Positions 1 to 64,000 of a stretch of DNA of 64,000 nt are shown piece by piece. This stretch comes from Minisyncoccota bacterium. Lineage in GTDB: Bacteria; Patescibacteriota; Minisyncoccia; Phycocordibacterales; JAQTLZ01. Each line of letters starts with the position of its first letter. Within the stretch, counting starts at the first letter, position 1. Below the pieces are notes generated by a model. It was not told where the DNA came from, did not search any database, and worked only from the letters and a program-made list of their open reading frames with translations. Where the stretch lies: positions 79,650 to 143,649 of the forward strand of contig JAQTLZ010000001.1 in the NCBI GenBank assembly GCA_028714635.1. Reading direction: 5' to 3'. A program made the translations under genes and the position numbers.

Positions 1-256
1 TGATACCGCTTTGAAGCGCACTGCCGTAGCCCATATTCTTCTCATGACTTATGAGGCGCACGCGAGGTTCTCTGACCATGACCTCTCGCACAATCTCCGC
101 TGTCTTATCGGTGCTTCCATCATCAATGACAATGACTTCTGATTTTCTGATTTCAGGAATTGAGTCTATTGTTTTTATAGCATCGAGAAGTGTCTCTTTG
201 ATGTTGCCTTCTTCATTGTGAGCGGGGAAGAAAACCGATAGCGAAAATTCTTTCAT
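1..256 (-). CDS. Family 2 glycosyltransferase (polyprenyl-phosphate sugar synthase-like), N-terminal part; gene continues past the window edge
   Basis: My translation of the minus strand from ATG (rc of 254-256) gives MKEFSLSVFFPAHNEEGNIKETLLDAIKTIDS...VIVIDDGSTDKT...YGSALQSG. This is the typical GT2 (DPM1/ArnC-like) N-terminus with a DxD-type motif. The gene is not in the ORF track because it has no stop inside the window. Confidence 0.6.
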   Translation of the reverse strand, partial: MKEFSLSVFFPAHNEEGNIKETLLDAIKTIDSIPEIRKSEVIVIDDGSTDKTAEIVREVMVREPRVRLISHEKNMGYGSALQSGI

Positions 257-295
257 GCATCTAGACTATCAGCTTTTCGGCAAATGGAATAGTCC

Positions 296-2119
296 GTGAA
301 ATCAAGCTATAATAGAGACCAAGGAAATTGTATGCCGATTTTTTTTAACAAAATTCGCTCATTTTTTGGCGACACCACTCGTACGCAATGGGTAGTTTTT
401 GTGGCATTTGTTGTTTTTCTTTGCATCCATTTTTACCTCATGTCCCATGTGCTCTTTTTTGATTCGGGAGGATCGCTCCATAGCACTTTTTACGGCTATG
501 GCGACACCCCATATCACCTCACCCAAGTGACCAAATTTGGCTATAGTTCGCTCACAAATCTCAATGAACCGACATTTTTGGGAGAAAAACTTCACTATCC
601 ATTTTTCATCAATTTTCTAAGTGGAATGCTTGTGCGTATTACGGGTTCGCTCGTCTTCTCATTCCTTTTACCCGCGTACATTTTTATCTTTCTGAATGCT
701 TGTCTCGTCTATCAGATCTATAAAAAATGCATTGGAAAAGCGAGATACGCAGTTTTAGGACTTTTTATCTTTTTTCTCGGTACCGGATTTGCCGGATATG
801 GATTCTTGCAAAAAGCATATCAGGATAAAATGGGACCAGTAGCGCTTTTCGAATATCTTTCGCACAACAATCTTTCAACAACTGTCATATGGCAGGATGC
901 CTATCCAGAGCAGAGTGTTATCTTCGGAACTCCGATGGTGTTATCCTTTTTGCATCAAAGAGCGTTTCTTCCGGGACTTTTTGGTTTTTCTTTATTTCTT
1001 TTGTTGCTTATAAAGATGTGGCAGGAGAGGGGGCGGGTAAAACGTTCGCTAATAATCGCGACTGCGATAGTTTTTGGGATTCTGCCGATTATGCATACGC
1101 ATAGCTTTGTCTGTGCTTCGATTGTGTTCGGAGTTTTTGGACTTTTCTCACTTTTCTACAAAAGGTTCGATCTTTTCAAAAAATATCTTTTTATTGCTAT
1201 TTTGGGCGGACTTGTTGCTCTACCTCAGATCTGGTATCTCGTTGGAACCAAAACAGTTTTTAGTGCTAGCGCAACTTTTATCTCATACCGGCTTGGCTGG
1301 ATGAGCGAGCCGGCATTTGGAGGAATGAATTTTCCTACTGGCGCACCTCGCTCGATATTTTCATGGGTGTTTGTGCATTTCACCTTTCTTAATTTTGGTG
1401 CGATTCTTATTGCCTTTCTTCTCGCTTGGCTTTTGTATTTGCTTCGAAACCGGATGAATTTTGTTCGAGAGATTTTTTCTCGAGCCGAACTACCCATTTT
1501 ACTCGGATTCACTGGTCTCCTCATTTTTGTTATCGGACAGCTTTTCCGCTTTCAGCCGTGGGACTTCGATAACAATAAAATTTTCGAGTACTACCAATTT
1601 TTTGCCGTCCCATTTATCCTTTTTATACTTTCTAAAATATACGACAAGAAAAAAACTCTCGGAGTAGTTTTGCTGGTTATTTTTACAGTTCTTTCGATTT
1701 TTTCGGGTATTTTGGAGATAGTGCCAAGACTTATTAAAACAATTCCAGAAGAGCCGGTTATTTTTTCTCCCGCAGCTTTGCGTCTCGCGGATTTTATAAA
1801 AACAAATATTCCCGAGGGAGATCTTATCGTTACTGGCACGACTCATCTTAATCCTGTCGCTTCATTGGCGGGGAGAGGAGTCTTAGTTGGATATCCGGGA
1901 TGGCTTTGGACGCATGGGATTAATTACGGAGCGCGTGAGGAGGAGATAAAGAAGTTCTACGCTAATCCTTCCAAAAGCGATTTGGCGCAAAAATATAATG
2001 CAAAATATGCACTTTTCGATTCATGGTCTGTTTCAGATTTCAAAGCGGACAAGAAAAATTTCGATGCCCGCTTTCAGAAAGTATTCGAAGAGGGAGAGTA
2101 TACGCTTTATAAGATTTAG
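296..2119 (+). CDS. Polytopic membrane protein, probable GT-C fold glycosyltransferase (ArnT/PMT-like) with a C-terminal soluble domain
   Basis: 607-aa ORF with about 12 hydrophobic helices in the first ~450 aa followed by a hydrophilic C-terminal domain. It sits directly downstream of a GT2 polyprenyl-phosphate sugar synthase, a typical pairing. The call rests on architecture, not a motif match. Confidence 0.45.
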   Translation: MKSSYNRDQGNCMPIFFNKIRSFFGDTTRTQWVVFVAFVVFLCIHFYLMSHVLFFDSGGSLHSTFYGYGDTPYHLTQVTKFGYSSLTNLNEPTFLGEKLHYPFFINFLSGMLVRITGSLVFSFLLPAYIFIFLNACLVYQIYKKCIGKARYAVLGLFIFFLGTGFAGYGFLQKAYQDKMGPVALFEYLSHNNLSTTVIWQDAYPEQSVIFGTPMVLSFLHQRAFLPGLFGFSLFLLLLIKMWQERGRVKRSLIIATAIVFGILPIMHTHSFVCASIVFGVFGLFSLFYKRFDLFKKYLFIAILGGLVALPQIWYLVGTKTVFSASATFISYRLGWMSEPAFGGMNFPTGAPRSIFSWVFVHFTFLNFGAILIAFLLAWLLYLLRNRMNFVREIFSRAELPILLGFTGLLIFVIGQLFRFQPWDFDNNKIFEYYQFFAVPFILFILSKIYDKKKTLGVVLLVIFTVLSIFSGILEIVPRLIKTIPEEPVIFSPAALRLADFIKTNIPEGDLIVTGTTHLNPVASLAGRGVLVGYPGWLWTHGINYGAREEEIKKFYANPSKSDLAQKYNAKYALFDSWSVSDFKADKKNFDARFQKVFEEGEYTLYKI

Positions 2120-2124
2120 ATTGG

Positions 2125-3339
2125 ATGAAGAGTCTATTGCACTATCTAGCCGAAAAACACGAGATAATTGCAGCTTTTTTGCTTGTGATTATTTTGTCCG
2201 GCTATTTGTCATTTTTTTCACCCAAAGGACACTATGTTGTGCATGATTACACTTTTAGGATAGCGGAAGCTTTTACTCACGGTGAATTGGGAATTTCAGA
2301 GCGTCCATCCTGGCTTGGCGAACTTGTTCCGTTTCAAGGACAGTATTTTTCAGTGTTTCCTTTGGGAAGTGTTCTGGTGATGTTGCCTTGGGCTGTTCTT
2401 AAAAATTTTGATGTGATTCCTCATCAGCCAACGCAACCTCTTGTGGCAATTATCGGAATCCTTGTGACCCTATTTTCCTTTCTTCTTTGTGGTTTTTATG
2501 AGATGTCGATTTTTCGCCGTATTCTCTTTTCTTTATTTCCGATATTTGGAACATGGAGTTGGGCGAATCTTTCATTTGCCAGTTCATGGCAGTTAGCACT
2601 CGGCTTTGCGATGCTCGGCGAATTGGGAGCTCTTTATTTTACTTTTCGCAAAAAGCCTTTTTGGGCGGGGCTCTTTTTTGCACTCGCATTTGGGAATCGC
2701 ACTGAAATTATAATTACCCTGCCGATTTTTCTCTTTATTTTCTGGCGTCTATCAGATGCAACCTCACTCAAAGAGTTTCTCTGGGAGGTCGCTCCTTTTT
2801 TCTTCGTGCCCTTTGTTTTGGGAATGGCGACGTTAGGCTATAATTTTTTGAGATTTTCTTCTCCTCTTGATTTCGGGTATTCAAGAATTCCTGGAATTCT
2901 TGAAGAACCCGGATATCGTCATGGCTTCTTTTCCCTCTATGCTATACGTGAAAATTTTGAGCAGATGCTTATCCGTGGATGGAAACAAATTTCCTTTTTT
3001 CCTTATTTCATTCCAACCGGCTGGGGAGGATCTATATTTGTCTTTTGTCCTTTTCTTTTTCTTTTGTTCCGCAGAAACTCGAAGGACAAGATGATAAAAT
3101 GGTGCGCTTGGATTGCAATTTTTGTTCTGACTTTTATTCTTTGGATGCATGGAAACCCGGGTGGTTGGCAGGTTTCTTACAGATACGCAATGATTCTTAT
3201 TCCCTGGATGCTCGTTATCTTTCTTGAGAACGGGAAATCGAAACTTTCATGGGCGGAAATCGTCCTCTTCGCGGTTTCATTTTCCATTAGTGCCTACACT
3301 TTTTATGTTTTCAGCTGGACGAATCTTATGACCCCGTAG
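2125..3339 (+). CDS. Polytopic membrane protein, probable GT-C family glycosyltransferase (GT39/GT83-like)
   Basis: 404-aa ORF that is hydrophobic throughout. Its start is 6 nt after the stop of the previous membrane protein, so the two look like one operon. Confidence 0.45.
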   Translation: MKSLLHYLAEKHEIIAAFLLVIILSGYLSFFSPKGHYVVHDYTFRIAEAFTHGELGISERPSWLGELVPFQGQYFSVFPLGSVLVMLPWAVLKNFDVIPHQPTQPLVAIIGILVTLFSFLLCGFYEMSIFRRILFSLFPIFGTWSWANLSFASSWQLALGFAMLGELGALYFTFRKKPFWAGLFFALAFGNRTEIIITLPIFLFIFWRLSDATSLKEFLWEVAPFFFVPFVLGMATLGYNFLRFSSPLDFGYSRIPGILEEPGYRHGFFSLYAIRENFEQMLIRGWKQISFFPYFIPTGWGGSIFVFCPFLFLLFRRNSKDKMIKWCAWIAIFVLTFILWMHGNPGGWQVSYRYAMILIPWMLVIFLENGKSKLSWAEIVLFAVSFSISAYTFYVFSWTNLMTP

Positions 3340-3345
3340 CTTGTT

Positions 3346-4350
3346 CTAGAGTGTTGTTGGAACGTAATTTGTGGGCGCCTCGGCAAGGTATTTGAGAAGC
3401 GCCTCCCGAGAGAGGAGTCCTTTCTGTGCTCCGACTTGTTGGACAACAGACATGGAGTTTATCGGTCCCCACATAAGCGCTTCGCGGATTGATTTTCCAA
3501 GAGCGAGAGCAGAAACAAATGTTGAAGCGAATGCATCGCCAGCACCAGTCCTCTGTACAGGGGGTTTGGGATCTGGATAGATCGGCATTTTGATAAACTC
3601 TTGTCCGTCATAGCAATACGCGCCTGCCGGCCCATCGGTCATTACGACGATTTTTGGCCCGAGTGCGCAGAGTCCCTCTAAAAGCGTTTTCGGATCAGCG
3701 TTTTCTTTTCCAAGAATTGTTTCAGCCTCCTCCAAATTACATATAAAAACTTCTGTTCTTTTATAAATACGAGCAAATTTTGGAACTCCAGCCTTTATTT
3801 CGAAGGTCGCTGGTTGAAAAGCCACTTTTACGCTTGGATTTTTCTCGATGAAGGTCATTATTTCCTCAATGTAATCTTCATTCTTGTGGGCGAATGAAGA
3901 GAGGTAAATCCATTTGGTATCGAGGGAGCTTGGCATTTTGCTTGGATATGTTTCGTGCTTTACCAATATTGTTCGGTCGGCATCATAACAAAGAACGAAA
4001 TCATAATTTGATGTCATGCCTTTGTGAACTCGGATAAAATCAGTCGAAACTTTGTTCTTTCTGAAAACCTGTAGCGACTCCTCGCCATTTTGATCATCAC
4101 CCGTATCAGAGATAAGCGCAGAGCAAAGTCCGAGCCGAGCCGCCGAAACTGCAGCGTTGGCTGCATTCCCGACTGCATGAATTACTTCAACTGATTCGTA
4201 AGGAATCTTGGAGCCGAAATCTATACAGAGCTTTTTGTAGCCATCGTGGGTATCATCAGGAATGATATGGGCATCTTTTAGGCGAATAAAAGCGTCGGTT
4301 GTGTTATCCCCGATTGCTACAAAATCGTAGGTTTTTTTGAAAAATGACAT
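3346..4350 (-). CDS. PfkB-family carbohydrate kinase (ribokinase-like)
   Basis: The N-terminus MSFFKKTYDFVAIGDNTTDAFIRL has the PfkB Gly-rich motif. The C-terminal GAGDAFASTFVSALALGKS is the PfkB DTxGAGD signature. The ORF-track start at 4614 is an upstream extension; I place the start at ATG rc 4348-4350. Confidence 0.8.
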   Translation of the reverse strand: MSFFKKTYDFVAIGDNTTDAFIRLKDAHIIPDDTHDGYKKLCIDFGSKIPYESVEVIHAVGNAANAAVSAARLGLCSALISDTGDDQNGEESLQVFRKNKVSTDFIRVHKGMTSNYDFVLCYDADRTILVKHETYPSKMPSSLDTKWIYLSSFAHKNEDYIEEIMTFIEKNPSVKVAFQPATFEIKAGVPKFARIYKRTEVFICNLEEAETILGKENADPKTLLEGLCALGPKIVVMTDGPAGAYCYDGQEFIKMPIYPDPKPPVQRTGAGDAFASTFVSALALGKSIREALMWGPINSMSVVQQVGAQKGLLSREALLKYLAEAPTNYVPTTL

Positions 4351-4399
4351 GGTCAGATTATACACCATATCCCTTTTTCTTTGTGATACAATAATCCCC

Positions 4400-5281
4400 A
4401 TGATGACGCTTCGAGAAGCTATCACTGACGCAATACGAAAGAAGGTTGCCATTGGGCACTTCAACATCTCCAATCTTGAAGGATTTTGGGCTGTGTTTCG
4501 GGCTGCACAAAAATTAAATGTACCTGTCATTATCGGCGCATCGGAAGGGGAGCGGGATTTTATTGGAGTGAGACAAGTCGCGGCGCTCGTCAAAAGTGTT
4601 CGAGAGGAATTCAATTACCCAATTTATCTTAATGCTGACCATACTTATTCATTTGAAAAGGTAAAAGAGGCGATTGATGCCGGCTTTGATGCTGTAATTT
4701 ACGACGGAGCAAAGCTTTCGCTCGAAGAAAATACTGCAACAACGAAGAAGTGTGTCGAGTATGCACGTCAATGCGGGCGAGACGTACTTCTCGAAGGTGA
4801 ACTCGGATTCATCGGGCAATCTTCAAAGATTCTTGATGCGGTACCTGTGGGAGTCGGGCTTTCAGGCGACGCACTTACCAAGCCAGAAGTTGCTGCACAA
4901 TTTGTAAAAGAGACCGGAATTGATCTTTTCGCACCATCGGTAGGGAATTTTCATGGAATGGTAAAGGATAGCGGAGCAGTAAAAAAGATCGATGATGCTC
5001 GCGTCTCTGAAATTTTCAAAGCAACTGGGGTTCCTCTCGTGCTTCATGGTGGTTCGGGCACTTCCGATGAGGAATTTTTGGCGGCAATAAAAAGCGGAAT
5101 TGCAATTGTTCATATTAATACTGAACTTCGTCTCGCATATCGAAAAGGTTTGGCTTTGGCGCTTCAGGAAAATCCAGATGAAATTGCTCCCTATAAATAT
5201 CTCAAAGGCGCGCTCTTGGCGATGGAAAAGGTAGTGGAGGAGAAGCTTGCCTTGTTCAACAATCTCAATACTGCGAAGTGA
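4400..5281 (+). CDS. fba: Class II fructose/tagatose-bisphosphate aldolase
   Basis: MMTLREAITDA...GHFNISNLEG...NADHTYSFE...LHGGSGTSDEEF matches the class II Zn-aldolase family. The start is trimmed to ATG 4400. It is divergent from the PfkB kinase. Confidence 0.85.
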   Translation: MMTLREAITDAIRKKVAIGHFNISNLEGFWAVFRAAQKLNVPVIIGASEGERDFIGVRQVAALVKSVREEFNYPIYLNADHTYSFEKVKEAIDAGFDAVIYDGAKLSLEENTATTKKCVEYARQCGRDVLLEGELGFIGQSSKILDAVPVGVGLSGDALTKPEVAAQFVKETGIDLFAPSVGNFHGMVKDSGAVKKIDDARVSEIFKATGVPLVLHGGSGTSDEEFLAAIKSGIAIVHINTELRLAYRKGLALALQENPDEIAPYKYLKGALLAMEKVVEEKLALFNNLNTAK

Positions 5282-5505
5282 ACACGACAATAAAAATTGG
5301 GGCAACCTACCAGCATTTCAAAAATAAGAAATTGTATAAAGTGATCGCTCTCGCGAAGCACTCGGAAACCCTTGAAGATATGGTGGTGTATGAATGCCAG
5401 TATGAAAATGTAACTTCGAAGACATGGGTTCGGCCGGCTTCAATGTGGCTTGAGGAAGTCGAATATGAGGGGCTCAAACAGCCTCGATTTAAACTCATAA
5501 AATAG
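5278..5505 (+). CDS. DUF1653-family small protein
   Basis: 75 aa. YQHFKNKKLYKVIALAKHSETLEDMVVYECQ matches the DUF1653 core (YxHYKGxxYxV...HSET.E..VVY). It has a GTG start overlapping the fba stop. Confidence 0.55.
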   Translation: MNTTIKIGATYQHFKNKKLYKVIALAKHSETLEDMVVYECQYENVTSKTWVRPASMWLEEVEYEGLKQPRFKLIK

Positions 5506-5530
5506 CTCTATTCCTGGGTTTAAGCCGAAA

Positions 5531-5566
5531 CTTGCCCGGGCACCTAATTTAGGTGCCCGGGCTTGC
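5531..5566. promoter_or_regulatory. Perfect 14-bp inverted repeat (GCCCGGGCACCTAA / TTAGGTGCCCGGGC) upstream of rplY
   Basis: CTTGCCCGGGCACCTAATTTAGGTGCCCGGGCTTG, read directly from the sequence. No U-tract follows on either strand, so it is not a classical terminator. It could be an operator or a stable RNA hairpin. Confidence 0.4.
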
Positions 5567-5598
5567 GAAGTGAGACTGGCTCTGCTATAGTATCGCCC

Positions 5599-6315
5599 AT
5601 GCTCAAATTGGATGTAGAAAAGCGAGAAAGCAAGATTTCTGCGGAAAAATTGCGTGAATCTGGCAAAATGCCGGCTGTTTTTTATGGCCGCAAAGTGAAA
5701 TCTACTCCAGTTTCCGTATCTCAGAAAGAGTTTATAAAAGTGTGGAAAAAGGTTGGAGAATCTTCAGTTTTTACCGTTCAAGAAGGAAAAGAAGAGCACG
5801 ATGCTTTGATCCAAGACGTTGATCTCGATCCTATTAAAAGTACTCCTCGACACGCTGATTTTTATATCATTGAAAAAGGACAGAAGCTCAAAGTGAAAGT
5901 TCCGATTGAATTCGTAGGCGTTGCTCCGGCTGTGAAGGATCTCGCTGGTATTCTTGTGAAAGTGCTTCACGAGCTTGAACTCGAGGCGGAACCAAAAAAT
6001 CTTCCGCATGTTATTTCTGTAGATATCGCGGCGCTTGTCATGCTTGATAGCCGAATTGTAGCGAGCGATATTAAACTTCCTGCGAACGTTTCTCTTGTCA
6101 CAAAACCAGATGAGGTGGTTGCTTCAGTCGCTGTTGCTAAAGAAGAAGTCGAGGAAGCTCCAGTTGATCTTTCTGCAATTGAGATGAGTGAGACGAAAGG
6201 AATCAAACCTGATGCAGAAGGTGCTGAGGGAGCACCAGCAGAGGCAGGGAAAGCACCCGCAGGCAAGGAAGGTGGGAAACCAGAAGTGGCAAAGAAAGAG
6301 GTGAAGAAAGGGTAG
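5599..6315 (+). CDS. rplY: Ribosomal protein bL25 (general stress protein Ctc form)
   Basis: MLKLDVEKRE...MPAVFYGRK...PRHADFYII is the L25/Ctc N-domain, with an acidic and Lys/Ala-rich C-terminal tail. The start is trimmed to ATG 5599. Confidence 0.85.
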   Translation: MLKLDVEKRESKISAEKLRESGKMPAVFYGRKVKSTPVSVSQKEFIKVWKKVGESSVFTVQEGKEEHDALIQDVDLDPIKSTPRHADFYIIEKGQKLKVKVPIEFVGVAPAVKDLAGILVKVLHELELEAEPKNLPHVISVDIAALVMLDSRIVASDIKLPANVSLVTKPDEVVASVAVAKEEVEEAPVDLSAIEMSETKGIKPDAEGAEGAPAEAGKAPAGKEGGKPEVAKKEVKKG

Positions 6316-6420
6316 GGACCCATTCCGCAAGACCTTTTGAGATAGAATTGAGACTAGGCGAAAATTATATCCAAAAGGTGTACTGCTCCTGTAAGGAGCC
6401 TGCAAAAAAATAAGAAATTT

Positions 6421-6460
6421 AAAAAGCCCCGTCTGATTTAATCAGGCGGGGCTTTTTCTT
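6421..6460 (+). terminator. Rho-independent terminator after rplY
   Basis: AAGCCCCGTCTGATT-TAA-TCAGGCGGGGCTT stem (one G:U pair) followed by TTTTTCTT. Confidence 0.7.
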
Positions 6461-6475
6461 AAAATATGTTAAAAT

Positions 6476-7870
6476 TTGAGGATGTTCTCCAGAAGAATTG
6501 CGATTTTTTCTTTAGCCACATTCCTCGTTTGGGGACTGTGTTTTCTTTCTTCTCCACACTTTGCTAGAGCAGATCTAACTGCTGATGCAGTTCAGAGACG
6601 CGAGGATGCACTTAAAGCGGAACTCGCAGCTTTGACGGCAGAAATTGCAGAGAAACAGGCGCTTCTTGATGCAAAACATGGAGAATCGGCATCGCTTCAA
6701 AGAGATGTCGCCCTTCTAAACGGTAAGATTCAAAAGGCAAAATTAAGCATCAAAGCAAGCGACATTATTCTTCAGCAATTGAATAATGATATTGGCATAA
6801 AATCAGAGACCATCTCTGCGTTGGAAGAACGTATAGCAAAAAACAAGGCATCGCTCGCCGACCTTATCCGGAAGACCAATCAGACGGAAAATAATTCGTT
6901 AGTTGAAATGATTCTCAATGATCAGACCATTTCTGATTTCGTGTCTGACATCAATGATTTCGATACTATTAAAAGTTCGCTTCGTGATCTCTATTTTGAG
7001 ATAAGCGACCAAAAGCAGACCACTGAAACTGAAAAGCAATCTCTTGAAGAAAAAAGCCAGGCGGAAGCTGACGCAAAAGCGCTTCTTGAAGCCCAAAAAC
7101 GCCAAGTAGAGCTGACAGAAAAACAAAAGAAAGATCTGCTTACCGTTACAAAATCTCAAGAGAAAAATTATGCGCTTGCTGTGGCAGCGAGACAGAAACG
7201 GGCGGCTGAAATCAGAAGCGCGCTTTTCTCTCTCCGAGATACTTCTGCGATTCCTTTCGGCACTGCACTTGAATATGCGACATTTATATCAGGGAAAACT
7301 GGTATTCGGCCGGCATTTCTCCTTGCAATCCTTACTCAAGAATCAAATCTCGGCCAGAATGTCGGTTCCTGTTTTCTCACTGATACGACGACTGGCAATG
7401 GTATCGGAGCAAATACGAGGACTCCGCAGTCTCGGGTAATGCATCCTACTCGCGATGTTCCCGTATTTCTCGGCATAACAAAGAGTCTAGGTCTTGATTT
7501 TGCAACCACGCGGGTATCTTGCTGGCAACCTATCTATAGTAAAGGAAGTCCGATCGGTTGGGGAGGAGCGATGGGACCAGCCCAATTTATTCCCTCAACT
7601 TGGAAATTATTCGTAAATCGAATCGCAGCTGTCACGGGCAATGCATTGCCGAACCCTTGGAGCCCTAAAGATGCCTTCACTGCTTCTGCACTTTATTTGA
7701 CTGATTTGGGGGCAAAAAATGGAAGCTATACAGGAGAAATGAATGCGGCTTGCAAATATTATTCAGGTTCGGGCTGTATCACTTCTTACGCAAAAAGCTA
7801 TGGCGCGCAAGTAATGGCCAAAGCAGCAAGTATTCAGGAGAACATGATCGACCCCTTGCAGAATCTTTAG
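6476..7870 (+). CDS. Secreted peptidoglycan lytic transglycosylase (SLT domain) with a long N-terminal coiled coil
   Basis: Signal peptide (MRMFSRRIAIFSLATFLVWGLCFLSSPHFARA). About 230 aa of heptad-rich, charged sequence. The C-terminal LAILTQESNLGQN (catalytic Glu-Ser) and GAMGPAQFIPSTW resemble the SLT motifs ES and GLMQ. Confidence 0.6.
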   Translation: MRMFSRRIAIFSLATFLVWGLCFLSSPHFARADLTADAVQRREDALKAELAALTAEIAEKQALLDAKHGESASLQRDVALLNGKIQKAKLSIKASDIILQQLNNDIGIKSETISALEERIAKNKASLADLIRKTNQTENNSLVEMILNDQTISDFVSDINDFDTIKSSLRDLYFEISDQKQTTETEKQSLEEKSQAEADAKALLEAQKRQVELTEKQKKDLLTVTKSQEKNYALAVAARQKRAAEIRSALFSLRDTSAIPFGTALEYATFISGKTGIRPAFLLAILTQESNLGQNVGSCFLTDTTTGNGIGANTRTPQSRVMHPTRDVPVFLGITKSLGLDFATTRVSCWQPIYSKGSPIGWGGAMGPAQFIPSTWKLFVNRIAAVTGNALPNPWSPKDAFTASALYLTDLGAKNGSYTGEMNAACKYYSGSGCITSYAKSYGAQVMAKAASIQENMIDPLQNL

Positions 7871-7886
7871 AGAAATGTCGAAAAAT

Positions 7887-8342
7887 CTATTTACGAATAC
7901 CAGCCATATCTGCGCGAATCATCCACACTCTTTTTCCGTCACGAATTTCTGGTGAGGGAAAGGCTCTGAATTTTGAGTCATTTGGAAAACTGGATACATA
8001 AGTTGATTGTCTGTCTGATCTCTCCTCCGGTCCACCACCAGCATCTGGCCGGAGTCCGGCTCTTTTTAGAAGCAGCACGACCTCTTCAAGAGTATCCTCT
8101 GTAGGATAGAGAACTAAAATGCCCTTTTCCTCCGGACCCGAAGGCCACTCATCCTTTTTGCCGCGAGTCAGATATTGATGGAGTTCCGTAAAAAGAGTGT
8201 CCATGTTTATCGGGTGAGCCTCGGCAATAGCGTCAGTCATTTCCTCTATTGGAATTATCTGCGTCTTCTCTCCAGATTTTTCTTCTGGAAGTTCGGGAGG
8301 TGTAACCACGTTTTCCTCATCTAGGGGTAATTCTGAATCCAT
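7887..8342 (-). CDS. Hypothetical acidic protein
   Basis: ORF with no recognisable motif. The start is ambiguous (ATG rc 8340-8342, or the 8390 of the ORF track, whose extension overlaps a GC hairpin). Confidence 0.3.
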   Translation of the reverse strand: MDSELPLDEENVVTPPELPEEKSGEKTQIIPIEEMTDAIAEAHPINMDTLFTELHQYLTRGKKDEWPSGPEEKGILVLYPTEDTLEEVVLLLKRAGLRPDAGGGPEERSDRQSTYVSSFPNDSKFRAFPSPEIRDGKRVWMIRADMAGIRK

Positions 8343-8545
8343 GGCTTTATTATGAAGAAAGAGGGGAAGCCCTGCAAGCGCCCCAGCCACTTGCGGGGCT
8401 TGCCAAGTTCTGCTATATTAATGACTTCCATATTTGAGAGAAATGCTAGGCGCAGGTGAGCATTGTGACTAAGCTGTAGTAAACCTACTGCGCAGGAACA
8501 AGCGGAACCTGCAACAACGCAGTTCTCCAAATATGAAAGTCATTT

Positions 8546-8785
8546 ATGCAGAAAGAAATACATCCAAAATACTTTCCTGCTGCCAAGGTAAAATGCGCCT
8601 GTGGCAAGACCTACACTGTCGGTTCAACCCGAGAGACTTTTGAAGTTGAAATTTGTTCCGCTTGCCACCCATTCTATTCTGGTTCTGAAAAGATCATCGA
8701 TACTGCAGGACGAGTAGAGCGATTTAAAGCTCGAAAAGCAAAGGCCGTGGAACCCAAGAAGAAAGCGAAGGCTTCCGCTAAATAA
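8546..8785 (+). CDS. rpmE: Ribosomal protein bL31
   Basis: MQKEIHPKYFPAAKVKCACGKTYTVGSTRETFEVEICSACHPFYSG is the canonical L31 with its CxxC...CxxC pattern. Confidence 0.9.
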   Translation: MQKEIHPKYFPAAKVKCACGKTYTVGSTRETFEVEICSACHPFYSGSEKIIDTAGRVERFKARKAKAVEPKKKAKASAK

Positions 8786-8800
8786 CTGAAATTATGAACG

Positions 8801-8838
8801 AAAAAATCCGAGGGTCTTTTGACTCGCGGATTTTTTCG
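8801..8838 (+). terminator. Probable intrinsic terminator after rpmE
   Basis: AAAAATCCGAG...CTCGCGGATTTTTT. The stem is imperfect; a U-run follows. Confidence 0.5.
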
Positions 8839-8862
8839 TCCCTTTAAGGTAAAATTATCACA

Positions 8863-9831
8863 ATGGATTTAACACCCTACAAAGAAAATCACAAAACAAG
8901 CTTTTTGGCTTCTGAATATGAACGTCTCGAAAAAGAAGAGGTGGGACTTTTGGCTATGATTGAAAAAGATCCATCATACAAAGAGCTTGCAGAAGAAGAT
9001 TTGAAAAGCTTGAGGGAACAAAAGGAAAACCTTTTGAAGCAGATGAATGAAATCGTTGAGGGAGAAAAAGTTGAGGAGGAATTTCCGAATGAGGTTGTGT
9101 TGGAAGTGCGTGCGGGAGCCGGGGGAGACGAGGCTTCTCTTTTTGCCGAGGAATTGGCGAATATGTATAAAAAATATGCTGAATCGAAAGGTTGGGTCTT
9201 TGTTCTTCTCGATGAATCCAGAACTGCACTTGGGGGCTATAAGGAAGCGACGTTTGAAATTCGCGGGAAGGAAGTCTACAAAACCATGCGATTTGAGACG
9301 GGAGTGCACCGAGTTCAGCGAGTTCCTGCAACAGAGAAAATGGGACGGGTGCATACTTCCACAGCTTCTGTCGCCGTGCTCCCGATTCGCAAGAAATCGA
9401 AAGTAATTATAAATCCAACCGATATCGAGATGGAATTTTCGAAGTCCGGAGGGAAGGGGGGACAGAACGTGAATAAAGTGGAGACTGCAGTGCGACTCGT
9501 CCACAAGCCGACAGGGCTTGAGGTGAAATGCACCAACGAGCGAAGTCAGGGCAGAAACCGGGAAAAAGCAATGTCTATGCTCATTGCCAAGCTCGAGATG
9601 CTTCAAGAAGAACAAGATGCAAAAAAGTACTCAGCAAACCGCAAAAATCAGATCGGTACCGCAGATCGTTCAGAAAAAATCCGCACCTACAATTACCCGC
9701 AAAATCGCATTACTGATCATCGTCTGAAGAAGTCGTGGTATAGTCTCGAGAAGATCATGACAGGCGAATTTGAGCCAATTGCGGAGGCTATGAATAAGGG
9801 TGAGATTGGAAATGAAGATGATGAGGGATAA
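8863..9831 (+). CDS. prfA: Peptide chain release factor 1
   Basis: GGQ motif ([11 protein letters not shown]). PAT tripeptide in VPATEK (RF1 has PxT; RF2 has SPF). [13 protein letters not shown]. Confidence 0.9.
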
Positions 9832-9869
9832 TTTGCCTTTTCATATCTAATCTGCTAGACTTTTCATCC

Positions 9870-10580
9870 ATGACAGATACCAAAAACAGTGCGGTTATTG
9901 AGGGCCTTTTTAAAGCGGGCGCTCATTTTGCCTATTCAAAATCACGCCGACATCCTTCAGTAAAATCTTATATTTTCGGGGCTAAAAACAAGGTTGAAAT
10001 CTTTGATTTGGAGAAAACATCTGACCTTTTGGAAAAGGCGAAGATGTTCGTGAAAACTCTCGGTGCGGAAGGAAAACAGATCCTTTTTGTTGGAGGCAAA
10101 CCAGAATCACGAGACACAATGAAAAACGGCGCTTTGGCTATCAATATGCCTTACGTTGCTGGACGATGGATTGGAGGAACTCTTACCAACTTTGGACAAA
10201 TCCGAAGCCGAATCGACAAGATGCTCACTCTCATGGACCAAAGAGAGAAAGGAGAGCTTTCAAAATACACAAAGAAGGAGCGACTTCTCATTGACCGAGA
10301 GATCACGAAACTCAACCTCTTTTTCTCCGGACTCGTTCTCTTGAAAGGAATGCCACAGGCCGTATTTGTGATTGACTCAAGAAAAGAAAAGATCGCGGTA
10401 GATGAAGCAAAGAAAATGAACATTCCCGTTATCGCTCTTCTCGGTTCTGACTGTGATATTTCTGAAGTAGATCATGCTATCGTCGGTAATGACGCTTCGC
10501 TCGCCAGTATTCGATTTTTCGTAGACCAAATTGTGAAGGCCTACCAGGAAGGAAAGGGCAGCGTTGAGCGCAAAGCGTAA
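9870..10580 (+). CDS. rpsB: Ribosomal protein uS2
   Basis: LFKAGAHFAYSKSRRHPSV...ILFVGGK...NMPYVAGRWIGGTLTNF...IPVIALLGSDCD is diagnostic of S2. Confidence 0.9.
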   Translation: MTDTKNSAVIEGLFKAGAHFAYSKSRRHPSVKSYIFGAKNKVEIFDLEKTSDLLEKAKMFVKTLGAEGKQILFVGGKPESRDTMKNGALAINMPYVAGRWIGGTLTNFGQIRSRIDKMLTLMDQREKGELSKYTKKERLLIDREITKLNLFFSGLVLLKGMPQAVFVIDSRKEKIAVDEAKKMNIPVIALLGSDCDISEVDHAIVGNDASLASIRFFVDQIVKAYQEGKGSVERKA

Positions 10581-10666
10581 AGCGTAGAGAAGAACGCCAG
10601 CTCGTCCCCGTATTTTGAGTTTTGTATTTCTACACGCTTACCGCTATACGCTAATCGCTATTAACT

Positions 10667-11254
10667 ATGATTACCACAGAACAAATCAAAGCGCTTCGAG
10701 ACGAAACAGGTATTTCTATTATGCAGTGCCGAAAGGCTCTTGAAGAGGCGGGAGGCGATAAGGAAAAGGCTCTCATTATTCTCAAGAAAAAAGGAGGCGA
10801 TATTGCAGCTAAGAAAGCTGATCGAAGCCTTGGTGCGAGTATTGTTTCTGCATATGTTCATAGTAATGGAAAAGTTGGCGCTCTCGTTGAACTTTCCTGT
10901 GAGACAGATTTTGTCGCAAAGAACGAAGAGTTCAAGGCTCTTGCTTATGATATTGCGATGCATGCTGCGGCGATGAATCCGGAATTTCTTAAGAAAGAAG
11001 ATGTCTCCGAAGACATGAAAAAGAAGGCAATTGAGATTTTTGAAAAGGAAGTGGTTGGAAAACCGAAAGATATGCAGGCAAAGATTCTCGAGGGAAAGAT
11101 CAATGCCTACTTCAAAGACAAGATTCTTCTTGAACAGCCATTCATCAAAAATCCTGAAGTAACTGTAAACGGTCTTGTGCAGGCAGCGATTCAGAAGTTC
11201 GGCGAGAAGACAGAAATTGTGCGATTTGTGAGATTCGGTTCTCTCGAGAAGTAA
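10667..11254 (+). CDS. tsf: Elongation factor Ts (short form)
   Basis: ITTEQIKALRDETGISIMQCRKALEEAGGDKEKAL (UBA-like N-terminus) and VELSCETDFVAKNEEF. At 195 aa it is the short variant. Confidence 0.9.
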   Translation: MITTEQIKALRDETGISIMQCRKALEEAGGDKEKALIILKKKGGDIAAKKADRSLGASIVSAYVHSNGKVGALVELSCETDFVAKNEEFKALAYDIAMHAAAMNPEFLKKEDVSEDMKKKAIEIFEKEVVGKPKDMQAKILEGKINAYFKDKILLEQPFIKNPEVTVNGLVQAAIQKFGEKTEIVRFVRFGSLEK

Positions 11255-11266
11255 GTTCCTCTAAAA

Positions 11267-11653
11267 ATGACATTTGCACTCTCATCATTCATCGTGTCGT
11301 TTGTGCTCATCGTGGTGCTTATCGGGCACAAGCTTTATGAAATGTCTCGGAGCGAGACCGCATTCTCGAAAATTCGAGGAAAGATGGATACGATGGTGTC
11401 TGAAAACATTTCAGTGGTAAAAAGCCACTCTCATATGTTTGAAAAGGGAACGGTGAGAAAATTTTTCAAGATCTTTTTTAGCGGAGTGGCTGAAGCAGCT
11501 CTCCACATAAGACAAAGTCTCATCCGAAAATGGAATGGTTTTTTCCATTCACTTAAGACTGGCGCAGTCAAAAAAAGCGACGGAGAAGTTTCCATTTTTC
11601 TTAAGGATATTTCTCGGGATAAAAAAACTGGCGGAGGAGAGAAAAAAATGTAG
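11267..11653 (+). CDS. Hypothetical small membrane protein
   Basis: 128-aa ORF with an N-terminal TM helix. Supported by ORF length only. Confidence 0.3.
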   Translation: MTFALSSFIVSFVLIVVLIGHKLYEMSRSETAFSKIRGKMDTMVSENISVVKSHSHMFEKGTVRKFFKIFFSGVAEAALHIRQSLIRKWNGFFHSLKTGAVKKSDGEVSIFLKDISRDKKTGGGEKKM

Positions 11654-11695
11654 AATGGAGAAGGTTTTCACGTTGCCTTAGTGAAGTTGGTGGGG

Positions 11696-11723
11696 CTGAA
11701 ACGAAAACTGCTTTTCGTTTCAG
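11696..11723. promoter_or_regulatory. Perfect 12-bp stem hairpin (CTGAAACGAAAA-CTGC-TTTTCGTTTCAG)
   Basis: Read directly from the sequence. No flanking U-tract. It lies between the small ORF and tRNA-Thr. Confidence 0.35.
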
Positions 11724-11800
11724 GAGGTTCGTAATCGAAATTGCCGTTGCTGAATGAAATGAAGCAGACAATAACGAACTGTTTTGTAAAAATTATAGAT

Positions 11801-11873
11801 GCCGGCATAGCTCAGTTGGTAGAGCGCCACTTTTGTAAAGTGGATGTCCGGGGTTCGAACCCTCGTGCCGGCT
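11801..11873 (+). tRNA. tRNA-Thr (anticodon UGU)
   Basis: I folded the cloverleaf by hand. Acceptor GCCGGCA/TGCCGGC. D-arm GCTC-AGTTGGTA-GAGC. Anticodon stem CCACT/AGTGG with loop TTTGTAA (anticodon TGT). T-arm CGGGG-TTCGAAC-CCTCG. Discriminator T. CCA is not encoded. Confidence 0.8.
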
Positions 11874-11917
11874 CCCTGTATACCAAATGTTTGGTTACTT
11901 GTGGTACACTGTAAAGT

Positions 11918-12334
11918 ATGAAAAGATGCAAAGAATGTGGTGTGTCGCTTAAAACCAGATTTCAATTAAAATATTGCTCTAATAAGTGTCAGTCCAATCA
12001 TCAATATAAGGAATACATTCAGGGCTGGAAATCTGGGACTTTTGATGGGAGTAGAGGAATCACAACCAAAGCTCTATCTCAACACCTGAAGCGTTACCTC
12101 ATTGAAAAGTGCGGCGAGTTTTGTTCGAAGTGTGGATGGAGGGATATTCATCCTATTACTGGTAGAGTCCCGCTAGAAGTTGATCATGAGGATGGAAATG
12201 CAGAGAATAATAGCGAAAAAAATTTAAAACTTTTGTGTCCCAATTGTCATTCTCTCACCCCGGGTTTCAGAAATTTGAACAAGGGAAAAGGAAGAATTTG
12301 GCGAAAGAATAAATACTTGAAGACTAACTCATAG
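11918..12334 (+). CDS. Small HNH endonuclease with an N-terminal Cys4 zinc finger
   Basis: CKECGV...CSNKCQ zinc ribbon. HNH core EVDHEDGN...NLKLLCPNCH. 138 aa. It starts 44 bp after tRNA-Thr and ends 3 nt before the next gene. Confidence 0.75.
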   Translation: MKRCKECGVSLKTRFQLKYCSNKCQSNHQYKEYIQGWKSGTFDGSRGITTKALSQHLKRYLIEKCGEFCSKCGWRDIHPITGRVPLEVDHEDGNAENNSEKNLKLLCPNCHSLTPGFRNLNKGKGRIWRKNKYLKTNS

Positions 12335-12337
12335 GAC

Positions 12338-13879
12338 ATGGAATACATTCGGACACCCTATTACACAGCGGGGCAGGCAAAAGATCTTACAGGAAAAGAT
12401 TTTCGTATTTATCGCTTCTTTGAAATTCTTCCCGGATTTTTGGCGTGGGCTACGCTCTTTGGCGCGCTTTTGCTTTCTTACCTCGCGCCTTTTTATGCGG
12501 CGCTTTTTATCATTGTCTTCAATTTATATTGGGTTTTGAAAAGCGCCTATCTCTCGCTTCACCTCTACCAAAATTGGCGCCATATCAGAAAATCTTTGGG
12601 AATGGATTGGGAGGAAATGCTTGCGCCTCTTAAATATACTCGTATTGTCCATCTTGTTATTTTGCCATTCTACAAAGAATCATATGAAATTGTAGAAACA
12701 AGTATTAAATCCCTTCTCTCTGCGCGTGGGAATAAAAAGAAAATGGCGGTCGTTCTCGCTGTTGAGGCGCGAGCAGGCGAGAGCGCATTCCAAACGGCAG
12801 AAAAAATCAGGGACTTGTATGGCAGAGAATTTGGCTACTTTCTAATCACCATTCACCCAAGCGGTATTTCAGGAGAGATGGATGGGAAGGGTTCGAACAT
12901 TGCTTACGCAGCGGAAGATGCGCGAAAGAAGATTCTCGACGCGAATGAAATTCTGTACGAGGATGTTCTTGTTTCTGCATTCGACATCGATACTATCGCG
13001 TATCCGGATTATTTCCTCTGTCTTATGTGGCATTTCCTGACGAGCGAAGATAGGCTTCATGCTTCGTATCAGCCAGTTCCTTTTTATAATAATAATATGT
13101 GGGATGCACCGGCACTGTCGCGAATCGTCGCTACGTCGGGAAGTTTCTGGCAGATGATCCAGCAGGAGCGTCCGGAGCGTCTTACCACTTTTTCTTCGCA
13201 TTCCATTCCATTTCCGACGTTGCAAGAAATTGGCTATTGGCAGAAAAATATTGTTTCCGAAGATTCCCGTATTTTTTGGAATGCATTTCTTGCACATGAT
13301 GGAAATTACAAAGCTGTACCGATTTCTTACCCGCTCTCGATGGATGCCAATCTCGCGCCCTCTTTCTGGCAGACCATGAAGAATGTCTATAAACAACAGC
13401 GCCGATGGAGCTGGGGCGTAGAAAATCTTCCTTATATTCTTATGGGCTTTGTAAAAAATCCTCGGATTTCTCTGGGGAGAAAATTGCGCATCACATTCAT
13501 CGAACTTGAACGGGCATGGTCTCTTGCGACAAACCCGATCCTTCTTTTTCTTTTCACTTGGACGCCAATTCTTCTCGGAGGAAGAGTTTTCAATAGTACT
13601 TTGCTTTCATATAATTTGCCGGTTGTCTCAAGGAATCTGACATTTCTCGGCATCCTCGGAATTTTGCTCTCCGCTATCGTTTCTATTTCGCTTCTTCCTC
13701 CGCCTCCAAAAGGGAGCTCAAAAAGAGGAACGCTCACCATGTTTGCCCAGTGGATATTCGTGCCCGCAACACTTCTCGTGTTTGGCTCGATCCCGGCTCT
13801 TGAGGCGCAGACCCGTCTCATGCTCTCCGGAAAATTCCGTCTTGGCTATTGGGTGACGCCAAAACACCGGAAATCTTAA
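12338..13879 (+). CDS. Processive family-2 membrane glycosyltransferase (cellulose/chitin synthase-like)
   Basis: QQRRWSWG is the QxxRW motif of processive beta-glycosyltransferases. D,D motifs (VSAFDID). TM helices at the N- and C-termini. Confidence 0.7.
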   Translation: MEYIRTPYYTAGQAKDLTGKDFRIYRFFEILPGFLAWATLFGALLLSYLAPFYAALFIIVFNLYWVLKSAYLSLHLYQNWRHIRKSLGMDWEEMLAPLKYTRIVHLVILPFYKESYEIVETSIKSLLSARGNKKKMAVVLAVEARAGESAFQTAEKIRDLYGREFGYFLITIHPSGISGEMDGKGSNIAYAAEDARKKILDANEILYEDVLVSAFDIDTIAYPDYFLCLMWHFLTSEDRLHASYQPVPFYNNNMWDAPALSRIVATSGSFWQMIQQERPERLTTFSSHSIPFPTLQEIGYWQKNIVSEDSRIFWNAFLAHDGNYKAVPISYPLSMDANLAPSFWQTMKNVYKQQRRWSWGVENLPYILMGFVKNPRISLGRKLRITFIELERAWSLATNPILLFLFTWTPILLGGRVFNSTLLSYNLPVVSRNLTFLGILGILLSAIVSISLLPPPPKGSSKRGTLTMFAQWIFVPATLLVFGSIPALEAQTRLMLSGKFRLGYWVTPKHRKS

Positions 13880-13909
13880 GAAATGCCGTCTCTGTAAAAG
13901 AAGCCGATT

Positions 13910-14800
13910 TTGTGTATAATATCCTCCTATATGCCGCACATGTCTCTTCGCAGAAGAAGGCTCTATTTCTATTCTTTTTGCCTGATTTTTTTCGTGCTCA
14001 TCCCTGTTCTTGTTTTTTACGCGAATGGGTATAGGATCACCAAAGATTGGCAAGTCGCTGAAACGGGCGGTATTTATGTCTATGCTTCCGAAAGCAATGC
14101 AGACGTCTCTTTGAACGGAGTCCTCTTGCAGAAAAGTGGGATTTTTCAGAGGGGAACTTTTCTCGACGGTCTTACAGAAGGGAAGTATGAGATTTCAGTA
14201 TCAAAGGCAGATTTTTCTTCTTGGAAAAAAGATATTGAAGTGAAAGAAGGATTTGTTACGGAAGGACATCCGTTTCTTATTCCTTTGAATATTGAGCCCG
14301 TTCTGATCCCCGAATTTTCAACTTCCACAGCTACTAGCACAAAAATAAAAAATCCTGATTATGCCGATGCTCTGCTTCTTTTCCAAAAATCGCTGGTAAA
14401 GAAAACTCTCGCTACAACTACGTTGTCTTACGGAGAGGACGCTCTTCGAAATGGGAATCTTGTGGTTTTTGAGACAGGAACTCAATTACAGGCTGTCTGG
14501 CTTGGAGATACCAATTCGATGCCCTACTTTTTCTGTCATGCAGTTTTGTGCGGGACAGATACAAGCGCGACTTCCACTGTCTATACGAATGTTGTGCCGA
14601 AATCCCATCTTGAATTTTTGCCACGGCGTACCGATGTGGTGTTACTCGAAACAAAAGAGGGTATAGAGGCAGTTGAGCTTGATACGACATTTCCTCAAAA
14701 TGCAGTTTTGGTATATCCGACGAAGACAGCGGACTTTAGAGTTTCAAATGGCGTCATCTATTTAAAAGACGGTGCCAATATATCGAAGATAAATTTGTAA
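13910..14800 (+). CDS. Membrane-anchored PEGA-domain protein
   Basis: N-terminal TM helix. GIYVYASESNADVSLNGVLLQKSG...GKYEISVSKADFSSWKKDIEV is a PEGA-domain pattern. The start may lie at ATG 13931 or 13940. Confidence 0.5.
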   Translation: MCIISSYMPHMSLRRRRLYFYSFCLIFFVLIPVLVFYANGYRITKDWQVAETGGIYVYASESNADVSLNGVLLQKSGIFQRGTFLDGLTEGKYEISVSKADFSSWKKDIEVKEGFVTEGHPFLIPLNIEPVLIPEFSTSTATSTKIKNPDYADALLLFQKSLVKKTLATTTLSYGEDALRNGNLVVFETGTQLQAVWLGDTNSMPYFFCHAVLCGTDTSATSTVYTNVVPKSHLEFLPRRTDVVLLETKEGIEAVELDTTFPQNAVLVYPTKTADFRVSNGVIYLKDGANISKINL

Positions 14801-14812
14801 TATACTATAAGC

Positions 14813-15565
14813 GTGGAGACAGAAAGTAAAAAAGGATATTTGCACCCAATTACACAGACTATTCGGCAGGCGGTTTCGATTTGGAATGATCTTGGATTTG
14901 AAGTGGCGGAAGGGCCGGAAATTGAAACCGAACATTACAATTTCGACGCTTTGAATATTCCCGCGAATCATCCAGCACGGGATCTTTGGGATACGTTTTG
15001 GCTGAAACCTCTTTCAGCTCGTAAACTCTTGCGAACTCACACTTCTCCTGTCCAGATCCGCTATATGGAGAAGCACAAAAAGGATTTGCCAATCCGCATT
15101 ATTGTTCCAGGAAAAACTTTCCGTCATGAGGCAACGGATGCCACCCATGAAGCTCAATTTTTCCAAATGGAAGGGCTTGCCGTGGGCGAGGGAATTACGC
15201 TCGCGAATATGAAATCAGTGCTCATCACTTTTTTCAAAAAGCTCTATGGTCCCGATGCGGATGTTCGATTTCGCCCGAGCTTTTTCCCTTTTACCGAGCC
15301 AAGCGTTGAGATTGATGTCTCTTGTTTTAAGTGTGCTGGAAAAGATTCTGCCTGTCCGCTTTGCAAAGGCACCGGCTGGATAGAAGTTATGGGCGGAGGA
15401 ATGGTTAATCCAAAAGTGCTCGAAGGTGTAGGAATTGACCACAAAAAATACACAGGTTTCGCCTTCGGTTTCGGACTGGACCGCCTCGTGATGCTCAAAT
15501 ATGGCGTAGATGATATTCGTTCGCTTTATTCAGGAGATTTACGATTGTGGCAGGTTAAAAAATAA
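14813..15565 (+). CDS. pheS: Phenylalanine--tRNA ligase alpha subunit (catalytic core only, no N-terminal extension)
   Basis: HPITQTIRQ...FDALNIPANHPARD...FRHEATDATHEAQFFQMEG...FGFGLDRLVML are class II aaRS motifs 1-3. GTG start 13 nt after the upstream stop. Confidence 0.85.
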   Translation: METESKKGYLHPITQTIRQAVSIWNDLGFEVAEGPEIETEHYNFDALNIPANHPARDLWDTFWLKPLSARKLLRTHTSPVQIRYMEKHKKDLPIRIIVPGKTFRHEATDATHEAQFFQMEGLAVGEGITLANMKSVLITFFKKLYGPDADVRFRPSFFPFTEPSVEIDVSCFKCAGKDSACPLCKGTGWIEVMGGGMVNPKVLEGVGIDHKKYTGFAFGFGLDRLVMLKYGVDDIRSLYSGDLRLWQVKK

Positions 15566-15568
15566 ATT

Positions 15569-17467
15569 ATGCTCATCTCTTACAAATGGCTCACGATGTA
15601 TTTCGACAAACCGATTCCTTCACCGGAGGAGGTTGCCAAGCTTTTTACTTTTCATGCTTTTGAGGTGGAAGGGTTGGAAAAGAAAGGCGATAATGCAACT
15701 CTGGATGTAAAAATTTTGCCAGACCGAGCGCATTATTGTCTTTCGCATCGAGGCGTTGCCGGAGAGCTTTCTGCAATAACCGGAATTCCACTCAAGAAAA
15801 TCGAGCCGAAAGTTTTTCCTATTGCCAAAGTTCGTGATTTGAAAATAAAAATAGATGAGCCGAAACTTTGCCGACGATATATCGGGCGCGTTATCGAAGA
15901 TGTGGTTGTTACTGATTCGCCGGATTGGCTTTCTGCCGACTTAGCGGTTGTCGGTCAGCGACCAATAAATGTTGTTGTTGATAATGCCAACGGAGCGATG
16001 TTCGATGTCGGTCAGCCACTTCACGCTTTCGATGCGGATAAAGTGGTGGGGGGAATTACAGTACGTCTCGCAAAAAAAGGGGAAAAAATCACTACACTTG
16101 ATGACAAAGATATTACTCTCGATGCTGAAACGCTTGTGATTGCTGACGACGAGGGACCAATTGCTATTGCAGGGGTCAAAGGCGGAAAGCGGGCGGAAGT
16201 GACGAAAGAGACCAAAAACCTCATTCTCGAATCTGCCAATTTTGATCCGGTAAATATTCGCAAGACTTCTACTCGGCTTGGAATCAAGACTGATGCATCA
16301 AAGCGTTATGAAAATGAGATAACTCCGGAGCTGGCAGCAAGCGGAATGGAAATGCTTACCTTTTTCCTTCAATACTGTATTAAAAGTCCTTTCAAAATCG
16401 GATCCCTTGTGGATGTTTACCCACATCCTGCAAAGCAAACTGTGATTGATTTTGACCCAAGTTTGGCAAGCGGGCTTCTTGGGGTTGAAATTAGCGAAGA
16501 AAAGGTTATTGAACTTTTGAATCGCCTTGAAATTAAAATAGAAAAGAAAGGCAGACATCTTTCACTCACGATTCCCTTTGTTCGTCTTGATTTAGAGATG
16601 TCTGAAGATATTGTGGAGGAAATTGGACGGCTATACGGCTATGAAAATATCAAGCCCGTGCCGATGGAGAAAATGCAGAAATCTCCCACGATCAATAAGA
16701 ATGTCTATTATCAAAACAAATTCCGAGACGTGCTTACAAATCTGGGCTTTACCGAAGTCTACACATATGCGCTTCAGGAAAGTGGGGAAGTAGAGCTTGA
16801 AAACCCATTGGCATCGGATAAAAGCTTTTTGCGCAAAAACCTTTCTGCGCTTCAAAATAGCCTCGATATGAACGCGCTCAATGCTCCGCTTCTCGGGCTC
16901 ACGGATGTACGAATATTTGAAATTGGAAAAGTATTCGATAAAGGCGCTGAAGAACATACAGCTTTGGGTATTGGTTTTTGGACTGGCACAAAGAAAAAAC
17001 AAAAAGAAATGATTGAAGCCGAGTTCGACAAGATCGCAGATGCTTTCAGAAAGGAGATTGGAGATGCGCCAGAGGCGCACAATCTTACGGCGAATGTTAT
17101 GGAAGCGAATCTTGATGCGTGTATTGAAAAATTACCCGACCCAAAGAAATATGATTTTGCCAAAGCGACAGAAGTCATTTACAAAAAACCATCAGCCTTT
17201 CCATTTATTGTCCGTGACGTAGCACTTTTCGTCCCATCTGCCACCAAAGAGGGGGATGTGCAAAATATAATCAAACAATCAGCGGGGGATTTGGTAGTCC
17301 GAGGTCCGGAACTTTTCGATGTATTCGAAAAAGGAGACAAGAAATCTCTCGCATTCCGGCTTGTTTTCCAATCATATGAAAAGACACTCACAGACAGCGA
17401 GGCGAATGGATTTATGGAGAAGGTCTATGGAGTTTTAGAGAAAGAGGGTTTCGAATTGAGAAAATAA
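15569..17467 (+). CDS. pheT: Phenylalanine--tRNA ligase beta subunit (short, 632 aa)
   Basis: MLISYKWLTMYFD is the standard PheT N-terminus. B3/B4 and B5-like regions are present. It starts 4 nt after pheS. Confidence 0.85.
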   Translation: MLISYKWLTMYFDKPIPSPEEVAKLFTFHAFEVEGLEKKGDNATLDVKILPDRAHYCLSHRGVAGELSAITGIPLKKIEPKVFPIAKVRDLKIKIDEPKLCRRYIGRVIEDVVVTDSPDWLSADLAVVGQRPINVVVDNANGAMFDVGQPLHAFDADKVVGGITVRLAKKGEKITTLDDKDITLDAETLVIADDEGPIAIAGVKGGKRAEVTKETKNLILESANFDPVNIRKTSTRLGIKTDASKRYENEITPELAASGMEMLTFFLQYCIKSPFKIGSLVDVYPHPAKQTVIDFDPSLASGLLGVEISEEKVIELLNRLEIKIEKKGRHLSLTIPFVRLDLEMSEDIVEEIGRLYGYENIKPVPMEKMQKSPTINKNVYYQNKFRDVLTNLGFTEVYTYALQESGEVELENPLASDKSFLRKNLSALQNSLDMNALNAPLLGLTDVRIFEIGKVFDKGAEEHTALGIGFWTGTKKKQKEMIEAEFDKIADAFRKEIGDAPEAHNLTANVMEANLDACIEKLPDPKKYDFAKATEVIYKKPSAFPFIVRDVALFVPSATKEGDVQNIIKQSAGDLVVRGPELFDVFEKGDKKSLAFRLVFQSYEKTLTDSEANGFMEKVYGVLEKEGFELRK

Positions 17468-17899
17468 AACTGTTCTGTATCGCTGTCGGTGGCGAAACAG
17501 AACAGAATGTGTCACGGAAGGTTGAAGTAGATCGCTACATGTGTTGCGAGGTAGCATCCGGGATTTTTCACCCGCGGAGGCCTTTTTCTCCCGCAAGTTA
17601 GAACATCGGCGATACTTCTTGAACACGCGGACAGGCTACTGCTTCCTGCACCTATCGCACCTCGCGGTTTTGATAGGAGTAGAGAGAGGTTCTCTTGCCG
17701 TTTGTCACATGCCAGTTGCATGACTTTCTCCCTTCAAAATGTACTTGGTTATCCCTCCTTATCTCCGCATCTTTTTATACTATATGCATTTGTATAAAAA
17801 ACCCGCAAATTGGTTTTGTGCATAAGCCTGTGGAGAAATTGTGAGTTTGTTGGGGATTAGATGTTTACGCAATATTTGTAAAAATAATCAATATATTTT

Positions 17900-17942
17900 T
17901 GAGAAAATAAAAGATGCCGTTGAGTTAAAAGCCCTCAACGGC
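17900..17942 (-). terminator. Intrinsic terminator for the small minus-strand gene
   Basis: On the minus strand, GCCGTTGAG-GGCTTTTAA-CTCAACGGC (9-bp perfect stem) is followed by ATCTTTTATTTTCTC. Confidence 0.6.
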
Positions 17943-17967
17943 ACCTGTGTTTGTCCGCGCATTCTGT

Positions 17968-18309
17968 TTATAAGCGCTCGAGCCAGTATGAGTTGGTTTT
18001 CGCATTACCAACTGCATAACACTTGGACTTTACCACATACTGCGCGCCGACTCGCAGCGTCGGACCCGGGGTGTTCACAAACACCCGAGTGCCATCCGCC
18101 GCTTCGAAGACAGATGTGTCTCCGATTTGCGCCAGGAGCGTATGCGGCTCGCCCTGGAGCTTGCTCATGTGGGCCGGTTTGCCTTCGGCATTGAGAACGA
18201 TCAGAGCAATCGCTATCGGGACACAGAGCAGCAGGCCGACGAACGCGAGTATGTGTACGCCTGACAGGGCGACAAAGATTCTTTTCGTTCTCGGAACTTT
18301 TATTCTCAT
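17968..18309 (-). CDS. Hypothetical small membrane-anchored protein (GC-rich orphan with strong SD)
   Basis: 113 aa: MRIKVPRTKRIFVALSGVHILAFVGLLLCVPIAIALIV... is an N-terminal TM anchor followed by a beta-rich domain. AGGAGGAGTGAAGTC lies before the ATG. GC is about 58% against ~42% for the neighbours. It has its own terminator. Confidence 0.55.
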   Translation of the reverse strand: MRIKVPRTKRIFVALSGVHILAFVGLLLCVPIAIALIVLNAEGKPAHMSKLQGEPHTLLAQIGDTSVFEAADGTRVFVNTPGPTLRVGAQYVVKSKCYAVGNAKTNSYWLERL

Positions 18310-18508
18310 GACTTCACTCCTCCTGTATTGCCTCACGCGGGCAAGCTCACACTTGGGGTCGAGCCCCTTCCAGAAGCCTTGGTGACAGGCTTTATACATG
18401 AAGAACTCTATCAAATTCATATCATTTTATTTTTAAAAAGTCAAATTTTTGATACCAGAAACTATCCACTAAAACCGAGAAAAAGCCCTTTCATTTTAAG
18501 GCTAAATT

Positions 18509-18517
18509 TGCTATAAT
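18509..18517 (+). promoter_or_regulatory. Extended -10 promoter (TGcTATAAT) for gyrB
   Basis: TGCTATAAT lies about 45 nt upstream of the gyrB ATG. There is no good -35. Confidence 0.4.
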
Positions 18518-18562
18518 AAGAGTACCAAAAGGGTGCTTTTTTGTTTGTATTTTCGCTCATAA

Positions 18563-20638
18563 ATGCCTAAAGAAGAAGTCAAAACAAAAGGTTCATATAG
18601 CGCTCAAGACATCACTGTTCTTGAGGGTCTTGAACCTGTCCGAAAGCGTCCCGGAATGTATATTGGAACGACTGGACCGGACGGATTGCACCACCTCATC
18701 ACTGAAATTTTCGATAACTCCCGCGACGAGGCGATGGGTGGTTTTGCTAACGATATTGAAATCGTTTTGCTTCCCGGAAATAAAGTGAGAGTGACGGACA
18801 ACGGCCGAGGTATTCCAGTTGATGTTCATAAATCTACAAAAGTTTCCGCGCTTGAAACGATTATGACCACGCTTCATGCCGGAGGAAAATTCGGCGGGGA
18901 AGGGTACAAAGTCTCCGGTGGGTTGCACGGAGTGGGTGCGTCTGTGGTGAATGCACTTTCTATTTACACCCAAGTCGTTGTGCATCGAGATGGCGGAAAG
19001 TACATGCAGGAGTACAAGCAAGGAAAGAAAAAGGCGGCGGTCAAGAAAATTGGTTCATCGAAACTCCACGGAACGATTGTGACCTTCGAGCCAGACATCG
19101 AGATTTTTAAGGAGATAAAATTTGAATGGAACAAGATCGTTTCGCACATGCGCCAGCAGGCTTATTTGGTGAAGGGATTGAAAATTGCTGTCATTGATGC
19201 GCGAGAATCAAAAGATCTCGAGAAAGTGGATTTGACTGATGTCTTTTATTTCCGAGAGCTTGGACGAGACCTTCCTTCATTCACTTTCTATTTTGAAGGA
19301 GGACTCATGTCGCTCATTAAGTTCTATAACCAAACTCAAAAGCCGGTACATAAAAATATTTTCTATGTTGAGAAAGAGGTGGATAATGTGGCGGTAGAAG
19401 TCGCGCTTCAATACGTGGATGATATTAGTTCTCGCGTACTTGCTTTCGCAAACAACATTTACAACTCCGAAGGCGGTACGCATATCACAGGATTCAAAAC
19501 GTCTCTTACCCGAACGCTCAACAGTTATTCTAATAAAAATGGAGGGGGGAAAAGCGAAGATAATTTTACCGGAGATGATGTGCTGGAAGGACTGACTGCC
19601 GTTGTCTCTGTAAAGATCCGCGAAATCCAATTTGAAGGCCAGACGAAAGCTAAACTCGGAACCGTTGAAGCCCAGTCAGCAGTAAGCACTGTTTTCGGCG
19701 AGGCATTTAGCGCATTTCTGGAAGAGCATCCTGATGATGGCCGGGCTATCATAAGCAAGGCTGTGCTCGCTATGAAGGCTCGAAAAGCCGCTAAGGCTGC
19801 GAAAGACAGCGTGCTTCGAAAAGGTGCGCTCGAGGGTATGACGTTGCCGGGAAAGCTTGCAGACTGTCAGAGTAAAGACGCTTCTGAATCCGAAGTGTTC
19901 ATAGTAGAGGGAGATTCTGCAGGAGGTACCGCAAAGACTGGCCGTGATAGGCGAGTGCAGGCAGTGTTGCCTTTGCGAGGAAAAATCTTGAACATTGAAC
20001 GAGCTCGGCTTGATAAAATGCTTGCGTCAGAGCAGATCAAGAACTTGGTGGTTGCTGTCGGTACTGCTATCGGCGACACATTCGATATCAGTAAACTTCG
20101 CTATCACAAAATCATTATTGCGACCGATGCCGACGTTGACGGAGCACACATCCGTACTTTGCTCTTAACTTTGTTCTACCGGTATTTCCGTCCGCTCATT
20201 GATGGAGGATTTATTTATATTGCCCAGCCGCCGCTTTATAAAATAAAGAGAGGGAAAGAAATTCATTACGCCTATTCGGATGAGGATAAAGTAAAGATTG
20301 TCGGCAAAAACGCTTCAGCGGAAATAGTTGAAGAGAGTTCCGAATCTTTGCCGGAAGGTGAAGAAAGCGAAGAAGCAGAAGATACAAAAGCGGGCGCAGG
20401 CAAGGAATCAAAAAAAGTTGCTAAAATTGCAATCCAGCGTTACAAAGGTCTCGGAGAAATGAATGCGGAAGAACTTTGGGAGACGACGATGGACCCCGCA
20501 AGACGCATTTTGAAACAAGTAAAGATAGACGATGCACAAGAGGCTGACAAAGTATTCGATATCCTCATGGGGACAGATGTGCCGGCACGAAAATCTTTTA
20601 TACAGTCTAACGCAAAATTGGCAAACATAGATATCTAA
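18563..20638 (+). CDS. gyrB: DNA gyrase subunit B
   Basis: YSAQDITVLEGLEPVRKRPGMYIGTTG...HHL..EI.DNS.DEA (GHKL ATPase). Toprim EGDSAGG. The acidic C-terminal GyrB tail is present. Confidence 0.9.
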   Translation: MPKEEVKTKGSYSAQDITVLEGLEPVRKRPGMYIGTTGPDGLHHLITEIFDNSRDEAMGGFANDIEIVLLPGNKVRVTDNGRGIPVDVHKSTKVSALETIMTTLHAGGKFGGEGYKVSGGLHGVGASVVNALSIYTQVVVHRDGGKYMQEYKQGKKKAAVKKIGSSKLHGTIVTFEPDIEIFKEIKFEWNKIVSHMRQQAYLVKGLKIAVIDARESKDLEKVDLTDVFYFRELGRDLPSFTFYFEGGLMSLIKFYNQTQKPVHKNIFYVEKEVDNVAVEVALQYVDDISSRVLAFANNIYNSEGGTHITGFKTSLTRTLNSYSNKNGGGKSEDNFTGDDVLEGLTAVVSVKIREIQFEGQTKAKLGTVEAQSAVSTVFGEAFSAFLEEHPDDGRAIISKAVLAMKARKAAKAAKDSVLRKGALEGMTLPGKLADCQSKDASESEVFIVEGDSAGGTAKTGRDRRVQAVLPLRGKILNIERARLDKMLASEQIKNLVVAVGTAIGDTFDISKLRYHKIIIATDADVDGAHIRTLLLTLFYRYFRPLIDGGFIYIAQPPLYKIKRGKEIHYAYSDEDKVKIVGKNASAEIVEESSESLPEGEESEEAEDTKAGAGKESKKVAKIAIQRYKGLGEMNAEELWETTMDPARRILKQVKIDDAQEADKVFDILMGTDVPARKSFIQSNAKLANIDI

Positions 20639-20640
20639 AA

Positions 20641-20677
20641 CAAAAAAGCCCCGCGACCAAAATCGCGAGGCTTTTTT
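20641..20677. terminator. Bidirectional intrinsic terminator between gyrB (+) and def (-)
   Basis: AAAAAAGCCCCGCGA-CCAAAA-TCGCGAGGCTTTTTT has an A-run on one side and a T-run on the other. Confidence 0.65.
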
Positions 20678-21214
20678 CTATTTCTTCTTCATGAGAAGTT
20701 GATATTCCTTTTCGGTGAGGATATCTTTGCTCCTTGCCCGATCGAGAAATACAATTCCATTCAAATGGTCGAGCTCGTGTTGAAAAATTCTCGCGACAAA
20801 ATTATGCGAAAGTTTTTTCTTCTCTACTTTTCCTTTTCTATCTGTGTATTCGACTTCGACTGAAATCGAGCGGGGGACAAGAGCGCGGATTCCCGGCACA
20901 CTCAAGCATCCTTCCCAATCTTTCTTCATCTTGTGCGATTTCTTGAGGATTCGGGGATTGATCATCGCAATCGGCTTCATCTTTGGAGCTTTTGGATATC
21001 GAGAGTTTGGGTGCGACCAAATAATAAAAATTCGGAGCGGTTCATAAACTTGCGGTGCAGCAATACCAACTCCGTTCGAATCCTTACAGGTGGCGATCAT
21101 ATTTTCGATAAGTTCCTGAATTTCAGGATCGTGAACATTTTTGACAGCCTTAGCTTTTTGCCGGATTACCGCATTTCCAAGTTGAGCAACCTGGAGTATT
21201 TTGGATTTTCTCAT
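20678..21214 (-). CDS. def: Peptide deformylase
   Basis: GVGIAAPQ, EGCLSVPG and HELDHL are the three PDF motifs. Confidence 0.9.
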   Translation of the reverse strand: MRKSKILQVAQLGNAVIRQKAKAVKNVHDPEIQELIENMIATCKDSNGVGIAAPQVYEPLRIFIIWSHPNSRYPKAPKMKPIAMINPRILKKSHKMKKDWEGCLSVPGIRALVPRSISVEVEYTDRKGKVEKKKLSHNFVARIFQHELDHLNGIVFLDRARSKDILTEKEYQLLMKKK

Positions 21215-21232
21215 AAGCCAATTCTACTATGC

Positions 21233-22468
21233 TTAGTACACAATCGGAATCGAGATTCTCAAAGTATTGTTATTCTCACTCGATTCTCGAATGTCTCGGT
21301 CTGGATCGAGAGTGATTGTCACTGGAGCGGTGTAATTTCCTCGATAGTCATAACGATAATCGTCGTATCTGTAATCGTCTGAATAATTCGTATCTAGATT
21401 ATCAAATCCGATCGTAATGATGATTCTCTCCCCAGGTCGCAGCGACGGCTGAAGATCTGATTCGAACGAGCTGTCAGCATTGGTAGGCAAGTCCGCATTG
21501 AACGCCCATCTTCCTGTTGCAGTCCCGCCATCATTTCTTACTTCGAATTGCACTCCAACTCTCTGGTTTGAATAAAGCTGTCCTGTTGGTCGAAATGCTC
21601 CGGTGTATGGATCGACAGTACCGATGCCGATGACTCGGATAGCGAGATCGGGCAAACCATTTCCGTAATAATTATTTGCAGGAGGATAATAGACATCATT
21701 ATTTCCGTAGTAAGCGTCTCCAGTCACGCTGAAATAAACAGTGCCCGCGTTATTATCCTTTCGTGATTCAGAGACAAGACCGCCTTCATCTACGCTTATC
21801 GTTACGGGCTGTCGTCCAGAACGAATATTGTCAAAACCGACGGTAATCTGCATTTTCTCTCCGGGTGCGAGTGAGCGCTCTGTTGGTGAAGAATAAGTAT
21901 CTTTTCCAGCTACAACTGGCATAAGCATACTGAATGCCCATGCTCCGCTTGCTCGTCCGCCGGCATTTTGCACTTCAAATCTTACTGCTGCACGCTCACT
22001 CGCGTCTATCGAAGGGCGAGTGACGAATACGTTTGTGTTTCGATCGATAACTCCAGTCGCGAGAATATATAAAACCAAATCAGCCCGCGTGTTTTGATTG
22101 TAGGCAGCGACGGGTGTTGGAGTCGGCGTATAGTCGGTGGTTCCAGAATTATCCGGATAAGAAACAACAGGAGCGGGGGTTGGTGTTGGAGTGCTTACAA
22201 TAATGACGGGGGTTGGTGTTGGTGTAGAAACTGCGGGAATAGGAGTCGCTTTCGGTTTGAAAATTTTAGAGACAGACACAGAAATAGAAGCAAGGCCAGA
22301 GAAAATAGAAGGGGCTAATCTGATCACTGCCCAGCTACCTACGATGATAAGGATAATAATCAGCCCAATTACTAGGGCTTTTTTGACAAATTCTCCCGTC
22401 CCACTCTTTTTTGGGGGCTCTTCGTGGAAATTTACCTCTACATCCGGCTTATGTTCGTCGTCTTCCAT
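21233..22468 (-). CDS. N-terminally anchored surface protein with a Pro/Thr linker and two CARDB-like domains
   Basis: TM helix at residues ~30-55. PTPTPV linker. Two ~110-aa repeats ending in ESRKDNN and ESSENNN (E-x-NE-xNN-like CARDB terminal motif), each with an internal FEVxNxGG. Confidence 0.65.
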   Translation of the reverse strand: MEDDEHKPDVEVNFHEEPPKKSGTGEFVKKALVIGLIIILIIVGSWAVIRLAPSIFSGLASISVSVSKIFKPKATPIPAVSTPTPTPVIIVSTPTPTPAPVVSYPDNSGTTDYTPTPTPVAAYNQNTRADLVLYILATGVIDRNTNVFVTRPSIDASERAAVRFEVQNAGGRASGAWAFSMLMPVVAGKDTYSSPTERSLAPGEKMQITVGFDNIRSGRQPVTISVDEGGLVSESRKDNNAGTVYFSVTGDAYYGNNDVYYPPANNYYGNGLPDLAIRVIGIGTVDPYTGAFRPTGQLYSNQRVGVQFEVRNDGGTATGRWAFNADLPTNADSSFESDLQPSLRPGERIIITIGFDNLDTNYSDDYRYDDYRYDYRGNYTAPVTITLDPDRDIRESSENNNTLRISIPIVY

Positions 22469-22559
22469 ATTTCACTATTATATGATAGTATCTATTCAAT
22501 GTCAACAGTCCGACAGCATGTTCTCGTTTTTGTGTCTGATTGTGTGCTATATTTAAAAA

Positions 22560-23225
22560 ATGTCATATCAAGAGAATAACATCGTCACAGGGAGTTCATT
22601 TAAGAACAAGCTTTTGTTTCTTGGAATATTTTTCGCTGTTTTTTTCGTATCGTTCGGCATTCTCTACGCCCTGGGGTTCATTCCTCTTGAGCTTGCACCG
22701 ACGAATGAAGAGCCGTCTCTGCCAAGCCCCACTGAAAGCGTTTCAGTTTCCGGGATGTCGCCAGCACCGACGGCCTCAATGGCTACGGGTGAAGAGCCGA
22801 TCCGCATTAAAATCCCAAATATTGGAGTTGATTCTCCAATACGAAATCCTTCGACTACCGATATTGACGCGCTCGATAACGAGCTTTTGAAAGGCGTTGT
22901 GCATTATCCAGGTTCGGGATATCTGGGGCAGGGGAATATGTTTCTCTTTGGCCATGGATCAAATCTTCCTGTTATCCATAATCAAGCCTTTAAAGTATTC
23001 ACCCAGATCAAGACTTTAAAACAAGGCGATGTAATTCATGTCCTCTCGCAGACCAAAGATTATTCGTACACTGTTTCTAAAGTAACTCTTGTGGATGCAA
23101 GCAAGGTGCTTGTGGAGTTTTCTACACAAAGAAAGATGCTTACGCTCTCGACTTGCGATACTTTTGGCACAAAACAACAGCGCTATGTCGTCGAAGCCGA
23201 TTTTTCTGGGAGCACTGATCTCTAA
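22560..23225 (+). CDS. Sortase-family transpeptidase
   Basis: N-terminal TM anchor. Catalytic His in MFLFGHGSN. TLSTCD = TLxTC active-site Cys motif. Downstream Arg (QQRYVVEA). Confidence 0.75.
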   Translation: MSYQENNIVTGSSFKNKLLFLGIFFAVFFVSFGILYALGFIPLELAPTNEEPSLPSPTESVSVSGMSPAPTASMATGEEPIRIKIPNIGVDSPIRNPSTTDIDALDNELLKGVVHYPGSGYLGQGNMFLFGHGSNLPVIHNQAFKVFTQIKTLKQGDVIHVLSQTKDYSYTVSKVTLVDASKVLVEFSTQRKMLTLSTCDTFGTKQQRYVVEADFSGSTDL

Positions 23226-23346
23226 AGTTCTTTTCTCGCCACGGGAGGCCGTATTCGAGGAGAGAGCTAAATACTTGACAATAGTATCTATATACTATAT
23301 AATACAAGAGTAAGGTAATTAATTGAGCTTAAAAACGGCTTGAATT

Positions 23347-25053
23347 ATGGCTTTTTTAGGCAATTTAACATTCATGAAAAACATTTTTTCAGTAAAAGAT
23401 ACTATGTCGAAAATTTTCGCAACAGCACTTATTTTTGTTGTGGTTTTTTCCGTGTTCGCTCCTTTCGTTGCGAAAGCGGATGATTATTATGATGGAGATT
23501 GGGGAACCACCTATGATGCTGACTGGGGTACTACTTACGATGCTGATTGGGGCACAACCTATGACGCTGACTGGGGTACCACCTATGACGCGGATTGGGG
23601 CACAACCTATGATGGTGACTATGGCACTACTTACGATGCTGATTGGGGCACCTCATACGATAATAATAATTATGATTCTGGTTGTGATGATTGTAATAAC
23701 ACCTATTACGATAATAATTATGACAATGGATGTTCAGACTGTAATTCTGGCTATTATGATAATTACGATTACGGCTGTTCTTCTAACTGTTACAGTCACA
23801 ACACTGGTTGTTCATACAATTGTTATCCACCGCCACCTCCTCCACCACGTCCGACTCCGCATCCTACTCCGCATCCAACACCAACTCCTGTTCAGAATCT
23901 TTCCGTTTATTGTGTAGCGAGTGATACAAATATCCGTGTAGGAGATTCCGTAACATGGAGAGCGAATGTTTCTGGCGGTAATGGCAATTACTCATACACT
24001 TGGAGCGGAGACGCTTCCGGTTCAGGCTCTAATGTTTCGAGAACATACAATAGTTCTGGAACTAAGCGTGCAACTGTTGAAGTACGATCTGGAAATCAGG
24101 TAGAAACTGCTTCTTGTACAACTTTCGTACAGGAGGAACAAAATGACCTAGACGCATATTGTGAAGCAACTCCGAATAATGCTGACCGAAATGAAACGGT
24201 TACTTGGAGGGTATTTCCTTCTGGAGGATCAGGTTCTTACTCCTACGATTGGAGCGGAGCTGTCACAGGAGATGGAAGGACTGAACAAGAATCATATTCA
24301 AGTTCTGGTACGAAACGAGCTACGGTAGAAGTGCGATCTGGAAATCAGACGATCACCCGAAGCTGTACCACGACTATAGAAAGAAATAATAACCGTGATC
24401 TCAACTTTACTTGTGAAGCCGATAGAAATAGCGCGCGAGTAGGCGAGACTGTCCGATGGACGGCTGACGTCGAAGGGGGCGATGGAGACTATGATTATTC
24501 ATGGAGAACATCTGATAATGTCGGTAGTAAGGATAACGAAACACTTCGTACTCGATACGATTCGACAGGAACGAAAAGAGTTTCTTTGACTGTAAGATCT
24601 AATGGAGACAGCGAAACTGAAGATTGTGGATCGGTATTTATTACAGGCACACTTGGAACATCTGTAACGGTGACCAGTATACCTACTGCTCCGCTTTCAT
24701 CTGCAGTTTATCTCTCCCAGGTTCCTTACACCGGTCTTGAGCTTTCTTGGAAGCTTGTCGGATTCGTTGGAGCTCTTATTCTCTGGAGTGCATGGATCGC
24801 ATACTTCATCTTCCGAAAGAAAGTGCTTCGCGATATTGCTAAAAATAGCGCACTCGTAAGCTCTCTCGAAGAGGAAGCTCGAAAAGAGAATGTGGTTGTA
24901 TCTCAAGATGCGATCGCTTCCATTATGAAGAAAGCAAAAGCTGAAAAGGCGATTGCAAGCGAAGTTCTTAAGCGAGTTATTGCGAAAGCAAAAGCCGTTT
25001 CAGGAAACGATTCTTGGATTGCTCTCTCGAAAGAAAAACTTAATAATCTCTAA
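23347..25053 (+). CDS. Secreted repeat protein: 8x DADWGTTY octapeptide, Cys/Tyr/Asp-rich region, poly-Pro linker, three PKD-like domains, and a C-terminal sorting-signal-like anchor with a cytoplasmic tail
   Basis: Signal peptide (MSKIFATALIFVVVFSVFAPFVAKA). The PKD-like units show W..W.GD..G.Y.Y.W.......YDSTGTKRVSLTVRS with a conserved Cys pair. C-terminal VPYTGLELSWKLVGFVGALILWSAWIAYFIFRKK plus 75 aa. The start may lie at 23377 or 23407. Confidence 0.65.
   Translation: MAFLGNLTFMKNIFSVKDTMSKIFATALIFVVVFSVFAPFVAKADDYYDGDWGTTYDADWGTTYDADWGTTYDADWGTTYDADWGTTYDGDYGTTYDADWGTSYDNNNYDSGCDDCNNTYYDNNYDNGCSDCNSGYYDNYDYGCSSNCYSHNTGCSYNCYPPPPPPPRPTPHPTPHPTPTPVQNLSVYCVASDTNIRVGDSVTWRANVSGGNGNYSYTWSGDASGSGSNVSRTYNSSGTKRATVEVRSGNQVETASCTTFVQEEQNDLDAYCEATPNNADRNETVTWRVFPSGGSGSYSYDWSGAVTGDGRTEQESYSSSGTKRATVEVRSGNQTITRSCTTTIERNNNRDLNFTCEADRNSARVGETVRWTADVEGGDGDYDYSWRTSDNVGSKDNETLRTRYDSTGTKRVSLTVRSNGDSETEDCGSVFITGTLGTSVTVTSIPTAPLSSAVYLSQVPYTGLELSWKLVGFVGALILWSAWIAYFIFRKKVLRDIAKNSALVSSLEEEARKENVVVSQDAIASIMKKAKAEKAIASEVLKRVIAKAKAVSGNDSWIALSKEKLNNL
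23494..23660 (+). repeat. Seven to eight tandem 24-bp coding repeats (GAYGCNGAYTGGGGNACNACNTAY)
   Basis: Read directly: gat/gac tggggnacnac(c/t)ta(t/c)ga(t/c)gc(t/g) iterated. Wobble positions differ between copies. Confidence 0.85.
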
Positions 25054-25054
25054 T

Positions 25055-25096
25055 TAAAAAAACCGCGCGACCCTTAAAGGTCGCGCGGTTTTTTGC
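25055..25096. terminator. Bidirectional intrinsic terminator between the repeat protein (+) and thrS (-)
   Basis: AAAAAAACCGCGCGACC-CTTAAA-GGTCGCGCGGTTTTTT is a perfect 11-bp stem with flanking A/T runs. Confidence 0.75.
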
Positions 25097-25101
25097 GTGT
25101 T

Positions 25102-26865
25102 TTATTTTTTGCTTTTTATTTCCTCTGTGAGTTTTGTAACAATCTCCTCCGTACTCATCTGCCCGAGATTTCCTTTTTCGCGATGTTCGAGTGTTGCTTT
25201 CTTCGCTTCAATATCTTTATCTCCGACAATTATAAAATAAGAAACTCGCTCTTCTTTCGCAGAACGGACCTTTTTGCCAAGCCCAACATCTTCGAGTGAG
25301 ATTTCCGCTCGGATACCAGCTTCACGCAATTTTTTGTAAATCTCTTTTGCGTATTCATTATGCGAAACTCTTACAGGAAGCACTCGCACCTGTACAGGGG
25401 AGAGCCAGAGAGGGAAATTGCCTCCGTAATGTTCAATAAGAAATCCGATAAAGCGTTCGTGAGTTCCAAGAGGCGCTCGGTGGATGCAAAGCGGTGTTTC
25501 CTCTTTTCCTTCTTTGTTTGTATACACTAGTCCAAATTTTTTGGGAACCGAGAAATCAACCTGATTTGTTGCCAAGGTAAATTCGCGTCCGATAGCGCTC
25601 CAAACTTCAACATCAATCTTTGGTCCGTAAAATGCGGCTTCGTTCGGTACTTCGACATACGGAATTTTTGATTCAATAAGAACATCACGCACCATCTTTT
25701 CGGTTTTTTTCCAAAGCTCTGGTTCATTCACGTATTTTTCTCCAAGTTTTGCTGGATCGTGAGTCGAGAAGCGCATAACATATTTATCAATGCCGAAGAT
25801 TTTGAAATATTTGAGATACATATCGTTCACTGCTCTGAATTCGTCGGCGAATTGCTCTTCCGTACAATAAATGTGCGCGTCGTTCATTGAAAGAGAGCGA
25901 ACACGCATAATGCCAAAGAGTTCTCCTGATTTTTCGTGGCGATAGACAGTGCCGTATTCTGCAAGACGAAGAGGAAGATCGCGATAACTTTTCGGTTCCG
26001 CGGCAAAGATCTTATGGTGATGGGGACAGTTCATTGCCTTCAGATAGTATTTTCCGCCTTCATATTCGAGCGGAGGGTACATACTTTCCTCATAGTAGGG
26101 GAGATGACCGCTTTTTAGATACATAGATTCTTTTGCGATATGAGGAGTTCTGACCCGTTCGTAACCGGCTTCAAACTCAGTTTCTTTCGCTAATTTTTCA
26201 ATTTCTTCTATCATTGCTCCTCCGTGTGGAAGCCATAGGGGCAATCCCGCGCCCACGTCTTCATCGAATGCAAAAATGCCAAGCTCTTTCCCGAGCTTTC
26301 GGTGGTCTCGTTTCTTTGCTTCCTCCTCTTGCTTTTCATACGCCTCGAGTTCTTCTTTTGTATCGAATGCTAGTCCATAAATACGGGTGAGCATTTTATT
26401 TTTCTCATCTCCTCGCCAGTATGCTCCCGCAACTCGCACGAGTGTGAATCCCAATGGGTCAATTTCTTTTGCAGGATTCTCAACATGTCCTCCTCGGCAG
26501 AGATCGGTGAATTCTCCCGCAGTGTAGAGGGTTATTTTCTCACCTTTACCAGCAATTTCTTCGATGAGTTCGAGTTTGTAGGGATTTCCTTTGAAATGTT
26601 TCTTTGCCTCTGCTTCCGTAACTTCTTTGTGGGTAAATTCTTTCCAACTTGGAAGCATTTTCTCCATTACCTTTTCGATTTTAGGAAGGTCGTTGTCGCT
26701 TATAGTCTCCGGCAATTCGATATCGTAATAAAAACCGTTTTCAATCGCAGGGCCGATCGCCAATTTTGCTTTCGGATACATTTCCAAAACAGTCGCGCCG
26801 AGAAGGTGAGAGAGTGAGTGTCGTTTATGTTCGAGTTTTTCTTCGGATTTCATGCCCGTAATCAT
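25102..26865 (-). CDS. thrS: Threonine--tRNA ligase
   Basis: HKRHSLSHLLGATVLEMYP (second additional domain). FRVRSLSMNDAHIY, HRAPLGTHERFIGFLIEHY. C-terminal anticodon-binding domain. Confidence 0.9.
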   Translation of the reverse strand: MITGMKSEEKLEHKRHSLSHLLGATVLEMYPKAKLAIGPAIENGFYYDIELPETISDNDLPKIEKVMEKMLPSWKEFTHKEVTEAEAKKHFKGNPYKLELIEEIAGKGEKITLYTAGEFTDLCRGGHVENPAKEIDPLGFTLVRVAGAYWRGDEKNKMLTRIYGLAFDTKEELEAYEKQEEEAKKRDHRKLGKELGIFAFDEDVGAGLPLWLPHGGAMIEEIEKLAKETEFEAGYERVRTPHIAKESMYLKSGHLPYYEESMYPPLEYEGGKYYLKAMNCPHHHKIFAAEPKSYRDLPLRLAEYGTVYRHEKSGELFGIMRVRSLSMNDAHIYCTEEQFADEFRAVNDMYLKYFKIFGIDKYVMRFSTHDPAKLGEKYVNEPELWKKTEKMVRDVLIESKIPYVEVPNEAAFYGPKIDVEVWSAIGREFTLATNQVDFSVPKKFGLVYTNKEGKEETPLCIHRAPLGTHERFIGFLIEHYGGNFPLWLSPVQVRVLPVRVSHNEYAKEIYKKLREAGIRAEISLEDVGLGKKVRSAKEERVSYFIIVGDKDIEAKKATLEHREKGNLGQMSTEEIVTKLTEEIKSKK

Positions 26866-26950
26866 AGCATTTCTGGTGTTTTTTCAAAATATTAAAAAAA
26901 TGGCGCGACGTGAATCGGCCACTTTCGAAAACTTGCACCCTTCGAAATCC

Positions 26951-27265
26951 TTAGGGCAATGAACTTATGGCGATGATATCGCAGTGGTCTTTGCGCGGAG
27001 TCGCTCGGATTCCAGTGTGCTGGCTAAGCACCACGTAAAGTCCTTCTTCTCCAAGTTCCACGCTTATTCCTCGCGGTCCGACGACTATGCAATGATGAGC
27101 AAGTTCCAGGAGCACCTGGTCTACAAAGGCCCTGCACATCGCCTGTACACTGGCATCGTTACTCGCGAACTCTTCGCATGTAAACAAGAGCGGCTTTTTG
27201 TTCTCCAACCTTCCGTAGATCGCTCGCGCTACGGCGTCGGGACGAGAAAGATTCTCTGAAGCCAT
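26951..27265 (-). CDS. Hypothetical protein (GC-rich orphan with strong SD)
   Basis: 104 aa with no recognisable motif. GGAGGAACGTATC lies before the ATG. About 52% GC. Confidence 0.45.
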   Translation of the reverse strand: MASENLSRPDAVARAIYGRLENKKPLLFTCEEFASNDASVQAMCRAFVDQVLLELAHHCIVVGPRGISVELGEEGLYVVLSQHTGIRATPRKDHCDIIAISSLP

Positions 27266-27358
27266 GATACGTTCCTCCGGTTTCTGGTTGAGTTTCGGTG
27301 ACTAATAAAATACTAGCATGTGGCTTTTTTGTTTTCTAGTCTGTGATAGAGTAGCAAT

Positions 27359-28117
27359 GTGAAAAAGAAAGATACATCATGGGGGAATGTTGCGGGATGG
27401 TATGACGAACTTCTCTCGAAGGATTCCGACAGCTACCAATCTAAGGTTATTCTGCCGAACCTCCTTCGGCTTATGGAGATCAAAAAGGGCGAGTGGATAT
27501 TTGATATTGCTTGCGGACAGGGATTTTTTTCGCGGGAATTTGTAAAAGCGGGAGCGAATGTTGTCGGTTCGGATATCGCTCCAGAGCTTATTGCAATCGC
27601 TAAAAAAGACGCGCCCAAAGAAGCCATTTTTCATGTTGCTCCTTCGGATGATATTTCGTTTGAAGAGAATGAATCTTTCGATAAGGTAGTCTGTATCCTG
27701 GCGCTTCAAAATATCGAGAAACTTTCCGAAACACTAGCAGAAGCATCTCGGATACTGCGTAAGACAGGGAAGCTCTATCTGGTTCTCAACCATCCAGCAT
27801 TTCGCATCCCGCAAAAATCCGGCTGGGAGTTCGACGAGAAAAAGAAGATACAATTTCGCCGAGTGGACGAATATCTTTCAGAATCCCGCACCGAAATCGA
27901 TATGCATCCGGGTCAAAAAGAAAGTGAGCACACGGTCTCATTCCACCGCTCGCTCCAAGTCTATTTCAAAATGTTTCGTAAAAATAATTTGGCCGTAACC
28001 CGTCTCGAAGAATGGATTTCCCACAAGGCGAGCCAAAAAGGCCCGCGAGCGGTAGCGGAAGACAAAGCCCGCAAAGAAATTCCATTGTTTCTTTTTCTTG
28101 AGATAGTTAAAATTTGA
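27359..28117 (+). CDS. Class I SAM-dependent methyltransferase
   Basis: DIACGQGFFSREF is motif I (GxGxG). VVGSDIAPE is the post-I acidic residue. The length is typical for MTase_11/25 family members. Confidence 0.7.
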   Translation: MKKKDTSWGNVAGWYDELLSKDSDSYQSKVILPNLLRLMEIKKGEWIFDIACGQGFFSREFVKAGANVVGSDIAPELIAIAKKDAPKEAIFHVAPSDDISFEENESFDKVVCILALQNIEKLSETLAEASRILRKTGKLYLVLNHPAFRIPQKSGWEFDEKKKIQFRRVDEYLSESRTEIDMHPGQKESEHTVSFHRSLQVYFKMFRKNNLAVTRLEEWISHKASQKGPRAVAEDKARKEIPLFLFLEIVKI

Positions 28118-28178
28118 CTATTTTCTCCCAAAAAGATATTTTGGCATAAGAGGTAACACTTGGATTGAGGAGGTGGCG

Positions 28179-28478
28179 ATGGAACTACAGATTGGTGAAT
28201 GCTACATTTGTCCTGGGTGCTCTCAACCTTGGCTGTGCACTTCGGTGAATGTAGAGAAATGCCGTCTTGCTGGTCTTGCCCCCTCTGAAACTCCTAGGGG
28301 ACAAAAACGTTGCACATGTCTTCTTTGTATTGAAAAAGCCAAGAAGAGCAGCTCAAAGCATTTGGCGAAAAATATAGAGAGACGTCTTCAACATTTAAAC
28401 GGCTCAGCTTATCCTCCTTCTTTTAGGAGCAAGGTATCTTTAGCCGATGTTGTTGTGAGACGCCTTAAAAAGGATTAA
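28179..28478 (+). CDS. Hypothetical small Cys-rich protein (possible zinc ribbon)
   Basis: CYICPGC...C....CTCLLC. GGAGGTGGCG lies before ATG 28179. The ORF track starts 6 nt earlier at GTG. Confidence 0.35.
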   Translation: MELQIGECYICPGCSQPWLCTSVNVEKCRLAGLAPSETPRGQKRCTCLLCIEKAKKSSSKHLAKNIERRLQHLNGSAYPPSFRSKVSLADVVVRRLKKD

Positions 28479-28543
28479 CTACACTAAGAAAATTTGTGTA
28501 GTTTTTTATAATTTTTTTCATTGCTTCCGCGAGAAGAATTTTC

Positions 28544-29002
28544 CTAAAGAATAGCCTTCAATTCCTTCAGATCTTTTATTGTAAAAGTGGGAAGGCCGGT
28601 TTCTTCATTCGGCAATTCATTCTCGAATTTTCCTTTTTGGAGCCAGATCGTTGTTGCTCCGAATTTATTTCCCCATTGTATTCCTCGGAACATTCTGTCG
28701 TCGATAATCACTGTCTTTTCCGGCTTCATTTTGAATTGCTGTACCGTTTTTTCATATAAAGCATCTTTATTTTCGTCCGTAAAAGCAACATATTCAAAAT
28801 ATTTTTCCAAGTCCTTTTCTTTTACGATAGCTTTTCGTCTTTCGATATCTCCGTCTTTTTTAGCAAGAGAAACAATAGCCAGATGATATTTACTTTTCAA
28901 ATATTCAAGGATTTCAATAGCGTCGGGAAATAGATCAGCATTTTCTGCATCATAGAGAGTGCGTCCCCAGTCAAAAATAATCCATGATTTTTCTTCGGTC
29001 AT
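28544..29002 (-). CDS. HAD-superfamily-like hydrolase (small)
   Basis: IIFDWGRTL at the N-terminus and VIIDDRMFRGI resemble HAD motifs I and IV. Motif I is non-canonical (DWG rather than DxD). It overlaps the dnaE stop by 4 nt. Confidence 0.45.
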   Translation of the reverse strand: MTEEKSWIIFDWGRTLYDAENADLFPDAIEILEYLKSKYHLAIVSLAKKDGDIERRKAIVKEKDLEKYFEYVAFTDENKDALYEKTVQQFKMKPEKTVIIDDRMFRGIQWGNKFGATTIWLQKGKFENELPNEETGLPTFTIKDLKELKAIL

Positions 29003-32000
29003 AATTTCTTCACTGCTTCAGAGAGAAGCGAAAATTCTCCATTTCGCATTGAAACCTTGCCTTTAATCGCTATGCAGGCTTCGGGAAGAAGGAATGCTTT
29101 AAATTCTGCAAGGGTACGTGCGAAGACGACCACTTCCATCGTTCCGCTCATATCAGAGAGCTTGATAAATGCCATTTGATCGCCTTTTTTGGTCTGTATC
29201 GGTTTCACTTCTTCTACAATGCCGGAGACAACGGTCATCATGCCTTCTTTCATTGTTTCTTTTATTTTCTGAATGGAAATTTTTCCTGCAAGCTTTTCTT
29301 TGAAATTATCGAGCGGATGGCCAGACACATAGAGGCCGAGAAGCTCTTTTTCCCACGCGAGCTTGTCTTTTTGTTCCGCAGGAGGCATTGATTTCAACGT
29401 GAGATTTTCGTGCTCGCCCGCGATTCCACCGAAAAGGGAATCCTGATTTTTGATCTTATTTTTCTCTTTGTTATAAGTAAGGATATCTTCAAGATTTCCG
29501 AGCATTGTTCCTCTTTCGCCAAGTTCGTCCATCGCTCCGCATTTGATGAGCGCTTCGAGTGATTTTTTATTTAAATTTTTATCCTTTATACGATCGAGGA
29601 AATCGACGAGGGATTTGAATTGTCCGTTCGTTTTTCTTTCTTCGATGATTACTTTCGCGATGCCTTCTCCAAAGTTCTTAATCGTGTTGAGCCCGAACCG
29701 AATCTTATCTTTTCCAATCGTGCCATTTTGGCGAACTTCTGCGTCGGAAGCTCCGCCCGCTCCACGCGCAGTAGTATTAACTACAGCTTGGTCGCGGTGC
29801 TCACTCCCTTCTTGAATTTCATCCAAAATAACACGATTGGTTTCCTCTTCTTTCTTAACAACAGTAAAATCCTGGAAACTTTCGTTGATAGAAGGTGGAA
29901 GCACGGGAATTCCCATGCGCTTGCATTCCGCGATGAACTCGGCGATTTTCTCCACATCTCCGGCGTCGGCTGTGAGCACTGCCGCCATGTAGATAGCAGG
30001 GAAATTCGCTTTCATATATGCGGTCTGGTATGCGACACGTCCATAGCTCGCAGCGTGGGCTTTGTTGAATCCGTATGCAGCGAAAGGCTCGATAAGTTTC
30101 CAAAGCTCTTCCGCTTTTTCTTTACTCATGCCATTTTTGACAAAAGCAGATTGAAGTTTCTCTTTCTGCGCCTCCATTTCAGCTGGAATTTTCTTTCCCA
30201 TGGCTTTTCGAAGCTTGTCCGCTTCAAGCCATGAATAACCTCCGATTTTTACGGCAATGAGAAGCACGTCGTCCTGGTAGGTGATCACTCCGTAACTTTG
30301 GTCGAGGATATCTTTCATTCGCGGATCAAGATAGCGGATGAGAAGGGGATTATGCTTGCGCTCGATATACCGAGGGATTGATTCAAGCGGTCCTGGGCGA
30401 TACAGCGCCACCATTGCGTTTATATCAAGAATTGTCGAGGGGCGAAGGTCTTTCAAAAATTTCGTAAGGCCTGAACCATTCAATTGGAAAAGCCCGATCG
30501 TTTCTCCGCGTGCTAACATTTCAAATGTTTTCTTGTCATTGAGCGGAACATGCTCAATATCGATTTTCTGGCCGAGAATTTTCTCTACGAGATCAACCGA
30601 ACTCGCAAGAATAGAAAGATTTTTGATTCCGAGAAAGTCGAATTTCAGAAGTCCGACGCCATCTTCTCCGACGCTGTACATATCGTATTGAGTGATGATT
30701 TTCCCTTCGCCTTTGGGATCAAACTGAAGCGGGGTGTAATCGGTAAGGGGAGTTGGAGCGATAACCACACCTGCGGCATGGACTCCAACGTGCCGAGCAC
30801 AACCCTCGATTTTTTTTGCCATATCGATGATGGTTTTTGCATCGGCCTCTTTGTCGTATGTTTCTTTGAGTTCCGGAACGTCTTCGAGTGCCCTGTCTAT
30901 CGTCATAGGAAATCCTTGTGCGCCCATCGGAATAAGTTTTGCCAGCCGATCACCTTCGGAATATGCAAAGCCAAGCGCTCGGGCAACGTCGCGGACAGAG
31001 CCTCGAGCCATCATCGTTCCGAATGTTCCGATCTGGGCGACATGTTCCTCTCCGTATTTTTTGCGGGCGTAAGCAATCACTTCGTCTCGGCGGTTATCGG
31101 CGTAATCCATATCGATATCGGGAGCGGAAGGGCGTTCGGGGTTTAAAAATCGTTCGAACGGAATTTTATATTCAAGCGGATTTACATTCGTAATTCCTGC
31201 GAGGTAGGTGACAAGCGAGCCCGCGACCGAACCTCGAATGGTGGTCAAAATTTTATTTTCATGGGCAAAACGCAAAAGGTCTCCCACGACGAGGAAATAT
31301 TTTGAGTATCCTTTGTTTTTGATGACCTCAAGCTCGTATTCGTATCGTTTTTTCACTTCTTCCGTTGCCTCCATTTTTCGCGTCTTGAGGCCTTCAATTA
31401 CAAGATGCCGTAATTCTTCATCCGGTGTCCGTCCGCTCTCAATTTTCATATCTGGAAAATACCAAGTACCAAGCGTCAATTCCAAATTGCATTTTTCGGC
31501 AACTTTAATCGTATTTTCGACAGCTTCAGGAAAATCTTTGAAAAATTCTTCCGCCAGTGATTCTTTGATAAAAGAAAGGTCGGGTTCGTCGTCTCCAAAC
31601 GCATTTCGTTCTCCTACTTCGCCATTATTTTGTATCGAGAGAAGCGTATTTCGTGCTTTTCTGTCATTCAGTGAAAGATAATAGACATCGTTCGTAGCGA
31701 CAACGGGGATTTTTTCTGCTTTTCCAAATTCAACAATTTCTTTCACGAGTGCTTCATGCCCTTCAATTTCCGGATGATGGGTAATTTCAAGATAGAGATC
31801 ACGGTCGAAAATTTCCTGATACCAGTGAGCAATTTCTTTCGCTTTCTCCGTATCGTGGATTTTTAACGCTCCCGAAAGTTCTCCATTAAAAGCGGGCATA
31901 ATGCAGACGAGACCATTATGATTTTGCTTAAGAAGCTCTCTATCAATGCGAGGCCGGTAATAAAAGCCCTCAATGTTTGCGCGAGTGACAAGCTGTATCA

Positions 32001-32304
32001 AATTTTTATATCCCGTTTCGCTTTTTGCCAAAAGGACGAGCCGAGTGCGTCTGTTGTCCACTCCAGCTTGCTTGTCTTGTCGGGTACGAAGCGCGACGTA
32101 TGCATCAACGCCAATGATGGGTTTTATCCCAGCTTTTTTGCAGGCTTGATAGAATTCGATGGCACCGTAGAGATTTCCATTATCGGTAAGAGCAAGAGCG
32201 TTCATCCCGGCATCTTTTGCAGCTGAAACAAGCTCTGGGATTTTGGGCAGGGCCTGCAATAAGCTGTAATGTGAATGTGTATGTAAGTGGATAAATTTAG
32301 ACAT
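28999..32304 (-). CDS. dnaE: DNA polymerase III alpha subunit
   Basis: MSKFIHLHTHSHYSLLQALPKI (PHP domain). Palm/fingers GSVAGSLVTYLAGIT...PDIDMDY. OB fold at the C-terminus. The start is trimmed to ATG rc 32302-32304. Confidence 0.9.
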   Translation of the reverse strand: MSKFIHLHTHSHYSLLQALPKIPELVSAAKDAGMNALALTDNGNLYGAIEFYQACKKAGIKPIIGVDAYVALRTRQDKQAGVDNRRTRLVLLAKSETGYKNLIQLVTRANIEGFYYRPRIDRELLKQNHNGLVCIMPAFNGELSGALKIHDTEKAKEIAHWYQEIFDRDLYLEITHHPEIEGHEALVKEIVEFGKAEKIPVVATNDVYYLSLNDRKARNTLLSIQNNGEVGERNAFGDDEPDLSFIKESLAEEFFKDFPEAVENTIKVAEKCNLELTLGTWYFPDMKIESGRTPDEELRHLVIEGLKTRKMEATEEVKKRYEYELEVIKNKGYSKYFLVVGDLLRFAHENKILTTIRGSVAGSLVTYLAGITNVNPLEYKIPFERFLNPERPSAPDIDMDYADNRRDEVIAYARKKYGEEHVAQIGTFGTMMARGSVRDVARALGFAYSEGDRLAKLIPMGAQGFPMTIDRALEDVPELKETYDKEADAKTIIDMAKKIEGCARHVGVHAAGVVIAPTPLTDYTPLQFDPKGEGKIITQYDMYSVGEDGVGLLKFDFLGIKNLSILASSVDLVEKILGQKIDIEHVPLNDKKTFEMLARGETIGLFQLNGSGLTKFLKDLRPSTILDINAMVALYRPGPLESIPRYIERKHNPLLIRYLDPRMKDILDQSYGVITYQDDVLLIAVKIGGYSWLEADKLRKAMGKKIPAEMEAQKEKLQSAFVKNGMSKEKAEELWKLIEPFAAYGFNKAHAASYGRVAYQTAYMKANFPAIYMAAVLTADAGDVEKIAEFIAECKRMGIPVLPPSINESFQDFTVVKKEEETNRVILDEIQEGSEHRDQAVVNTTARGAGGASDAEVRQNGTIGKDKIRFGLNTIKNFGEGIAKVIIEERKTNGQFKSLVDFLDRIKDKNLNKKSLEALIKCGAMDELGERGTMLGNLEDILTYNKEKNKIKNQDSLFGGIAGEHENLTLKSMPPAEQKDKLAWEKELLGLYVSGHPLDNFKEKLAGKISIQKIKETMKEGMMTVVSGIVEEVKPIQTKKGDQMAFIKLSDMSGTMEVVVFARTLAEFKAFLLPEACIAIKGKVSMRNGEFSLLSEAVKKL

Positions 32305-32447
32305 TTTGTATGGAGGCTTGCCCCGTAGCCATCTCTGATGTGCTACCGGGGTGGACGAATTTCGAGGGCATTGTGGATGTAGTATAACAAAAAATTGACC
32401 CACCAGAGGCGGGTCAAATACAGTCGAAGAGGTTCTCTTGAACCACG

Positions 32448-32765
32448 TTATTCGTGACGTTCTCGTATTTCGTCACAGAAAAGTTCCAACAGGAATCGCT
32501 CCATGGAGATTTCTGTTGGGCGGGCACTTGTAAGCAACTCTTCCAGTGACATCCCCAAGACCTCCGCGGACTTGATGATGAATCTCCAACTGGCGATTTC
32601 CAAGTTTTCTTCGCCTTTCTCGATTTCCTCGAGGAGATCCGCGTCTATCCTATCCACCTTCACTCGGCGAACGAATTCTTCCCGAGGTATGCCGCACTCT
32701 TCTCTTTTCCTCCCGATTGCTGCTCCAATCGCAAATCTCGGATTGATGCACCTCTTTGCGCTCAT
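32448..32765 (-). CDS. XRE-family helix-turn-helix transcriptional regulator (GC-rich, strong SD)
   Basis: FAIGAAIGRKREECGIPREEFVRRVKVDRIDADLLEEIEKGEENLEIASWRFIIKSAEVLGMSLEELL has the Cro/C1-type HTH pattern. GGGGAGGATAC lies before the ATG. About 50% GC. Confidence 0.55.
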   Translation of the reverse strand: MSAKRCINPRFAIGAAIGRKREECGIPREEFVRRVKVDRIDADLLEEIEKGEENLEIASWRFIIKSAEVLGMSLEELLTSARPTEISMERFLLELFCDEIRERHE

Positions 32766-32882
32766 GGTATCCTCCCCGTGGTTTGTTGTGCTTTTTCCTC
32801 GCATAAAGATAGCATCCGGTACTCGTTCGTCAATTGTGGGCAAGAAAAAACGACCAGCCAGTAAAGGCGGGTCGTGAACGAA

Positions 32883-33347
32883 CTATATTCGAAATCTGGG
32901 GAACTTATCGGTGGGGAGGGGAAGGCTACAAGAGACTTCTCCTCCGATCATATCCTTTCCGAGTTCCTGCGCAATTTCTTTCAAGGATTGATTGGTCGCA
33001 TCATCTTGATCAAGAAAGAGAAGATATGCCCAGAGGCCTCGGCAGATTTTTTCTTCTGCATGTCTTTCGAAAATGAAGATGATGTCGTCCTCTTCCGATC
33101 TCTCTTTTAGGCAAAACCAGAACCTCTTTCCTTCGAGCTTGCCTATTACTACCCAAGCGCGGGCACGGCGCCCCTTTTCAGTCTTAAATGCTCCGGCCAA
33201 TTCCCCTGTCTTATGATCCAGGTTGATTCTCGCATTCCATTTTCCTCCCAATCGATTGGGAGGGCTAACATCAAAAGTTCCGCTCAAAAACACCTGTCCT
33301 TTTGCGTCCTTTCGCAGATTGACCCACGGCGCCGTTCTCTCTTCCAT
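32883..33347 (-). CDS. Hypothetical protein (GC-rich, strong SD), upstream partner of the XRE regulator
   Basis: 154 aa with no motif. GGGAGGAATCGCAC lies before the ATG. Confidence 0.45.
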   Translation of the reverse strand: MEERTAPWVNLRKDAKGQVFLSGTFDVSPPNRLGGKWNARINLDHKTGELAGAFKTEKGRRARAWVVIGKLEGKRFWFCLKERSEEDDIIFIFERHAEEKICRGLWAYLLFLDQDDATNQSLKEIAQELGKDMIGGEVSCSLPLPTDKFPRFRI

Positions 33348-33442
33348 GTGCGATTCCTCCCAATGGTTGTCTCGAATGATGTCAAATCTCTTTATAATTT
33401 ATCACATATTCAAAACGCGAAAAAACGTGGTAAGATTTTTAA

Positions 33443-34069
33443 ATGGTCGTCAAGTATAGTATTGGAATTGATGAGGTGGGACGGGGGCCTTTGGCGGGGC
33501 CGGTAACTTTGTGCGCAGTTATGGTGGAGAAGGGGGCAGCGAAAAATTTCTCGGAAATTTTTCGCGGGGTCCGGGATTCAAAACAGCTTACCGAAAAGGT
33601 GCGTGAAAAGTGGTCAAAAATCGCAAAATCAGAAAAAGAAAAAGGTGCCATCCAATTTTCGATTTCATCAGTTCAAAATTTTACGATAGACAAAATTGGA
33701 CTCGCGCGCGCCGTACGGCGCGCGCTCAAAAACTGCTTGAAAAAACTCGAAGTAATTCCGAGCGAATGCGAAATTTTTTTAGACGGCTCGCTTTACGCTC
33801 CCAAAGAATTTAAAAATCAGAAAACAATTATCGGAGGCGATTCGAAAGTAAAAATCATTTCTCTTGCATCTGTTATCGCTAAAGTTCATCGCGATAGAAA
33901 AATGGCTCGACTTTCAAAAAAATATCCCGGTTACGGCTTTGAAATCCACAAAGGCTATGGCACCAAACTTCACTATAAAAGTCTTAAAAAATGGGGCGTT
34001 TCGGAGATTCATCGCAAGAGTTTTCTCCACTCCTTACCCACAGCATCCCCACAAGTTATCCACAGCTAA
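33443..34069 (+). CDS. rnhB: Ribonuclease HII
   Basis: IGIDEVGRGPLAGPV is the RNase HII DEDD N-terminal signature. Confidence 0.9.
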   Translation: MVVKYSIGIDEVGRGPLAGPVTLCAVMVEKGAAKNFSEIFRGVRDSKQLTEKVREKWSKIAKSEKEKGAIQFSISSVQNFTIDKIGLARAVRRALKNCLKKLEVIPSECEIFLDGSLYAPKEFKNQKTIIGGDSKVKIISLASVIAKVHRDRKMARLSKKYPGYGFEIHKGYGTKLHYKSLKKWGVSEIHRKSFLHSLPTASPQVIHS

Positions 34070-34158
34070 CTGTGGAAAAGAGAGTAAAATAGATATCAGC
34101 AACATTGTGCAGTTAAATTGGAGTTTTTCCATTCACACTCTCGAAGGAGGGAACGGCC

Positions 34159-34374
34159 ATGACAAGCTCGATTCTCAATCCACAAGTGGGTGATGTGGAT
34201 CCAAAAGTAGGGAAATCAGATTGGGATTTCGGTGGAACATCGGAACGGCCTGCAGCTGTTGAGCTGCTTCAGATTCTTGGAAGGATGAGTAGCGTTGATC
34301 GCTCCGAATTCTTCTCAAAGAGGGCTGCAAAGCTGTTTCGTCATCGTTTCGATGTCCCGTCCGCTTGCAAATAG
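34159..34374 (+). CDS. Hypothetical small protein (strong SD)
   Basis: 71 aa. AAGGAGGGAACGGCC lies before the ATG. A CCCUCC...GGGGGG stem followed by a U7 run lies downstream (34395-34430). Confidence 0.4.
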   Translation: MTSSILNPQVGDVDPKVGKSDWDFGGTSERPAAVELLQILGRMSSVDRSEFFSKRAAKLFRHRFDVPSACK

Positions 34375-34471
34375 CTCCATTCAACTCCGTTCGCATTGTG
34401 CTCCCTCCTTTCTCACCGGGGGGACACTTTTTTTGAATTTTTCCGCTCTTGCGGATTTTTTGGTTTTACTC

Positions 34472-34480
34472 TGGTATAAT
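34472..34480 (+). promoter_or_regulatory. Extended -10 promoter TGgTATAAT
   Basis: ctggtataatt lies about 75 nt upstream of ATG 34553. Confidence 0.45.
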
Positions 34481-34552
34481 TAAAAGGGTAAGTTCCTTGT
34501 GAACAGGGAACAGGTCTCGTGGGCGCGAATGCGCAGAAAGGAGGATAGTGTC

Positions 34553-35008
34553 ATGGCTTTTGAGCAACAGCTAGTTGAGGCCACTCTTGCCGGTCTCAAA
34601 GGCGGGATGCTTCATTGGCAAACGCTGGGCTACTCCGAAGTCAGGGGTATAATCAAGAACTTGTCTCTCAGCGCAGGAGTAATTCAGGTGGATTTGTTGG
34701 AGGATCCTTTGACGGTTATACACGTCAAGGATAGGTTGGAGAGGCCGCTTTGCGGGGGTGAGCTCTCGCTTTGCAGAATTGTCACTAGTGAACCAACTTG
34801 CACAGGGGAGGAGAAAAATGGAGTGTTCAAGTTTGAGTGGCAGGATGAAGATCGGCGGTTTGTTGTCACACTCACTCCGCCGGAGAAGCCCAAGGACGAG
34901 AAGAAAGGTGAAAAGAAAGAGGGGGTTGCGACAGCGGCGAGCAAGCCCGCCTCCGAAAGTCCTTCTCAGCCATTTCGTTCTCCGCAGAGACCAAAGTCCC
35001 GCGCGTAA
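34553..35008 (+). CDS. Hypothetical protein (GC-rich, strong SD)
   Basis: 151 aa. AAAGGAGGATAGTGTC lies before the ATG. About 52% GC. Lys/Glu/Pro-rich C-terminal tail. The ORF-track start at 34499 is an extension. Confidence 0.45.
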   Translation: MAFEQQLVEATLAGLKGGMLHWQTLGYSEVRGIIKNLSLSAGVIQVDLLEDPLTVIHVKDRLERPLCGGELSLCRIVTSEPTCTGEEKNGVFKFEWQDEDRRFVVTLTPPEKPKDEKKGEKKEGVATAASKPASESPSQPFRSPQRPKSRA

Positions 35009-35107
35009 AGTGTCCTAAAAGCCCTCCCTCAACAAGATTGTTCGGGAGGGCTTCACGCATCTCTTAAGTGTTGTGTTTTTCTGTAAATTGAGTATACTGT
35101 TCGGAAT

Positions 35108-35329
35108 ATGGTAGTACGAATGCGACATACACGTGCTCATACAGGAAACAGGCGCTCACATCATGCGCTCGTTTCGATGCGTGTATCGAAGTGCCCAGAT
35201 TGCGGCGCAATGCGTATGAATCACACCATGTGCACCAATTGCGGCAAATATAAAGGCCGGGTGGTTATCGATGTTTTGGCAAAAATTGCCAAGAAAGAAA
35301 AGAAAGCAAAAACTGCCGCTAAAAGATAG
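35108..35329 (+). CDS. rpmF: Ribosomal protein bL32
   Basis: RHTRAHTGNRRSHHAL...C.DCG..R..H..C..CGKYKGR is L32 with its zinc ribbon. Confidence 0.85.
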   Translation: MVVRMRHTRAHTGNRRSHHALVSMRVSKCPDCGAMRMNHTMCTNCGKYKGRVVIDVLAKIAKKEKKAKTAAKR

Positions 35330-35397
35330 TTTTTCGAGGTAGTTTTTGAGTTTTGTTTCGTGTTTTGAGGGAGAAGTTCTTAGCTAATAAGCTATAA

Positions 35398-36300
35398 ATG
35401 GCCAATAGGCACCTTTCCAGAAGTATAGTGATGCAGTCCATGTTTGAAATGGATTTCAGAGGACTTCCTGCCTCTGATGCATCTGCCGTGCTCGAAAGAA
35501 ATGCCGAAGAGTTTGCCCCTGGGATGGGAGATTTTTCATTTATGAAATCTCTCACTCAGCATATTCTCGAAAAGAAAAAAGATATTGACGCGATTATTGA
35601 AAAAGCGGCGCCGGACTGGCCGATAGATAAAATTTCAATCGTAGATAGAAATATTCTCCGCATCGGACTTTACGAACTTCTTTTTTCAGATCGCGGAGAA
35701 GTGCCGGCAAAAGTTGCTATCAATGAATCGATCGAGCTTGCAAAAACATTCGGCGGAGAGACATCGGGCAAATTTGTAAACGGAGTCTTGGGCGCAGTTT
35801 ATAAAGAACTTGGTGAGCCGGGTAAAGACGAAACGTCAAAGAAGAAAAAAGACGAGGTGCCGGATGACAAAGCGCCCATTGAAAAGCTTGGCGGAGCAGT
35901 CGTCTATATGAAAAAGGGGAACCAGATGTATCTCGCTTTTGTCCACGATATTTTCAAACACTGGACGCTTTCGAAAGGTAAACTTGAATCGGGTGAGGAC
36001 GATGAAAAAGCAACTTGTCGAGAGATAAAAGAAGAAATGGGAGTCGATATTGATATCAAACAAAAACTTGGCGAGAATTCCTACATTACCTACAACAAAG
36101 AAAAGAAAAAGATTAGAAAATCAGTTGTTTATTTTCTCGCAGAATGCACTTCTCCGTTTGAAACTTTGAAATTGCAGAAACTTGGCGGGTTGGATGATGC
36201 AAAATGGTTTCCTCTTGAAAAAATCGGCGAGCTCACGCTCTACGATGATCTCGTTCCTATTATCACCAAAGCAGTGAATATCTTATTGAAGGCAAAATAA
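35398..36300 (+). CDS. NusB-like antitermination domain fused to a C-terminal NUDIX hydrolase domain
   Basis: N-terminus [19 protein letters not shown]...[10 protein letters not shown] is a NusB/RsmB-N pattern. C-terminus [23 protein letters not shown] fits the Nudix box Gx5Ex7REUxEExGU exactly. Confidence 0.7.
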
Positions 36301-36304
36301 TTCT

Positions 36305-36991
36305 ATGGATTTAGGCGTTTTTGAAAAAAAAATTGGAGTAACATTTCAAAACAAAGAGCTTCTCAAACAAGCTTTTATTCATCGTTCCTATTTGAATGAA
36401 AATCGCTCTCTTAAAATGGCTCACAACGAACGACTGGAATTTTTGGGTGACGCAGTGCTTGAGCTTATCGTGACCGAATATCTTTATCACAAATATCCCG
36501 ACAATCAAGAAGGCGATCTTACTTCCTATCGAGCATCTCTTGTGAACGCAGTGACGCTTTCTGGCGTTGCAGAGTCCCTAGGTTTCAACGATTATCTTCT
36601 TCTTTCGAAAGGCGAAGCGAGAGATACCGGCCGAGCGCGACAATCAATCTTGGCAGATACCATGGAATCTGTGATCGGAGCAATTTATATTGACCAAGGA
36701 TACGAAGTAGCAAAACAATTTATCTCAGAAAATATTTTCGGTCTCATTGATTCGATTGTCGCGCAAGGTGCCTGGATCGATGCAAAAAGCCGTTTTCAGG
36801 AATTGGCACAAGAAAAAACAGGAGTCACGCCTGCGTATAAAACCATCCGAGAATCAGGACCAGATCACGATAAACATTTTCTCATCGGTGTCTATCTCAA
36901 TGAAGCATGCCTCGCTGAAGGAGAGGGGAAGTCAAAGCAAGAAGCTGAGCAAAAAGCGGCTGAAGGAGCACTCAAGACCAGCGGATGGTAA
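36305..36991 (+). CDS. rnc: Ribonuclease III
   Basis: ERLEFLGDAVLELIVTEYLY is the RNase III signature. dsRBD at the C-terminus. Confidence 0.9.
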   Translation: MDLGVFEKKIGVTFQNKELLKQAFIHRSYLNENRSLKMAHNERLEFLGDAVLELIVTEYLYHKYPDNQEGDLTSYRASLVNAVTLSGVAESLGFNDYLLLSKGEARDTGRARQSILADTMESVIGAIYIDQGYEVAKQFISENIFGLIDSIVAQGAWIDAKSRFQELAQEKTGVTPAYKTIRESGPDHDKHFLIGVYLNEACLAEGEGKSKQEAEQKAAEGALKTSGW

Positions 36992-37108
36992 GGTAGAGTT
37001 GAAGTAACCTTCAACTCGACACTTATCCAGCGACCTTCTTCAGAAGGGAGTCGGATAAAATAAAAATGACCGAGTCGCGCGCGAGCACGAAACGGTCAAT
37101 GTGAATCC

Positions 37109-37534
37109 TCAAAGCGGTTGAAAATATGCCGCGTTGACGTAAGAGGAATTCTCGCCGGAGTCGCGGAAATCCTTCCCGTCTTTGTTTGCGATGAGGAAAC
37201 ATTGCTCTCTTCCTTTTCCAGTCGCAAATAAGACTTTGTACGGAGGCGGTCCAATCTCGGCGAGAATCGCCGACTGCACAGGCTCGACTGTCCTCTCCAT
37301 TATTCTTGAGATGGAAGCGAGCTCCGGGCTCCAATCCACCAACCTGACGACAACTTCTCCGGGCGATTCCTCTTCCGGCGGTACAATTCGAAGAAGAGGT
37401 TGCTCGTGTTTCTGACTTTGAGCTTTTTGAGTTAAGCCGATGCCGACGGCTTTCCTCTGACCTTTTCCGCGAACGCGCTTTTCTTTAGCCACTCCTTTTT
37501 TAGAGGAGCAGCTCCGATCCGTGACTGTACTCAT
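37109..37534 (-). CDS. Hypothetical basic protein (GC-rich) preceded by a G10 tract
   Basis: 141 aa with a Lys/Arg-rich N-terminus. On the minus strand the start region reads GGGGGGGGGGAACAATG. About 52% GC. Confidence 0.45.
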   Translation of the reverse strand: MSTVTDRSCSSKKGVAKEKRVRGKGQRKAVGIGLTQKAQSQKHEQPLLRIVPPEEESPGEVVVRLVDWSPELASISRIMERTVEPVQSAILAEIGPPPYKVLFATGKGREQCFLIANKDGKDFRDSGENSSYVNAAYFQPL

Positions 37535-37538
37535 TGTT

Positions 37539-37548
37539 CCCCCCCCCC
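37539..37548. repeat. Homopolymeric C10 (G10 on the coding strand) tract 4 nt upstream of a start codon
   Basis: Counted directly: ten consecutive C at 37539-37548. Confidence 0.9.
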
Positions 37549-37666
37549 TTGTAACCCAAGAACTCCAATTTCCCGTCTATCATTAGATACTTTTTTCTGT
37601 TTTTGTCAATCTACTCTCGGTATAACTTGTTTTGAAACACAGTAAAAAAATGCTACATTTATAGCC

Positions 37667-39934
37667 ATGTATTTAAAATCGCTTGAGATTTCTGGCTTTA
37701 AATCTTTCGGGAAGAAAAGCACGCTGGATTTCAATTCACCGATTGCCTCTATTGTGGGTCCCAACGGCTCTGGAAAATCAAACATCGCCGAAGCGTTTCG
37801 GTTTGTTTTGGGCGAGCAGTCTATCAAATCAATGCGAGGCAAGCGCGGGGAAGACCTCATTTTTAACGGCACAAAAGAAGCCGGGCGACAGAATCGCGCT
37901 AGCGTAAAAGTGGTTTTTGATAATCGGAAACGTGTTTTGGATATTGATTTTGACGATGTTTCGATCGAGCGCGTAGTTCATCGAGATGGGGTGAATGAAT
38001 ACCTCATCAATGGTTCAGCTGTGCGCCTCAGAGATATTATTGAGATTTTAGCGAAAGCGCATATCGGCTCATCTGGCCACCACATCATTTCCCAAGGCGA
38101 AGCGGACAGGATTTTGAACGCAAATTTAAAGGAACGTCGCGAGATGGTTGAGGATGCGCTTGGACTTAAAATTTATCAATACAAACGAGCAGAAAGCGAG
38201 CGGAAACTCGAAAAGACAGAAGAAAATATTAAATCAGTTGAGTCGCTTCGCCGAGAAATCACTCCGCATCTCACTTTTTTGAAAAAGCAGGTTGAGAAGG
38301 TTGAGAAAGCGCTGGTGATGAAAGATGAGCTCACGAATCTGTATCTCGAATATTTCAAACGAGAAGATGCATATTTGAAACATGAAAAAAAGACTTTGGG
38401 AGATGCAAAGCGTGGCCCGACTGAAGCTCTCGCAAAACTCGAACGCGAGCTTGGATCTGCAAAGGCTGTACTTTCTGAATCTGGTACTAAAGACAAGAAA
38501 AGCAATGAGTTGGTATCTCTTGAAGGAAAGATCCGGATTGTCCGGGAAAATCTGGATGTTCTTTCCCGTTCGCTCGGACGACTTGAAGGAAATATTTCTG
38601 CGGAAGAAAGGCGTAGAGAGAAAGCTAAACACGCGCTTGGAAATGCTGATGAGAAATTGGTGCATCTCAAAGATGTCGAAGATTTGAGTAAAAAAATTGA
38701 TGAAACTTTGCGTGAGGCAGAGGGAAGTGAAGATCTGTCAAAGGTGCGAGGAATTTTGAAAAGTATCCGAGATATTTTCGCTCGATTTATTTCAGACAAA
38801 AAACAAGGAGGTGCGCCGAAAGAAATTGAAGATGCCGAGGCTGAATTAACACGGCTGAATTCTGAAAAGAAGGGCATCGAAGTAGAGATCGAAAAAGACA
38901 AAAAGGAAGAAGCGGGGTATCACAAAGCTTACGAAACGCTCAAAAATGACATTGAAAAGGAAAAAGATTCGAGCCGGGATGCCGAGAAAGCGATTTTCAA
39001 GATCATGGCCGAGCAGAATCAGATTCATGGGGAACTCAGCGTACTTAAGGTGCGGGAAGAACTGTATCATCATGATGAAGAAGATTTTAAGCGTGAACTT
39101 GGGGAAGCGGGGCATCTTGTGGGGCGGGCAATTGTTGAGTACGAAAATTTCAAAATAGAGGGAGAGGTGCTTGAGACTGAAAGATCTGGACAACAAGAAC
39201 GTCGAAAGAGAATTGAAAAAATTAAAGTACGTCTGGAAGACGCAGGAGGAGGCGGAGCAGATGATATTATGAAAGAATTTCGTGAAGTATCCGAGCGCGA
39301 AGCTTTTTTGACCCGTGAGCTCGAAGATCTTAAAAAGTCCTCTGCATCGCTTGAAATTCTCATTAAAGAGCTTGAACAGCGTCTTGATATTGAATTCAAA
39401 GAGGGAGTCTTAAAAATTAACAAGCAATTCCAGGAATTTTTCGCGCTTATGTTTGGAGGTGGAACGGCAGCGCTTGAGGTGGTTCGAGAAGTGAAGAGAA
39501 AGAAAGCTTTGACGGATTTAGATTTGGAAGGAATGGATGAAGTGCCAGAAGAAATGGGCGATCCTGAAGAGGAAGGAAAAGAAGGAATTGATATTTCCGT
39601 AACCCTTCCGCACAAGAAAGTGAAAGGATTGACGATGCTTTCCGGAGGCGAGCGAGCGCTTACTTCCATCGCCCTTATTTTTGCGGTCTCTCAAGTGAAT
39701 CCTCCGCCATTCATTATTCTTGACGAAACAGACGCCGCGCTCGATGAAGCAAATTCAAAAAAATACGGAGATATGATCGAAAATCTTTCGAAATATTCCC
39801 AGCTTATTCTCATCACTCACAATCGAGAGACAATGTCTCGTGCCGGAATTCTTTATGGGATCACAATGGGTTCTGACGGTATCTCAAAGCTTCTCTCTAT
39901 TGCTTTTGAAGAAGCAGCAGCTGTCGCTAAATAA
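37667..39934 (+). CDS. smc: SMC-family chromosome condensation ATPase, unusually short (755 aa) with no obvious hinge domain
   Basis: The N-terminus MYLKSLEISGFKSFGKKSTLDF...GPNGSGKSNIAEAFRFVLGEQSIKSMRG is near-identical in pattern to canonical SMC. The C-terminus LSGGERALTSIALIFA...ILDETDAALDEAN is the signature motif plus Walker B. Only ~500 aa of coiled coil lie between them. Confidence 0.7.
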   Translation: MYLKSLEISGFKSFGKKSTLDFNSPIASIVGPNGSGKSNIAEAFRFVLGEQSIKSMRGKRGEDLIFNGTKEAGRQNRASVKVVFDNRKRVLDIDFDDVSIERVVHRDGVNEYLINGSAVRLRDIIEILAKAHIGSSGHHIISQGEADRILNANLKERREMVEDALGLKIYQYKRAESERKLEKTEENIKSVESLRREITPHLTFLKKQVEKVEKALVMKDELTNLYLEYFKREDAYLKHEKKTLGDAKRGPTEALAKLERELGSAKAVLSESGTKDKKSNELVSLEGKIRIVRENLDVLSRSLGRLEGNISAEERRREKAKHALGNADEKLVHLKDVEDLSKKIDETLREAEGSEDLSKVRGILKSIRDIFARFISDKKQGGAPKEIEDAEAELTRLNSEKKGIEVEIEKDKKEEAGYHKAYETLKNDIEKEKDSSRDAEKAIFKIMAEQNQIHGELSVLKVREELYHHDEEDFKRELGEAGHLVGRAIVEYENFKIEGEVLETERSGQQERRKRIEKIKVRLEDAGGGGADDIMKEFREVSEREAFLTRELEDLKKSSASLEILIKELEQRLDIEFKEGVLKINKQFQEFFALMFGGGTAALEVVREVKRKKALTDLDLEGMDEVPEEMGDPEEEGKEGIDISVTLPHKKVKGLTMLSGGERALTSIALIFAVSQVNPPPFIILDETDAALDEANSKKYGDMIENLSKYSQLILITHNRETMSRAGILYGITMGSDGISKLLSIAFEEAAAVAK

Positions 39935-39976
39935 TACTCGCTTTTAGGCCCAAAATCGGCTAGAATCTACGCCTAA

Positions 39977-41551
39977 ATGTTTTCACCTGCTATACAAAGG
40001 CTTGTAGACGATCTTAAGCACCAGTCGGGGAAAACTGGCTCTTTCGGTGGTTCTAGCGATGCTTTTATTAAGGTCAATAAATTAACGGGAAAAGCCGGCG
40101 CTTTTTATGAAAAAGTGCGCTATTTTGTTGATTATAAAGAAGAACATACGATTCGCCGTTCTGCAATCGAAAGAATCATCAAGCGAAAAGTGATGATCGA
40201 GATCGATAATAACGTCGGTCTTTCTCTTCTCGAAGAGTTGGTTGGCGGGGGATATTTGCCGAACGATCGCGTGGGCGCGGATGTTGCAAAAGACATTCAG
40301 CGAATCTTGAATAGATTTCTTATCGTCAAAAAACATATTGGCCCAAAACTGCTTCGGAATTTGAAATTAAAAAGCCGTCTCATTAATCTCGCAGCAACCG
40401 AAATAGATCTCTTCTTGTTTCCGCGTCCCAACGACAATCTTCTTGTCGAGGCTTTTTATTCGACTGTCAAAGGCTCAATAAAATATTCAGGCGAGCTTTC
40501 CAATATGCAATTCGGCAGACAACTTTATATTGCGTGCCGTCGCCTGCTTCTTCAAGATGATGATCCGACTGTCTTTTATGCGCTTTGGCTGAAATCTGTC
40601 CCGGAATGGCCGGTTATTTCCAGTGAAGCGGATTTGCAAAAACTGAACATCGATTTTTTCGTGCTCATCAAAAATATTATCCTTGAAATCGAAGATCCTA
40701 TCCGTTTTCAGATCCAAGCGAAGCTTCGAAATCACGGGCTCTATTTTTCGGTGCTCAAAGAAATTATCGATAAATACGGCGCTGAAAGCGAGCAGGTTTT
40801 GTCCGATAAGCACCATCTTGACGGCGATATTTCTGAAGTTCTCGATAAAAAATACAAAAAAGAAAATAACCGCATCAAAAAAAGCGGGAAGCGCGCTATC
40901 GTATATGTTTTTTGCACTAAAATCATTCTGGCATTTCTCCTTGAGTTGCCGTATGAACTTTTCTACATCCACTCTGTCAATTATGTTGCATTCGTAACTA
41001 ATATTCTTTTTCACCCGTTTCTCCTCTTTCTGATGACTAGAAATATAAAACCTCTCGGTGAGAAAAATACGAAAAAAATTACCGAGGGAATTCACAAGGT
41101 CCTCTATTCGAGCGATGTGAAGAAAATGTACGTAAAACCCTCAACATCCGGCATTCTTCTCGATACGACATTTTTCTTGCTTTACGGACTTCTTTTCCTT
41201 GTAAGTTTCGGCTGTATTTTGTGGGTCCTCCTGTCTCTCGGATTCAATGTTGTCGGTATTTTACTTTTCTTAACCTTCCTTACATTTGTCAGTTATTTCG
41301 GCCTGCGTATCCGCTACAATGCAGAAAGATGGAGGATTCGGGACGAAGACGAAAAAACCCTGACTCTTCTTTGGAATGTTTTTACTTTTCCGATCGTGCG
41401 AATGGGCAGATGGCTTTCTGTGAAATTTGCTTCAGTAAATGTCTTCGTCTTTGTGATGGATTTTCTTATTGAAGTGCCGTTCAAGCTTGTGCTCGCTACG
41501 TCAGACGGGTTTCTCTCATTCTTGAAAGAAAAACGCGACGAGACGTATTAA
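39977..41551 (+). CDS. Hypothetical protein, soluble N-terminal domain (~290 aa) plus a C-terminal multi-TM domain
   Basis: 524-aa ORF 42 nt after smc. At least five hydrophobic helices in the last 230 aa. No motif recognised. Confidence 0.45.
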   Translation: MFSPAIQRLVDDLKHQSGKTGSFGGSSDAFIKVNKLTGKAGAFYEKVRYFVDYKEEHTIRRSAIERIIKRKVMIEIDNNVGLSLLEELVGGGYLPNDRVGADVAKDIQRILNRFLIVKKHIGPKLLRNLKLKSRLINLAATEIDLFLFPRPNDNLLVEAFYSTVKGSIKYSGELSNMQFGRQLYIACRRLLLQDDDPTVFYALWLKSVPEWPVISSEADLQKLNIDFFVLIKNIILEIEDPIRFQIQAKLRNHGLYFSVLKEIIDKYGAESEQVLSDKHHLDGDISEVLDKKYKKENNRIKKSGKRAIVYVFCTKIILAFLLELPYELFYIHSVNYVAFVTNILFHPFLLFLMTRNIKPLGEKNTKKITEGIHKVLYSSDVKKMYVKPSTSGILLDTTFFLLYGLLFLVSFGCILWVLLSLGFNVVGILLFLTFLTFVSYFGLRIRYNAERWRIRDEDEKTLTLLWNVFTFPIVRMGRWLSVKFASVNVFVFVMDFLIEVPFKLVLATSDGFLSFLKEKRDETY

Positions 41552-41578
41552 AAATCCCACCGGGCAAGGGTGGGTTGT

Positions 41579-41968
41579 TCAGATTCTGCCCTGAAGGCGC
41601 AGCGTCTCGAATTCTTGTTGTGTTATTTTACCTAATGTAAATAAGAGGTAATACACGCTTGACTGATTTGGTTCTGTGCAAAAATTTTCGATGAGAATAT
41701 CCACGATCTCCTGTCGCGTACTTATGATACTTCCGTGTTCTCTTTCGGACGCATGAAGACCAGAGAGGGCGAGTGAGACCATCTCGTCGAGAAGTGGCAA
41801 GGTCCGAGACATTTTCGTTCTTCGGCACTCTTTCGTAATAACCGTGATTTCTTTCCGTAGATCCTCTGCTCGGATCTGATCTCGCAGTGAAGCTGCAAGA
41901 TTTTTTCCCACAAAAGATTCCAAGTGCCGAAGAAGGCGTGGAATCTTGGCAAGTTTGCTCTTGTCCAT
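41579..41968 (-). CDS. Hypothetical protein (GC-rich, strong SD)
   Basis: 129 aa. GAGGAGGAAGGAAC lies before the ATG. About 50% GC. The ORF-track start at 42025 is an extension. Confidence 0.45.
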   Translation of the reverse strand: MDKSKLAKIPRLLRHLESFVGKNLAASLRDQIRAEDLRKEITVITKECRRTKMSRTLPLLDEMVSLALSGLHASEREHGSIISTRQEIVDILIENFCTEPNQSSVYYLLFTLGKITQQEFETLRLQGRI

Positions 41969-42031
41969 GTTCCTTCCTCCTCGGCTAGTATTAAAATCTA
42001 TCGAACACAGTGTTTCTGTCTCCACCTTACC

Positions 42032-44056
42032 TTATACAAGAGCAAAATCAAGCGTTTTCGCTTCAAGATCCGCTTTCATGACGCGGAATTTCACGCTGTC
42101 GCCCAAGCGATATTTTTTGTGTTTCTTTTCTCCGACGAGGGTGTAATTTTTCTGATCGAGTTTGTAATAGTCGTCAGTGAGATCTCGGAGGCGGATCATT
42201 CCTTCGCATCGCGTGTCTTTTTCTTCAATATAGATGCCCCATTCAGTCACGCCGGAAATAATTCCGTCAAATACTTGGCCGACTTTATCCTGCATGAATT
42301 CAACCTGCTTGTATTTGATACTTGCTCGCTCCGCTTCGGCAGCAGAAATTTCTCTCTCGGTATTTTTGGTCGCGAGGGATTGGTAGCGAGCAATTTCACC
42401 TGATTGGATCGGCTCTTTATTCAAATGCCGTGCGAGAAGGCGGTGCACCATGAGGTCGGCATATCGGCGGATCGGGGAAGTGAAGTGGGTGTAGTATTTG
42501 AAGGCCAACCCGAAATGTCCGACATTCTGGGTCGAATAGACGGCTTTTGCCATGCTTCTGATTGCTGCAGTTCTGATGAGTCCCGCCTCTGGTTTTCCTT
42601 CGATAGAAGTGAGAAGTTTTGTAAGATCTTTCGAATGAATTTCTCCATTTTTTTCTTCGAGCTCATATCCGAGCGCTTTGATAAATACTGCAAGATCTTT
42701 AATTTTTTCTGCGTTTGGCAGATCGTGAATGCGGTAGATCATCGCGGCATTTGTCTTTCCTTCCGCTTTGTATGCTTTTGAAATAAACTCTGCTACGCCT
42801 CGGTTTGCAAGAAGCATATATTCCTCGACGAGTTTGTGGGTGTCGAGCCGTTCTTTTTTATAAACTCGAATGGGCTTTCCCGTTTCATCGAGCTCGAATT
42901 TTACTTCAGTCTGCTCAAAATCAATTGCGCCAGCACTAAATTTTTCTTTCTGCATTATTTTTGCAAGACGGTTGAGTTCGATAAGTTCTTTTGCATATTC
43001 ACCGCTACCCTGATTAATTCTTTCCTGCGCTTCTTCATAGCTCCAGCGTTTGTCGGAATTTATGATCGTCTTTCCAAACCAGCTTGATTTTACTTTTGCA
43101 TTTTTGTCGATAATAAATACTGCCGAGAAAGTAAGCTTGTCTTCGCGGGGGTTTAAAGAACAAATATCATTTGAGAGAACTTCGGGAAGCATGGGAATAG
43201 TGCGGTCTACAAGGTAGACGGAAAACCCGCGCTTGACTGCTTCGCGGTCAAGCGCGGTCCCTTCTCGCACATAGTGCGAAACATCAGCAATATGCACGCC
43301 GATCTCTGCATTACCGTCTTCGAGTGGCTTGTAAGAAATCGCATCGTCGAAATCTTTCGCATCAACAGGGTCAATGGTAAAAGTGAGCGTATGGCGGAAA
43401 TCTTTTCGCTTTGCTATCTCTGCTTGCGGAATCGGCTTTTCAGTTCTCTCGATATGCTCCGCTTCAGCCTCAACTTCAGGAGGGAAGTCGGTGTCGAATC
43501 CTTTTTCGAGGACGATTGAATGCATTTCTGCATCATTGTCGCCTTTCTTGCCGATTATTTTTATAATTTTTCCTTTCGGATTTCTTTCCGGATCTGTCCA
43601 CTCGGTAATTTCTACCTGCGCTTTCATCTTATTTTTCATCCGCTTATCGGTGCCCGTGTCGGTAATATAAATATCTTTGTAAACTTTTTTGTCGTCAGGA
43701 ATAAGAAAAACAGTGTTTTTGTTGATATGAATTGTGCCGACGAAAGTATTTTTCGCTCGCTTTATAATCCGTACGACTTTTCCAGTTTGTCGTTTGCCGG
43801 GTGCGAGAGGGAACAGGCCGATTTCTACTTCGTCGTTATTGAGAGCAGTATTTAAATGTTCCGGAGCAATTTCAATATCCTCTGCACTTTCTGGGGCGCC
43901 TTGAATTTCAGCATATCCAACACCTTTTGCAGTAACAAAAATACTTCCCATGAGAAGCGGGCCTTTGATTGGAGTTTTGTCGTGATGAGACTTTGAGTGG
44001 GGTTTATCGGTCTTTTTGCCGTGTTTCTCGTGTCCGCCTTGAGTCTTTTTGTGCAT
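42032..44056 (-). CDS. rnr: Ribonuclease R / exoribonuclease II family (RNB + S1 domains)
   Basis: His/Lys-rich N-terminal tail. Cold-shock/OB region. RNB catalytic region (IDPVDAKDFDDAIS). C-terminal S1 (GIISGVTEWGIYIE...). Confidence 0.85.
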   Translation of the reverse strand: MHKKTQGGHEKHGKKTDKPHSKSHHDKTPIKGPLLMGSIFVTAKGVGYAEIQGAPESAEDIEIAPEHLNTALNNDEVEIGLFPLAPGKRQTGKVVRIIKRAKNTFVGTIHINKNTVFLIPDDKKVYKDIYITDTGTDKRMKNKMKAQVEITEWTDPERNPKGKIIKIIGKKGDNDAEMHSIVLEKGFDTDFPPEVEAEAEHIERTEKPIPQAEIAKRKDFRHTLTFTIDPVDAKDFDDAISYKPLEDGNAEIGVHIADVSHYVREGTALDREAVKRGFSVYLVDRTIPMLPEVLSNDICSLNPREDKLTFSAVFIIDKNAKVKSSWFGKTIINSDKRWSYEEAQERINQGSGEYAKELIELNRLAKIMQKEKFSAGAIDFEQTEVKFELDETGKPIRVYKKERLDTHKLVEEYMLLANRGVAEFISKAYKAEGKTNAAMIYRIHDLPNAEKIKDLAVFIKALGYELEEKNGEIHSKDLTKLLTSIEGKPEAGLIRTAAIRSMAKAVYSTQNVGHFGLAFKYYTHFTSPIRRYADLMVHRLLARHLNKEPIQSGEIARYQSLATKNTEREISAAEAERASIKYKQVEFMQDKVGQVFDGIISGVTEWGIYIEEKDTRCEGMIRLRDLTDDYYKLDQKNYTLVGEKKHKKYRLGDSVKFRVMKADLEAKTLDFALV

Positions 44057-44107
44057 TCGGCTACTATAGCAGAAAATACCTTGTTTTGTAAGGGTTTAAA
44101 GTAAATA

Positions 44108-44136
44108 TTGACATAAGTATATAAAAATGATAATAT
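44108..44136 (+). promoter_or_regulatory. Near-consensus sigma70 promoter TTGACA-17-TAATAT
   Basis: ttgaca taagtatataaaaatga taatat lies about 100 nt upstream of ATG 44239. Confidence 0.5.
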
Positions 44137-44238
44137 ACTGTTATTGTTGGATTGGAATCCAGCAGGCATCGCATCTAGTCCCGTCGGAGGCCAAAACCCC
44201 GCGGAAAAAGACGGAGCGAAAAAGAAAGGAGTAGTAGC

Positions 44239-44685
44239 ATGCAGATTCGAGTGTACCTTAAGGCGGGCGTTGCACAGAATGAAAAGTTCCGAGACGTTGC
44301 GCCAGGGAGTATTTATTGGGGAGAGAAAAACTTTCCGCTTTCCCGGGATAAATTTGGCAGGCTTTTTTTCACCATGGAATCAGGTGAGTCGATTCCCGAG
44401 GATTTTTTCGAATCGGTGGAGTTTTTCAGCCTCTCTGCCTCTTGGCTGAAAGTGGCTCATCGTTGCACAGGAGAGTACCAAGATGTTCCTGATGAGGTCG
44501 TCCATGAAGAAGGACGAGCCCGCGGTTTTCTGGATCTTCGTCCAAGTGGTAGTGGTCCAGAGTATTACCTCCGGCTTTCTACCCTCAACGGCGGCGACGA
44601 GAATGATCTCGAAAATTTGTATTGGCGAATCCGTGAAGGGAACATCGCTCCGGTTACCAGTTGGGAGGAGAGACAAAAAAAGTAG
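44239..44685 (+). CDS. Hypothetical protein (GC-rich, SD AAGGAG)
   Basis: 148 aa. AAAGGAGTAGTAGC lies before the ATG. It sits behind its own consensus promoter and a structured ~95-nt leader. Confidence 0.45.
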   Translation: MQIRVYLKAGVAQNEKFRDVAPGSIYWGEKNFPLSRDKFGRLFFTMESGESIPEDFFESVEFFSLSASWLKVAHRCTGEYQDVPDEVVHEEGRARGFLDLRPSGSGPEYYLRLSTLNGGDENDLENLYWRIREGNIAPVTSWEERQKK

Positions 44686-44792
44686 TAAGGTTGGGATACT
44701 GGCCTCGTATGGAAAAGCTTCGGCTCCTACATGCGAGGCTTTTTCATTTGCCCAAATTTGACCTTTCAGGCTCATTTTGCTACTATCTTCGG

Positions 44793-45167
44793 GTGTTAAA
44801 AATCAGATTACAGCGAGTAGGACGCAAGCATGAACCGGTTTTCCGGGTTGTTTTGACTGATTCTAAGAACTCTACCAAGAGCGGAAAGTACCTTGAAGTA
44901 CTCGGCTCTTTTGATGCTCGAAGCCATGAACGACAGACTGTGGATGCAGAGCGAGTAAAGCACTGGATTGCACAGGGCGCGGAACCAACCGACACGATGC
45001 ACAATTTCCTCATTAGCCAGAAAATCATTACCGGAAAGAAACGAAACGTACTGCCAAAGAAATCTCCTATTAAGAAAGAGGAGGCTGCGAAGGCACCAGA
45101 GGCTCCTAAGGCGGAGGCTGCTCCTGAAGCTCCAAAAGAAGAGAAAAAAGAGGAAGCAAAAGCATAA
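44793..45167 (+). CDS. rpsP: Ribosomal protein bS16 with a Lys/Ala/Pro/Glu-rich C-terminal extension
   Basis: VLKIRLQRVGRKHEPVFRVVLTDSKNSTKSGKYLEVLGSFD is canonical S16. GTG start at 44793. The upstream in-frame stretch in the ORF track (from 44661) overlaps the previous gene and is not S16-like. Confidence 0.8.
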   Translation: MLKIRLQRVGRKHEPVFRVVLTDSKNSTKSGKYLEVLGSFDARSHERQTVDAERVKHWIAQGAEPTDTMHNFLISQKIITGKKRNVLPKKSPIKKEEAAKAPEAPKAEAAPEAPKEEKKEEAKA

Positions 45168-45176
45168 TTAAATTCG

Positions 45177-45210
45177 AAAAGCCCGCGACGTTAGTCGCGG
45201 GCTTTTCCTT
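45177..45210 (+). terminator. Intrinsic terminator after rpsP
   Basis: AAAAGCCCGCGAC-GTTA-GTCGCGGGCTTTTCCTT is a perfect 9-bp GC stem. Confidence 0.75.
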
Positions 45211-45352
45211 CGCTAACATGTGTGTCGCATTAAATTTAGCTTTTGTTTTTTCTCTAAAAAGGTGTATAGTATGTTTTTAATGAGCCTCGGTATACAGAAA
45301 GTCTTCCAAAAACCAACAAAGCAAAATTCCCCAAAGAATAGTTTTCATTATT

Positions 45353-45376
45353 TCCCCTTTCAGGGGATTTTTTCTA
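45353..45376 (+). promoter_or_regulatory. Hairpin plus U-run abutting the carA start codon (attenuator-like)
   Basis: TCCCC-TTTCA-GGGGA followed by TTTTTTCT, ending 5 nt before ATG 45381. Confidence 0.4.
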
Positions 45377-45380
45377 CTTT

Positions 45381-46436
45381 ATGAAATTATTTCTTGAAGA
45401 CGGGTCATCATACGAAGGAAAAAGCTTTGGCGCACCAGTTTCGATGAACGGCGAAGTAGTTTTTAATACGAGCATGGTTGGATATGTGGAAAGTCTGACC
45501 GACCCGTCCTATGCAGGCCAAATTCTCGTCTGTACCTATCCGCTCATTGGAAATTACGGCGTACCAAGTTCTTCTTTGTTCGAATCAAAAAAAATTCAAA
45601 TTGCCGGACTTGTAGTATCGGAATATTCAGAAAATTATTCGCACCACGAAGCGAAACAATCTCTCGCAGAGTGGCTCAAAAAAGCTAAAATCCCGGCAAT
45701 TACCGGAGTCGATACGCGCGCAATCACCAAAAAACTTCGCGAACGCGGAGTGATGCTTGGTGCGCTTGCCGAAGAAGTGCCGAAAAAATTTACCGATCCG
45801 AATGAAGAAAATCTTGTCGCAAAAGTTTCCACAAAAGAGAAACAAAAATATGGCTCGGGCAAGATAAAAATCATTGCTATTGATTGCGGAATGAAAGAAA
45901 ATATCGCACGCTCTCTTGCCCGCGACGGTGTTACCGTTGTTCGCGTGCCCTGGAATTATGATTTTACGAAAGAAAAATATGACGCCCTTTTTATTTCCAA
46001 TGGTCCCGGCGATCCCGCGATGTGCACAACGACAATTGAGAATATCCAAAAGGCGATGAAAATGAAAAAGCCAATCCTCGGTATTTGTCTTGGAAACCAG
46101 CTTCTCGCCCTTGCTTCAGGCGGGAAGACGTTCAAATTAAAATATGGACATCGCTCGCAAAATCAGCCTTGCACGGACCTCCTCACAGGAAGGTGCTATA
46201 TCACTTCGCAGAATCATGGATTTGCGGTAAACGCAAAAAGTCTGCCGAAAGATTGGAAGGTGTGGTTTACCAACGCGAATGATGGAAGTGTGGAGGGTAT
46301 TATGCACAAATCTCTCCCTTTTCGAGCCGTTCAATTTCATCCGGAAGCAGCACCGGGTCCGACAGATACCGCGTGGATCTTCGATGAATTTTTAAATTCG
46401 ATCAAGATTCACCCGCCAAAGTTTTCGGGTGCATAA
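45381..46436 (+). CDS. carA: Carbamoyl-phosphate synthase small (glutamine amidotransferase) subunit
   Basis: [36 protein letters not shown] (CPSase small N-domain). [15 protein letters not shown] (GATase Cys triad). HGFAV...FHPEA. Confidence 0.9.
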
Positions 46437-46518
46437 ATAAAAATCCTTAATCAATTAATCCAATTTTCTATAAAGATTTAATGTGTTACAAGTCATAGTA
46501 GAAAATTTCGGCGGGTAA

Positions 46519-49500
46519 ATGAAAAAGAATCATAAAATAAAATCAATACTTCTTCTTGGTTCCGGCGGACTCAAAATCGGCCAAGCGGGAGAATTTGATT
46601 ATTCCGGCTCACAGGCGATCAAAGCATTCAAAGAAGACGGCCTTCGAGTGGTCCTCATGAATCCAAATATCGCGACAGTTCAAACCGATGAAGGATTTGC
46701 CGATAAAGTGTATTTTCTCCCGCTCACTTTGGAATATGCTGAGAAAATAATTGCCGATGAGCGCCCCGATGCCATCGCCCTTTCTTTTGGCGGACAGACG
46801 GCGCTGAACCTCGGACTCGAACTTGAAGAAAGCGGAATTTTGGAAAAATATAAAGTGATCGTGTTGGGAACTCCAACTTCAGCTATTCGCGATACGGAAG
46901 ACCGCGCCCTTTTTACGGAACGCTTGAAAGAAATTGATGTTCACACGGCGAGAAGTTTTGCCACATCGAATACGAAAGAAGCCCTTGAAGCTGGCAAGAA
47001 AATCGGCTTTCCGCTCATGATGCGCTCTGGTTTTGCTTTGGGTGGCGAGGGTTCAGGGATGATAAAAAATCAAAAAGACCTTGAGATAAAAACGAAAGAA
47101 GTATTTCGCTCTGTCTCACAAGTTCTCATCGAAGAATATCTTGGCGGATGGAAAGAAGTTGAATATGAAGTGGTGCGGGATGTGTCTGACAACTGCATCA
47201 CTGTTTGTAATATGGAAAATGTCGATCCGATGGGAATTCACACAGGCGAATCAATCGTAGTTGCGCCATCGCAAACGCTTTCCAATCGCGAGTACCATAT
47301 GCTTCGCGAAGTGGCTATCAAAACGATCCGCCATCTTGGAATTGTTGGTGAATGCAATATTCAATACGCTCTCAATCCTGAAACGAGCGAGTATAGGGTC
47401 ATTGAAGTGAATGCTCGGCTTTCGCGCTCTTCCGCTCTCGCTTCGAAAGCAACTGGATACCCGCTCGCATTCGTCGCCGCAAAACTTATTTTGGGATACA
47501 CCTTGCCCGAGCTTAAAAACAATGTAACGAAAAGTACGACTGCATGCTTTGAACCAGCGCTCGATTATCTCGTCATGAAAATTCCGCGGTGGGATTTGGC
47601 GAAATTTGAAAATGCCGCGACGCGTATCGGCACGGAGATGAAAAGCGTCGGGGAAGTGATGGCGATCGGAAGAAGTTTTGAGGAAGTGCTTCAGAAGGGG
47701 ATTCGGTCGCTGAATATCGGTGCAGATGGTTTTACCGCCCAGCATAATGGGGGATTTATAATCGCTGATGTTGAGGGAGAGATACGCGAGCCGACCACAC
47801 GAAGAATTTTTGCGATTGCTCAAGCACTCCGTTCGGGCATGAGCGTTGCGAGAATCCATGAACTTTCAAAGATCGACAAGTGGTTTCTCGAAAAAATGAA
47901 AAATATCATTCTCACAGAGGAGAAGATACAAGAGGCCAGGAAACTCGATGACACTCTTTTGAAGGAAGCGAAACAGAACGGATTTTCTGATCTCCAGATC
48001 GCAACTCTTCACAAAACTACGGAAGAAAGAATCCGTACCATTCGAAAAGGCAGAAAAATTCTGCCGGTTGTAAAACAGATCGATACCCTTGCCGGAGAAT
48101 TTCCCGCGCGGACAAATTATTTGTATGTGACTTACCATGGTACGGAAGATGACGTAAAACCTGGGAAGCGGGAGATCGCTGTTATTGGAAGCGGGCCATA
48201 TTGTATCGGATCTTCGGTTGAATTTGATTGGTCATGCGTGCAGGTTTTGAAAACACTTCGCAAAGAAAAACGCCAGACTGTGATGATAAATTGCAATCCC
48301 GAAACGGTTTCCACTGATTATGATGAATCGGATCGGCTTTATTTCGAAGAACTTACGCTTGAGCGAGTGCTCGATATCGCGGATTTTGAAAAACTTGAAG
48401 GAATTGTAGTTTCTACTGGCGGGCAGATCGCCAATAACCTTGCGCTTCTGCTCAAAAATAACGGCTTGAAAATTCTCGGCACCTCTCCCGATGATATTGA
48501 TAGAGCGGAAGATAGGCACACATTCTCAAAACTTCTTGATCTTCATGAAGTTGATCAACCGCAGTGGATCGAGGCAACCAACAGAGAAAAGGCGCTTCGC
48601 TATGCGAGTGAATTTGGCTATCCCGTTTTGGTCCGGCCTTCATATGTGCTTTCCGGTTCGGCTATGAGTGTTGCTTATGATGAGCAGTCTCTTATTCAAT
48701 GTTTGGCAAAAGCGGCCGATATTTCAAGTGATCATCCTGTAGTCATTTCAAAATTTATCGAGAACGCACGCGAGATAGAAATCGATGGCGTTGCACAAAA
48801 CGGAAAACTTGTCATTTATGCCATTACCGAACACGTGGAAAATGCCGGCACTCACTCCGGTGATGCTACAATTGTGCTCCCTCCTCAACGCACCTTCCTT
48901 GAGACAGTGAGGCGCGCTAAAAAAATTACAAAAGCGGTGATTGCCGAGCTTGAAATTACCGGTCCATTTAATATTCAATTTTTGGCAAAAGATAATCGTA
49001 TTCAGGTTATTGAATGCAACGTCCGGGCTTCGAGAAGTTTTCCATTTGTTTCAAAAGCTACTGGATATAATTTTATCGAAATTGCCACTCGGGCAATGCT
49101 CGGGAAGGATGTGCGCGGGGAATATAAAACGCTGGACCTTGATCATGTGGTTGTAAAGTCACCCCAATTTTCATACGGACGCATCAAAGGCGCTGATCCG
49201 ATCGGTTATGTGGAGATGGGTTCGACGGGAGAGGTGGCCTGTTTCGGAGATTCATTTGGAGAAGCACTTATTTCTTCAATGCAGGCATCGGGAATGCGGC
49301 TGCCGAAGAAAAATGTGCTCATCTCGCTCGGCAAGGAAGAAAATAAAATAAAACTTTTGTCGGCGCTTCACTTGCTTGCACAGCTTGGACTTACTCTTTA
49401 TGCGACGGAACATACCGCTGATTTTTTGAATGAGCAGAATATAAAATGCGAAAAAGTTTTTAAAATTCACACCGGTTCAACTCCGAATGTGCTCTCGCTT

Positions 49501-49677
49501 ATTGAAGGCGGGAATCTTGACCTTATTATTAATATTCCGGCCCGAGCACTTTCCCGCGAACGCGAAGACGGCTTTATCATCAGACGCAAAGCGATTGATC
49601 ACAATATTCCTCTTATCACCAATCGCCAGCTTGCCGAGGCTTTTATCGTCGCGCTTGCGGAGAAACACAAGAAATAA
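46519..49677 (+). CDS. carB: Carbamoyl-phosphate synthase large subunit
   Basis: LLLGSGGLKIGQAGEFDYSGSQA with a duplicated ATP-grasp (second copy IAVIGSGPYCIGSSVEFDWS). MGS-like C-terminal domain. Confidence 0.9.
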   Translation: MKKNHKIKSILLLGSGGLKIGQAGEFDYSGSQAIKAFKEDGLRVVLMNPNIATVQTDEGFADKVYFLPLTLEYAEKIIADERPDAIALSFGGQTALNLGLELEESGILEKYKVIVLGTPTSAIRDTEDRALFTERLKEIDVHTARSFATSNTKEALEAGKKIGFPLMMRSGFALGGEGSGMIKNQKDLEIKTKEVFRSVSQVLIEEYLGGWKEVEYEVVRDVSDNCITVCNMENVDPMGIHTGESIVVAPSQTLSNREYHMLREVAIKTIRHLGIVGECNIQYALNPETSEYRVIEVNARLSRSSALASKATGYPLAFVAAKLILGYTLPELKNNVTKSTTACFEPALDYLVMKIPRWDLAKFENAATRIGTEMKSVGEVMAIGRSFEEVLQKGIRSLNIGADGFTAQHNGGFIIADVEGEIREPTTRRIFAIAQALRSGMSVARIHELSKIDKWFLEKMKNIILTEEKIQEARKLDDTLLKEAKQNGFSDLQIATLHKTTEERIRTIRKGRKILPVVKQIDTLAGEFPARTNYLYVTYHGTEDDVKPGKREIAVIGSGPYCIGSSVEFDWSCVQVLKTLRKEKRQTVMINCNPETVSTDYDESDRLYFEELTLERVLDIADFEKLEGIVVSTGGQIANNLALLLKNNGLKILGTSPDDIDRAEDRHTFSKLLDLHEVDQPQWIEATNREKALRYASEFGYPVLVRPSYVLSGSAMSVAYDEQSLIQCLAKAADISSDHPVVISKFIENAREIEIDGVAQNGKLVIYAITEHVENAGTHSGDATIVLPPQRTFLETVRRAKKITKAVIAELEITGPFNIQFLAKDNRIQVIECNVRASRSFPFVSKATGYNFIEIATRAMLGKDVRGEYKTLDLDHVVVKSPQFSYGRIKGADPIGYVEMGSTGEVACFGDSFGEALISSMQASGMRLPKKNVLISLGKEENKIKLLSALHLLAQLGLTLYATEHTADFLNEQNIKCEKVFKIHTGSTPNVLSLIEGGNLDLIINIPARALSREREDGFIIRRKAIDHNIPLITNRQLAEAFIVALAEKHKK

Positions 49678-49694
49678 CGAGGGTTTTACTGTTC

Positions 49695-49723
49695 TTGATA
49701 ATTTTTCCGAATTACAGTATTAT
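49695..49723 (+). promoter_or_regulatory. Candidate sigma70 promoter TTGATA-17-TATTAT for the KH-domain gene
   Basis: Read directly from the sequence; about 55 nt upstream of ATG 49780. Confidence 0.35.
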
Positions 49724-49779
49724 AATTTCATTACAAGAACGACCGCACACTCAAAAAGTGGAGGTTTAAGGCAAATATC

Positions 49780-50106
49780 ATGAACGAACAAGACACGCAG
49801 TTTCTCGAGTACACAGTGAAGGCTTTAGTAGACAATCCAGGGGACGTAAAGATTGTGCGAACGGTGGATGAGATGGGAGTTCTCATGACTCTCTCTGTCA
49901 ATCCAGCGGACATGGGAAAGATCATCGGACGAATGGGTAATACTGCAAAGGCTATTCGAACATTACTGCGAGTTGTCGGAATGAAGAATAATGCTCGAGT
50001 AAATTTGAAGATCAATGAGCCGGAAGGAGGAATGAAAAAAGAATACCCCTCTCAAACCCCGAATATGAAAAGTGTTGATGAAGCTATGGCGGATTTGAAG
50101 ATCTAA
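49780..50106 (+). CDS. KH-domain RNA-binding protein (YlqC/UPF0109 family)
   Basis: GKIIGRMGNTAKAIRTLLRVVG contains the KH GxxG loop. This is the small KH protein that normally follows rpsP. Confidence 0.75.
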   Translation: MNEQDTQFLEYTVKALVDNPGDVKIVRTVDEMGVLMTLSVNPADMGKIIGRMGNTAKAIRTLLRVVGMKNNARVNLKINEPEGGMKKEYPSQTPNMKSVDEAMADLKI

Positions 50107-50177
50107 TACAAAAATTTCAAGAAAAAATCTCCGAAAGGAGATTTTTTCTTTTGTTCTTAAAATGCTAGCATTTAGGA

Positions 50178-50441
50178 ATGAACGAATTGGAACAAGTCAA
50201 AAAGGATATACAGGAGATAAAGGAAAGGAACACTCGAGTTGAAATGGACAAGGCTTGGGAAACAAGTCTTTTTCGTAAGATTCTCATTGCCGTTTTGACG
50301 TACATTGTCATTGTTCTTTTCTTCACTTTTGCTCATTTACCAAATCCGTTTGTGAATGCTATTGTCCCCACTCTTGGATTTCTTCTTTCTACGCTTTCAA
50401 TTTCTCTCTTTAAACGTCTTTGGATGAGGGGAAATAAATAA
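50178..50441 (+). CDS. Hypothetical small 2-TM membrane protein
   Basis: 87 aa. Amphipathic N-terminus followed by two hydrophobic helices. Confidence 0.35.
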   Translation: MNELEQVKKDIQEIKERNTRVEMDKAWETSLFRKILIAVLTYIVIVLFFTFAHLPNPFVNAIVPTLGFLLSTLSISLFKRLWMRGNK

Positions 50442-50977
50442 TGGAAATTTCTATTTTGGGGGAGAAGGTAGAAATACAAGAAAGTTCGCGAGCTCGGCAT
50501 TTGCGGGTTATTGTCGAAGTTGATGGGAAGGTAAGAGCAGTTATGCCGGTGGGGTATTCGGAGCGGAAACTTGCGGCGTTTTTCGAAGAGGTACGCCCCC
50601 GGATCGAGAAGAAAGTTTTGTATTTTCAAAAGAGGAAACACAAAATTCATATCAAATCGAGTCGAGCCGATTTTTTGCGCCTTAAAAAATCGGCGCTCGC
50701 GCTCGCAATCTCCCGGCTCGAACATTTCAATCAGTTTTACAATTTTAAATATAAAAAAGTTTCAATTCGTAACCAAAAAACCCGCTGGGGAAGCGCGTCG
50801 CGGAAAGGAAATCTTCAATTTAATTACAAAATCGCCCTTCTCCCGCCGGAGCATCGCGACTACATTATCGTCCACGAGCTTTGCCACTTGGGCGAGTTCA
50901 ATCACTCCCGCGCATTTTGGGCATTGGTCGCAAAACAGATTCCTCGGTGGAAAGAGTTGCGGAAGAGTCTTCACTAG
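50441..50977 (+). CDS. YgjP/DUF45-family zinc metallohydrolase
   Basis: HELCHLGEFNHSRAFW contains the HExxH...NHS motif of the M48-like DUF45 family. It overlaps the previous stop (ATGG). Confidence 0.65.
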   Translation: MEISILGEKVEIQESSRARHLRVIVEVDGKVRAVMPVGYSERKLAAFFEEVRPRIEKKVLYFQKRKHKIHIKSSRADFLRLKKSALALAISRLEHFNQFYNFKYKKVSIRNQKTRWGSASRKGNLQFNYKIALLPPEHRDYIIVHELCHLGEFNHSRAFWALVAKQIPRWKELRKSLH

Positions 50978-50987
50978 TAGGGTTGTT

Positions 50988-51731
50988 CTATTCCGGAGAG
51001 GGAAGTGAATCCCAAAGTGTTTCAAAAAGTATTTTTCTGGCTTCTGCGAATTTCTGATCTTCTACAATGAAAAGGGAACCCTCGTATCTCCGTGCAAGAA
51101 AAGCCACAAATTTAGTCGAAATAATTTCAGTAGAAGAAAATATCCCGTGTTTTTCCGGAAGGAGCCGAGAAACGCGGTTTTCAGAAATGTCCTTCTTGGT
51201 AATCTTTCTTGCATAGATTGTATCAGTAATAATCTGTCTGCTTTTGATCCCTAACTTCTTTTTTTTGTCGATAATGTCGTCTAAAATATATTTTTCTTTC
51301 ACAAAATCCAGAAAGCTTCGTCCATCGGTGATAATGAGATACTCCCGCTCCTTCGACTCAAATAGCATATTCCAAACTTTTTTGAATCCCGCTGGCCCGG
51401 AAAGAAAAGAAATACGGGGGAGGGGATTTCGCTTTTTTTGAACCGAATCGTGTCCTTGCATCGCCATTGCGTCTTGGATTTTTTCTTCCGCCAATTTCGC
51501 GAGCTCTTCTGGGGCGATTGCTTTCCAATACGTTCTTTTACCCCGAAGTATTTCAAAGATTGCCCCAGAATTCTCAAGTTCCGGAAGAAGGGAATAGAGG
51601 GTCGTTCGTTTTATTCCCGATGCTACGGCAATTTCCGCCATAGTCGCTTCATTAAGAGAAATAAGCGCGGCATAAGCTTTAGCTGATTTCTCTGTGAGCC
51701 CGCAGGCGAGAGCTATATTTTCTGGCTTCAT
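50988..51731 (-). CDS. TrmB-family transcriptional regulator
   Basis: N-terminal wHTH LTEKSAKAYAALISLNEATMAEIAVASGIKRTTLYSLLPELENSG matches the TrmB N-domain pattern. About 150-aa C-terminal domain. Confidence 0.65.
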   Translation of the reverse strand: MKPENIALACGLTEKSAKAYAALISLNEATMAEIAVASGIKRTTLYSLLPELENSGAIFEILRGKRTYWKAIAPEELAKLAEEKIQDAMAMQGHDSVQKKRNPLPRISFLSGPAGFKKVWNMLFESKEREYLIITDGRSFLDFVKEKYILDDIIDKKKKLGIKSRQIITDTIYARKITKKDISENRVSRLLPEKHGIFSSTEIISTKFVAFLARRYEGSLFIVEDQKFAEARKILFETLWDSLPSPE

Positions 51732-51887
51732 ATCTAGAGTTTACAGGAAAAGGAAAATTTTGTCCAAATTTTCGACAAAACCCATTGTGAGCTTGTCTAG
51801 AAAAGGTACATTGAAAGAGGAAATGCGAAAAGGTTCTTTTACAAGCATTTACAAACAGGGCTATCATGCCCGGAAAGGAGGCCTATC

Positions 51888-52817
51888 ATGGCCGACAGGT
51901 ACGGATTGTTTCTCGGAGGCGTGTCCGGTTCAGGCAGCCCGAGAGTGTTTCAGAAGATGTGGTTTCAAGGGGAGACGCTGTTCAAAGCTCCTCTCGAACG
52001 CGGTCGTTTCGGCATTCATACCACGTCGCTTGGAATCGCGGCGGGCGACACGGGGATCTTTGTGGATTCGGGAAGCGGCATTACTGACGTTGCTGAGTTT
52101 CTGAAGCTTCTCGAAGTTCCTTCTGTCTACGGACTTCAAACTCACGAACACAAGGACCATATCGATACGCTCCACAGAAATCCATTCTTAGGGCAATCGG
52201 CAGGAATGCTCAAAGAGTATTTCTGGCCGAGACTTCTCGGACAGTCTGCTGATACGTTCCAGAGATCGTTTATGGATTGGCCGGTCGGACCGGTGGAGAC
52301 GAAAAGGCCGAAGATCTTTATGCCCGAATCTCTGCTCGATCTCGGCGCCGTGAAAGTGGCGACGTATTTGCAAAACCACGGCTTTGATGTGGTTCGCAAG
52401 TCTCCTGGTTTCTCTCTGGGTTTCAGAGTGGAGACGGCTCGGGGAACAATCGTTGTCGCTACAGATCATGAAATCGGACAGGACCCGACGTACCGAGAAA
52501 AATGCGCAGCATTTTTCTCGGGAGCAAAGATCCTCTATCACGATCTGCAGTACCGTGCTCGTGAGTATGATGGTACGGTCGGAATATGCGGTGGCACTCC
52601 GATGCCTCGAAAAGGCTGGGGGCATTCCACGCCTGAAATGCTTCACGAAGTCGTGAGGCTTTGTAAGGAGCCGATCGGCACTCTTATTCTCGGACACCAT
52701 GATCCGGAGCGGCACACTGGGGACCTCGAAAAGTTTGAAGGCGAAGTCCAGAAACTTTTCACTCCTCTGTGCGCCAAGGTCCAATTTGGCCGGGAAGGTA
52801 AGTACTATAGTTTGTAA
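51888..52817 (+). CDS. Metallo-beta-lactamase-fold hydrolase (GC-rich, strong SD)
   Basis: LQTHEHKDH is the HxHxDH motif, with later His/Asp ligands (ATDHE, GHHD). AAAGGAGGCCTATC lies before the ATG. About 53% GC. Confidence 0.65.
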   Translation: MADRYGLFLGGVSGSGSPRVFQKMWFQGETLFKAPLERGRFGIHTTSLGIAAGDTGIFVDSGSGITDVAEFLKLLEVPSVYGLQTHEHKDHIDTLHRNPFLGQSAGMLKEYFWPRLLGQSADTFQRSFMDWPVGPVETKRPKIFMPESLLDLGAVKVATYLQNHGFDVVRKSPGFSLGFRVETARGTIVVATDHEIGQDPTYREKCAAFFSGAKILYHDLQYRAREYDGTVGICGGTPMPRKGWGHSTPEMLHEVVRLCKEPIGTLILGHHDPERHTGDLEKFEGEVQKLFTPLCAKVQFGREGKYYSL

Positions 52818-52926
52818 ATGTGGTGTTCGCGGGGTTCGTTGTTATGACGGACCTCGTTTTTTTATCGGATATTTTTTGTTAAGTTAAAAAATTTGAGAAA
52901 ATACAGGAATGGTCTAGAGTGTATAT

Positions 52927-53739
52927 ATGGAAGAATACATTTCCCGTATCTATGAAGAAGCTCTCAAACGCGGCTATAGCGGTAGCAAAAAAGAATTTAT
53001 CGAAACAGAAATAAAACGAAGTGTGGTTTCGGAAATTCCGCAACTCGAGGACACGCTCGATACGCATTTTGTTACGCAAGCTGTCACTTTTGGAACCGAC
53101 GAGCCGAGCTACTGCGAGCTCATAGGTTCAGAAGAAGTGTTACGACTTCGCGCAGTAGGCGAGGCAAAATTTCTTCTCCTGGGCTCGCTCGGGTCTTATT
53201 CTGCCCGCGAATTTAAAAATTTTGCACAAAAAATCTCCCAGAAAATAGAACCGTTTGTTGTTGATATTGATCCTGTATCCGTAGAGAAAATCAAAAGGGA
53301 ATGGGGAAATACAGAAAATGTCATGGAGACAGACGCTCGCAACTTGCCCTTTGGCGAGGAAATTTTTGATTACGTTTTTACGAACAGGCTTTTTCATGAT
53401 CTCGTGAGGCGAAGCGGACACCAAAGAGATATCGAAATTGTGTTTCAGGAAGTATCACGAGTACTGAAACGAGGTGGAAGTTTTGTTATCGCAGAAGATT
53501 TGTACGGAAATTTTGCAAAAAAGCGCGATAGTACAAGAATGAAAAGAGAACTTATCTCTCTGGCAGGAAAGAATAGTCTCAAGGTGCTGAAAACTCTGGA
53601 TGATTTGATCGAGTTTCCATTCACCAAAGAGAGAAGTTCAGCAAAGTTTGATAATGACGGGAAACCGAATTACGGAGAAGCATTTCTTCTCAAAAATTTT
53701 CCAGGGTTTACTTTTGGTGCGAGGTTTGTGAAATCTTGA
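52927..53739 (+). CDS. Probable class I SAM-dependent methyltransferase
   Basis: LLLGSLGSYSAREF (Gly-rich motif I-like), VVDIDPVS, DYVFTNRLFHDL and VLKRGGSFVI fit the type-11 MTase layout. The motifs are degenerate. Confidence 0.5.
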   Translation: MEEYISRIYEEALKRGYSGSKKEFIETEIKRSVVSEIPQLEDTLDTHFVTQAVTFGTDEPSYCELIGSEEVLRLRAVGEAKFLLLGSLGSYSAREFKNFAQKISQKIEPFVVDIDPVSVEKIKREWGNTENVMETDARNLPFGEEIFDYVFTNRLFHDLVRRSGHQRDIEIVFQEVSRVLKRGGSFVIAEDLYGNFAKKRDSTRMKRELISLAGKNSLKVLKTLDDLIEFPFTKERSSAKFDNDGKPNYGEAFLLKNFPGFTFGARFVKS

Positions 53740-53769
53740 AAAAAGTCAAAAATGTGTTAGAGTAGCACA

Positions 53770-54429
53770 ATGAATTTCAGCGTTATTACTTTATTTCCCG
53801 ACTCTTTTTCCTCATATCTCAATGAGTCTATTATCGCTCGCGCAATTCGAGAGAAGAAAATCTCTGTGAAATTTTACAATCCTCGGGATTTTGTACCTAA
53901 GAGCAAGCGGGGAGGCAGGGATAATAATTATGCTCGGGTGGACGATAAGCCATACGGTGGGGGACCAGGAATGGTGATGGAAGCTGAACCAATTTTGAAA
54001 GCTGTTGCAAAAGCAAAAGGGAACAAGAAGAAAGTAAAAATAATTTTATTTACGCCAAGCGGAGAAAAATTTACAACGAAAAAAGCAAGCGAACTAGCTC
54101 ATAAAGTGGGGGATGTAATTCTTATCTGTGGGAGGTACGAAGGTATTGACGCACGAGTGCAGAAAATTCTCAAGGCTGAAAGTATTTCGATCGGCGATTA
54201 TGTGTTAACTGGAGGAGAGTTGCCGGCGATGGTTCTCATTGATTCTGTCTCCCGTCAGATCCCAGGGGTACTAGGAAATTTCAATTCTCTCGAAGAATCC
54301 CGTGTTTCAAGCTCTGAAGTCTACACAAGGCCAGAAGTGCTCACTCATAAGGGTAAAAAATATAAGGTACCGAAAGTGCTTCTTTCTGGACATCACGGCA
54401 AGATTGACGAGTGGAGGGCGCGAAAATAA
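53770..54429 (+). CDS. trmD: tRNA (guanine37-N1)-methyltransferase
   Basis: ITLFPDSFSSYLNESIIARA...DKPYGGGPGMVM...LICGRYEGIDARV...SIGDYVLTGGELPAMVLIDSVSR is diagnostic of TrmD (SPOUT). Confidence 0.9.
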   Translation: MNFSVITLFPDSFSSYLNESIIARAIREKKISVKFYNPRDFVPKSKRGGRDNNYARVDDKPYGGGPGMVMEAEPILKAVAKAKGNKKKVKIILFTPSGEKFTTKKASELAHKVGDVILICGRYEGIDARVQKILKAESISIGDYVLTGGELPAMVLIDSVSRQIPGVLGNFNSLEESRVSSSEVYTRPEVLTHKGKKYKVPKVLLSGHHGKIDEWRARK

Positions 54430-54510
54430 ACCTTCTGTTTTCCCTATAGTGTTGTTGAGCTTTTCCACATTTCTCTAAAAGACCTCCTTTTTTCATAGTA
54501 CAATAGAGGT

Positions 54511-56790
54511 GTGAAGTTTCTTTCTTCTACGGCGAAACGTATCTTTTTTCTTTCCATACTGATCCTTTTGGGAGCAACTTTTTTTGCGTTCGGTGCGTCT
54601 GCTTCTCACACGGATGGGACAATTGATTCTACAAACAAGTATGCGAAATTTTACGACACGAGTCTCGGAACTATAAATTTTGGCGTGATCGGTTCTACAA
54701 CGCCCTGTACGACAGATGTCGTGCATGTAACCGATACTCTCATTACAGGATGCGTGTGGGGAGACCGCGTGGGATGGATAAATCTGACACCACCTGGTTG
54801 CGGAGTAACAAACGATGGAGAAGGAAATTTGGGAAATGCTTGTCCGAGTGGTGGAGCCTGGGGGGAACAAACCGGATGGGTAAATTTTCATCCAACTTTC
54901 AGCGGGGTAGCGCCGGTGACCATTGACTCCAACGGAGATTTTAACGGATATGCGTGGAGCCAAAATTACGGCTGGATTGTTTTTAATAAAGCGACACACG
55001 ATTTGGGAGTGGGGAATTTTAAAGTTTCTACTGACTGGAGACCCGCGAGTGCCCGAGCATTTCAATGTAGTGATAGTACTGATAATGATGGAGACACGAT
55101 AATCGACTATCCGGATGATCCGGGTTGTTCGACTGGAATTGATGATGATGAAACTGATCCTGTTTCAACTCCAACTCCTTCGCCAACTCCAGGAGGTAGC
55201 AGCGGGGGCGGCAGTACACCGACTCCTACCCCCGTAGTTACTCCGACCCCCACCCCAACTCCGGTAGGTGAGACGCCGACCCCTACTCCATTTGGAGCAA
55301 CTCCGACACCGATAGGCGGAACTCCAACACCAACCCCAGGTCCCGATGAACCTACGCCAACTCCAATCGGAGCGACACCGACTCCTGGGCCAGGCGAAAC
55401 GCCGACACCAACAACATCAGGTGAGCCTGGAGTGACCCCAACTCCGGGTCCAGGGGCTCCGACGCCGACGTCAGAACCATTTTTCCCGCCTCTTGATCTC
55501 CCTCCGCTCCCTCCGCTTCCCCCTGCCGTACAGAATGCAATTGATGCTGGAGCAACTACTGTGAGAGAAGTAATCAAAACTCCTTCCGGCGGAGTGCTTA
55601 CTAAAGTATTGCCGACTGTCGGAGTTGTTACGGAAGCGGGTGCTGCAGCAGGGGCTGTTTTTGCGACACCTATTGTGTTTTCAGAGCTTATCTTTTTGCC
55701 TCTTCGATTATGGAGCCTCCTTCTCGGTTTCTTTGGTCTGAAAAAGAAAAAACGCCAGCCGTGGGGAGTCGTCTACGACTCAATAACCAAACAGCCTCTC
55801 GATCCCGCATACGTTGTTCTTGAGGACGGGAAGGGTGAGGAAATCACTTCGTCAATCACCGACCTCGATGGCCGTTATGGATTTTTGCTTGAGCCTGGAA
55901 CGTATAAACTGGTGGCAAATAAAACGAACTATACATTCCCTTCTAAGGCACTTGCAGGCAAGACAGAAGACGTTCTCTACAAAGACCTCTATTTCGGCGA
56001 GCCGATCGTTGTGGGCCAAGCGGGGGAGACGGTTACAAAAAATATTCCGCTCGACCCAATAAAATTCGACTTCAATGAATTTGCAAAAGGCAAGCAACAG
56101 CTTACGAAATTCTATTCAAAGCATGATGTTCTCATTCACAGAATTTCAAACATCTTTTTCTACGTCGGTCTTGTTATCGCTTTTGCCGCGCTTCTCGTTG
56201 CTCCAGAGCCTTACAATATTATTGTCTTCGTTGTGTACCTCTTTATGCTTGCTCTTAAATACTTTGTCTTCCGACCGACGCCGACTGGCAGTCTTATTGA
56301 TAAAGAAACCAAGTTTCCACTTTCATTTGCAATCGTTCGCGTGTTTTCTGTAAGCCTTGGTCGAGAGATGACGCATCGAGTTGCCGATATTCACGGCAGA
56401 TACTACTGTCTTGTTCCATTCGGGAACTACTACGTTACAGTTGAAAAGAAAAATGATGACGGAACATACACGAAAGTCTTCACTTCTCCAACCATTCAGG
56501 CAGGGAAGAGCGGAATGATCAAAGAGAGCTACACCATTTCAACTTCCGGAGTGCTGAAGGACCAAACTCCTCCTCCGCCCAACCCTCCAACAAATCCACC
56601 ATTACCTCCGCCGACCCCACCAACACCTACACCACCGACGACTCCGCCTGCACCACTAACTCCGGCTCCTGCCCCAGTTCCGCCAACGCCAGCTCCCGTA
56701 CCTCTCTATGCTGGAAATCCCGATCCAACAGTCCAAAACAAAATTCCACCAGCATCGAATCCGCCAATACCTCCAGCTCCTGCGGTCTAA
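54511..56790 (+). CDS. Large secreted/membrane protein: signal peptide, GW-motif N-domain, ~140-aa Pro/Thr linker, several TM helices, two carboxypeptidase-regulatory-like beta-sandwich domains, Pro-rich C-terminus
   Basis: [31 protein letters not shown]. Repeated GWINL/GWVNF/GWIVFN. The TPTPTP...PPLPPLPP linker. DLDGRYGF...[14 protein letters not shown] and [18 protein letters not shown] show the CarboxypepD_reg-like pattern. Confidence 0.6.
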
Positions 56791-56815
56791 ACCTCAATTC
56801 TGTTATACTTTTACT

Positions 56816-57316
56816 ATGAAAGACTTGATTATTCTCTCTGGTGCTCCAGGAAGCGGCAAATCGACTATCGCGGAACTTCTTCAGAAAGAACTTCAGTGTC
56901 CCTATATTGATTTTGGCTGGCTTCGTGAATTTCATTTGAAACCAGATTGGAGTGATGCTAGTGAAAAAGAAGAGGGAATTGCTTTCGACAATCTAGTCTA
57001 CATTCTCCGAAATTATATAAAAAATGGATATAAAAACATCCTCGTCTCTGATTTAACAGATGAAAGGGTACAGATGTGTCCAGAATTATTTTCGAAAGAT
57101 AATTTCGTAATTCTTTCTCTTGTGGTAGATTCCGATAAAGAACTCAAAAACAGAATAACGATTCGTAATAGCGGCTTCGTCAATACAGAGAAAGCTCTCG
57201 CTTGGAATCAAAAATTGAAAGAAAGAAAATTATTAAAGAATGAATACAAAATAGATAATACTGAGAATGATCCCAGGGCGACTTTTCAGAAAGTATTGAA
57301 AATAATACAAAGTTAG
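56816..57316 (+). CDS. P-loop NTPase, small kinase-like (AAA_33/chloramphenicol phosphotransferase-like)
   Basis: MKDLIILSGAPGSGKSTIAELL is a Walker A motif. 166 aa. The ORF-track start at 56708 is an extension overlapping the upstream gene. Confidence 0.55.
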   Translation: MKDLIILSGAPGSGKSTIAELLQKELQCPYIDFGWLREFHLKPDWSDASEKEEGIAFDNLVYILRNYIKNGYKNILVSDLTDERVQMCPELFSKDNFVILSLVVDSDKELKNRITIRNSGFVNTEKALAWNQKLKERKLLKNEYKIDNTENDPRATFQKVLKIIQS

Positions 57317-57346
57317 ATTTAGCACTAAAGCGACCTACAACTTTCC

Positions 57347-57472
57347 GGAAACATCGCGGAAGCCACGGGCATGGTCTGTCAACGTCCCCGCCCTGTAAGA
57401 GGCGGGGCTCATTGACAGCCGTGAGCTGAGCGTGAGGAAAATTCCGTCGCAGGCGGAATTATTCTGGTTTCC
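57347..57472. ncRNA. Structured GC-rich intergenic element: closing stem GGAAAC/GUUUCC around two perfect hairpins; candidate sRNA or complex terminator
   Basis: Hairpin 1 at 57376-57418 (CTGTCAA..TCCCCGCC-CTGTAAGA-GGCGGGG..TTGACAG). Hairpin 2 at 57440-57460 (AATTCCG-TCGCAGG-CGGAATT). About 58% GC. It lies between convergent genes and has no U-tracts. Confidence 0.3.
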
Positions 57473-57493
57473 GAAAAGTTCGTGGGGAGCGGC

Positions 57494-57871
57494 CTATTTG
57501 AGTATCGACTCCGCTTCCTTAATAATATCTTCAGGAGTTACTGTTGCCTTAATGAGATATGTTGTAACGCCGAGTTTTTGTCCTTGTTTGATCTGATCGT
57601 CGGAACCGAAATTTGAAAGGATGACAATCGGAATCATTTTTGTTGATTCGCTGGCTTTGAGTCTCTTCACCGTTTCAAATCCGTCAATTCCAGGAAGAAG
57701 CACGTCACAGAGAATGAGTTGCGGCTTTCCTTCTTCTGCCATCTTGAGTCCTTCTTCTCCGCTTCCTGCGTGAGACATGACCGCTCCAACTTTCCCTAAC
57801 TTTTTCGTGACGAGATCAGCAAAGAATGCATCGTCTTCAATAATAAGAATCTTTTTATTTTCTATAGACAT
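57494..57871 (-). CDS. Stand-alone response regulator receiver domain (CheY-like)
   Basis: ILIIEDDAFFADL...LILCDVLLPGIDGFE...IPIVILSNFG...K gives the receiver D-D-D-T/S-K residues in order. 125 aa with no output domain. Confidence 0.8.
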   Translation of the reverse strand: MSIENKKILIIEDDAFFADLVTKKLGKVGAVMSHAGSGEEGLKMAEEGKPQLILCDVLLPGIDGFETVKRLKASESTKMIPIVILSNFGSDDQIKQGQKLGVTTYLIKATVTPEDIIKEAESILK

Positions 57872-57980
57872 ATGATTGTATTAATCTTGTAGAAGAGACT
57901 ATAGCATACAGGATAAAAACATCCATCCCCAAGGCGGTTTGAGAGGGGAATAAGTTATCCCCAACGCTCTTTTTACCCTG

Positions 57981-58009
57981 TTGACATTCAATTTGAAAAG
58001 GAATATAAT
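57981..58009 (+). promoter_or_regulatory. Perfect-consensus sigma70 promoter TTGACA-17-TATAAT in the rpoB leader
   Basis: ttgaca ttcaatttgaaaaggaa tataat, read directly. It lies about 205 nt upstream of the rpoB ATG. Confidence 0.55.
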
Positions 58010-58121
58010 TCTGCCACTTCAGCAAGATTGAGTCACGGGTGATTTTCGTCATTATTTAGAGCCATTTTGGCTCTTTAAGCATTGCATATCTTGCAACACA
58101 AGACGAAATAAATAATAAAAA

Positions 58122-58160
58122 ACAAAAAAGTGCTCGGCAACGGGCGACTTTTTTGTTTTG
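58122..58160 (+). promoter_or_regulatory. Hairpin plus U-run (attenuator-like) within the rpoB leader
   Basis: ACAAAAAAGTGCTCGGCAACGGGCGACTTTTTTGTTTTGT. The flanking A6/T6 arms pair around a GC core. It lies about 55 nt upstream of the rpoB ATG. Confidence 0.4.
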
Positions 58161-58214
58161 TGCGCGCAAAGAGCTTTTATTAATCTTTATTATTAGCATT
58201 AGTAGAAAAAACCT

Positions 58215-61200
58215 ATGGAAACATCTTCAAACGTAGTGGCTAGTCCGAAAGAAAAGAAAATGGAAGTGTCTGTGCTGACAGTTGGACAGAGACCGAAGAA
58301 ATATTTCGGAAGATGGAAAAAGGCTCTGACCCCTATGCCAAACTTGGTGGAATCCCAAGTGGCTTCTTTCAAGTGGCTCATGGAAGAGGGGATCAAGGAG
58401 GTGTTCAAGGAATTTTCTCCAATCAAAGACTATTCGGAAAAGAAATTTGATCTCGAGTTCACAAAAATTGAGCTCGGATTTCCGAAACTCGACGAATTTG
58501 AATCAAAACGAAAGAAATTTTCATACGAAGCGCCTCTCAAAGTTACAGTAAAGCTCAAAAATAAGATCCTTGGTGAGACGAAAGAACAGGAAATTTTCAT
58601 GGCGGACTTTCCATTCATGACAAGCCACGGAACATTCATTATTAACGGTGTAGAGCGTGTTATTGTTCCACAGCTCGCGCGTTCTTTCGGAGTATTTTTC
58701 ACTGCAACAGAAATCAAGGCCAAGAAATATTTTGGCGCAAAGATCATCCCTTCCCGAGGAGCATGGGTAGAAATTGAAACAGACGTAGACAATACGTTCT
58801 ATGTTCGCATTGACCGAAAGCGAAAATTCTCCCTTGCATCTCTCCTTCGCGTTATGGGCGCTCCGACAGACGAGAAAATTCTCGCGCTTTTCAAAGGAAA
58901 TTCCACTGCGACTGAATACATTAAAAACTCAATCGAAAAAGATCCAGCAAAATCTGCTGATGATTCTGCGATTGAAATTCACAAGCGACTTCGAGACGGA
59001 GATCTTGCAACACCTGACAACGCGCGAGAATTTATCGAATCTATTTTCGGAACAGAACGATACGATCTCTCGAAAGTGGGACGATTCCGATTCAACAGCC
59101 GATTTGCAAAGAGCATGGCGGAAAAAGATATCGAAAAGAGAACCCTTACTCTCGATGATCTTGTTACCATCATCAATCACCTTATTGTATTGAACACAAC
59201 TCCCGGCTCTCTTCCAGATGATATCGATCACCTCGGTTCCCGACGTGTTCGATATGTGGGAGAGCTTATGCAACAGAAAATTCGTGTTGGAATGAGCCAG
59301 ATGAAACGAAATATTCAAAACAGGATGTCTACTATAGACACGAACATGACGCTTCCTGTGCATTTTATTTCTCCAAAACCGCTTCAAGCTCGACTTAAGG
59401 AATTCTTCACGACCAACCAGCTCTCACAATTTATGCAGCAGGAAAATGCGCTCACGGAAATCGAGCATCTTCGAACCCTTTCCACGCTCGGTCCCGGCGG
59501 TCTTACTCGTTCTCGAGCAGGATTCGAAGTTCGAGACGTGCACCCTTCGCACTACGGAAGACTTTGTCCTATCCACACCCCAGAAGGTCCGAACATCGGT
59601 CTTATCTTGCGCCTCGCTCTCTATTCTCGAATCAATGATTTCGGAATGATCGAGACTCCTTATGCGAAAGTAAAGAATGGAAAGATCACTGACGAAGTTT
59701 TGTATTTGAACGCTCTCGAAGAGGAGAAATTTAATATTGCTCACGCTGCGACTAACTATGACGAAGAGGGAAATATTCTCGACGAAAAAGTTGAAGTTCG
59801 CATCGAAGGAGATCCGGGTCTTGTAGATAAAAATAAAGTTGATTTTATTGACGTGGCAACGAATCAGGCATTTTCTGTTGCAACCTCCCTTATTCCATTC
59901 CTAAACCACGATGATGCAAACCGAGCGCTCATGGGTTCGAACATGCAGAAGCAGGCAACTCCTTGTATCTTGCCTGAAGCTCCGCTTGTTGCGACTGGAA
60001 TTGAGGCAAAAGCAGTTCGAGACACAGGACGACTTGTCATCGCGAGTGAAGAAGGAACAGTTACTCACGTAGATGCTGATCGAGTTGTCGTCAAAAATAC
60101 AAAAGGAAAAGAGCAAGAAACTCGGCTTGTGCATTTCTCACGAACAAACGGATTTACTTCTTTCCACCAAAGACCAGCAGTGAATGTCGGTCAAAAAGTG
60201 AAGAAAGGAGATGTGCTCGTTGATACCTCTTCTTCCGATGCGGGGGAGATGGCTCTTGGACAAAATATTCTTGTTGCCTTCATGTCATGGAGTGGTAGCA
60301 ACTACGAAGACGCTATCATTCTTTCTGAAAGACTGGTGCGAGAGAGTAAATTCAGCTCTGTCCACATCGAGGAATTTACCGTAAACGTCCGCGACACCAA
60401 ACTCGGTCCCGAAATTACCACCCACGATATTCCAAACGTCGGAGAAGCGAAACTCAAGAATCTTGATGAAGAAGGAATTATCCGCGTTGGTGCAGAAGTA
60501 CGCCCTGGCGATATTCTTGTTGGTAAAATTACTCCAAAAGGTGAGACACAGCTTACTCCTGAAGAAAGACTTCTTCGATCACTCTTCGGTGAAAAGGCTC
60601 GAGACGTCAAAGACACTTCAAAGAGAATTGAAAACGGAAAGCGGGGACGTGTTATCGGCGTACAAGTATTCTCCCGAGAAAAAGGAGACAAGCTTGAATC
60701 TGGAATCATAAAGAAAATCCATATTGAAGTTGCACAGCTTCGAAGCGTGTCTGTGGGAGACAAGCTTGCAGGACGACACGGAAACAAAGGAGTTATTTCA
60801 AAGATTCTTCCTATCGAGGATATGCCGCACATGGAAGATGGAACTCCGATCGATATTATTTTGACTCCTCTTGGTGTGCCATCACGTATGAACTTGGGAC
60901 AGATTCTCGAGCTTCACCTCGGACTTGCTGCGCATACTTTGAATTACCAAGCAGTTGTTCCTCCATTTGCCGGAGCGACTCACGCTGAAATCAAAGGAGA
61001 GCTCAAAAAGGCAGGATACAGCGAGGATGGAAAGATGAAGCTCTATGACGGACGAACTGGAATGGCATTCGAGCAAAATATTGCAGTCGGATACATGTAC
61101 ATCTTGAAACTTCACCATATGGTGGAAGACAAGATCCATATGCGTTCAATCGGTCCCTACTCTCTCATTACCCAACAGCCTCTTGGAGGAAAGGCACAGG

Positions 61201-61469
61201 GAGGAGGCCAGCGATTTGGAGAAATGGAAGTCTGGGCGCTCCTTGGTCACGGTGCCGCTCATACTCTGCGCGAGGTGTTGACCGTAAAATCAGATGATAT
61301 TGTAGGACGTTCTGCTGCATTCGATGCAATCGTGAAGGGCATGCCAATTCCAGAACCGAATATTCCTGCTTCATTCAACGTGCTCCTCAACAACCTTCGA
61401 GGACTCGCGCTTGATATCGAACTCAAAAAAGACAAAAAATCATTATCAGCTAATTCATCAGAGAAGTAA
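58215..61469 (+). CDS. rpoB: DNA-directed RNA polymerase beta subunit
   Basis: FMTSHGTFIINGVERVIV, GRHGNKGV, LGGKAQGGGQRFGEMEVWAL and the Rif-region motifs are present. 1084 aa. Confidence 0.95.
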   Translation: METSSNVVASPKEKKMEVSVLTVGQRPKKYFGRWKKALTPMPNLVESQVASFKWLMEEGIKEVFKEFSPIKDYSEKKFDLEFTKIELGFPKLDEFESKRKKFSYEAPLKVTVKLKNKILGETKEQEIFMADFPFMTSHGTFIINGVERVIVPQLARSFGVFFTATEIKAKKYFGAKIIPSRGAWVEIETDVDNTFYVRIDRKRKFSLASLLRVMGAPTDEKILALFKGNSTATEYIKNSIEKDPAKSADDSAIEIHKRLRDGDLATPDNAREFIESIFGTERYDLSKVGRFRFNSRFAKSMAEKDIEKRTLTLDDLVTIINHLIVLNTTPGSLPDDIDHLGSRRVRYVGELMQQKIRVGMSQMKRNIQNRMSTIDTNMTLPVHFISPKPLQARLKEFFTTNQLSQFMQQENALTEIEHLRTLSTLGPGGLTRSRAGFEVRDVHPSHYGRLCPIHTPEGPNIGLILRLALYSRINDFGMIETPYAKVKNGKITDEVLYLNALEEEKFNIAHAATNYDEEGNILDEKVEVRIEGDPGLVDKNKVDFIDVATNQAFSVATSLIPFLNHDDANRALMGSNMQKQATPCILPEAPLVATGIEAKAVRDTGRLVIASEEGTVTHVDADRVVVKNTKGKEQETRLVHFSRTNGFTSFHQRPAVNVGQKVKKGDVLVDTSSSDAGEMALGQNILVAFMSWSGSNYEDAIILSERLVRESKFSSVHIEEFTVNVRDTKLGPEITTHDIPNVGEAKLKNLDEEGIIRVGAEVRPGDILVGKITPKGETQLTPEERLLRSLFGEKARDVKDTSKRIENGKRGRVIGVQVFSREKGDKLESGIIKKIHIEVAQLRSVSVGDKLAGRHGNKGVISKILPIEDMPHMEDGTPIDIILTPLGVPSRMNLGQILELHLGLAAHTLNYQAVVPPFAGATHAEIKGELKKAGYSEDGKMKLYDGRTGMAFEQNIAVGYMYILKLHHMVEDKIHMRSIGPYSLITQQPLGGKAQGGGQRFGEMEVWALLGHGAAHTLREVLTVKSDDIVGRSAAFDAIVKGMPIPEPNIPASFNVLLNNLRGLALDIELKKDKKSLSANSSEK

Positions 61470-61544
61470 TCTGACAGCGGATAGCGTCGAGCGGATAGGG
61501 GATTCCTAAACGCTAAACGCTTTACGCTAAACCCTGTTAAAACT

Positions 61545-64000
61545 ATGAAAACAAACATCACAAAACCGGGAGATTTGAATGAGTTCGACATGATCACGTT
61601 GAAGCTCGCTTCTCCTGATCGAATTAAAGAATGGTCATTTGGAGAGGTTTTGAAGCCGGAGACAATCAACTACCGAACCCAGCGTTCTGAAAAGAGCGGG
61701 CTATTCGATGAAAAGATATTCGGACCTGACCGGGATTTCGAATGTTACTGCGGAAAATACCGGGGAGTGCGATATAAAGGAATTGTCTGCGAGAAATGCG
61801 GAGTGGAGATCACACGTTCAATAGTGCGACGAGAACGAATGGGACACATCGAGCTTGCGACGCCAGTTTCTCATATTTGGTTTCTCCGAAGCATGCCATC
61901 TCGAATCGGAATGATCCTCGGCATGAATACTGCTGACCTTGAAAAAGTTATCTATTTTGCTGGGTACATCATCACGAAAGTTGATGAGGCAGAGAGAGCA
62001 AGAATTTTGAAAGACGTAGATTCTGAATACAAAGCAAAAGTGAAGCCTCTCGTTGATGAAAAATCTCGGGACGCGATCAAAGAAAAACTTTCTGCAACTA
62101 AGAAAGAAATTGAAGCTATTCAGGAAGGAATGGTGCTCGATGAGGTTTCGTATCACAACTACTCCGTAAAATACGGCACGCTTTTTGAGGCTGGAATCGG
62201 AGCTGAAGCGGTCTATAATATTTTCCGAAAGATCGACCTCGGGAAACTCGCGAAAAATCTTGAAGCGGAAATTGAGAAGGCTGGCCCAATGAAGACAGAG
62301 AAGCTCAACAAGAGATTGAGTCTCGTGAAATCAATGATCAATACCGAGATTCGTCCAGAATGGATGTTCCTCACTTCTATTCCAGTTATTCCTCCCGCAC
62401 TTCGACCGATGGTCCCATTGGATGGAGGACGATATGCGACATCAGATGTAAACGATCTTTACCGACGCGTCATCAACCGAAATAATCGTCTCAAGAAACT
62501 CAAAGAGATTTTTGCTCCGGATGTAATCTTGCGAAACGAGAAAAGAATTCTTCAGGAAGCAGTTGACGCTCTTGTTGATAACTCTATCCGACATGGAGGA
62601 GGTTCTTCAGCTGCACTCACCCAATCACAAAGACGAGCACTCAAATCTCTCTCAGATAACCTGAAAGGAAAGCGAGGACTTTTCAGACAAAATCTTCTTG
62701 GAAAACGAGTAGACTATTCTGGACGTTCTGTGATCGTTGTCGGACCTGAACTCAAACTCAATCAATGCGGCCTTCCAAAGCACATGGCGCTTGAACTTTT
62801 CCGACCATTCGTTGTTTCAAAACTTCTTGAACGAGAACTTGCTTATAACATTCGTGGAGCAGGACGACTTATCGATGACGGTATCGCGGAAGTGTGGGCG
62901 ATTCTTGAAGAAGTCATTTCTAACAAATATGTGCTTTTGAACCGCGCACCGACCCTTCACCGACTTGGTATTCAAGCTTTCAAACCTATTCTTATTGAAG
63001 GAAATGCTATTCAAGTGCACCCGCTTGTTTGTACCGCTTTCAACGCTGACTTCGATGGAGACCAGATGGCTGTTCACGTTCCGCTTTCTCGCGAAGCACA
63101 AATCGAGGCAAAGGAAATCATGGCGTCGGACAAAAACATCTTAAAACCTGGATCAGGAAACATCGTTATTTCCGTGGACAAGCTCGACATCGTGCTCGGC
63201 TGTTACTGGATGACCACAATTATTCCGGGCGAAAAAGGCGAAGGAAAATATTTCTCTCGACCAAATACCGCTATCACTACATACGATTTCGGCGAGGTGT
63301 CATACCGAGCACTCATTAAAGTGCTTCCGACTGAAGATATTCGTTATGCGAAATTCGAAGGAAAGATATTCGAAACCTCTGTAGGCCGGCTTCTTTTCAA
63401 CTCTGTTCTTCCAAAAGATTATCCGTACGTGAACGAGGAAATGACCCGAAAGAAAATGTCTGTGCTTGTTGATGATCTCATCGATAGGTATGGAATTTAC
63501 AACGTCGCGGACATTGTGGACAAGATCAAAGCATTCGGCTTCAAACACGCTACCCTTTCCGGAACCACCTGGGGAATTGATGATATTCAGGAACCGAAAG
63601 ACAAAATGAAGGTTATCAATGAAGCAAAAGTGCAAGCTGAAACTGTTCAGGAGCAATTCAATGAAGGTCTTCTTTCAGCAGAAGAACGGCTTCGAAAGAA
63701 TGTTGAAATTTGGCACAAGGCGAAAAATGAAGTTGAAAAGCTCATGCCAGACACACTTGTAAAGCACGGCTCTGTCTATGACATGATCAATTCCGGTGCC
63801 CGAGGTTCGTTCTCTCAGATCACTCAAATGGCTGGTATGAAAGGTCTTATCACCAATACCGCCGGAGAGACGATCGAATTCCCAATTCTTTCTTCAAGCA
63901 AAAACGGTCTTACTCCGATCGAATATTTCATTACCACTCACGGTTCTCGAAAAGGTTTGACTGACACCGCTCTCAACACGGCAAAAGCAGGATATCTCAC
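61545..64000 (+). CDS. rpoC: DNA-directed RNA polymerase beta-prime subunit (5' part; continues past the window end)
   Basis: The zinc finger CYCGKYRGVRYKGIVCEKCGVE, NADFDGDQMAVH (catalytic DFDGD) and RGLTDTALNTA are present. No stop occurs before the window end, which is why it is missing from the ORF track. Confidence 0.95.
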   Translation, partial: MKTNITKPGDLNEFDMITLKLASPDRIKEWSFGEVLKPETINYRTQRSEKSGLFDEKIFGPDRDFECYCGKYRGVRYKGIVCEKCGVEITRSIVRRERMGHIELATPVSHIWFLRSMPSRIGMILGMNTADLEKVIYFAGYIITKVDEAERARILKDVDSEYKAKVKPLVDEKSRDAIKEKLSATKKEIEAIQEGMVLDEVSYHNYSVKYGTLFEAGIGAEAVYNIFRKIDLGKLAKNLEAEIEKAGPMKTEKLNKRLSLVKSMINTEIRPEWMFLTSIPVIPPALRPMVPLDGGRYATSDVNDLYRRVINRNNRLKKLKEIFAPDVILRNEKRILQEAVDALVDNSIRHGGGSSAALTQSQRRALKSLSDNLKGKRGLFRQNLLGKRVDYSGRSVIVVGPELKLNQCGLPKHMALELFRPFVVSKLLERELAYNIRGAGRLIDDGIAEVWAILEEVISNKYVLLNRAPTLHRLGIQAFKPILIEGNAIQVHPLVCTAFNADFDGDQMAVHVPLSREAQIEAKEIMASDKNILKPGSGNIVISVDKLDIVLGCYWMTTIIPGEKGEGKYFSRPNTAITTYDFGEVSYRALIKVLPTEDIRYAKFEGKIFETSVGRLLFNSVLPKDYPYVNEEMTRKKMSVLVDDLIDRYGIYNVADIVDKIKAFGFKHATLSGTTWGIDDIQEPKDKMKVINEAKVQAETVQEQFNEGLLSAEERLRKNVEIWHKAKNEVEKLMPDTLVKHGSVYDMINSGARGSFSQITQMAGMKGLITNTAGETIEFPILSSSKNGLTPIEYFITTHGSRKGLTDTALNTAKAGYL

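Follow-up and report, generated by a model that had tools for sequence, protein, structure and literature searches.

What occupies the 1095 bp (17468-18562) that separate pheT from gyrB in a Minisyncoccota bacterium is the question addressed here, using a window of 64,000 nt, the whole stretch of DNA analysed. The pheT ORF matches an NCBI pheT annotation at 100% and contains the Pfam domains B3_4, B5 and FDX-ACB, the gyrB orthologues in L003 and L004 carry gyrase B Pfam domains, and the spacer's neighbours are pheS, pheT, gyrB, def and a CARDB protein gene. An earlier, sequence-only reading of this DNA had called the spacer anomalously long at 1.1 kb, which the measured length bears out; its companion statement that gaps are short across most of the window also holds (most are <200 bp), with exceptions of 703, 660, 348 and 343 bp. 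It had also credited the spacer with a single gene, encoding a 113-aa protein on the minus strand. That gene (in unit B) is upheld as real but is not alone, as the adjoining stretch formerly described as free of ORFs is a second minus-strand unit (unit A) with a predicted promoter, SD, ORF or RNA body, and terminator (Table 1). The spacer is probably a variable slot in which two independent minus-strand units are turned over between relatives.

Table 1. Features of the pheT-gyrB spacer and its borders, in window coordinates; promoters and start sites are predicted from sequence
Feature	Positions	Strand	Details
pheT, phenylalanine-tRNA ligase beta subunit	15569-17467	+	632-aa ORF; left border of spacer
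Direct repeat TTGAGAAAATAAAA, copy 1	17456-17469		Perfect 14-nt repeat (family D3); last pheT codons, stop and 2 more nt
Unit A terminator	17458-17505	-	Outer stem 17470-17478/17497-17505, inner stem 17480-17484/17491-17495; U-run UUUUAUUUUCUC; inverted repeat I2
69-codon ORF, or body of ~300-nt RNA	17512-17721	-	SD GGGAG 17732->17728, 6 nt 5' of ATG
Unit A promoter (predicted)	17779-17808	-	TTGCGG 17808->17803, 18 nt, TATAGT 17784->17779
Four phased TGTG repeats resembling DnaA boxes	17817-17859	+	Starts 17817, 17829, 17840 and 17851; spacing 11-12 nt
Direct repeat TTGAGAAAATAAAA, copy 2	17899-17912		14 nt (family D3); equals minus-strand U-run of the 113-aa gene terminator
Intrinsic terminator of 113-aa gene	17901-17943	-	Hairpin 17915-17943; 9-10-bp stem, 9-nt loop, U-run; inverted repeat I1
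113-aa protein gene	17968-18309	-	N-terminal signal-anchor helix and ~70-aa small beta-barrel domain (homologues, AF2 model)
5' leader of 113-aa gene	18310-18412	-	Includes SD AGGAGGAG (blastn, alignment)
113-aa gene promoter (predicted)	18416-18444	-	TTGACT 18444->18439, 17 nt, TATGAA 18421->18416; TG upstream of -10
gyrB control region	18462-18562	+	CTATCCAC box 18462-18469; extended -10 TGCTATAAT 18511-18519; leader hairpin and U-run 18518-18550
gyrB	18563-20638	+	691-aa ORF; right border of spacer

The 113-codon minus-strand ORF is, judged by homology, a genuine gene. Its product has three small and distant homologues (P0123, P0126 and P0127; 33-38% identity; phmmer E = 7e-10, 4e-5 and 9e-4), and the alignment of the four members has 16 invariant columns. 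The family is characterized by an N-terminal hydrophobic helix (a hydrophobic segment is also present in a longer form of P0126), G-x-P-A-H where the domain starts, a core of P-x-L-x-(V/I)-G-x-x-Y and a C-terminal F/Y-W-L-E/K, all found in the window protein. The AF2 model (pLDDT 80) comprises a helix at residues 7-41 and five strands, and Foldseek gave it no significant match in the PDB (best E = 0.2), just scattered OB-like barrels. Family searches of the kind first proposed have yielded the three distant homologues and no named family, with nothing above the curated cut-offs of Pfam, NCBIfam or PADLOC and only a self match in a word-indexed protein search. Large repeat proteins in the phmmer list (P0122, P0124 and P0125) were judged to be low-complexity or repeat-driven matches and rejected. 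Phages and plasmids gave no tblastn match to the gene, and a profile-derived scan of viral contigs found none. As aligned, the protein belongs to a rare, unnamed small-protein family of four members.

The gene is GC-rich, though at 54.7% less so than the approximately 58% first given, with a 59% peak reached only in a 200-nt window; GC by codon position is.59/.42/.63. On the plus strand, ORFs of 117 and 120 aa overlap the gene but are best regarded as spurious, as had been supposed from the outset, because the homologues back the minus frame only and second-position GC is lowest only in that frame. Composition is atypical in a relative as well, where an ordinary one had been considered: the one distant homologue with an AT-richer host contig, that in L006, is GC-rich relative to this contig. 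The signature is not peculiar to the spacer, since 9 of the 60 window ORFs are SD-led, GC-richer and small; core genes lack an SD.

The expression signals previously proposed for this gene are all present. The SD (AGGAGGAG) lies 8 nt upstream of the ATG, and the TTGACT-17-TATGAA promoter has a -35 block (AAAAAGTCAAATTTTT) that is kept identically in L002, there ahead of a different gene. The terminator, placed at 17900-17942 with a 9-bp stem and a U-run, has its stem (GCCGTTGAG/CTCAACGGC) at 17916-17924 and 17934-17942, followed on the minus strand by the U-run UCUUUUAUUUUCUC / UUUUAUUUUCUC; it has the form of an intrinsic (Rho-independent) terminator, a GC-containing stem-loop and then a U-run, and is absent from the terminator scan output because its loop exceeds the 8 nt to which the scan was limited. 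Transcription of unit B (about 17901-18444) would run from this promoter through the ~100-nt leader, and the protein would be translated from the strong SD, inserted into the membrane or exported, and act at the cell surface. Its TM helix, the one indication of location, presumably places it there with the barrel outward.

Within the leader, a 58-nt core (18337-18394) shares 83% identity with the leader of the L006 homologue (blastn E = 9e-10) in a comparison of two copies, window and L006; the proteins behind these leaders are 36% identical. The core occurs once in the window and includes a hairpin, AAGCCT-GTCACCA-AGGCTT, at 18374-18392, with the folding of the leader unremarkable (z = -0.3 to +0.8). 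Searches of the leader against Rfam gave no match, and a pattern scan of viral contigs found no copies. Five metagenome pattern matches, located on contigs of 60-65% GC without a homologous gene downstream, were rejected as chance. The 58-nt element most likely controls expression of the 113-aa gene, acting as an RNA hairpin element or else as an operator.

Unit A lies at the pheT end of the spacer and includes a hairpin (17470-17505) that had been noted as directly following the pheT stop. The hairpin is present, but its U-run (UUUUAUUUUCUC) is on the minus strand and it is for this reason assigned to the minus-strand unit, which by its sequence and predicted folds it ends as an intrinsic terminator, while it would make a poor terminator for pheT. 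Distinct hairpins followed by T-runs occur at the same place and in the same orientation in L002, L003 and L004. Contrary to the reported lack of ORFs between 17468 and 17900, an SD-led ORF of 69 codons ends 6 nt ahead of this terminator. The predicted promoter is kept in L001 and, as TTGCAG-18-TATAGT, in L002. Alignment of the promoter-plus-boxes block with L002 gives z = 9.3 and that of the transcribed body z = 0.6; homology of the body to L002 was rejected, its local alignment being no better than shuffles and tblastx finding nothing. Viral contigs contain no match to the unit A pattern.

Comparison with relatives indicates how the spacer is used. The closest relative, L001, lacks a 570-bp segment (17885-18454) comprising the 113-aa cassette and has ~29 nt there (blastn, alignment). 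In L002, an unrelated 70-aa two-TM ORF stands behind the same -35 block, and the spacers of L003 and L004 respectively contain a minus-strand two-TM ORF of ~76 aa and a minus-strand Cys-rich ORF of ~81-97 aa, each with an SD and a terminator abutting the pheT stop. The contig of P0007 has a 106-aa minus-strand gene in the corresponding spacer. None of the slot ORFs of L002, L003 and L004 has a match above cut-off in Pfam-A, NCBIfam or PADLOC. The gyrB promoter and leader are all that is conserved in the five genomes, with the control region ~92% identical in L001, 84% in L002 and 75-77% in L003 and L004; its hairpin and U-run constitute a terminator-like match in the scan, and a pattern scan of metagenomes found no further copies of the promoter. 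The comparison of junctions that had been suggested therefore returns no relative with the same gene in ordinary composition; long spacers are kept and their content differs. Elsewhere, too, these genomes often differ by gene-level indels. Because close relatives either lack these genes or have unrelated small genes in their place, a presence and absence pattern observed directly, the spacer is, on this comparison, an ordinary variable slot for accessory genes rather than a novel type of system. Units A and B would be gained, lost and replaced among close relatives via recombination at short repeats while the gyrB promoter stays fixed; unit A (17470-17898), with DnaA-box-like phased repeats preceding its promoter, would have been inserted at the pheT terminus.

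Whether unit A encodes a protein or an RNA is more finely balanced. Expression of the 69-codon ORF is the preferred reading, held with slightly better than even confidence. The ORF is intact in L001 without indels (87% amino acid identity), its 16 substitutions are distributed 4/3/9 by codon position (p ~0.05), the replacements are mostly conservative (I/V three times, D/E, A/G and A/V), and it bears the signature shared by the SD-led, GC-richer small ORFs of the window. Its predicted product is basic rather than hydrophobic, with a single-sequence AF2 model of pLDDT 60, and it has no match above cut-off in Pfam-A, NCBIfam or PADLOC. It is possible, with appreciably lower probability, that unit A (17470-17775, minus strand) is instead an untranslated structured RNA of ~300 nt, of a new and clade-restricted class, in which the ORF is incidental. 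In favour of such an RNA are the unit's own promoter and terminator, a 52% GC content in a genome of 44% GC with flat GC across codon positions (.54/.54/.47), and an ORF that annotators have never called and that lacks a homologue among 5.8 billion proteins. The minus strand also folds better than its shuffles (z = -2.6) and better than the plus strand (z = -1.45), the first ~120 transcribed nucleotides contain a single difference from L001 as against 17 in the next 149, the comparison includes one compensatory pair in a predicted hairpin and five one-sided compatible changes, and what little nucleotide similarity L002 shows near the start is not in the frame of the ORF. However, the SD, intact frame and position-3 bias suit a coding gene, and the high identity to L001 may reflect a recombination tract. 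There is no depth for covariation analysis, because the body is not detectable in L002 and is absent from L003 and L004. Although unit A is 94% identical to L001, this is not taken as a sign of purifying selection, because the two genomes resemble each other in a mosaic fashion, with four-fold-site identities of 89% in rpsB, 59-65% in pheT and gyrB, and 82% in one pheT tract.

Nor does a known RNA explain this DNA, as had been thought possible for its noncoding part. Rfam models searched over 17300-18700 at E <= 10 gave only three chance matches (11-14 bits against a 60-bit threshold), and at gathering score a tRNA-Thr was the only match in the whole window and six loci. ARAGORN found no tmRNA, and a resemblance of the 5' part to RNase P CR-I/CR-V and SRP domain IV proved superficial on checking by hand.

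The direct repeats raise the matter of mobility. Unit A lies between the two copies of the 14-bp duplicated pheT 3' end, and unit B between short repeats, of which ATTTTTGA at 17895 overlaps repeat copy 2 and recurs at 18445 (repeat family D1). In L004, 783 bp have been inserted with duplication of the final ~96 nt of pheT, from which the pheT 3' end is read as an insertion site in this clade; the bracketing pattern fits insertion of unit A at the pheT terminus. Carried further, the island would be the scar of a mobile element targeting this site: its att sites would survive as the direct repeats, its arm-type or iteron sites as the phased repeats, and its decaying, functionless cargo as the small ORFs. 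This is unlikely. The perfect duplication, the unmistakable L004 insertion at the same site, and the foreign-looking composition and SD usage agree with it, yet no integrase, transposase or terminal inverted repeats occur in or beside the spacer and the phage, plasmid and viral collections provide no match. Decay is also at odds with the intact 113-aa ORF, whose motifs are kept with distant homologues, and with the intactness of both promoters and both terminators. A more ambitious version of the variable slot is decidedly improbable. In it, the 58-nt leader would act as a new cis-regulatory element on a mobile family of exported small proteins that are SD-led and GC-rich, in Patescibacteria with SD-less, leaderless-looking core genes; the spacer would be a dedicated exchange platform, its resident promoters (one under DnaA-box control) picking up interchangeable small genes although no dedicated recombinase gene lies nearby.

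It is very unlikely that the spacer is or contains a chromosomal replication origin or a DnaA-titrating box cluster. This proposal derives from the four TGTG-type boxes (TGTGCATAA, TGTGGAGAA, TGTGAGTTT and TGGGGATTA, in order), which recur in L001 and L002 as four boxes each (<=2 mismatches, position and phasing kept, one in L002 a perfect TGTGGATAA), and from the adjacency of gyrB, the AT-rich stretches that flank the boxes, including the DNA after them (17860-17913), and a CTATCCAC-type box that each of the five genomes keeps 5' of its gyrB promoter. According to PMC3245932, DnaA-box clusters outside oriC in Bacillus subtilis, including one at sda, control neighbouring promoters and regulate the adjoining genes. 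Compared with TTATCCACA, however, two window boxes have one mismatch, one or two have two and none is perfect, and a cluster of three boxes with <=2 mismatches was also reached in 106 of 300 shuffles, so that the window by itself is not significant; L003 and L004 have no box array. An origin was rejected on GC skew and gene orientation: the skew is positive on both sides and the cumulative skew monotonic over 4-26 kb, with no inflection, and the genes on either side are co-oriented. A Pfam scan of 40 window ORFs revealed neither dnaA nor dnaN, a result that holds for those 40 and does not extend to the ~18 others of the window (those >300 aa include 37667-39934, 39977-41551, 42032-44056, 45381-46436, 46519-49677, 54511-56790 and 58215-61469).

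It is scarcely credible that faulty or chimeric assembly produced the island and that the 113-codon ORF is a chance reading frame in GC-rich DNA, despite the distinct composition of the segment and its overlapping ORFs on both strands, and misassembly is unlikely because a second NCBI contig, L013, is identical over 11569-19004 (100% across the whole spacer) and L001 and L002 share both outer junctions, while the protein's homologues (best E = 7e-10) align at its motifs.

For annotation, a doubtful-looking small ORFan here turns out to be a real gene with relatives, and a supposedly empty stretch to hold a second predicted transcription unit missed by gene callers. Tiny genes for putative surface proteins appear still to turn over at fixed spots beside essential genes in the streamlined Paceibacteria, where these accessory genes combine a strong SD with a base composition, both of which set them apart from the host core genes. 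If this two-class pattern extends genome-wide, it would provide a simple flag for recently acquired genes in these uncultured episymbionts. The pheT-gyrB slot does not change any major question in the field.

Several known systems resemble parts of this locus. SgrS/SgrT and SR1/SR1P are dual-function or small-ORF-bearing sRNAs, and unit A is like them in its predicted autonomous transcript of ~300 nt, its terminator, its short SD-led ORF and the inseparability of coding and RNA-level conservation; it differs in giving no sign of a base-pairing target and in having a homologue in one close relative only. Type I toxin-antitoxin pairs combine a hydrophobic toxin of ~60 aa or less with an overlapping or adjacent antisense RNA; the 113-aa protein is longer than this and has a folded ectodomain in the AF2 model, and a promoter scan found no antisense promoter, though an antisense transcript may exist. 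The B. subtilis clusters (PMC3245932) share with the TGTG repeats several same-orientation TTATCCACA-like boxes just upstream of the promoter of a very small gene, near a replication-related gene (here gyrB); the window boxes are degenerate (1-2 mismatches) and have no statistical support from the window alone. Integrative elements that enter the 3' end of a conserved gene, such as a tRNA or tmRNA gene, and duplicate it find a parallel in the 14-bp pheT duplication and in the 783-bp insertion with its ~96-nt duplication in L004, but unit A is only 429 bp and has no integrase or recognisable att arms. Integron cassettes are likewise small, swappable single-gene units in one orientation behind conserved promoter blocks; here, no intI is found among the neighbours and no attC-like imperfect palindromes bound the units, each of which has its own terminator and, in unit B, its own leader. 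Strain-variable ORFan islets between core genes also have conserved flanks (here pheT and the gyrB promoter), content that is different in every relative, small, family-less and compositionally atypical genes, and short direct repeats at indel borders. Unlike such islets, the units of this slot measure 0.4-0.6 kb each, have no mobility gene and, as the window and L002 illustrate, keep their promoter blocks while the gene behind them changes.

The pheT-gyrB spacer is a real and largely ordinary feature, a small islet of variable content flanked by core genes, and it holds a confirmed member of an unnamed and rare family of small, putatively exported proteins together with a previously unnoticed minus-strand unit (unit A) whose coding status is uncertain. 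The window derives from an uncultured Candidatus Pacebacteria/Paceibacterota MAG, and its pheT and 113-aa protein match NCBI MAG records at 100%. Its housekeeping genes (L25, RF, S2, EF-Ts, pheS, pheT, gyrB, def, sortase, thrS, dnaE, rnhB and others; 44% GC across the window) are densely packed, with gaps mostly <200 bp and four others of 340-700 bp; the 1095 bp between the end of pheT (17467) and the start of gyrB (18563) bear out the sequence-only reading that this spacer is unusually long. Misassembly is unlikely, given an NCBI contig (JAQTSW010000019.1) identical to window 11569-19004 and the comparison with two relatives, L001 and L002. Two long gaps elsewhere (703 and 660 bp) are without a large ORF, and neither gave an Rfam match at gathering score.

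Relatives in the databases are few. Gene order pheS-pheT-spacer-gyrB is kept in four of their loci (L001-L004), with pheT amino acid identities to the window of 88%, 79%, 77% and 65% (database-search figures or best segments of full-length BLASTP/tblastn) and spacers of 565, 889, 561 and 1297 bp, respectively; their comparison identifies the spacer as a variable slot. The entire 113-aa cassette with its promoter (17885-18454) is missing in L001, the closest relative, where ~29 nt stand instead. In L002 the -35 block AAAAAGTCAAATTTTT is kept but precedes an unrelated two-TM ORF of 70 aa, which has a UUCG-loop terminator of its own; the spacers of L003 and L004 hold a two-TM ORF (~76 aa) and a Cys-rich ORF (~81-97 aa), and a fifth relative's contig a 106-aa gene. 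All these slot genes lie on the minus strand, are SD-led wherever the sequence is readable, and terminate in a hairpin and T-run abutting the pheT stop. At the 3' end of pheT, L004 bears a 783-bp insertion with a PaaX_M-like gene (186 aa) between 44-nt palindromic repeats (TAGTCTAAC...GTTAGACTA); the insertion repeats the final ~96 nt of pheT and has turned the former C-terminal coding end into a relic. A perfect direct repeat of 14 nt (TTGAGAAAATAAAA), one copy of it at the pheT end, brackets unit A as well, so insertions appear to recur at the pheT terminus in the clade. The collections searched gave no support for a phage or plasmid origin of the spacer genes. Gene-sized indels are frequent between the window and its relatives. 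An HNH-endonuclease-like ORF is absent from L001 and L002 (the two aligned there), def is absent from L001, L002 and L003, and in three relatives pheS and pheT are separated by an additional gene.

Coordinates of features in the window and in related loci (window positions unless a relative is named)
Feature	Position	Strand	Detail
TTGAGAAAATAAAA, first copy	17456-17469		last pheT codons and stop
Unit A 69-codon ORF	17512-17721	minus	stop 6 nt before terminator
Unit A SD		minus	GGGAG, 6 nt before ATG
Unit A 5' UTR		minus	~50 nt
Unit A promoter	17808->17779	minus	TTGCGG-18-TATAGT; conserved in L001 and L002
Phased TGTG repeats	17817, 17829, 17840, 17851		DnaA-box-like
TTGAGAAAATAAAA, second copy	17899-17912		doubles as U-run of 113-aa terminator
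113-aa gene terminator	17915-17943	minus	9-10-bp stem, then UCUUUUAUUUUCUC
113-codon ORF	17968-18309	minus	AGGAGGAG 8 nt 5' of ATG
113-aa gene promoter	18444->18416	minus	TTGACT-17-TATGAA
gyrB control region	18462-18562		L001 8403-8509; L002 ~8690-8790; L003 ~6710-6790; L004 ~9113-9191
Tracts compared with L001	9724-10555, 12349-12770, 15924-16223, 19524-19823		mosaic identity; first tract rpsB
HNH-endonuclease-like ORF	11876-12337		after tRNA-Thr
def	20678-21214
Other strict-SD ORFs	26951-27265, 32883-33347, 34175-34396, 44239-44685, 50441-50977, 51888-52817, 61818-62156
DnaA-box-like 9-mers	34023-34079		rnhB 3' end
Ten-G run	37541-37550	minus	5' of ORF 37109-37534
Long gaps	56791-57493, 62157-62816
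Extra pheS-pheT gene, L001	5387-5989		200-aa ORF, unknown function
Extra pheS-pheT gene, L002	4601-5977		fumarase/aspartase-type lyase
Extra pheS-pheT gene, L004	4848-5999		mTERF-like gene
Insertion, L004	7804-8682		PaaX_M-like gene

The 113-aa ORF represents a genuine gene. The SD, terminator and promoter first ascribed to it can each be read in the sequence; a consensus scan overlooked two of them, the terminator on account of its 9-nt loop and the promoter on account of the A that ends its -10 element. Its GC content, originally put at ~58%, measures 54.7%, and GC by codon position (.59/.42/.63) agrees with the minus frame and not with the overlapping plus-strand ORFs, which were rightly dismissed as spurious. 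Pfam, NCBIfam and PADLOC searches gave no match and a word-indexed protein search only the self-match; phmmer over 1.84 billion representatives recovered three homologues, all small: P0123 (93 aa; E = 7e-10), P0126 (called as 74 aa, but 112 aa if started at an upstream GTG) and P0127 (96 aa). That search also matched very large repeat proteins, which were rejected as homologues because the matches look repeat-driven. The four-sequence alignment has 16 invariant columns and comprises an N-terminal hydrophobic helix, G-x-P-A-H, a P-x-L-x-(V/I)-G-x-x-Y core and a C-terminal F/Y-W-L-E/K; from it, AlphaFold2 predicts a helix (residues 7-41) and five strands at pLDDT 80. Foldseek found no significant match to this model in the PDB, the best (E >= 0.2) being mostly OB-like barrels. 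The family lacks a fixed genomic context, since the homologue at locus L006 sits between Ku and mraZ and that at L007 adjoins jag-yidC-rnpA. The L006 gene is SD-led, with 55% GC in a 44% GC contig. Downstream of it and 5' of mraZ (L006 4508-4585), a perfect TTATCCACA box precedes phased GTGGG repeats typical of MraZ-binding sites.

The leader of the 113-aa gene is better conserved than its product: window 18337-18394 (minus strand) and the sequence directly 5' of the L006 homologue are 83% identical over 58 nt (E = 9e-10), against 36% protein identity. The shared part comprises a hairpin (AAGCCT-GTCACCA-AGGCTT) and the block GTGAGCTTG; differences fall mostly in loops of small predicted hairpins (two copies, too few for covariation), and the folding energy is unremarkable. 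The leader matched no Rfam family, is absent from L007, and gave nothing but chance matches when metagenomes were scanned with a gapped pattern. It may act as an RNA element or as a repressor operator.

The remainder of the spacer departs from the sequence-only reading, which had allowed it a single credible gene and no ORF in its 5' part. The hairpin noted directly after the pheT stop (17470-17505) is present, and because its U-run lies on the minus strand it would terminate a minus-strand unit, unit A, which includes an SD-led 69-codon ORF. The phased TGTG repeats beyond its promoter are conserved in L001 and L002 (the latter with one perfect TGTGGATAA), and the promoter-plus-boxes block aligns significantly to L002 (z = 9.3); the transcribed body shows no significant alignment to L002 (z = 0.6) and tblastx gave no match, and the unit is absent from L003 and L004.

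For the coding status of unit A it was compared with L001, from which 17468-17838 differs at 21 of 371 nt (94.3% identity) with no indels. Low identity at four-fold degenerate sites (59% in pheT, 65% in gyrB) would have argued for selection, a reading withdrawn because such sites are elsewhere far more alike (89% in rpsB, 82% in a single tract of pheT) and because window-L001 identity is a mosaic of ~62% to 98% per 100-200 nt. This mosaic suggests recent recombination between co-occurring lineages of one sampling project, from which all three MAGs stem, and a recent recombination tract explains the identity of unit A equally well. The ORF has 16 substitutions, distributed 4/3/9 over the three codon positions (one-sided binomial p ~0.05). 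Six of the altered codons are synonymous, and of the nine replacements six are conservative; third positions differ by 13%, close to the 11% at four-fold sites of the rpsB tract, whereas the terminator (0/39 nt) and the 5' UTR (one difference) diverge far less. A translated ORF would be expected to show such a distribution, and we lean slightly towards translation. Against translation stand flat GC by codon position, the lack of a homologue or of a gene call in either MAG, an AF2 pLDDT of 60, a minus-strand folding z-score of -2.6 and one substitution pair at once synonymous and compensatory. That unit A is an untranslated RNA seems a less probable alternative.

Both spacer units belong to a wider class. 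An SD precedes 3 of 35 core genes in the window, against 17% of random ATGs, and many core genes have a TAnnnT box 6-12 nt 5' of the start codon and look leaderless. The nine strict-SD ORFs are shorter (median 113 versus 247 aa) and richer in GC (49.7% versus 44.0%; Mann-Whitney p = 5e-4) and GC3 (.52 versus.43; p = 1e-4), and most are without a known family. This class and the frequent gene-sized indels lower the surprise of the spacer content. The contrast between SD-led and SD-less genes is, with the conserved leader, a lead worth modest follow-up. Elsewhere, a ten-G run within an SD region (ACAAGGGGGGGGGGAACAATG), upstream of a GC-rich 141-aa ORF without known family, is a candidate slipped-strand phase-variation tract.

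Of the whole spacer, only the gyrB control region is conserved in all five genomes; it contains a CTATCCAC-type (DnaA-box-like) site, an extended -10 (TGNTATAAT) and, in the leader, a hairpin followed by a U-run. This hairpin apparently begins at about the inferred transcript 5' end, and could be a 5' stabiliser or attenuator. An oriC in the spacer is unlikely, with neither a skew inflection nor an orientation switch; no dnaA or dnaN was found among the 40 of the window's ORFs that were scanned. At the rnhB 3' end, dense DnaA-box-like 9-mers (TTACCCACA, ATCCCCACA, a perfect TTATCCACA and an inverted TGTGGAAAA) may be a mere terminator hairpin, since the last two form the palindrome CCACAGCTAACTGTGG. 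Taken in the window alone, the box cluster of the spacer is statistically not significant. DnaA may regulate gyrB and the unit A promoter, by analogy with B. subtilis, for which PMC3245932 describes DnaA-box clusters outside oriC.

Follow-up and report, generated by a model that had tools for sequence, protein, structure and literature searches.

The stretch of DNA analysed here, a window of 64 kb, is built on a backbone of housekeeping genes. In a synteny comparison DnaE, gyrB, thrS, rnhB, nusB, rnc and smc matched 80 Patescibacteria loci, and the order of the backbone genes is conserved across 80 species (the related loci and contigs compared carry labels such as L086, L088 and L213). There are no rRNA genes in the window, and no integrases or transposases were found in it. 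Between the backbone genes, with gyrB, thrS, dnaE, rnhB, rpmF, nusB, rnc, smc, rnr, rpsP and trmD as neighbours, lie small gene cassettes led by a Shine-Dalgarno (SD) sequence. Eleven of these genes had been named in the original prediction and are referred to as o1 to o11 in coordinate order. The window sequence, cassettes included, recurs in independent assemblies at 99.96% identity. On balance, we interpret the window as part of the chromosome of a bacterium of the Paceibacteria (Candidate Phyla Radiation, CPR), with a two-tier gene architecture.

The SD boxes claimed for all eleven genes were readily located. Each gene starts with ATG, and a GGAGG, AGGAG or GGGAGG box (a G10 run for 37109-37534) ends 4-8 nt upstream. 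Duplex energies computed against the anti-SD CACCUCCUUU range from -8.5 to -16.0 kcal/mol for these genes, compared with a mean of -2.0 (sd 2.6) for the other 47 genes of the window (Mann-Whitney p = 5e-7), giving a bimodal distribution. The sole other gene with an energy below -8 is a KH-domain gene at 49780, whose GGAGG is 15 nt away from the start. An ATG opening an ORF of 55 aa or more follows 11.7% of GGAGG sites, against ~3% for control pentamers. As had also been proposed, gyrB, rpoB, rpsB, tsf, thrS, dnaE, smc, def, carA, trmD and the sortase have no SD. The same is true of operon-internal core genes (rnc, carB, pheT, the trmD neighbours, S2/Ts and others), with energies above -7.7. 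SD sequences in the window, at a density of ~1 SD-led gene per 5.5 kb, are confined to accessory cassettes and do not serve leadered or operon-internal genes generally.

All eleven members of the set stood, but one had been missed. This twelfth cassette, at 17512-17721(-), encodes a Cys-rich, SD-led product of 69 aa. Its SD, AGGGAGA at 17727-17733, sits 5 nt before the ATG with a TATAAA -10-like box upstream, and the stop is followed by a terminator hairpin (-19 kcal/mol) and a T-run; the GC is 0.519 and the codon-usage LLR is the highest among all genes. Gene o1, 17968-18309(-), encodes 113 aa with an N-terminal membrane anchor (hydropathy peak at residue 29). It has the SD AGGAGGA at 18318-18324 (8-nt spacer), a TTGACT-17-TATGAA promoter ~95 nt upstream, a terminator hairpin of -22 kcal/mol, a GC of 0.547 and a GC3 of 0.632. 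We found no family match for o1 and no relative in a viral-contig scan. The 104-aa orphan o2, 26951-27265(-), with a GC of 0.527, follows GGAGGA at 27273-27278 (7-nt spacer) and has a terminator. Gene o3, 28179-28478(+), encodes 99 aa with 8 Cys in a zinc-ribbon-like product, and forms the strongest duplex (-16.0) through GAGGAGG at 28167-28173, with a TTGACT-17-TATTTT promoter at 28114-28142; it is SD-led but not GC-rich (GC 0.437, GC3 0.35). A putative XRE-like HTH protein of 105 aa is encoded by o4, 32448-32765(-), with its SD GGGGAGGA at 32770-32777, a TTGACG-16-TATCTT promoter at 32833-32806 and a terminator at 32417-32395. The HTH_31 match of o4 is sub-threshold (E = 0.0049, 17.6 bits against a Pfam cut-off of 27), and NCBIfam gives no match.

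Next to o4 lies o5, 32883-33347(-), a hyper-divergent orphan of 154 aa with the SD GGGAGGA at 33355-33361. The 71-aa orphan o6, 34159-34374(+), has its SD AAGGAGGG at 34144-34151 and a terminator at 34404-34423. The apparent SD of an antisense ORF at 34175-34396 is simply the complement of the o6 terminator stem. Gene o7, 34553-35008(+), encodes another hyper-divergent orphan, of 151 aa, behind the SD AAGGAGGA at 34538-34545. The basic 141-aa orphan o8, 37109-37534(-), uses the G10 run at 37539-37548 as its SD and has a TTGACA promoter and a terminator of -19.7 kcal/mol; the viral-contig scan revealed no relative. Gene o9, 41579-41968(-), a helical orphan of 129 aa, has the SD GAGGAGGA at 41975-41982 and a terminator at 41574-41556, and like o3 is SD-led without being GC-rich (GC 0.454). 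The acidic 148-aa orphan o10, 44239-44685(+), combines AAGGAG at 44226-44231 and a terminator of -20 kcal/mol with the best promoter match of the region, TTGACA-17-TAATAT at 44108-44136. Finally o11, 51888-52817(+), encodes an MBL-fold hydrolase of 309 aa and is divergent from the gene for a TrmB-family regulator at 50988-51731(-), with AAGGAGG at 51875-51881. Its Lactamase_B_2 score is 27.1 bits against a cut-off of 27, the translation contains the metal-binding motif HEHKDH (HxHxDH) and its homologs carry PF12706/PF00753, with no sequence relative in the PDB. We also observed that the PGAP start calls are wrong for at least o4 and o8.

At the level of motif prediction, the private promoters and terminators and the location in gaps between conserved genes were confirmed. 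The cassettes have their own predicted promoter and terminator, are inserted between genes that are adjacent in relatives and are atypical in composition. The core genes have a different predicted promoter geometry. Upstream of rnr (start codon 44056) we identified CTTACA-18-TATAGT with a TG at 44063-44092(-), in which the -10 box ends 6 nt before the ATG, and similar geometry is present at def, the sortase, rnhB, TrmB, trmD, both methyltransferases, smc and others. In total, ~15 core genes of the window have a TAnnnT ending 6-7 nt before the start. Among 504 conserved genes of relatives a -10 box at the two distances of 6 and 7 nt was found in 11.5% and 6.3%, over a background of ~2%, and in the distance histogram of the relatives this peak is absent from SD-led genes. 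Core genes therefore appear to be transcribed as leaderless mRNAs, and the predicted leaderless promoters would explain why they have no SD. Cassette mRNAs, because they are leadered, would be unable to use this route. The suggestion of a distinct expression class thus gains a concrete form, with leadered, SD-bearing cassettes on one side and a core predicted to be leaderless on the other.

The difference in base composition was real for the set, although overstated for individual genes. Instead of the 48-58% against 40-43% originally given, the eleven genes have a GC of 43.7-54.7% (mean 49.9%) and the other genes 36.2-49.6% (mean 43.3%), a set-level difference with p = 1e-5; o3 and o9 fall inside the core range, and the remaining genes keep the GC-rich trait. 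GC3 is 0.511 for the eleven and 0.418 for the others (p = 4e-4). The shift is synonymous: the GC3 of the orphans is 0.522, where their amino-acid composition combined with core codon preferences would give 0.421. The genes also cluster apart by codon usage, with SD-led genes taking 12 of the top 13 ranks among 56 genes in a leave-one-out test.

The scarcity of recognisable motifs was likewise upheld. Pfam, NCBIfam, PHROGs and PADLOC gave no match for 9 of the 11 genes, leaving the sub-threshold HTH_31 and threshold-level Lactamase_B_2 hits. Small ORFs without homologs are often miscalls, and a promoter-gene-terminator layout with odd GC is the classic anatomy of phage morons, which raised the question of whether the set consists of spurious ORFs, a chimeric contig or a prophage remnant. 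We regard this as highly improbable and largely refuted. The independent assemblies agree, ortholog lengths are conserved for SD-led genes and the SD-led ORFs have codon-position GC structure. Between the window and a sister species o4 is 91% identical with a dN/dS of 0.16 and o11 96% identical with a dN/dS of 0.07, indicating purifying selection. All flanks are housekeeping genes in conserved order; PHROGs gave no matches and viral-contig scans of four members were negative. The PADLOC defence-system search was also negative for SD-led genes.

The distribution among relatives supports a coherent non-core set behaving as insertions. None of o1-o11 has a homolog by tblastn in 80 syntenic loci of other Paceibacteria species, in contrast to the neighbouring core genes, which match 27-80 of the same loci. 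In four close relatives the same slots are empty, refilled by other genes or occupied by positional orthologs with 96% to 33% identity. The entire o6 cassette is a 420-nt indel with a clean gap in the sister genome, and comparison with L086 and L088 shows the o8 cassette (~530 nt) to be a clean insertion. Neither junction has visible direct repeats. L088 lacks both o3 and a HAD gene, and has an unrelated SD-led gene of 95 aa in the o2 slot. In the o10 slot, L086, L089 and L091 carry unrelated genes coding for 216, 174 and 134 aa. Refilled slots in relatives hold SD-led, GC-rich genes for QueD, DapA, a ParB-like protein and orphans. These genes combine the atypical composition and patchy distribution among relatives that are typical of horizontal acquisition. 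The proposal of repeated acquisition of foreign genes stands in so far as the cassettes are insertion-like and patchy, but they are not simply recent imports: five of the eleven (o4, o5, o7, o9 and o11) have positional orthologs in the sister species and predate that split. A higher-GC, SD-using donor was also proposed, and none was found in protein searches. Among 5.8e9 proteins o5 found only itself, and the o7 family has 3 members (two relatives) among 1.84e9 representatives, so that neither gene has homologs outside the lineage in these databases.

Comparison with the sister species revealed how unevenly these genes diverge. The sister counterpart of o5 is SD-led, 158 aa long and 47% identical, and nucleotide identity drops from ~90% to ~57% within the coding sequence and ~40 nt upstream. 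The o7 ortholog is 33% identical with a conserved 5' leader hairpin and terminator. Positional orthologs of o9 in L086 and L088 are 129-130 aa long and 35-40% identical, and all have a GGAGG box. It is conceivable that the slots are recombination hot spots, in which alleles between the conserved flanks are exchanged and GC3 rises through GC-biased gene conversion. This would account for the fall from ~90% to 45-57% identity in sharp segments (the o7 coding sequence; the o5 coding sequence plus ~40 nt) while promoters, leaders and terminators are otherwise conserved, and recent exchange would fit the dS of o4 and o11 (0.25-0.27), which is below that of most core genes (0.4-0.9). We nevertheless consider it improbable, as it leaves the SD boxes unexplained, and low-GC accessory genes without an SD (the HAD gene at 0.362, extra methyltransferases) also vary between relatives.

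The association extends well beyond the window. SD, rarity and high GC go together in ~200 related loci; across 85 related loci SD-led ORFs have +2.9% GC and +5.4% GC3 (p ~1e-8), and among rare genes in relatives the SD-led ones are at +7.3% GC3 compared with -1.6% for those without an SD (p = 6e-12). Gene o11 is part of a TrmB/MBL pair that distant CPR genomes share; the pair recurs in L084, L213 and one further contig and is conserved in five contexts overall. In L213 the MBL gene, at 39% identity, is again SD-led and ~10% richer in GC, next to a TrmB partner that is low-GC and predicted to be leaderless, which looks like maintenance rather than a donor signature.

Such observations raise the possibility that the cassettes form a native expression class, in which selection maintains leader, SD and GC-rich codons, for instance so that expression by 30S-type initiation can be conditional and under the control of a regulator. 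The genes would then be translationally separate from the leaderless housekeeping genes and their features would not be foreign leftovers. We consider this unlikely, despite several points in its favour. Positional orthologs retain the SD at coding identities of 33-47%, and in two further small families (L012/L037 and L034/L007), whose members share 27-29% identity, both genes have an SD. The o7 pair is saturated in divergence, yet GC3 is 0.57-0.59 in both copies, where a single old import would be expected to ameliorate towards the core value of 0.42. The TrmB/MBL pair and the XRE-type regulator o4, if its sub-threshold HTH_31 match is taken at face value, also fit. Against a native class, the genes are present in 0 of 80 other species and differ in presence even between sister species, the same signature occurs on ordinary enzymes (QueD, DapA) that look like additions in relatives, the L084 MBL homolog has no SD, and there is no known mechanism by which selection would favour a higher GC3 in genes of this kind.

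Whether the SD boxes are read at all depends on the ribosome. Tsurumaki et al. 2022 (PMC9297842) report that the anti-SD motif has been lost in a Parcubacteria subgroup. We reproduced this loss on two syntenic relatives, L067 and L080, whose 16S 3' ends lack CCUCC, and in 119 of the 120 16S ends from metagenomic contigs that share this helix 45; the sole exception, L151, keeps GGAUCACCUCCUUUC. With 119 of 120 related 16S sequences lacking the anti-SD, the SD is possibly not read in this clade. The boxes could then be vestigial. The 16S of this lineage would lack the CCUCC tail, rather than ending in ...GGAUCACCUCCU, boxes and GC-rich codons would be inert signatures of import renewed by continued exchange, and the leadered mRNAs would be initiated without SD pairing. 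We view this as possible but doubtful. Contigs with an anti-SD-less 16S (L105, L150, L198, L199 and L202) still hold strong AGGAGG-led, GC-richer ORFs, and the SD/GC association is seen on anti-SD-less contigs as well; operon-internal core genes of the window have no SD and must already be started without such pairing, and the diverged block of o5 spans the SD region, as expected if SD and coding sequence were imported as one unit. However, L151 shows that the tail can be kept, and the density of SD-led genes on the anti-SD-less contigs taken together is only ~1/5 of that in the window. The GGAGG is also found at the right spacing in L213 and in every ortholog examined, despite a dS of 0.4-0.9; unselected motifs would be expected to decay, so this long retention counts against vestigial boxes. 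In the lineage itself, the boxes may be read by the 16S tail. A bolder idea, which we hold to be a long shot, is that anti-SD-less Paceibacteria keep GGAGG boxes under selection before flexible genes. SD-led ORFs do share contigs with anti-SD-less 16S genes, and the boxes persist through saturated divergence and across genera. If true, some factor apart from the 16S 3' end would read the box, or core and accessory genes would each have their own initiation route, and the cells could switch translation of acquired or host-interaction genes.

The reading we lean towards is that the genome is leaderless and that the cassettes make up its flexible portion, exchanged horizontally. In the first tier, conserved syntenic genes would be expressed from promoters with a -10 box 6-7 nt before the start, implying leaderless mRNAs, or in operons without any SD. 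The second would consist of twelve monocistronic cassettes, each with a sigma-70-type promoter, a 30-95-nt leader, a canonical SD 4-8 nt before the ATG, a short ORF and an intrinsic terminator. Intergenic slots of the rigid backbone would be filled, emptied and refilled between sister species by lineage-restricted occupants with a common, GC-richer synonymous codon usage, some stable (o4, o11) and others down to 33-47% identity in segments with sharp borders. The anatomy, composition, distribution among relatives and clade-wide association are shown by the analysis; for the origin of the cassettes, horizontal transfer and recombination, with entry and continued exchange from a GC-richer, SD-led gene pool, seems to us most likely. 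Evidence against it is that no donor or mobility gene was found and that most members have no relatives anywhere.

Several known systems share parts of this arrangement. Atypical composition is the classical signature of horizontally acquired genes, or genomic islets, associated with Lawrence and Ochman. The cassettes resemble islets in GC and codon usage, patchy distribution and insertion between conserved genes; unlike them, they are single-gene units without mobility genes, are GC-richer rather than AT-richer than the host, and keep their signature where orthologs have diverged to saturation and in a gene pair of deep conservation. Phage morons, said to have been described by Juhala, Hendrix and colleagues in 2000, are autonomous promoter-gene-terminator units between conserved phage genes. 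They too are single genes of odd composition with their own promoter and terminator and conserved neighbours, absent from the same junction in a close relative. Here, however, the backbone is cellular housekeeping (dnaE, rnhB, rnc, smc, rnr, rpsP) and not phage, and the cassettes are predicted to differ from it in translation-initiation mode as well. Actinobacteria and Deinococcus mix leaderless and SD-led initiation (the GeneMarkS-2 'group C'), and a leaderless transcriptome was reportedly found in Mycobacterium by Cortes and colleagues in 2013. Those genomes also have a -10 box directly before many starts and an SD on leadered genes, but their SD serves ordinary leadered and operon-internal core genes, whereas here it serves accessory cassettes only.

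A further parallel is found in the Bacteroidia, where work attributed to Jha (2021) and McNutt (2023) is said to describe SD-blind ribosomes with an SD-bearing subset. Bacteroidia ribosomes are SD-blind and a small subset of genes bears an SD (PMC13000457). As here, the genome is nearly SD-free, with a few strong-SD genes as a separate translational class. Bacteroidia possess an anti-SD that is sequestered, and their SD genes are conserved ribosomal-protein genes, whereas here the SD genes are variable orphans, and the anti-SD is deleted from the 16S of most relatives. The study closest in clade is that of Tsurumaki et al.; the passages searched cover rRNA and ribosomal proteins only, and no mention was found in them of leaderless core promoters or of SD-led accessory genes alongside an anti-SD-less 16S. 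Our literature search found no report of leaderless initiation in Parcubacteria or Patescibacteria, no description of leaderless CPR genes and nothing on SD-led initiation in either group.

The CPR makes up a large share of bacterial diversity, and little seems to have been written on its gene expression. The split between an SD-less core and SD-led accessory genes recurs in relatives, even in those without an anti-SD. This raises the question of why canonical SD boxes persist in an anti-SD-less clade and how such mRNAs are translated. If our reading is correct, start-site prediction and gene calling in Paceibacteria genomes would improve, and leader, SD and GC-rich codons would mark the fast-turnover genes of Paceibacteria from sequence alone. 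Such genes would be the likeliest place for host-interaction or defence functions, and thousands of MAGs could be mined for them cheaply.

Eleven genes in the window, which we term o1 to o11, were singled out in the original prediction for their Shine-Dalgarno (SD) boxes and high GC content. They lie at 17968-18309(-), 26951-27265(-), 28179-28478(+), 32448-32765(-), 32883-33347(-), 34159-34374(+), 34553-35008(+), 37109-37534(-), 41579-41968(-), 44239-44685(+) and 51888-52817(+). All eleven begin with ATG and carry a GGAGG-type box 4-8 nt upstream, as predicted. Duplex energies, calculated against the canonical anti-SD, ranged from -8.5 to -16.0 kcal/mol for these genes compared to a mean of -2.0 for the rest of a 58-gene table (p = 5e-7). 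In the same table mean GC was 0.499 for the eleven versus 0.433 for the others, and GC3 0.511 versus 0.418. The set mean is thus above that of the core, but the ranges first proposed were too generous, as the core spans 0.36-0.50, and o3 (0.437) and o9 (0.454) are not GC-rich. The shift is synonymous, with an observed GC3 of 0.522 against 0.421 expected from the genes' own amino acids and core codon preferences. Codon usage also separated the group: when 56 genes were ranked by a leave-one-out likelihood test, 12 of the first 13 were SD-led. Only one non-SD gene scores like the SD-led set, encoding a 138-aa protein (11918-12334) with a weak HNH-endonuclease match that follows tRNA-Thr (anticodon TGT, 11801-11875), the only tRNA in the window.

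An unbiased scan for an SD, start codon and ORF outside known genes retrieved all eleven and added a twelfth, overlooked previously, at 17512-17721(-). This Cys-rich ORF of 69 aa has a GC of 0.519 and carries its own TATAAA promoter and AGGGAGA box, with a strong terminator after it. Paralogy among the eleven was ruled out by an all-against-all BLASTP, which gave no mutual similarity. An antisense 73-aa ORF overlapping o6 (34175-34396(-)) with an apparent AGGAGGG box is probably not a gene, because the o6 terminator stem, read on the other strand, supplies its 'SD'.

Where the prediction had assigned a private promoter or terminator to several of the genes, we found that every SD gene forms a separate unit with both predicted. 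Each cassette has its -35 (TTGACA-type) and -10 boxes 30-95 nt upstream and its SD inside the leader, and an ORF of 69-309 aa is followed after the stop by a hairpin with a T-run. The proposed start of o4 was supported over an upstream ATG chosen by PGAP in the sister genome; the latter adjoins the -10 box and hence precedes the site where transcription likely begins. For o8 the ribosome-binding box (37539-37548) is a run of ten G, and PGAP gives this gene two different starts in two assemblies (141 versus 127 aa). Length slippage in the homopolymer could switch translation on and off. The description of the genes as orphans largely stood, with Pfam, NCBIfam, PHROGs and PADLOC blank for 10 of the 12, but o11 is no orphan, being an MBL-fold protein with a HEHKDH motif and homologues 38-54% identical. 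PHROGs and PADLOC detected no defence, phage or toxin families in the set, and viral contigs scanned for o1, o2, o8 and o10 contained no relatives. Single-sequence AlphaFold2 models were unusable (pLDDT 45 for o5 and 52 for o9). The predicted products include a putative HTH protein (o4), the MBL protein (o11), a membrane-anchored protein (o1), an 8-Cys zinc-ribbon-like protein (o3) and small basic or acidic proteins.

The surrounding core has no SD at its start codons. Pfam identified gyrB, def, sortase, thrS, dnaE, rnhB, rpmF, a nusB-NUDIX fusion, rnc, smc, rnr, rpsP, carAB, trmD, rpoB, rpsB, tsf, pheST, rplY and rpmE in the window, which has a GC of 44.1%. In around 15 of the core genes a TAnnnT box, in many cases with a TG before it, ends 6-7 nt before the start codon, as in tgcTATAGTagccgaATG at rnr. 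Among conserved non-SD genes of relatives (n=504) this hexamer lies most often 6 nt (11.5%) or 7 nt (6.3%) from the start, a sharp maximum against a ~2% background, and the same survey found no such box just before the start of SD-led genes. A -10 box in this position would have transcripts beginning at the start codon itself, and implies that the core mRNAs are leaderless, which would account for their having no SD. Operon-internal core genes in the window likewise have no SD. The release-factor gene (8863-9831), in which we sought an SD-stimulated prfB frameshift, is a single leaderless-type ORF with no frameshift site and has no bearing on anti-SD function. The rpsP start is probably GTG 44793 rather than ATG 44709 (window 44758-44793); the promoter TTGACC-17-TACTAT ends 6 nt upstream of this GTG, so rpsP too would be leaderless, and the Pfam S16 domain would then run from about residue 8. 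Upstream of the KH-domain gene (49780), the stretch GTGGAGGTTTAAGGCAAATATC (49758-49779) is identical in the window and in L086, the sister-species locus, and nearly so in the close relative L089. The GGAGG within it lies 15 nt from the ATG, too distant for a normal SD.

A DnaE search returned 80 syntenic loci, the best match being 69% identical; each belongs to a Patescibacteria MAG, under the label Paceibacteria/Parcubacteria, Taylor-, Zambryski-, Nomura- or Kaiserbacteria. Closer still, a contig of the MAG GCA_028711105.1 shares a 5.2-kb stretch with the window at 99.96% identity, and a 'Candidatus Pacebacteria' MAG has several window products on record in a contig of 256 kb. The suggestion that the eleven are insertions between conserved genes agreed with the syntenic loci, as none of the 11 had a tblastn match in the 80, compared to 27-80 for adjacent core genes. 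Counting genes inside the fetched range, 0/8 of the set and 13/16 of the core had matches (Fisher p ~2e-4).

Loci of closer relatives were chosen through a graded homologue series of a conserved 524-aa hypothetical protein and then fetched. This protein (39977-41551, beside smc) has no Pfam or NCBIfam match and at least 174 full-length homologues of 38-84% identity in Parcubacteria-type genomes, and is a conserved CPR protein of no assigned function. The backbone dnaE-rnhB-rpmF-nusB-rnc-smc-hyp-rnr-rpsP-KH is constant in these relatives, and nearly all occupants of the variable slots between conserved genes are SD-led and GC-richer than their neighbours, including QueD and DapA in the sister species and a ParB-like protein elsewhere. 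In the sister species o4 and o11 have orthologues of 91% and 96% identity. Positional orthologues of the same length exist for o5 (47%), o7 (33%) and o9 (35-40%). For o6, o8 and o10 there is none in the four close relatives, their slots being empty or holding unrelated genes, and o6 and o8 each appear as a clean indel the size of the cassette. In the sister an SD-led queD (L086 9509-9886) separates smc from the 524-aa gene, a slot left empty in the window, and carA-carB (45381-49677) fill the slot of the sister's SD-led, GC-rich dapA (L086 15958-16881). Three relatives also carry a 65-66-aa low-GC gene 3' of the 524-aa gene, 82-85% identical (L086 11607-11807, L088 11601-11798, L089 5402-5599), with a -10-like box directly upstream of the start codon. 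The window has no such gene, and there o9 adjoins the 524-aa gene.

Compared with the sister genome, core genes of the window show a dS of 0.4-0.9 and a dN of 0.01-0.1, while o5, o7 and o9 have a dN of 0.45-0.72 with dS saturated. For o4 and o11 dN/dS is 0.07-0.16, and their dS of about 0.25 is below that of most core genes, which could reflect recent exchange between both lineages or codon constraint. Core genes align at ~90% nucleotide identity, and so do cassette promoters, terminators and the leader hairpin of o7. Inside the coding sequences of o5 and o7 identity falls sharply to 45-57%, and for o5 this drop takes in the preceding 40 nt as well. The diverged segments contain no indels, and the intact ORFs suggest that the proteins matter. 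GC3 is high in both o7 copies (0.57 and 0.59). Two processes would fit this divergence: alleles from an outside pool could have replaced the resident ones by recombining through the conserved flanks, or diversifying selection could have been strong while a compositional bias was sustained. A single old import undergoing slow amelioration does not fit it, as GC3 is still high. Diversity-generating retroelements or repeats appear an unlikely cause, since the window has no reverse transcriptase and whole coding sequences have diverged.

A TrmB-family regulator stands divergently beside the o11 gene in every context recovered, namely the window, the sister species, the relatives' loci L084 and L213, and one ENA contig. 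In L213 the MBL gene (39% identity) retains an AGGAG box and a GC of 0.505 against 0.38-0.42 for its neighbours, and its TrmB partner is of low GC with no SD; the L084 MBL gene is GC-rich without a clear SD. In two further small families, whose two members share 27-29% identity, each member is likewise SD-led. This persistence argues that being SD-led and GC-rich is a stable property of these families, which would either circulate as cassettes within the clade or have this state selected. The association also extends across the clade. Applying a uniform simple ORF and SD rule to 85 related loci (1388 ORFs), we found SD-led ORFs to exceed other genes of their own locus by 2.9% in GC and 5.4% in GC3 (p ~1e-8). 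Among rare genes, present in two or fewer other loci, the GC3 difference was +7.3% for SD-led genes versus -1.6% for others (p = 6e-12). 'Conserved SD-led' calls under this rule were mostly internal false starts.

Tsurumaki et al. (2022, PMC9297842) report a Parcubacteria subgroup whose 16S rRNA lacks CCUCCU at its 3' terminus. The anti-SD was absent from both syntenic relatives with a 16S 3' end (L067 and L080). A metagenome scan with the helix-45 sequence of these two gave 120 further Paceibacteria-type ends (L093-L212), of which 119 are without CCUCC, a proportion biased because the search pattern was drawn from anti-SD-less examples. The tails have degenerated in several ways (GGAAUAUUUCAAG, GGAUCAUUUUUUU, GGAUCACUACAUU); contig L151 is the only one to keep the anti-SD, GGAUCACCUCCUUUC (also given as GGATCACCTCCTTTC), and L153 is intermediate (GGATCACTTCCAT). 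On anti-SD-less contigs GGAGG followed by ATG and an ORF was about twofold more frequent than control motifs (34/870 versus 14/870 sites), and strong SD-led ORFs (n=29) were 3.7% higher in GC (p = 1e-4). Five contigs (L105, L150, L198, L199, L202) each have several perfect AGGAGG-led, GC-richer genes beside leaderless-looking neighbours. The pattern seen in the window therefore extends to cases in which the usual pairing between ribosome and SD is impossible, at a pooled density of SD-led genes about one fifth of the window's. A small SD-led ORF lies 330-650 nt 3' of the 16S end in L105, L106, L128, L131, L169, L172, L195 and L199; the contigs are unrelated, and no relationship among the proteins is apparent by eye. 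The position may be a further cassette slot.

We conclude that the finding is real and broader than originally seen. The sequence comparisons point to a putatively leaderless core with an SD-led, GC-rich accessory layer of fast turnover, in a clade that appears to be largely losing the anti-SD. On the foreign origin first proposed, we lean modestly towards horizontal exchange of autonomous cassettes. The GC and SD signature would be either inherited from donors or maintained, and reading of the SD boxes by this lineage's ribosome is putative. Should the 16S of the window's lineage end in ...GGAUCACCUCCU, the anti-SD would have been kept and SD use would be canonical. Were its tail degenerate, like GGAAUAUUUCAAG, the SD boxes would be vestigial or read in another way.

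What the first reader, a model, noticed from the sequence alone, without database searches (positions are those of the whole stretch)
21233..25053. Sortase flanked by a CARDB surface protein and a PKD-like repeat protein: a compact cell-surface display module
A sortase (TLSTCD, LFGH) lies divergently from a two-domain CARDB protein and directly upstream of a 568-aa multi-domain secreted protein. The latter ends in a sorting-signal-like arrangement: VPYTG, a 20-aa hydrophobic stretch, then RKK. This resembles the LPXTG-type architecture, but the VPYTG motif is non-canonical. Unusually, about 75 more cytoplasmic residues follow the positive anchor. Sortase substrates with atypical motifs and tails are poorly characterised in reduced-genome lineages.
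Basis: partly seen in the sequence, partly recalled or inferred. Interest (0 to 1): 0.6.

Follow-up and report, generated by a model that had tools for sequence, protein, structure and literature searches.

The report
Paceibacterial sortase cassette with tailed substrate
This is a real sortase gene with its cognate surface protein and a conserved partner, using a lineage-specific sorting signal (VYLSQVPYTG); unusually, that signal is followed by a conserved cytoplasmic domain that looks like part of a DNA clamp loader.

Summary
The window comes from a Paceibacterota (Parcubacteria, CPR) genome. It holds three adjacent genes: a membrane-anchored two-domain CARDB protein (21233-22468, minus strand), a sortase (22560-23225) and a 568-aa secreted PKD-like protein (23347-25053). 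The last ends in VPYTG, a 20-aa TM, RKK and a 76-aa tail.

The sortase has its His/Cys/Arg triad but fails every class A-F model cutoff.

The C-terminal module is not a plain anchor:
- It defines a family of at least 209 protein clusters.
- Its motif is V-Y-L-S-Q-[VI]-P-Y-T-G, with P, T and G invariant.
- It is almost confined to Patescibacteria.

Of 80 module-bearing loci in species-representative genomes, 40 carry a sortase. In all 40 it lies just upstream on the same strand, and 33 of these also have the divergent CARDB gene. Some sortase-adjacent members have canonical 3-9 aa tails, which supports a true sorting signal.

The tail is conserved more strongly than the ectodomain. It is homologous to the first domain of longer tails in relatives. 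Models of those longer tails match clamp-loader domains II and III (lid and collar) without the ATPase.

No Pfam or NCBIfam model and no paper in the searched library describes this. Cleavage, the attachment target and the tail's function are all inferred. Verdict: a new variant of a known kind.

The parts
21233..22468 (-). CARDB partner protein (411 aa). It has a cytoplasmic N-terminus, a TM anchor (residues 31-56; 22301-22378), a Pro/Thr-rich linker (22100-22255), and two CARDB domains (21719-22084 and 21236-21652). It has no C-terminal sorting signal.
   Evidence: Pfam CARDB scores 51.6 bits with 2 stretches. A divergent CARDB gene lies 23-164 bp upstream of the sortase in 33 of 40 loci and neighbours the sortase in 8 of 8 loci sampled from the sortase side. 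All 36 partners examined have an N-terminal TM.
22477..22505 (-). Consensus sigma-70-like promoter (TTGACA-17-TATAAT, 12/12) for the CARDB gene. The -10 element ends 9 nt before the ATG.
   Evidence: This is a consensus match only; function is not shown.
22560..23225 (+). Sortase (221 aa). It has an N-terminal TM anchor (22611-22682) and a catalytic domain (22800-23222), with His in LFGH (22944-22955), Cys in TLSTCD (23142-23159) and Arg in QQRYVV (23175-23192).
   Evidence: Pfam Sortase scores 81.6 bits. NCBIfam generic TIGR01076 scores 43.9 against a cutoff of 39.35, and every class model is far below cutoff. The best PDB match is 2kw8, B. anthracis SrtA, at E 9e-10. There are 246 homologues, and those that carry an organism name are Paceibacterota, Taylorbacteria or Patescibacteria.
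23275..23303 (+). Consensus sigma-70-like promoter (12/12) upstream of the substrate gene.
   Evidence: This is a consensus match only.
23347..25053 (+). Sortase-substrate candidate (568-aa ORF; the likely start is 23374 or 23404). Its parts, in order:
- signal peptide, to 23478
- seven YDADWGTT repeats (23488-23658)
- Cys-rich segment (23674-23826)
- Pro-rich linker (23827-23889)
- three PKD/SprB-like domains (23890-24129, 24145-24378, 24397-24642)
- stalk (24643-24705)
- C-terminal module (listed separately)
24706..24735 (+). Extended sorting motif VYLSQVPYTG. The pentapeptide VPYTG is at 24721-24735, and the predicted cleavage site is between T and G.
   Evidence: Composition over 145 family members is V88 Y68 L99 S90 Q66 [V68/I28] P100 Y89 T100 G100. 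Cleavage is inferred, not shown.
24754..24822 (+). Stop-transfer TM helix (LVGFVGALILWSAWIAYFIF, 24754-24813) followed by RKK (24814-24822).
   Evidence: Hydropathy is about 2.0-2.3. The helix is modelled at pLDDT 86-95. Conserved TM positions are F84, L71, W73, S83 and Y72.
24823..25050 (+). Cytoplasmic tail (76 aa). A short linker is followed by a lid-like alpha/beta mini-domain (about 24853-25050; strand-helix-helix-strand-helix).
   Evidence: - Identity to orthologues is 74-95%, against 57-88% for the PKD region.
- The AF2 model has pLDDT 81.6.
- Foldseek top hits are RuvB and RFC lid domains: 65 columns, 2.0-2.5 A, probability 0.9 or more, but E 0.6-1.
- The profile against PDB hits the RFC4/5 lid at E 0.024-0.075.
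- hhalign to the first domain of the two-domain tails gives probability 96.7 and E 3.9e-10.
- Those two-domain tails match clamp-loader domains II+III at Foldseek E 2e-4.
25057..25094 (+). Intrinsic-terminator-like hairpin (16-bp stem plus T run) between the substrate gene and the convergent thrS.

Best explanation
This is a chromosomally fixed, lineage-specific sortase cassette of Paceibacteria.

Proposed pathway:
1. The 568-aa protein is exported through Sec by its N-terminal signal peptide.
2. It is held in the membrane by its C-terminal TM helix, with RKK and the 76-aa tail on the cytoplasmic side.
3. The adjacent membrane-anchored sortase recognises the extended signal VYLSQVPYTG just outside the membrane.
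4. The sortase cleaves between Thr and Gly and transfers the PKD-like ectodomain to an envelope nucleophile, most simply the peptidoglycan precursor.
5. A fragment of about 105 residues stays in the membrane: Gly, the TM helix, RKK and an AAA+-lid-like domain. Because it is conserved more strongly than the ectodomain, this fragment (or the uncleaved precursor) has a function of its own.

The divergently transcribed CARDB protein is a constant N-terminally anchored companion of the sortase.

Shown here:
- the genes and motifs
- the intact catalytic triad
- family-wide invariance of P, T and G
- strict positional linkage of module and sortase
- orthologous substrates with canonical short tails
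- conservation of the tail, and its homology to the clamp-loader-like tails of relatives

Inferred:
- cleavage at T|G
- the acceptor
- the topology (from the signal peptide and the positive-inside rule)
- any function of the tail
For: Sortase
- It is a bona fide sortase with His, Cys and Arg and an N-terminal anchor.

Module family
- There are 209 clusters at E<1e-3. Of the top 149, 145 carry L[STN]x[VIL]PxTG, then a TM, then K/R.
- P, T and G are at 100% and Y at 89%. These are the positions a sortase reads.
- The module sits on varied ectodomains, as a portable signal should.

Linkage
- The motif scan of 185,579 species genomes gave 149 confirmed loci. The records that name a lineage name Patescibacteria lineages, many are labelled only 'uncultured bacterium', and one 2-kb contig sits in a Bacteroidia bin.
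- Forty of the 80 fetched loci have a sortase. In all 40 it is on the same strand and upstream. None of the other 40 loci has one.
- Starting from the sortase, 7 of 8 distinct loci have the module gene downstream.
- Several genomes have two or more module genes.

Canonical forms
- Six sortase-adjacent substrates have tails of only 3-9 aa.

Known motif range
- [VI]PxTG is an established sortase signal type (PMC5640630).

Cell wall
- A cell wall is likely. The window has an SLT_2 lytic transglycosylase, and one related cassette has a YkuD L,D-transpeptidase.

Tail
- The tail is constrained: 74-95% identity against 57-88% for the PKD region.

Precedent
- A sortase remnant peptide is sensed by a histidine kinase in S. 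gordonii (PMC11326707).
Against: - There is no biochemical evidence of cleavage or attachment for any member of this family.
- No known sortase substrate has a folded cytoplasmic domain after the signal. Discarding a conserved domain looks wasteful and could mean that tailed members are not cleaved.
- The TM helix has unusually conserved residues (F, L, WS, Y), which is not typical of sorting signals. Part of this may be search bias, because hits were selected by similarity to this module.
- Neither the LPXTG-anchor HMM nor any class-specific sortase HMM recognises these proteins.
- One sortase-first locus (L090) has no module gene within 5 kb.
- The lid assignment for the window's own short tail is individually weak (Foldseek E 0.6-1; profile E 0.02-0.07). 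It rests on transitive homology to the longer tails.
Confidence: 0.7

Rival explanations
1. The protein is an uncleaved type-I membrane receptor or adhesin. The PKD-like ectodomain stays joined through the TM helix to the cytoplasmic lid-like domain. VYLSQVPYTG would then be a structural or sortase-docking juxtamembrane motif, and the protein would act by coupling outside events to the cytoplasm or by oligomerising.
For: - The TM and tail are conserved more than the ectodomain.
- The TM residues are conserved.
- Tails are folded domains with confident models.
- No precedent is known for a sortase signal followed by a domain.
Against: - P, T and G are invariant in tailed and tail-less members alike.
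- Orthologous sortase-adjacent proteins exist with 3-9 aa tails, which can only be classical signals.
- The strict sortase adjacency would be left unexplained.
Confidence: 0.13
2. The sortase joins the PKD-like protein to another protein rather than to peptidoglycan. The target could be the constant CARDB partner, or the substrate itself in a pilus-like polymer. The product would be a covalent surface assembly anchored by the CARDB protein's N-terminal TM.
For: - The CARDB gene neighbours the sortase even more constantly than the substrate does: 33 of 40 motif-first loci and 8 of 8 sortase-first loci.
- Sortase-adjacent substrates are typical of pilus islands.
- CPR envelopes are poorly understood (PMC5220378).
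Against: - The sortase lacks class C features. It has no C-terminal TM and no DPW-type lid, and the class C HMM scores 40 bits against a cutoff of 160.
- There is no conserved lysine in the C-terminal CARDB domain, and the window's copy has no lysine at all there.
- No pilin-motif-like element was seen.
- There is only one sortase per locus.
Confidence: 0.1
3. The arrangement is a chance resemblance: an ordinary C-terminal TM anchor that happens to be preceded by xPxTG, next to an unrelated sortase.
For: Pentapeptides of the form xPxTG are short. An unrelated DPYTG occurs inside the CARDB protein and is not conserved in orthologues.
Against: There are hundreds of homologous modules with an invariant motif and consistent linkage to the sortase across many genomes.
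Confidence: 0.02

Closest known systems
Housekeeping-type sortases (class A/D/E) with LPXTG-type cell-wall sorting signals of Gram-positive bacteria
   Same: - Cys transpeptidase fold with the His/Cys/Arg triad and an N-terminal membrane anchor.
- The substrate has an N-terminal signal peptide and a C-terminal xPxTG, hydrophobic helix and basic residues.
- There are several substrates per genome.
- The closest solved relatives are B. anthracis SrtA and SrtD.
   Different: - The sortase fails all class-specific HMM cutoffs.
- The signal is a 10-residue signature, VYLSQ[VI]PYTG, with a near-invariant Tyr at the 'X' position.
- The TM helix is sequence-conserved.
- Most sortase-adjacent substrates carry a folded cytoplasmic domain of 60-345 aa after the basic residues.
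- A CARDB membrane protein is a constant divergent neighbour.
- The host is a CPR bacterium.
Pilus islands with class C sortases (e.g. S. pneumoniae RrgA/B/C with YPRTG/IPQTG/VPDTG; PMC5640630)
   Same: The sortase is encoded next to its substrate. The motifs are V/I-P-x-T-G. The substrates are Ig-like multi-domain proteins.
   Different: There is no class C lid or C-terminal TM, no pilin motif, and only a single sortase. The neighbour is N-terminally anchored rather than a pilin with a sorting signal.
Clamp-loader subunits (E. coli gamma/tau, delta, delta'; B. subtilis delta; RFC), domains II (lid) and III (collar)
   Same: The two-domain tails of family members superpose on lid plus collar over their whole length: 185-196 columns, Foldseek E 2e-4 to 1e-3, probability 1.00, with the best TM score of 0.58 to E. 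coli delta (1jqj_C). The window's tail is homologous to the lid-like first domain.
   Different: - There is no ATPase domain I, so no Walker motifs.
- The domains are tethered to the membrane behind a sorting signal.
- Sequence similarity is only borderline.
- The window's protein has the lid-like domain only.
Sensing of the sortase remnant peptide ('C-pep') by a histidine kinase in Streptococcus gordonii (as summarised in PMC11326707)
   Same: The membrane fragment left after sortase cleavage has a biological role of its own.
   Different: There the remnant is just the TM and a short tail, sensed within the membrane. Here the remnant would carry a folded cytoplasmic domain, and no kinase partner is evident.
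Sorting-signal / sorting-enzyme pairs discovered in silico (PEP-CTERM/exosortase, PGF-CTERM/archaeosortase, MYXO-CTERM/myxosortase; 10.1101/2023.06.07.544157)
   Same: A lineage-restricted C-terminal signature, TM and basic cluster, found on many otherwise unrelated proteins and linked to a cognate processing enzyme by gene neighbourhood.
   Different: The enzyme here is a classical sortase, not an exosortase or archaeosortase. The signal is frequently not at the C-terminus, because a domain follows it.

Membership tests
Sortase superfamily (PF04203 / TIGR01076) | HMM score above the curated cutoff | tested here: met
   PF04203 scores 81.6 bits against 26.6. TIGR01076 scores 43.9 against 39.35.
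Sortase superfamily (PF04203 / TIGR01076) | Catalytic His, Cys (TLxTC) and Arg | tested here: met
   LFGH at 129-132, TLSTCD at 195-200, and R in QQRYVV at 206-211. They align with B. anthracis SrtA.
Sortase classes A-F (NCBIfam class models) | Score above the class-specific cutoff | tested here: not met
   Scores against cutoffs: SrtD 53.7/140; class D 49.6/165; class E 44.9/160; class C 40.1/160; class F 25.1/166; class B 14.1/153.75; marine GN 25.2/158. No class A model appeared in the hit list.
Class C (pilus) sortase | C-terminal TM anchor and a lid (DPW-type) over the active site | tested here: not met
   The sequence ends 10 residues after the catalytic Arg with no hydrophobic segment. 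No DP[WFY] lies upstream of the catalytic domain (read).
LPXTG cell-wall anchor domain (TIGR01167 / PF00746) | HMM match to the C-terminal region | tested here: not met
   There was no hit even at E<=10 for three family C-termini.
Cell-wall sorting signal (functional definition) | Tripartite xPxTG, hydrophobic helix and basic residues on a protein with a signal peptide | tested here: met
   The arrangement is conserved in 145 of 149 relatives.
Cell-wall sorting signal (functional definition) | The signal lies at the extreme C-terminus (tail of a few residues) | tested here: not met
   The window's protein has a 76-aa tail. It is met in some orthologues: 10 of the 80 loci have tails of 12 aa or less.
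Cell-wall sorting signal (functional definition) | Cleavage between T and G, and amide linkage to peptidoglycan | not testable with these tools
   This needs biochemistry or proteomics.
Cognate sortase-substrate pair | Non-random gene linkage and co-distribution | tested here: met
   Forty of 80 loci have a sortase, all in the same orientation. Seven of 8 sortase-first loci have the module downstream. A whole-genome co-occurrence profile was not tested.
CARDB (PF07705) | HMM above cutoff | tested here: met
   51.6 bits against 22.7, with two stretches.
PKD / SprB-repeat Ig-like domains | HMM above cutoff | tested here: met
   PKD_4 scores 33.7 against 27. SprB scores 35.8 against 28. PF00801 at 19.3 is below its 23.5 cutoff.
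AAA+ / clamp-loader subunit | ATPase domain I with Walker A/B | tested here: not met
   The tail has only 76 residues, and no P-loop family hit was found.
AAA+ / clamp-loader subunit | Lid (domain II) fold in the window's tail | tested here: inconclusive
   Foldseek top hits are all lids, but at E 0.6-1. The profile hits the RFC4/5 lid at E 0.024-0.075. The link to the long tails is strong.
AAA+ / clamp-loader subunit | Lid plus collar (domains II+III) in the long-tailed relatives | tested here: met
   Foldseek E 2e-4 to 1e-3, probability 1.00, covering the whole model. This is structural similarity of a predicted model, not proven homology. Sequence-level hits are not significant.
CPR Pam pilus (PamR, NF058578) | HMM above cutoff | tested here: not met
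   13.2 bits against a cutoff of 300, E 0.03. The Pam system uses chaperone-mediated donor-strand exchange, not a sortase (10.64898/2026.03.03.709456).

The most novel reading that the evidence does not exclude
In Paceibacteria, sortase processing may do two things at once. It displays an adhesin-like ectodomain, and it releases or unmasks a membrane-tethered cytoplasmic module derived from the clamp-loader lid (plus collar in relatives). That remnant would then act inside the cell, for example by docking to an AAA+ or clamp-loader partner or by oligomerising through the collar. Surface display or host contact would then be coupled to a cytoplasmic process such as replication or proteolysis. 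This would be a previously undescribed class of sorting signal, one with a functional cytoplasmic domain, in a lineage whose cell biology is almost unknown.
Probability: 0.25. Interest if true: 0.85.

Novelty: new variant of a known kind. Interest (0 to 1): 0.62.

Why it matters
Sortases are present in more than half of CPR bacteria (PMC6744442), but their substrates and signals there have not been defined. This locus yields several things.

- It gives a concrete, family-wide sorting signal (VYLSQ[VI]PYTG plus a conserved TM) and a conserved three-gene cassette. These can be used to annotate the surface proteome of Paceibacteria, organisms thought to live by attaching to other cells.
- The conserved clamp-loader-like domain behind the signal has no counterpart in textbook sortase biology. 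It offers a directly testable handle on how these ultra-small cells might link their surface to the cytoplasm.
- The extended motif and its cognate enzyme could also be of interest as an orthogonal sortase-ligation pair.

Tried and rejected
- A word-indexed search with the C-terminal 135 aa found only the identical fragment. With the profile A1 it found only 15 proteins. The exhaustive HMMER search was needed.
- Pfam and NCBIfam at E<=10 have no model for the module or for either tail domain.
- The faint PamR 'CPR pilus' hit (E 0.03) was followed into the literature and rejected. That system is sortase-independent.
- Class C or pilus reading: rejected on architecture and HMM scores.
- CARDB as a lysine acceptor: no conserved Lys, and none in the window's C-terminal CARDB domain. 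This is not excluded for other residues.
- The internal DPYTG in the CARDB protein is not conserved in orthologues, so it is chance.
- Genes inserted between the sortase and the substrate in some relatives are unrelated secreted proteins or an IS element.
- Sequence-profile searches of the two-domain tail against PDB gave nothing significant.
- Literature searches for PYTG with sortase, and for sortase with Patescibacteria or Parcubacteria, found no description of this system.

Full report
OBSERVATION

The three ORFs are present exactly as described.

The minus-strand ORF 21233-22468 (411 aa) matches Pfam CARDB twice (51.6 bits). It has an N-terminal TM segment followed by a Pro/Thr-rich linker, and it has no C-terminal hydrophobic segment.

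ORF 22560-23225 (221 aa) is a sortase. Pfam gives 81.6 bits, and the generic NCBIfam sortase model is above cutoff. It has an N-terminal anchor and the LFGH, TLSTCD and QQRYVV elements that supply the His/Cys/Arg triad. Its nearest solved relatives are B. anthracis SrtA (2kw8, E 9e-10) and SrtD (2ln7).

ORF 23347-25053 (568 aa) has, in order:
- a signal peptide
- seven YDADWGTT repeats, encoded by a 24-nt tandem repeat
- a Cys-rich stretch
- a proline linker
- three PKD/SprB-like domains
- the C-terminal arrangement VYLSQVPYTG, six residues, a 20-aa hydrophobic helix, RKK, and 76 further residues

The real start is probably M10 or M20 rather than the first ATG. No other ORF in the window has this kind of C-terminus.

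The surrounding genes are core housekeeping genes: gyrB, def, thrS, dnaE, pheST, rpoB, carAB, an SMC-family ATPase and an RNB-family exoribonuclease. Base composition is uniform, so this is not an island. Protein names from the sources place the organism in Candidatus Paceibacterota (Parcubacteria, CPR).

CLASSIFYING THE SORTASE

Every class-specific NCBIfam model scores far below its cutoff:
- SrtD 53.7 against 140
- class D 49.6 against 165
- class E 44.9 against 160
- class C 40.1 against 160
- class F 25.1 against 166
- class B 14.1 against 154

The architecture is an N-terminal anchor with no C-terminal TM and no DPW-type lid. That is housekeeping-like, not pilus-like. The enzyme belongs to a large clade of 246 homologues. 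The members that carry an organism name are Paceibacterota, Taylorbacteria or Patescibacteria, and most carry no name.

IS THE C-TERMINUS A SORTING SIGNAL OR A PLAIN ANCHOR?

Synteny. The trio CARDB(-), sortase(+), PKD-protein(+), flanked by gyrB and thrS, is conserved in relatives whose sortases are 90, 77, 66 and 52% identical. It is also conserved, downstream of a different set of upstream genes, in a Taylorbacteria-like genome at 47%. In all of these the downstream protein ends in [AF][VI]YLSQ[VI]PYTG, a TM and basic residues.

Family size and motif. An exhaustive phmmer search with the C-terminal 134 aa against 1.84 billion representatives gave 209 hits at E<1e-3. Of the top 149, 145 have L[STN]x[VIL]PxTG followed by a hydrophobic helix and K/R residues. 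The pentapeptide counts are VPYTG 97, IPYTG 26, LPYTG 6 and IPATG 6, with a few others. Position-specific composition over 145 members is V88 Y68 L99 S90 Q66 [V68/I28] P100 Y89 T100 G100. The three invariant residues are exactly those a sortase reads in LPXTG. The module sits on varied ectodomains, as a portable signal should.

Distribution. A scan of one genome per species (185,579 species) with V[YAF]L[ST][QDE][VI]PYTG found 207 stretches, of which 149 were confirmed. The records that name a lineage name Paceibacterota, Taylorbacteria, Campbellbacteria, Parcubacteria, Minisyncoccia or Saccharibacteria (the last in binchicken MAG labels). Many are labelled only 'uncultured bacterium' or 'bacterium'. 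The exception is one 2-kb contig in a Bacteroidia bin, which is likely mis-binned. Several genomes have two or more loci.

Linkage to the sortase. In the 80 loci fetched, a sortase HMM hit (E<1e-58) is present in 40. In all 40 it is on the same strand and upstream of the module gene, and there is none anywhere in the other 40 loci. In 33 of the 40, a CARDB gene lies divergently 23-164 bp upstream of the sortase. Sampling from the sortase side, 7 of 8 distinct loci have a PYTG or PDTG module gene downstream, and 8 of 8 have the CARDB neighbour.

Canonical forms. Six sortase-adjacent substrates have tails of only 3-9 aa after the basic residues, which is a textbook sorting signal.

Conclusion. 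Together these results meet the usual in-silico standard for a cognate enzyme-signal pair, and they refute the 'plain TM anchor' alternative. [VI]PxTG is already an accepted sortase motif type (RrgC VPDTG, RrgB IPQTG; PMC5640630). The novelty lies in the extended signature and the near-invariant Tyr, not in the pentapeptide as such. The LPXTG-anchor HMMs do not see it.

THE TAIL

Across orthologues the C-terminal module is more conserved than the ectodomain, and as conserved as the sortase:

| Orthologue (sortase identity) | N-terminal repeats | PKD | Stalk+motif | TM | Tail |
|---|---|---|---|---|---|
| L002 (76%) | 51 | 57 | 86 | 90 | 83 |
| L004 (63%) | 37 | 67 | 82 | 86 | 74 |

Family-wide, tails fall into four classes:
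- 12 aa or less
- about 20-45 aa, with an I..FK..NL motif
- about 60-130 aa (the window's type)
- 200 aa or more

Sortase-adjacent genes mostly carry the two long classes (27 of 40). Sortase-distal genes mostly carry the roughly 30-aa class (22 of 40).

An AlphaFold2 model of the window's module (24-sequence alignment, pLDDT 81.6) shows the TM helix continuing into the cytoplasm, followed by a compact strand-helix-helix-strand-helix unit.

Evidence that this unit is lid-like:
- Foldseek against PDB returns almost only AAA+ lid domains (RuvB, RFC, RuvBL), with about 65 columns at 2.0-2.5 A and probability 0.9 or more. The E-values are non-significant (0.6-1), as expected for so small a domain.
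- Independently, the sequence profile hits the lid region of RFC4/RFC5 at E 0.024-0.075.
- NCBIfam gives a RuvB lid-region hit at E 0.06.

The 200-aa-plus tails add a second conserved helical domain. A model of lid plus second domain (14 sequences, pLDDT 87.6) matches clamp-loader subunits over its entire length: 185-196 columns, E 2e-4 to 1e-3, probability 1.00. The best TM score is 0.58 at 5.0 A to E. coli delta (1jqj_C). E. coli gamma/tau, B. subtilis delta and RFC subunits also match. In other words, it resembles domains II (lid) and III (collar) without the ATPase domain.

MECHANISM

The best-supported reading has four steps:
1. Sec export of the protein.
2. Stop-transfer by the C-terminal helix, with RKK and the tail in the cytoplasm.
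3. Recognition of VYLSQVPYTG by the adjacent sortase, and cleavage at T|G.
4. Transfer of the ectodomain to the envelope.

Peptidoglycan is the simplest acceptor. The window encodes an SLT-type lytic transglycosylase, and one related cassette includes a YkuD L,D-transpeptidase.

The remnant (Gly, TM, RKK and lid-like domain) would stay in the membrane. Its conservation argues that it, or the precursor, does something. The S. gordonii case, where the sortase remnant peptide is sensed by a kinase, shows that remnants can be functional (PMC11326707).

What the tail does is unknown. Candidates are docking to an AAA+ or clamp-loader-type partner, oligomerisation (the collar domain mediates ring assembly in clamp loaders; established knowledge), retention or positioning of the precursor, or marking the remnant for turnover.

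The CARDB protein is an N-terminally anchored, constant companion of the sortase. There is no conserved lysine in its C-terminal domain to suggest it acts as an acceptor, and its role is open. Consensus promoters precede both the CARDB gene and the substrate gene, and a strong hairpin terminator follows the substrate gene.

RIVALS

- An uncleaved type-I receptor. This is favoured by the conserved TM and tail. It is disfavoured by motif invariance, by the canonical short-tailed orthologues and by the sortase linkage.
- Protein-protein ligation or polymerisation. This is favoured by the constant CARDB neighbour. It is disfavoured by the lack of class C features and of a conserved acceptor lysine.
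- Chance. This is refuted.

COMPARISON AND NOVELTY

The system works like a Gram-positive housekeeping sortase with LPXTG substrates, and it is a member of the sortase superfamily. It does not meet membership of any sortase class A-F, or of the LPXTG-anchor domain family, by their HMMs.

No Pfam or NCBIfam model covers the signal or the tail domains. The paper library yields no description of a PYTG signal, of this cassette, or of sortase signals followed by cytoplasmic domains. The literature records only that sortases are common in CPR (PMC6744442, PMC5220378).

I rate it a new variant of a known kind. The sorting-signal part is a solid, moderately surprising extension. The clamp-loader-like cytoplasmic module behind a sortase signal is the surprising element, and it makes a question about surface-to-cytoplasm coupling in CPR bacteria experimentally approachable.

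Noticed in passing
window 23488-23652: A 24-nt tandem repeat (6.9 copies) encodes YDADWGTT repeats at the mature N-terminus of the substrate. Orthologues carry different aromatic/Asp/Asn/Gly-rich units (e.g. NADYGTTY, YNTSASDYNN, YDYGSYGND), so this tip evolves fast while the C-terminus is nearly fixed.
   Followed up: partly
window 22477-22505 (-) and 23275-23303 (+): There are two perfect 12/12 sigma-70 consensus promoters (TTGACA-17-TATAAT). The minus-strand one ends 9 nt before the CARDB ATG, implying a nearly leaderless mRNA. The plus-strand one gives the substrate gene its own promoter, separate from the sortase.
   Followed up: no
window 25057-25094: A strong hairpin (16-bp stem, 9 G-C pairs) with a T run lies between the convergent substrate gene and thrS. 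The stem itself begins with an A run on the upstream side, so it could terminate in both directions.
   Followed up: no
window 35398-36300: A single 300-aa ORF combines a NusB domain (residues 7-136) with a NUDIX hydrolase domain (183-280), which is an unusual fusion.
   Followed up: no
window 296-2119, 2125-3339, 13910-14800, 39977-41551: Four sizeable ORFs (607, 404, 296 and 524 aa) have no Pfam hit at E<=1e-5. The 607-aa one has hydrophobic segments. ORF 54511-56790 (759 aa) has a CarboxypepD_reg domain plus TM segments and may be another envelope protein.
   Followed up: no
window 21581-21595 (CARDB residues 292-296): An internal DPYTG pentapeptide sits in the second CARDB domain. It is not followed by a TM and is not conserved in orthologues, so it is judged a chance match.
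   Followed up: yes
L091 6906-7952: In a distant relative (sortase 38% identical), a YkuD-type L,D-transpeptidase gene sits between the sortase and a VYLSQVPDTG-bearing PKD protein. This ties the cassette to peptidoglycan chemistry.
   Followed up: partly
L066, L074, L077, L081, L084, L088 (between sortase and module gene): One subclade has a conserved secreted, Cys-containing protein of 314-361 aa with no recognised motif, inserted between the sortase and the substrate gene. In L012 the same position holds an IS-type transposase.
   Followed up: partly
sortase-distal loci, e.g. L017, L018, L021, L023, L031, L042: Module-bearing genes that lie away from the sortase mostly carry a cytoplasmic tail of about 30 aa with a conserved I..FK..NL amphipathic motif (22 of 40 loci). 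This is a third, unexplained tail type.
   Followed up: partly
L090 4188-5591: One genome keeps the divergent CARDB-sortase pair but has recR and a type IV pilin-like Laminin_G_3 protein downstream instead of a module gene. This shows that CARDB-sortase is the most constant unit.
   Followed up: partly
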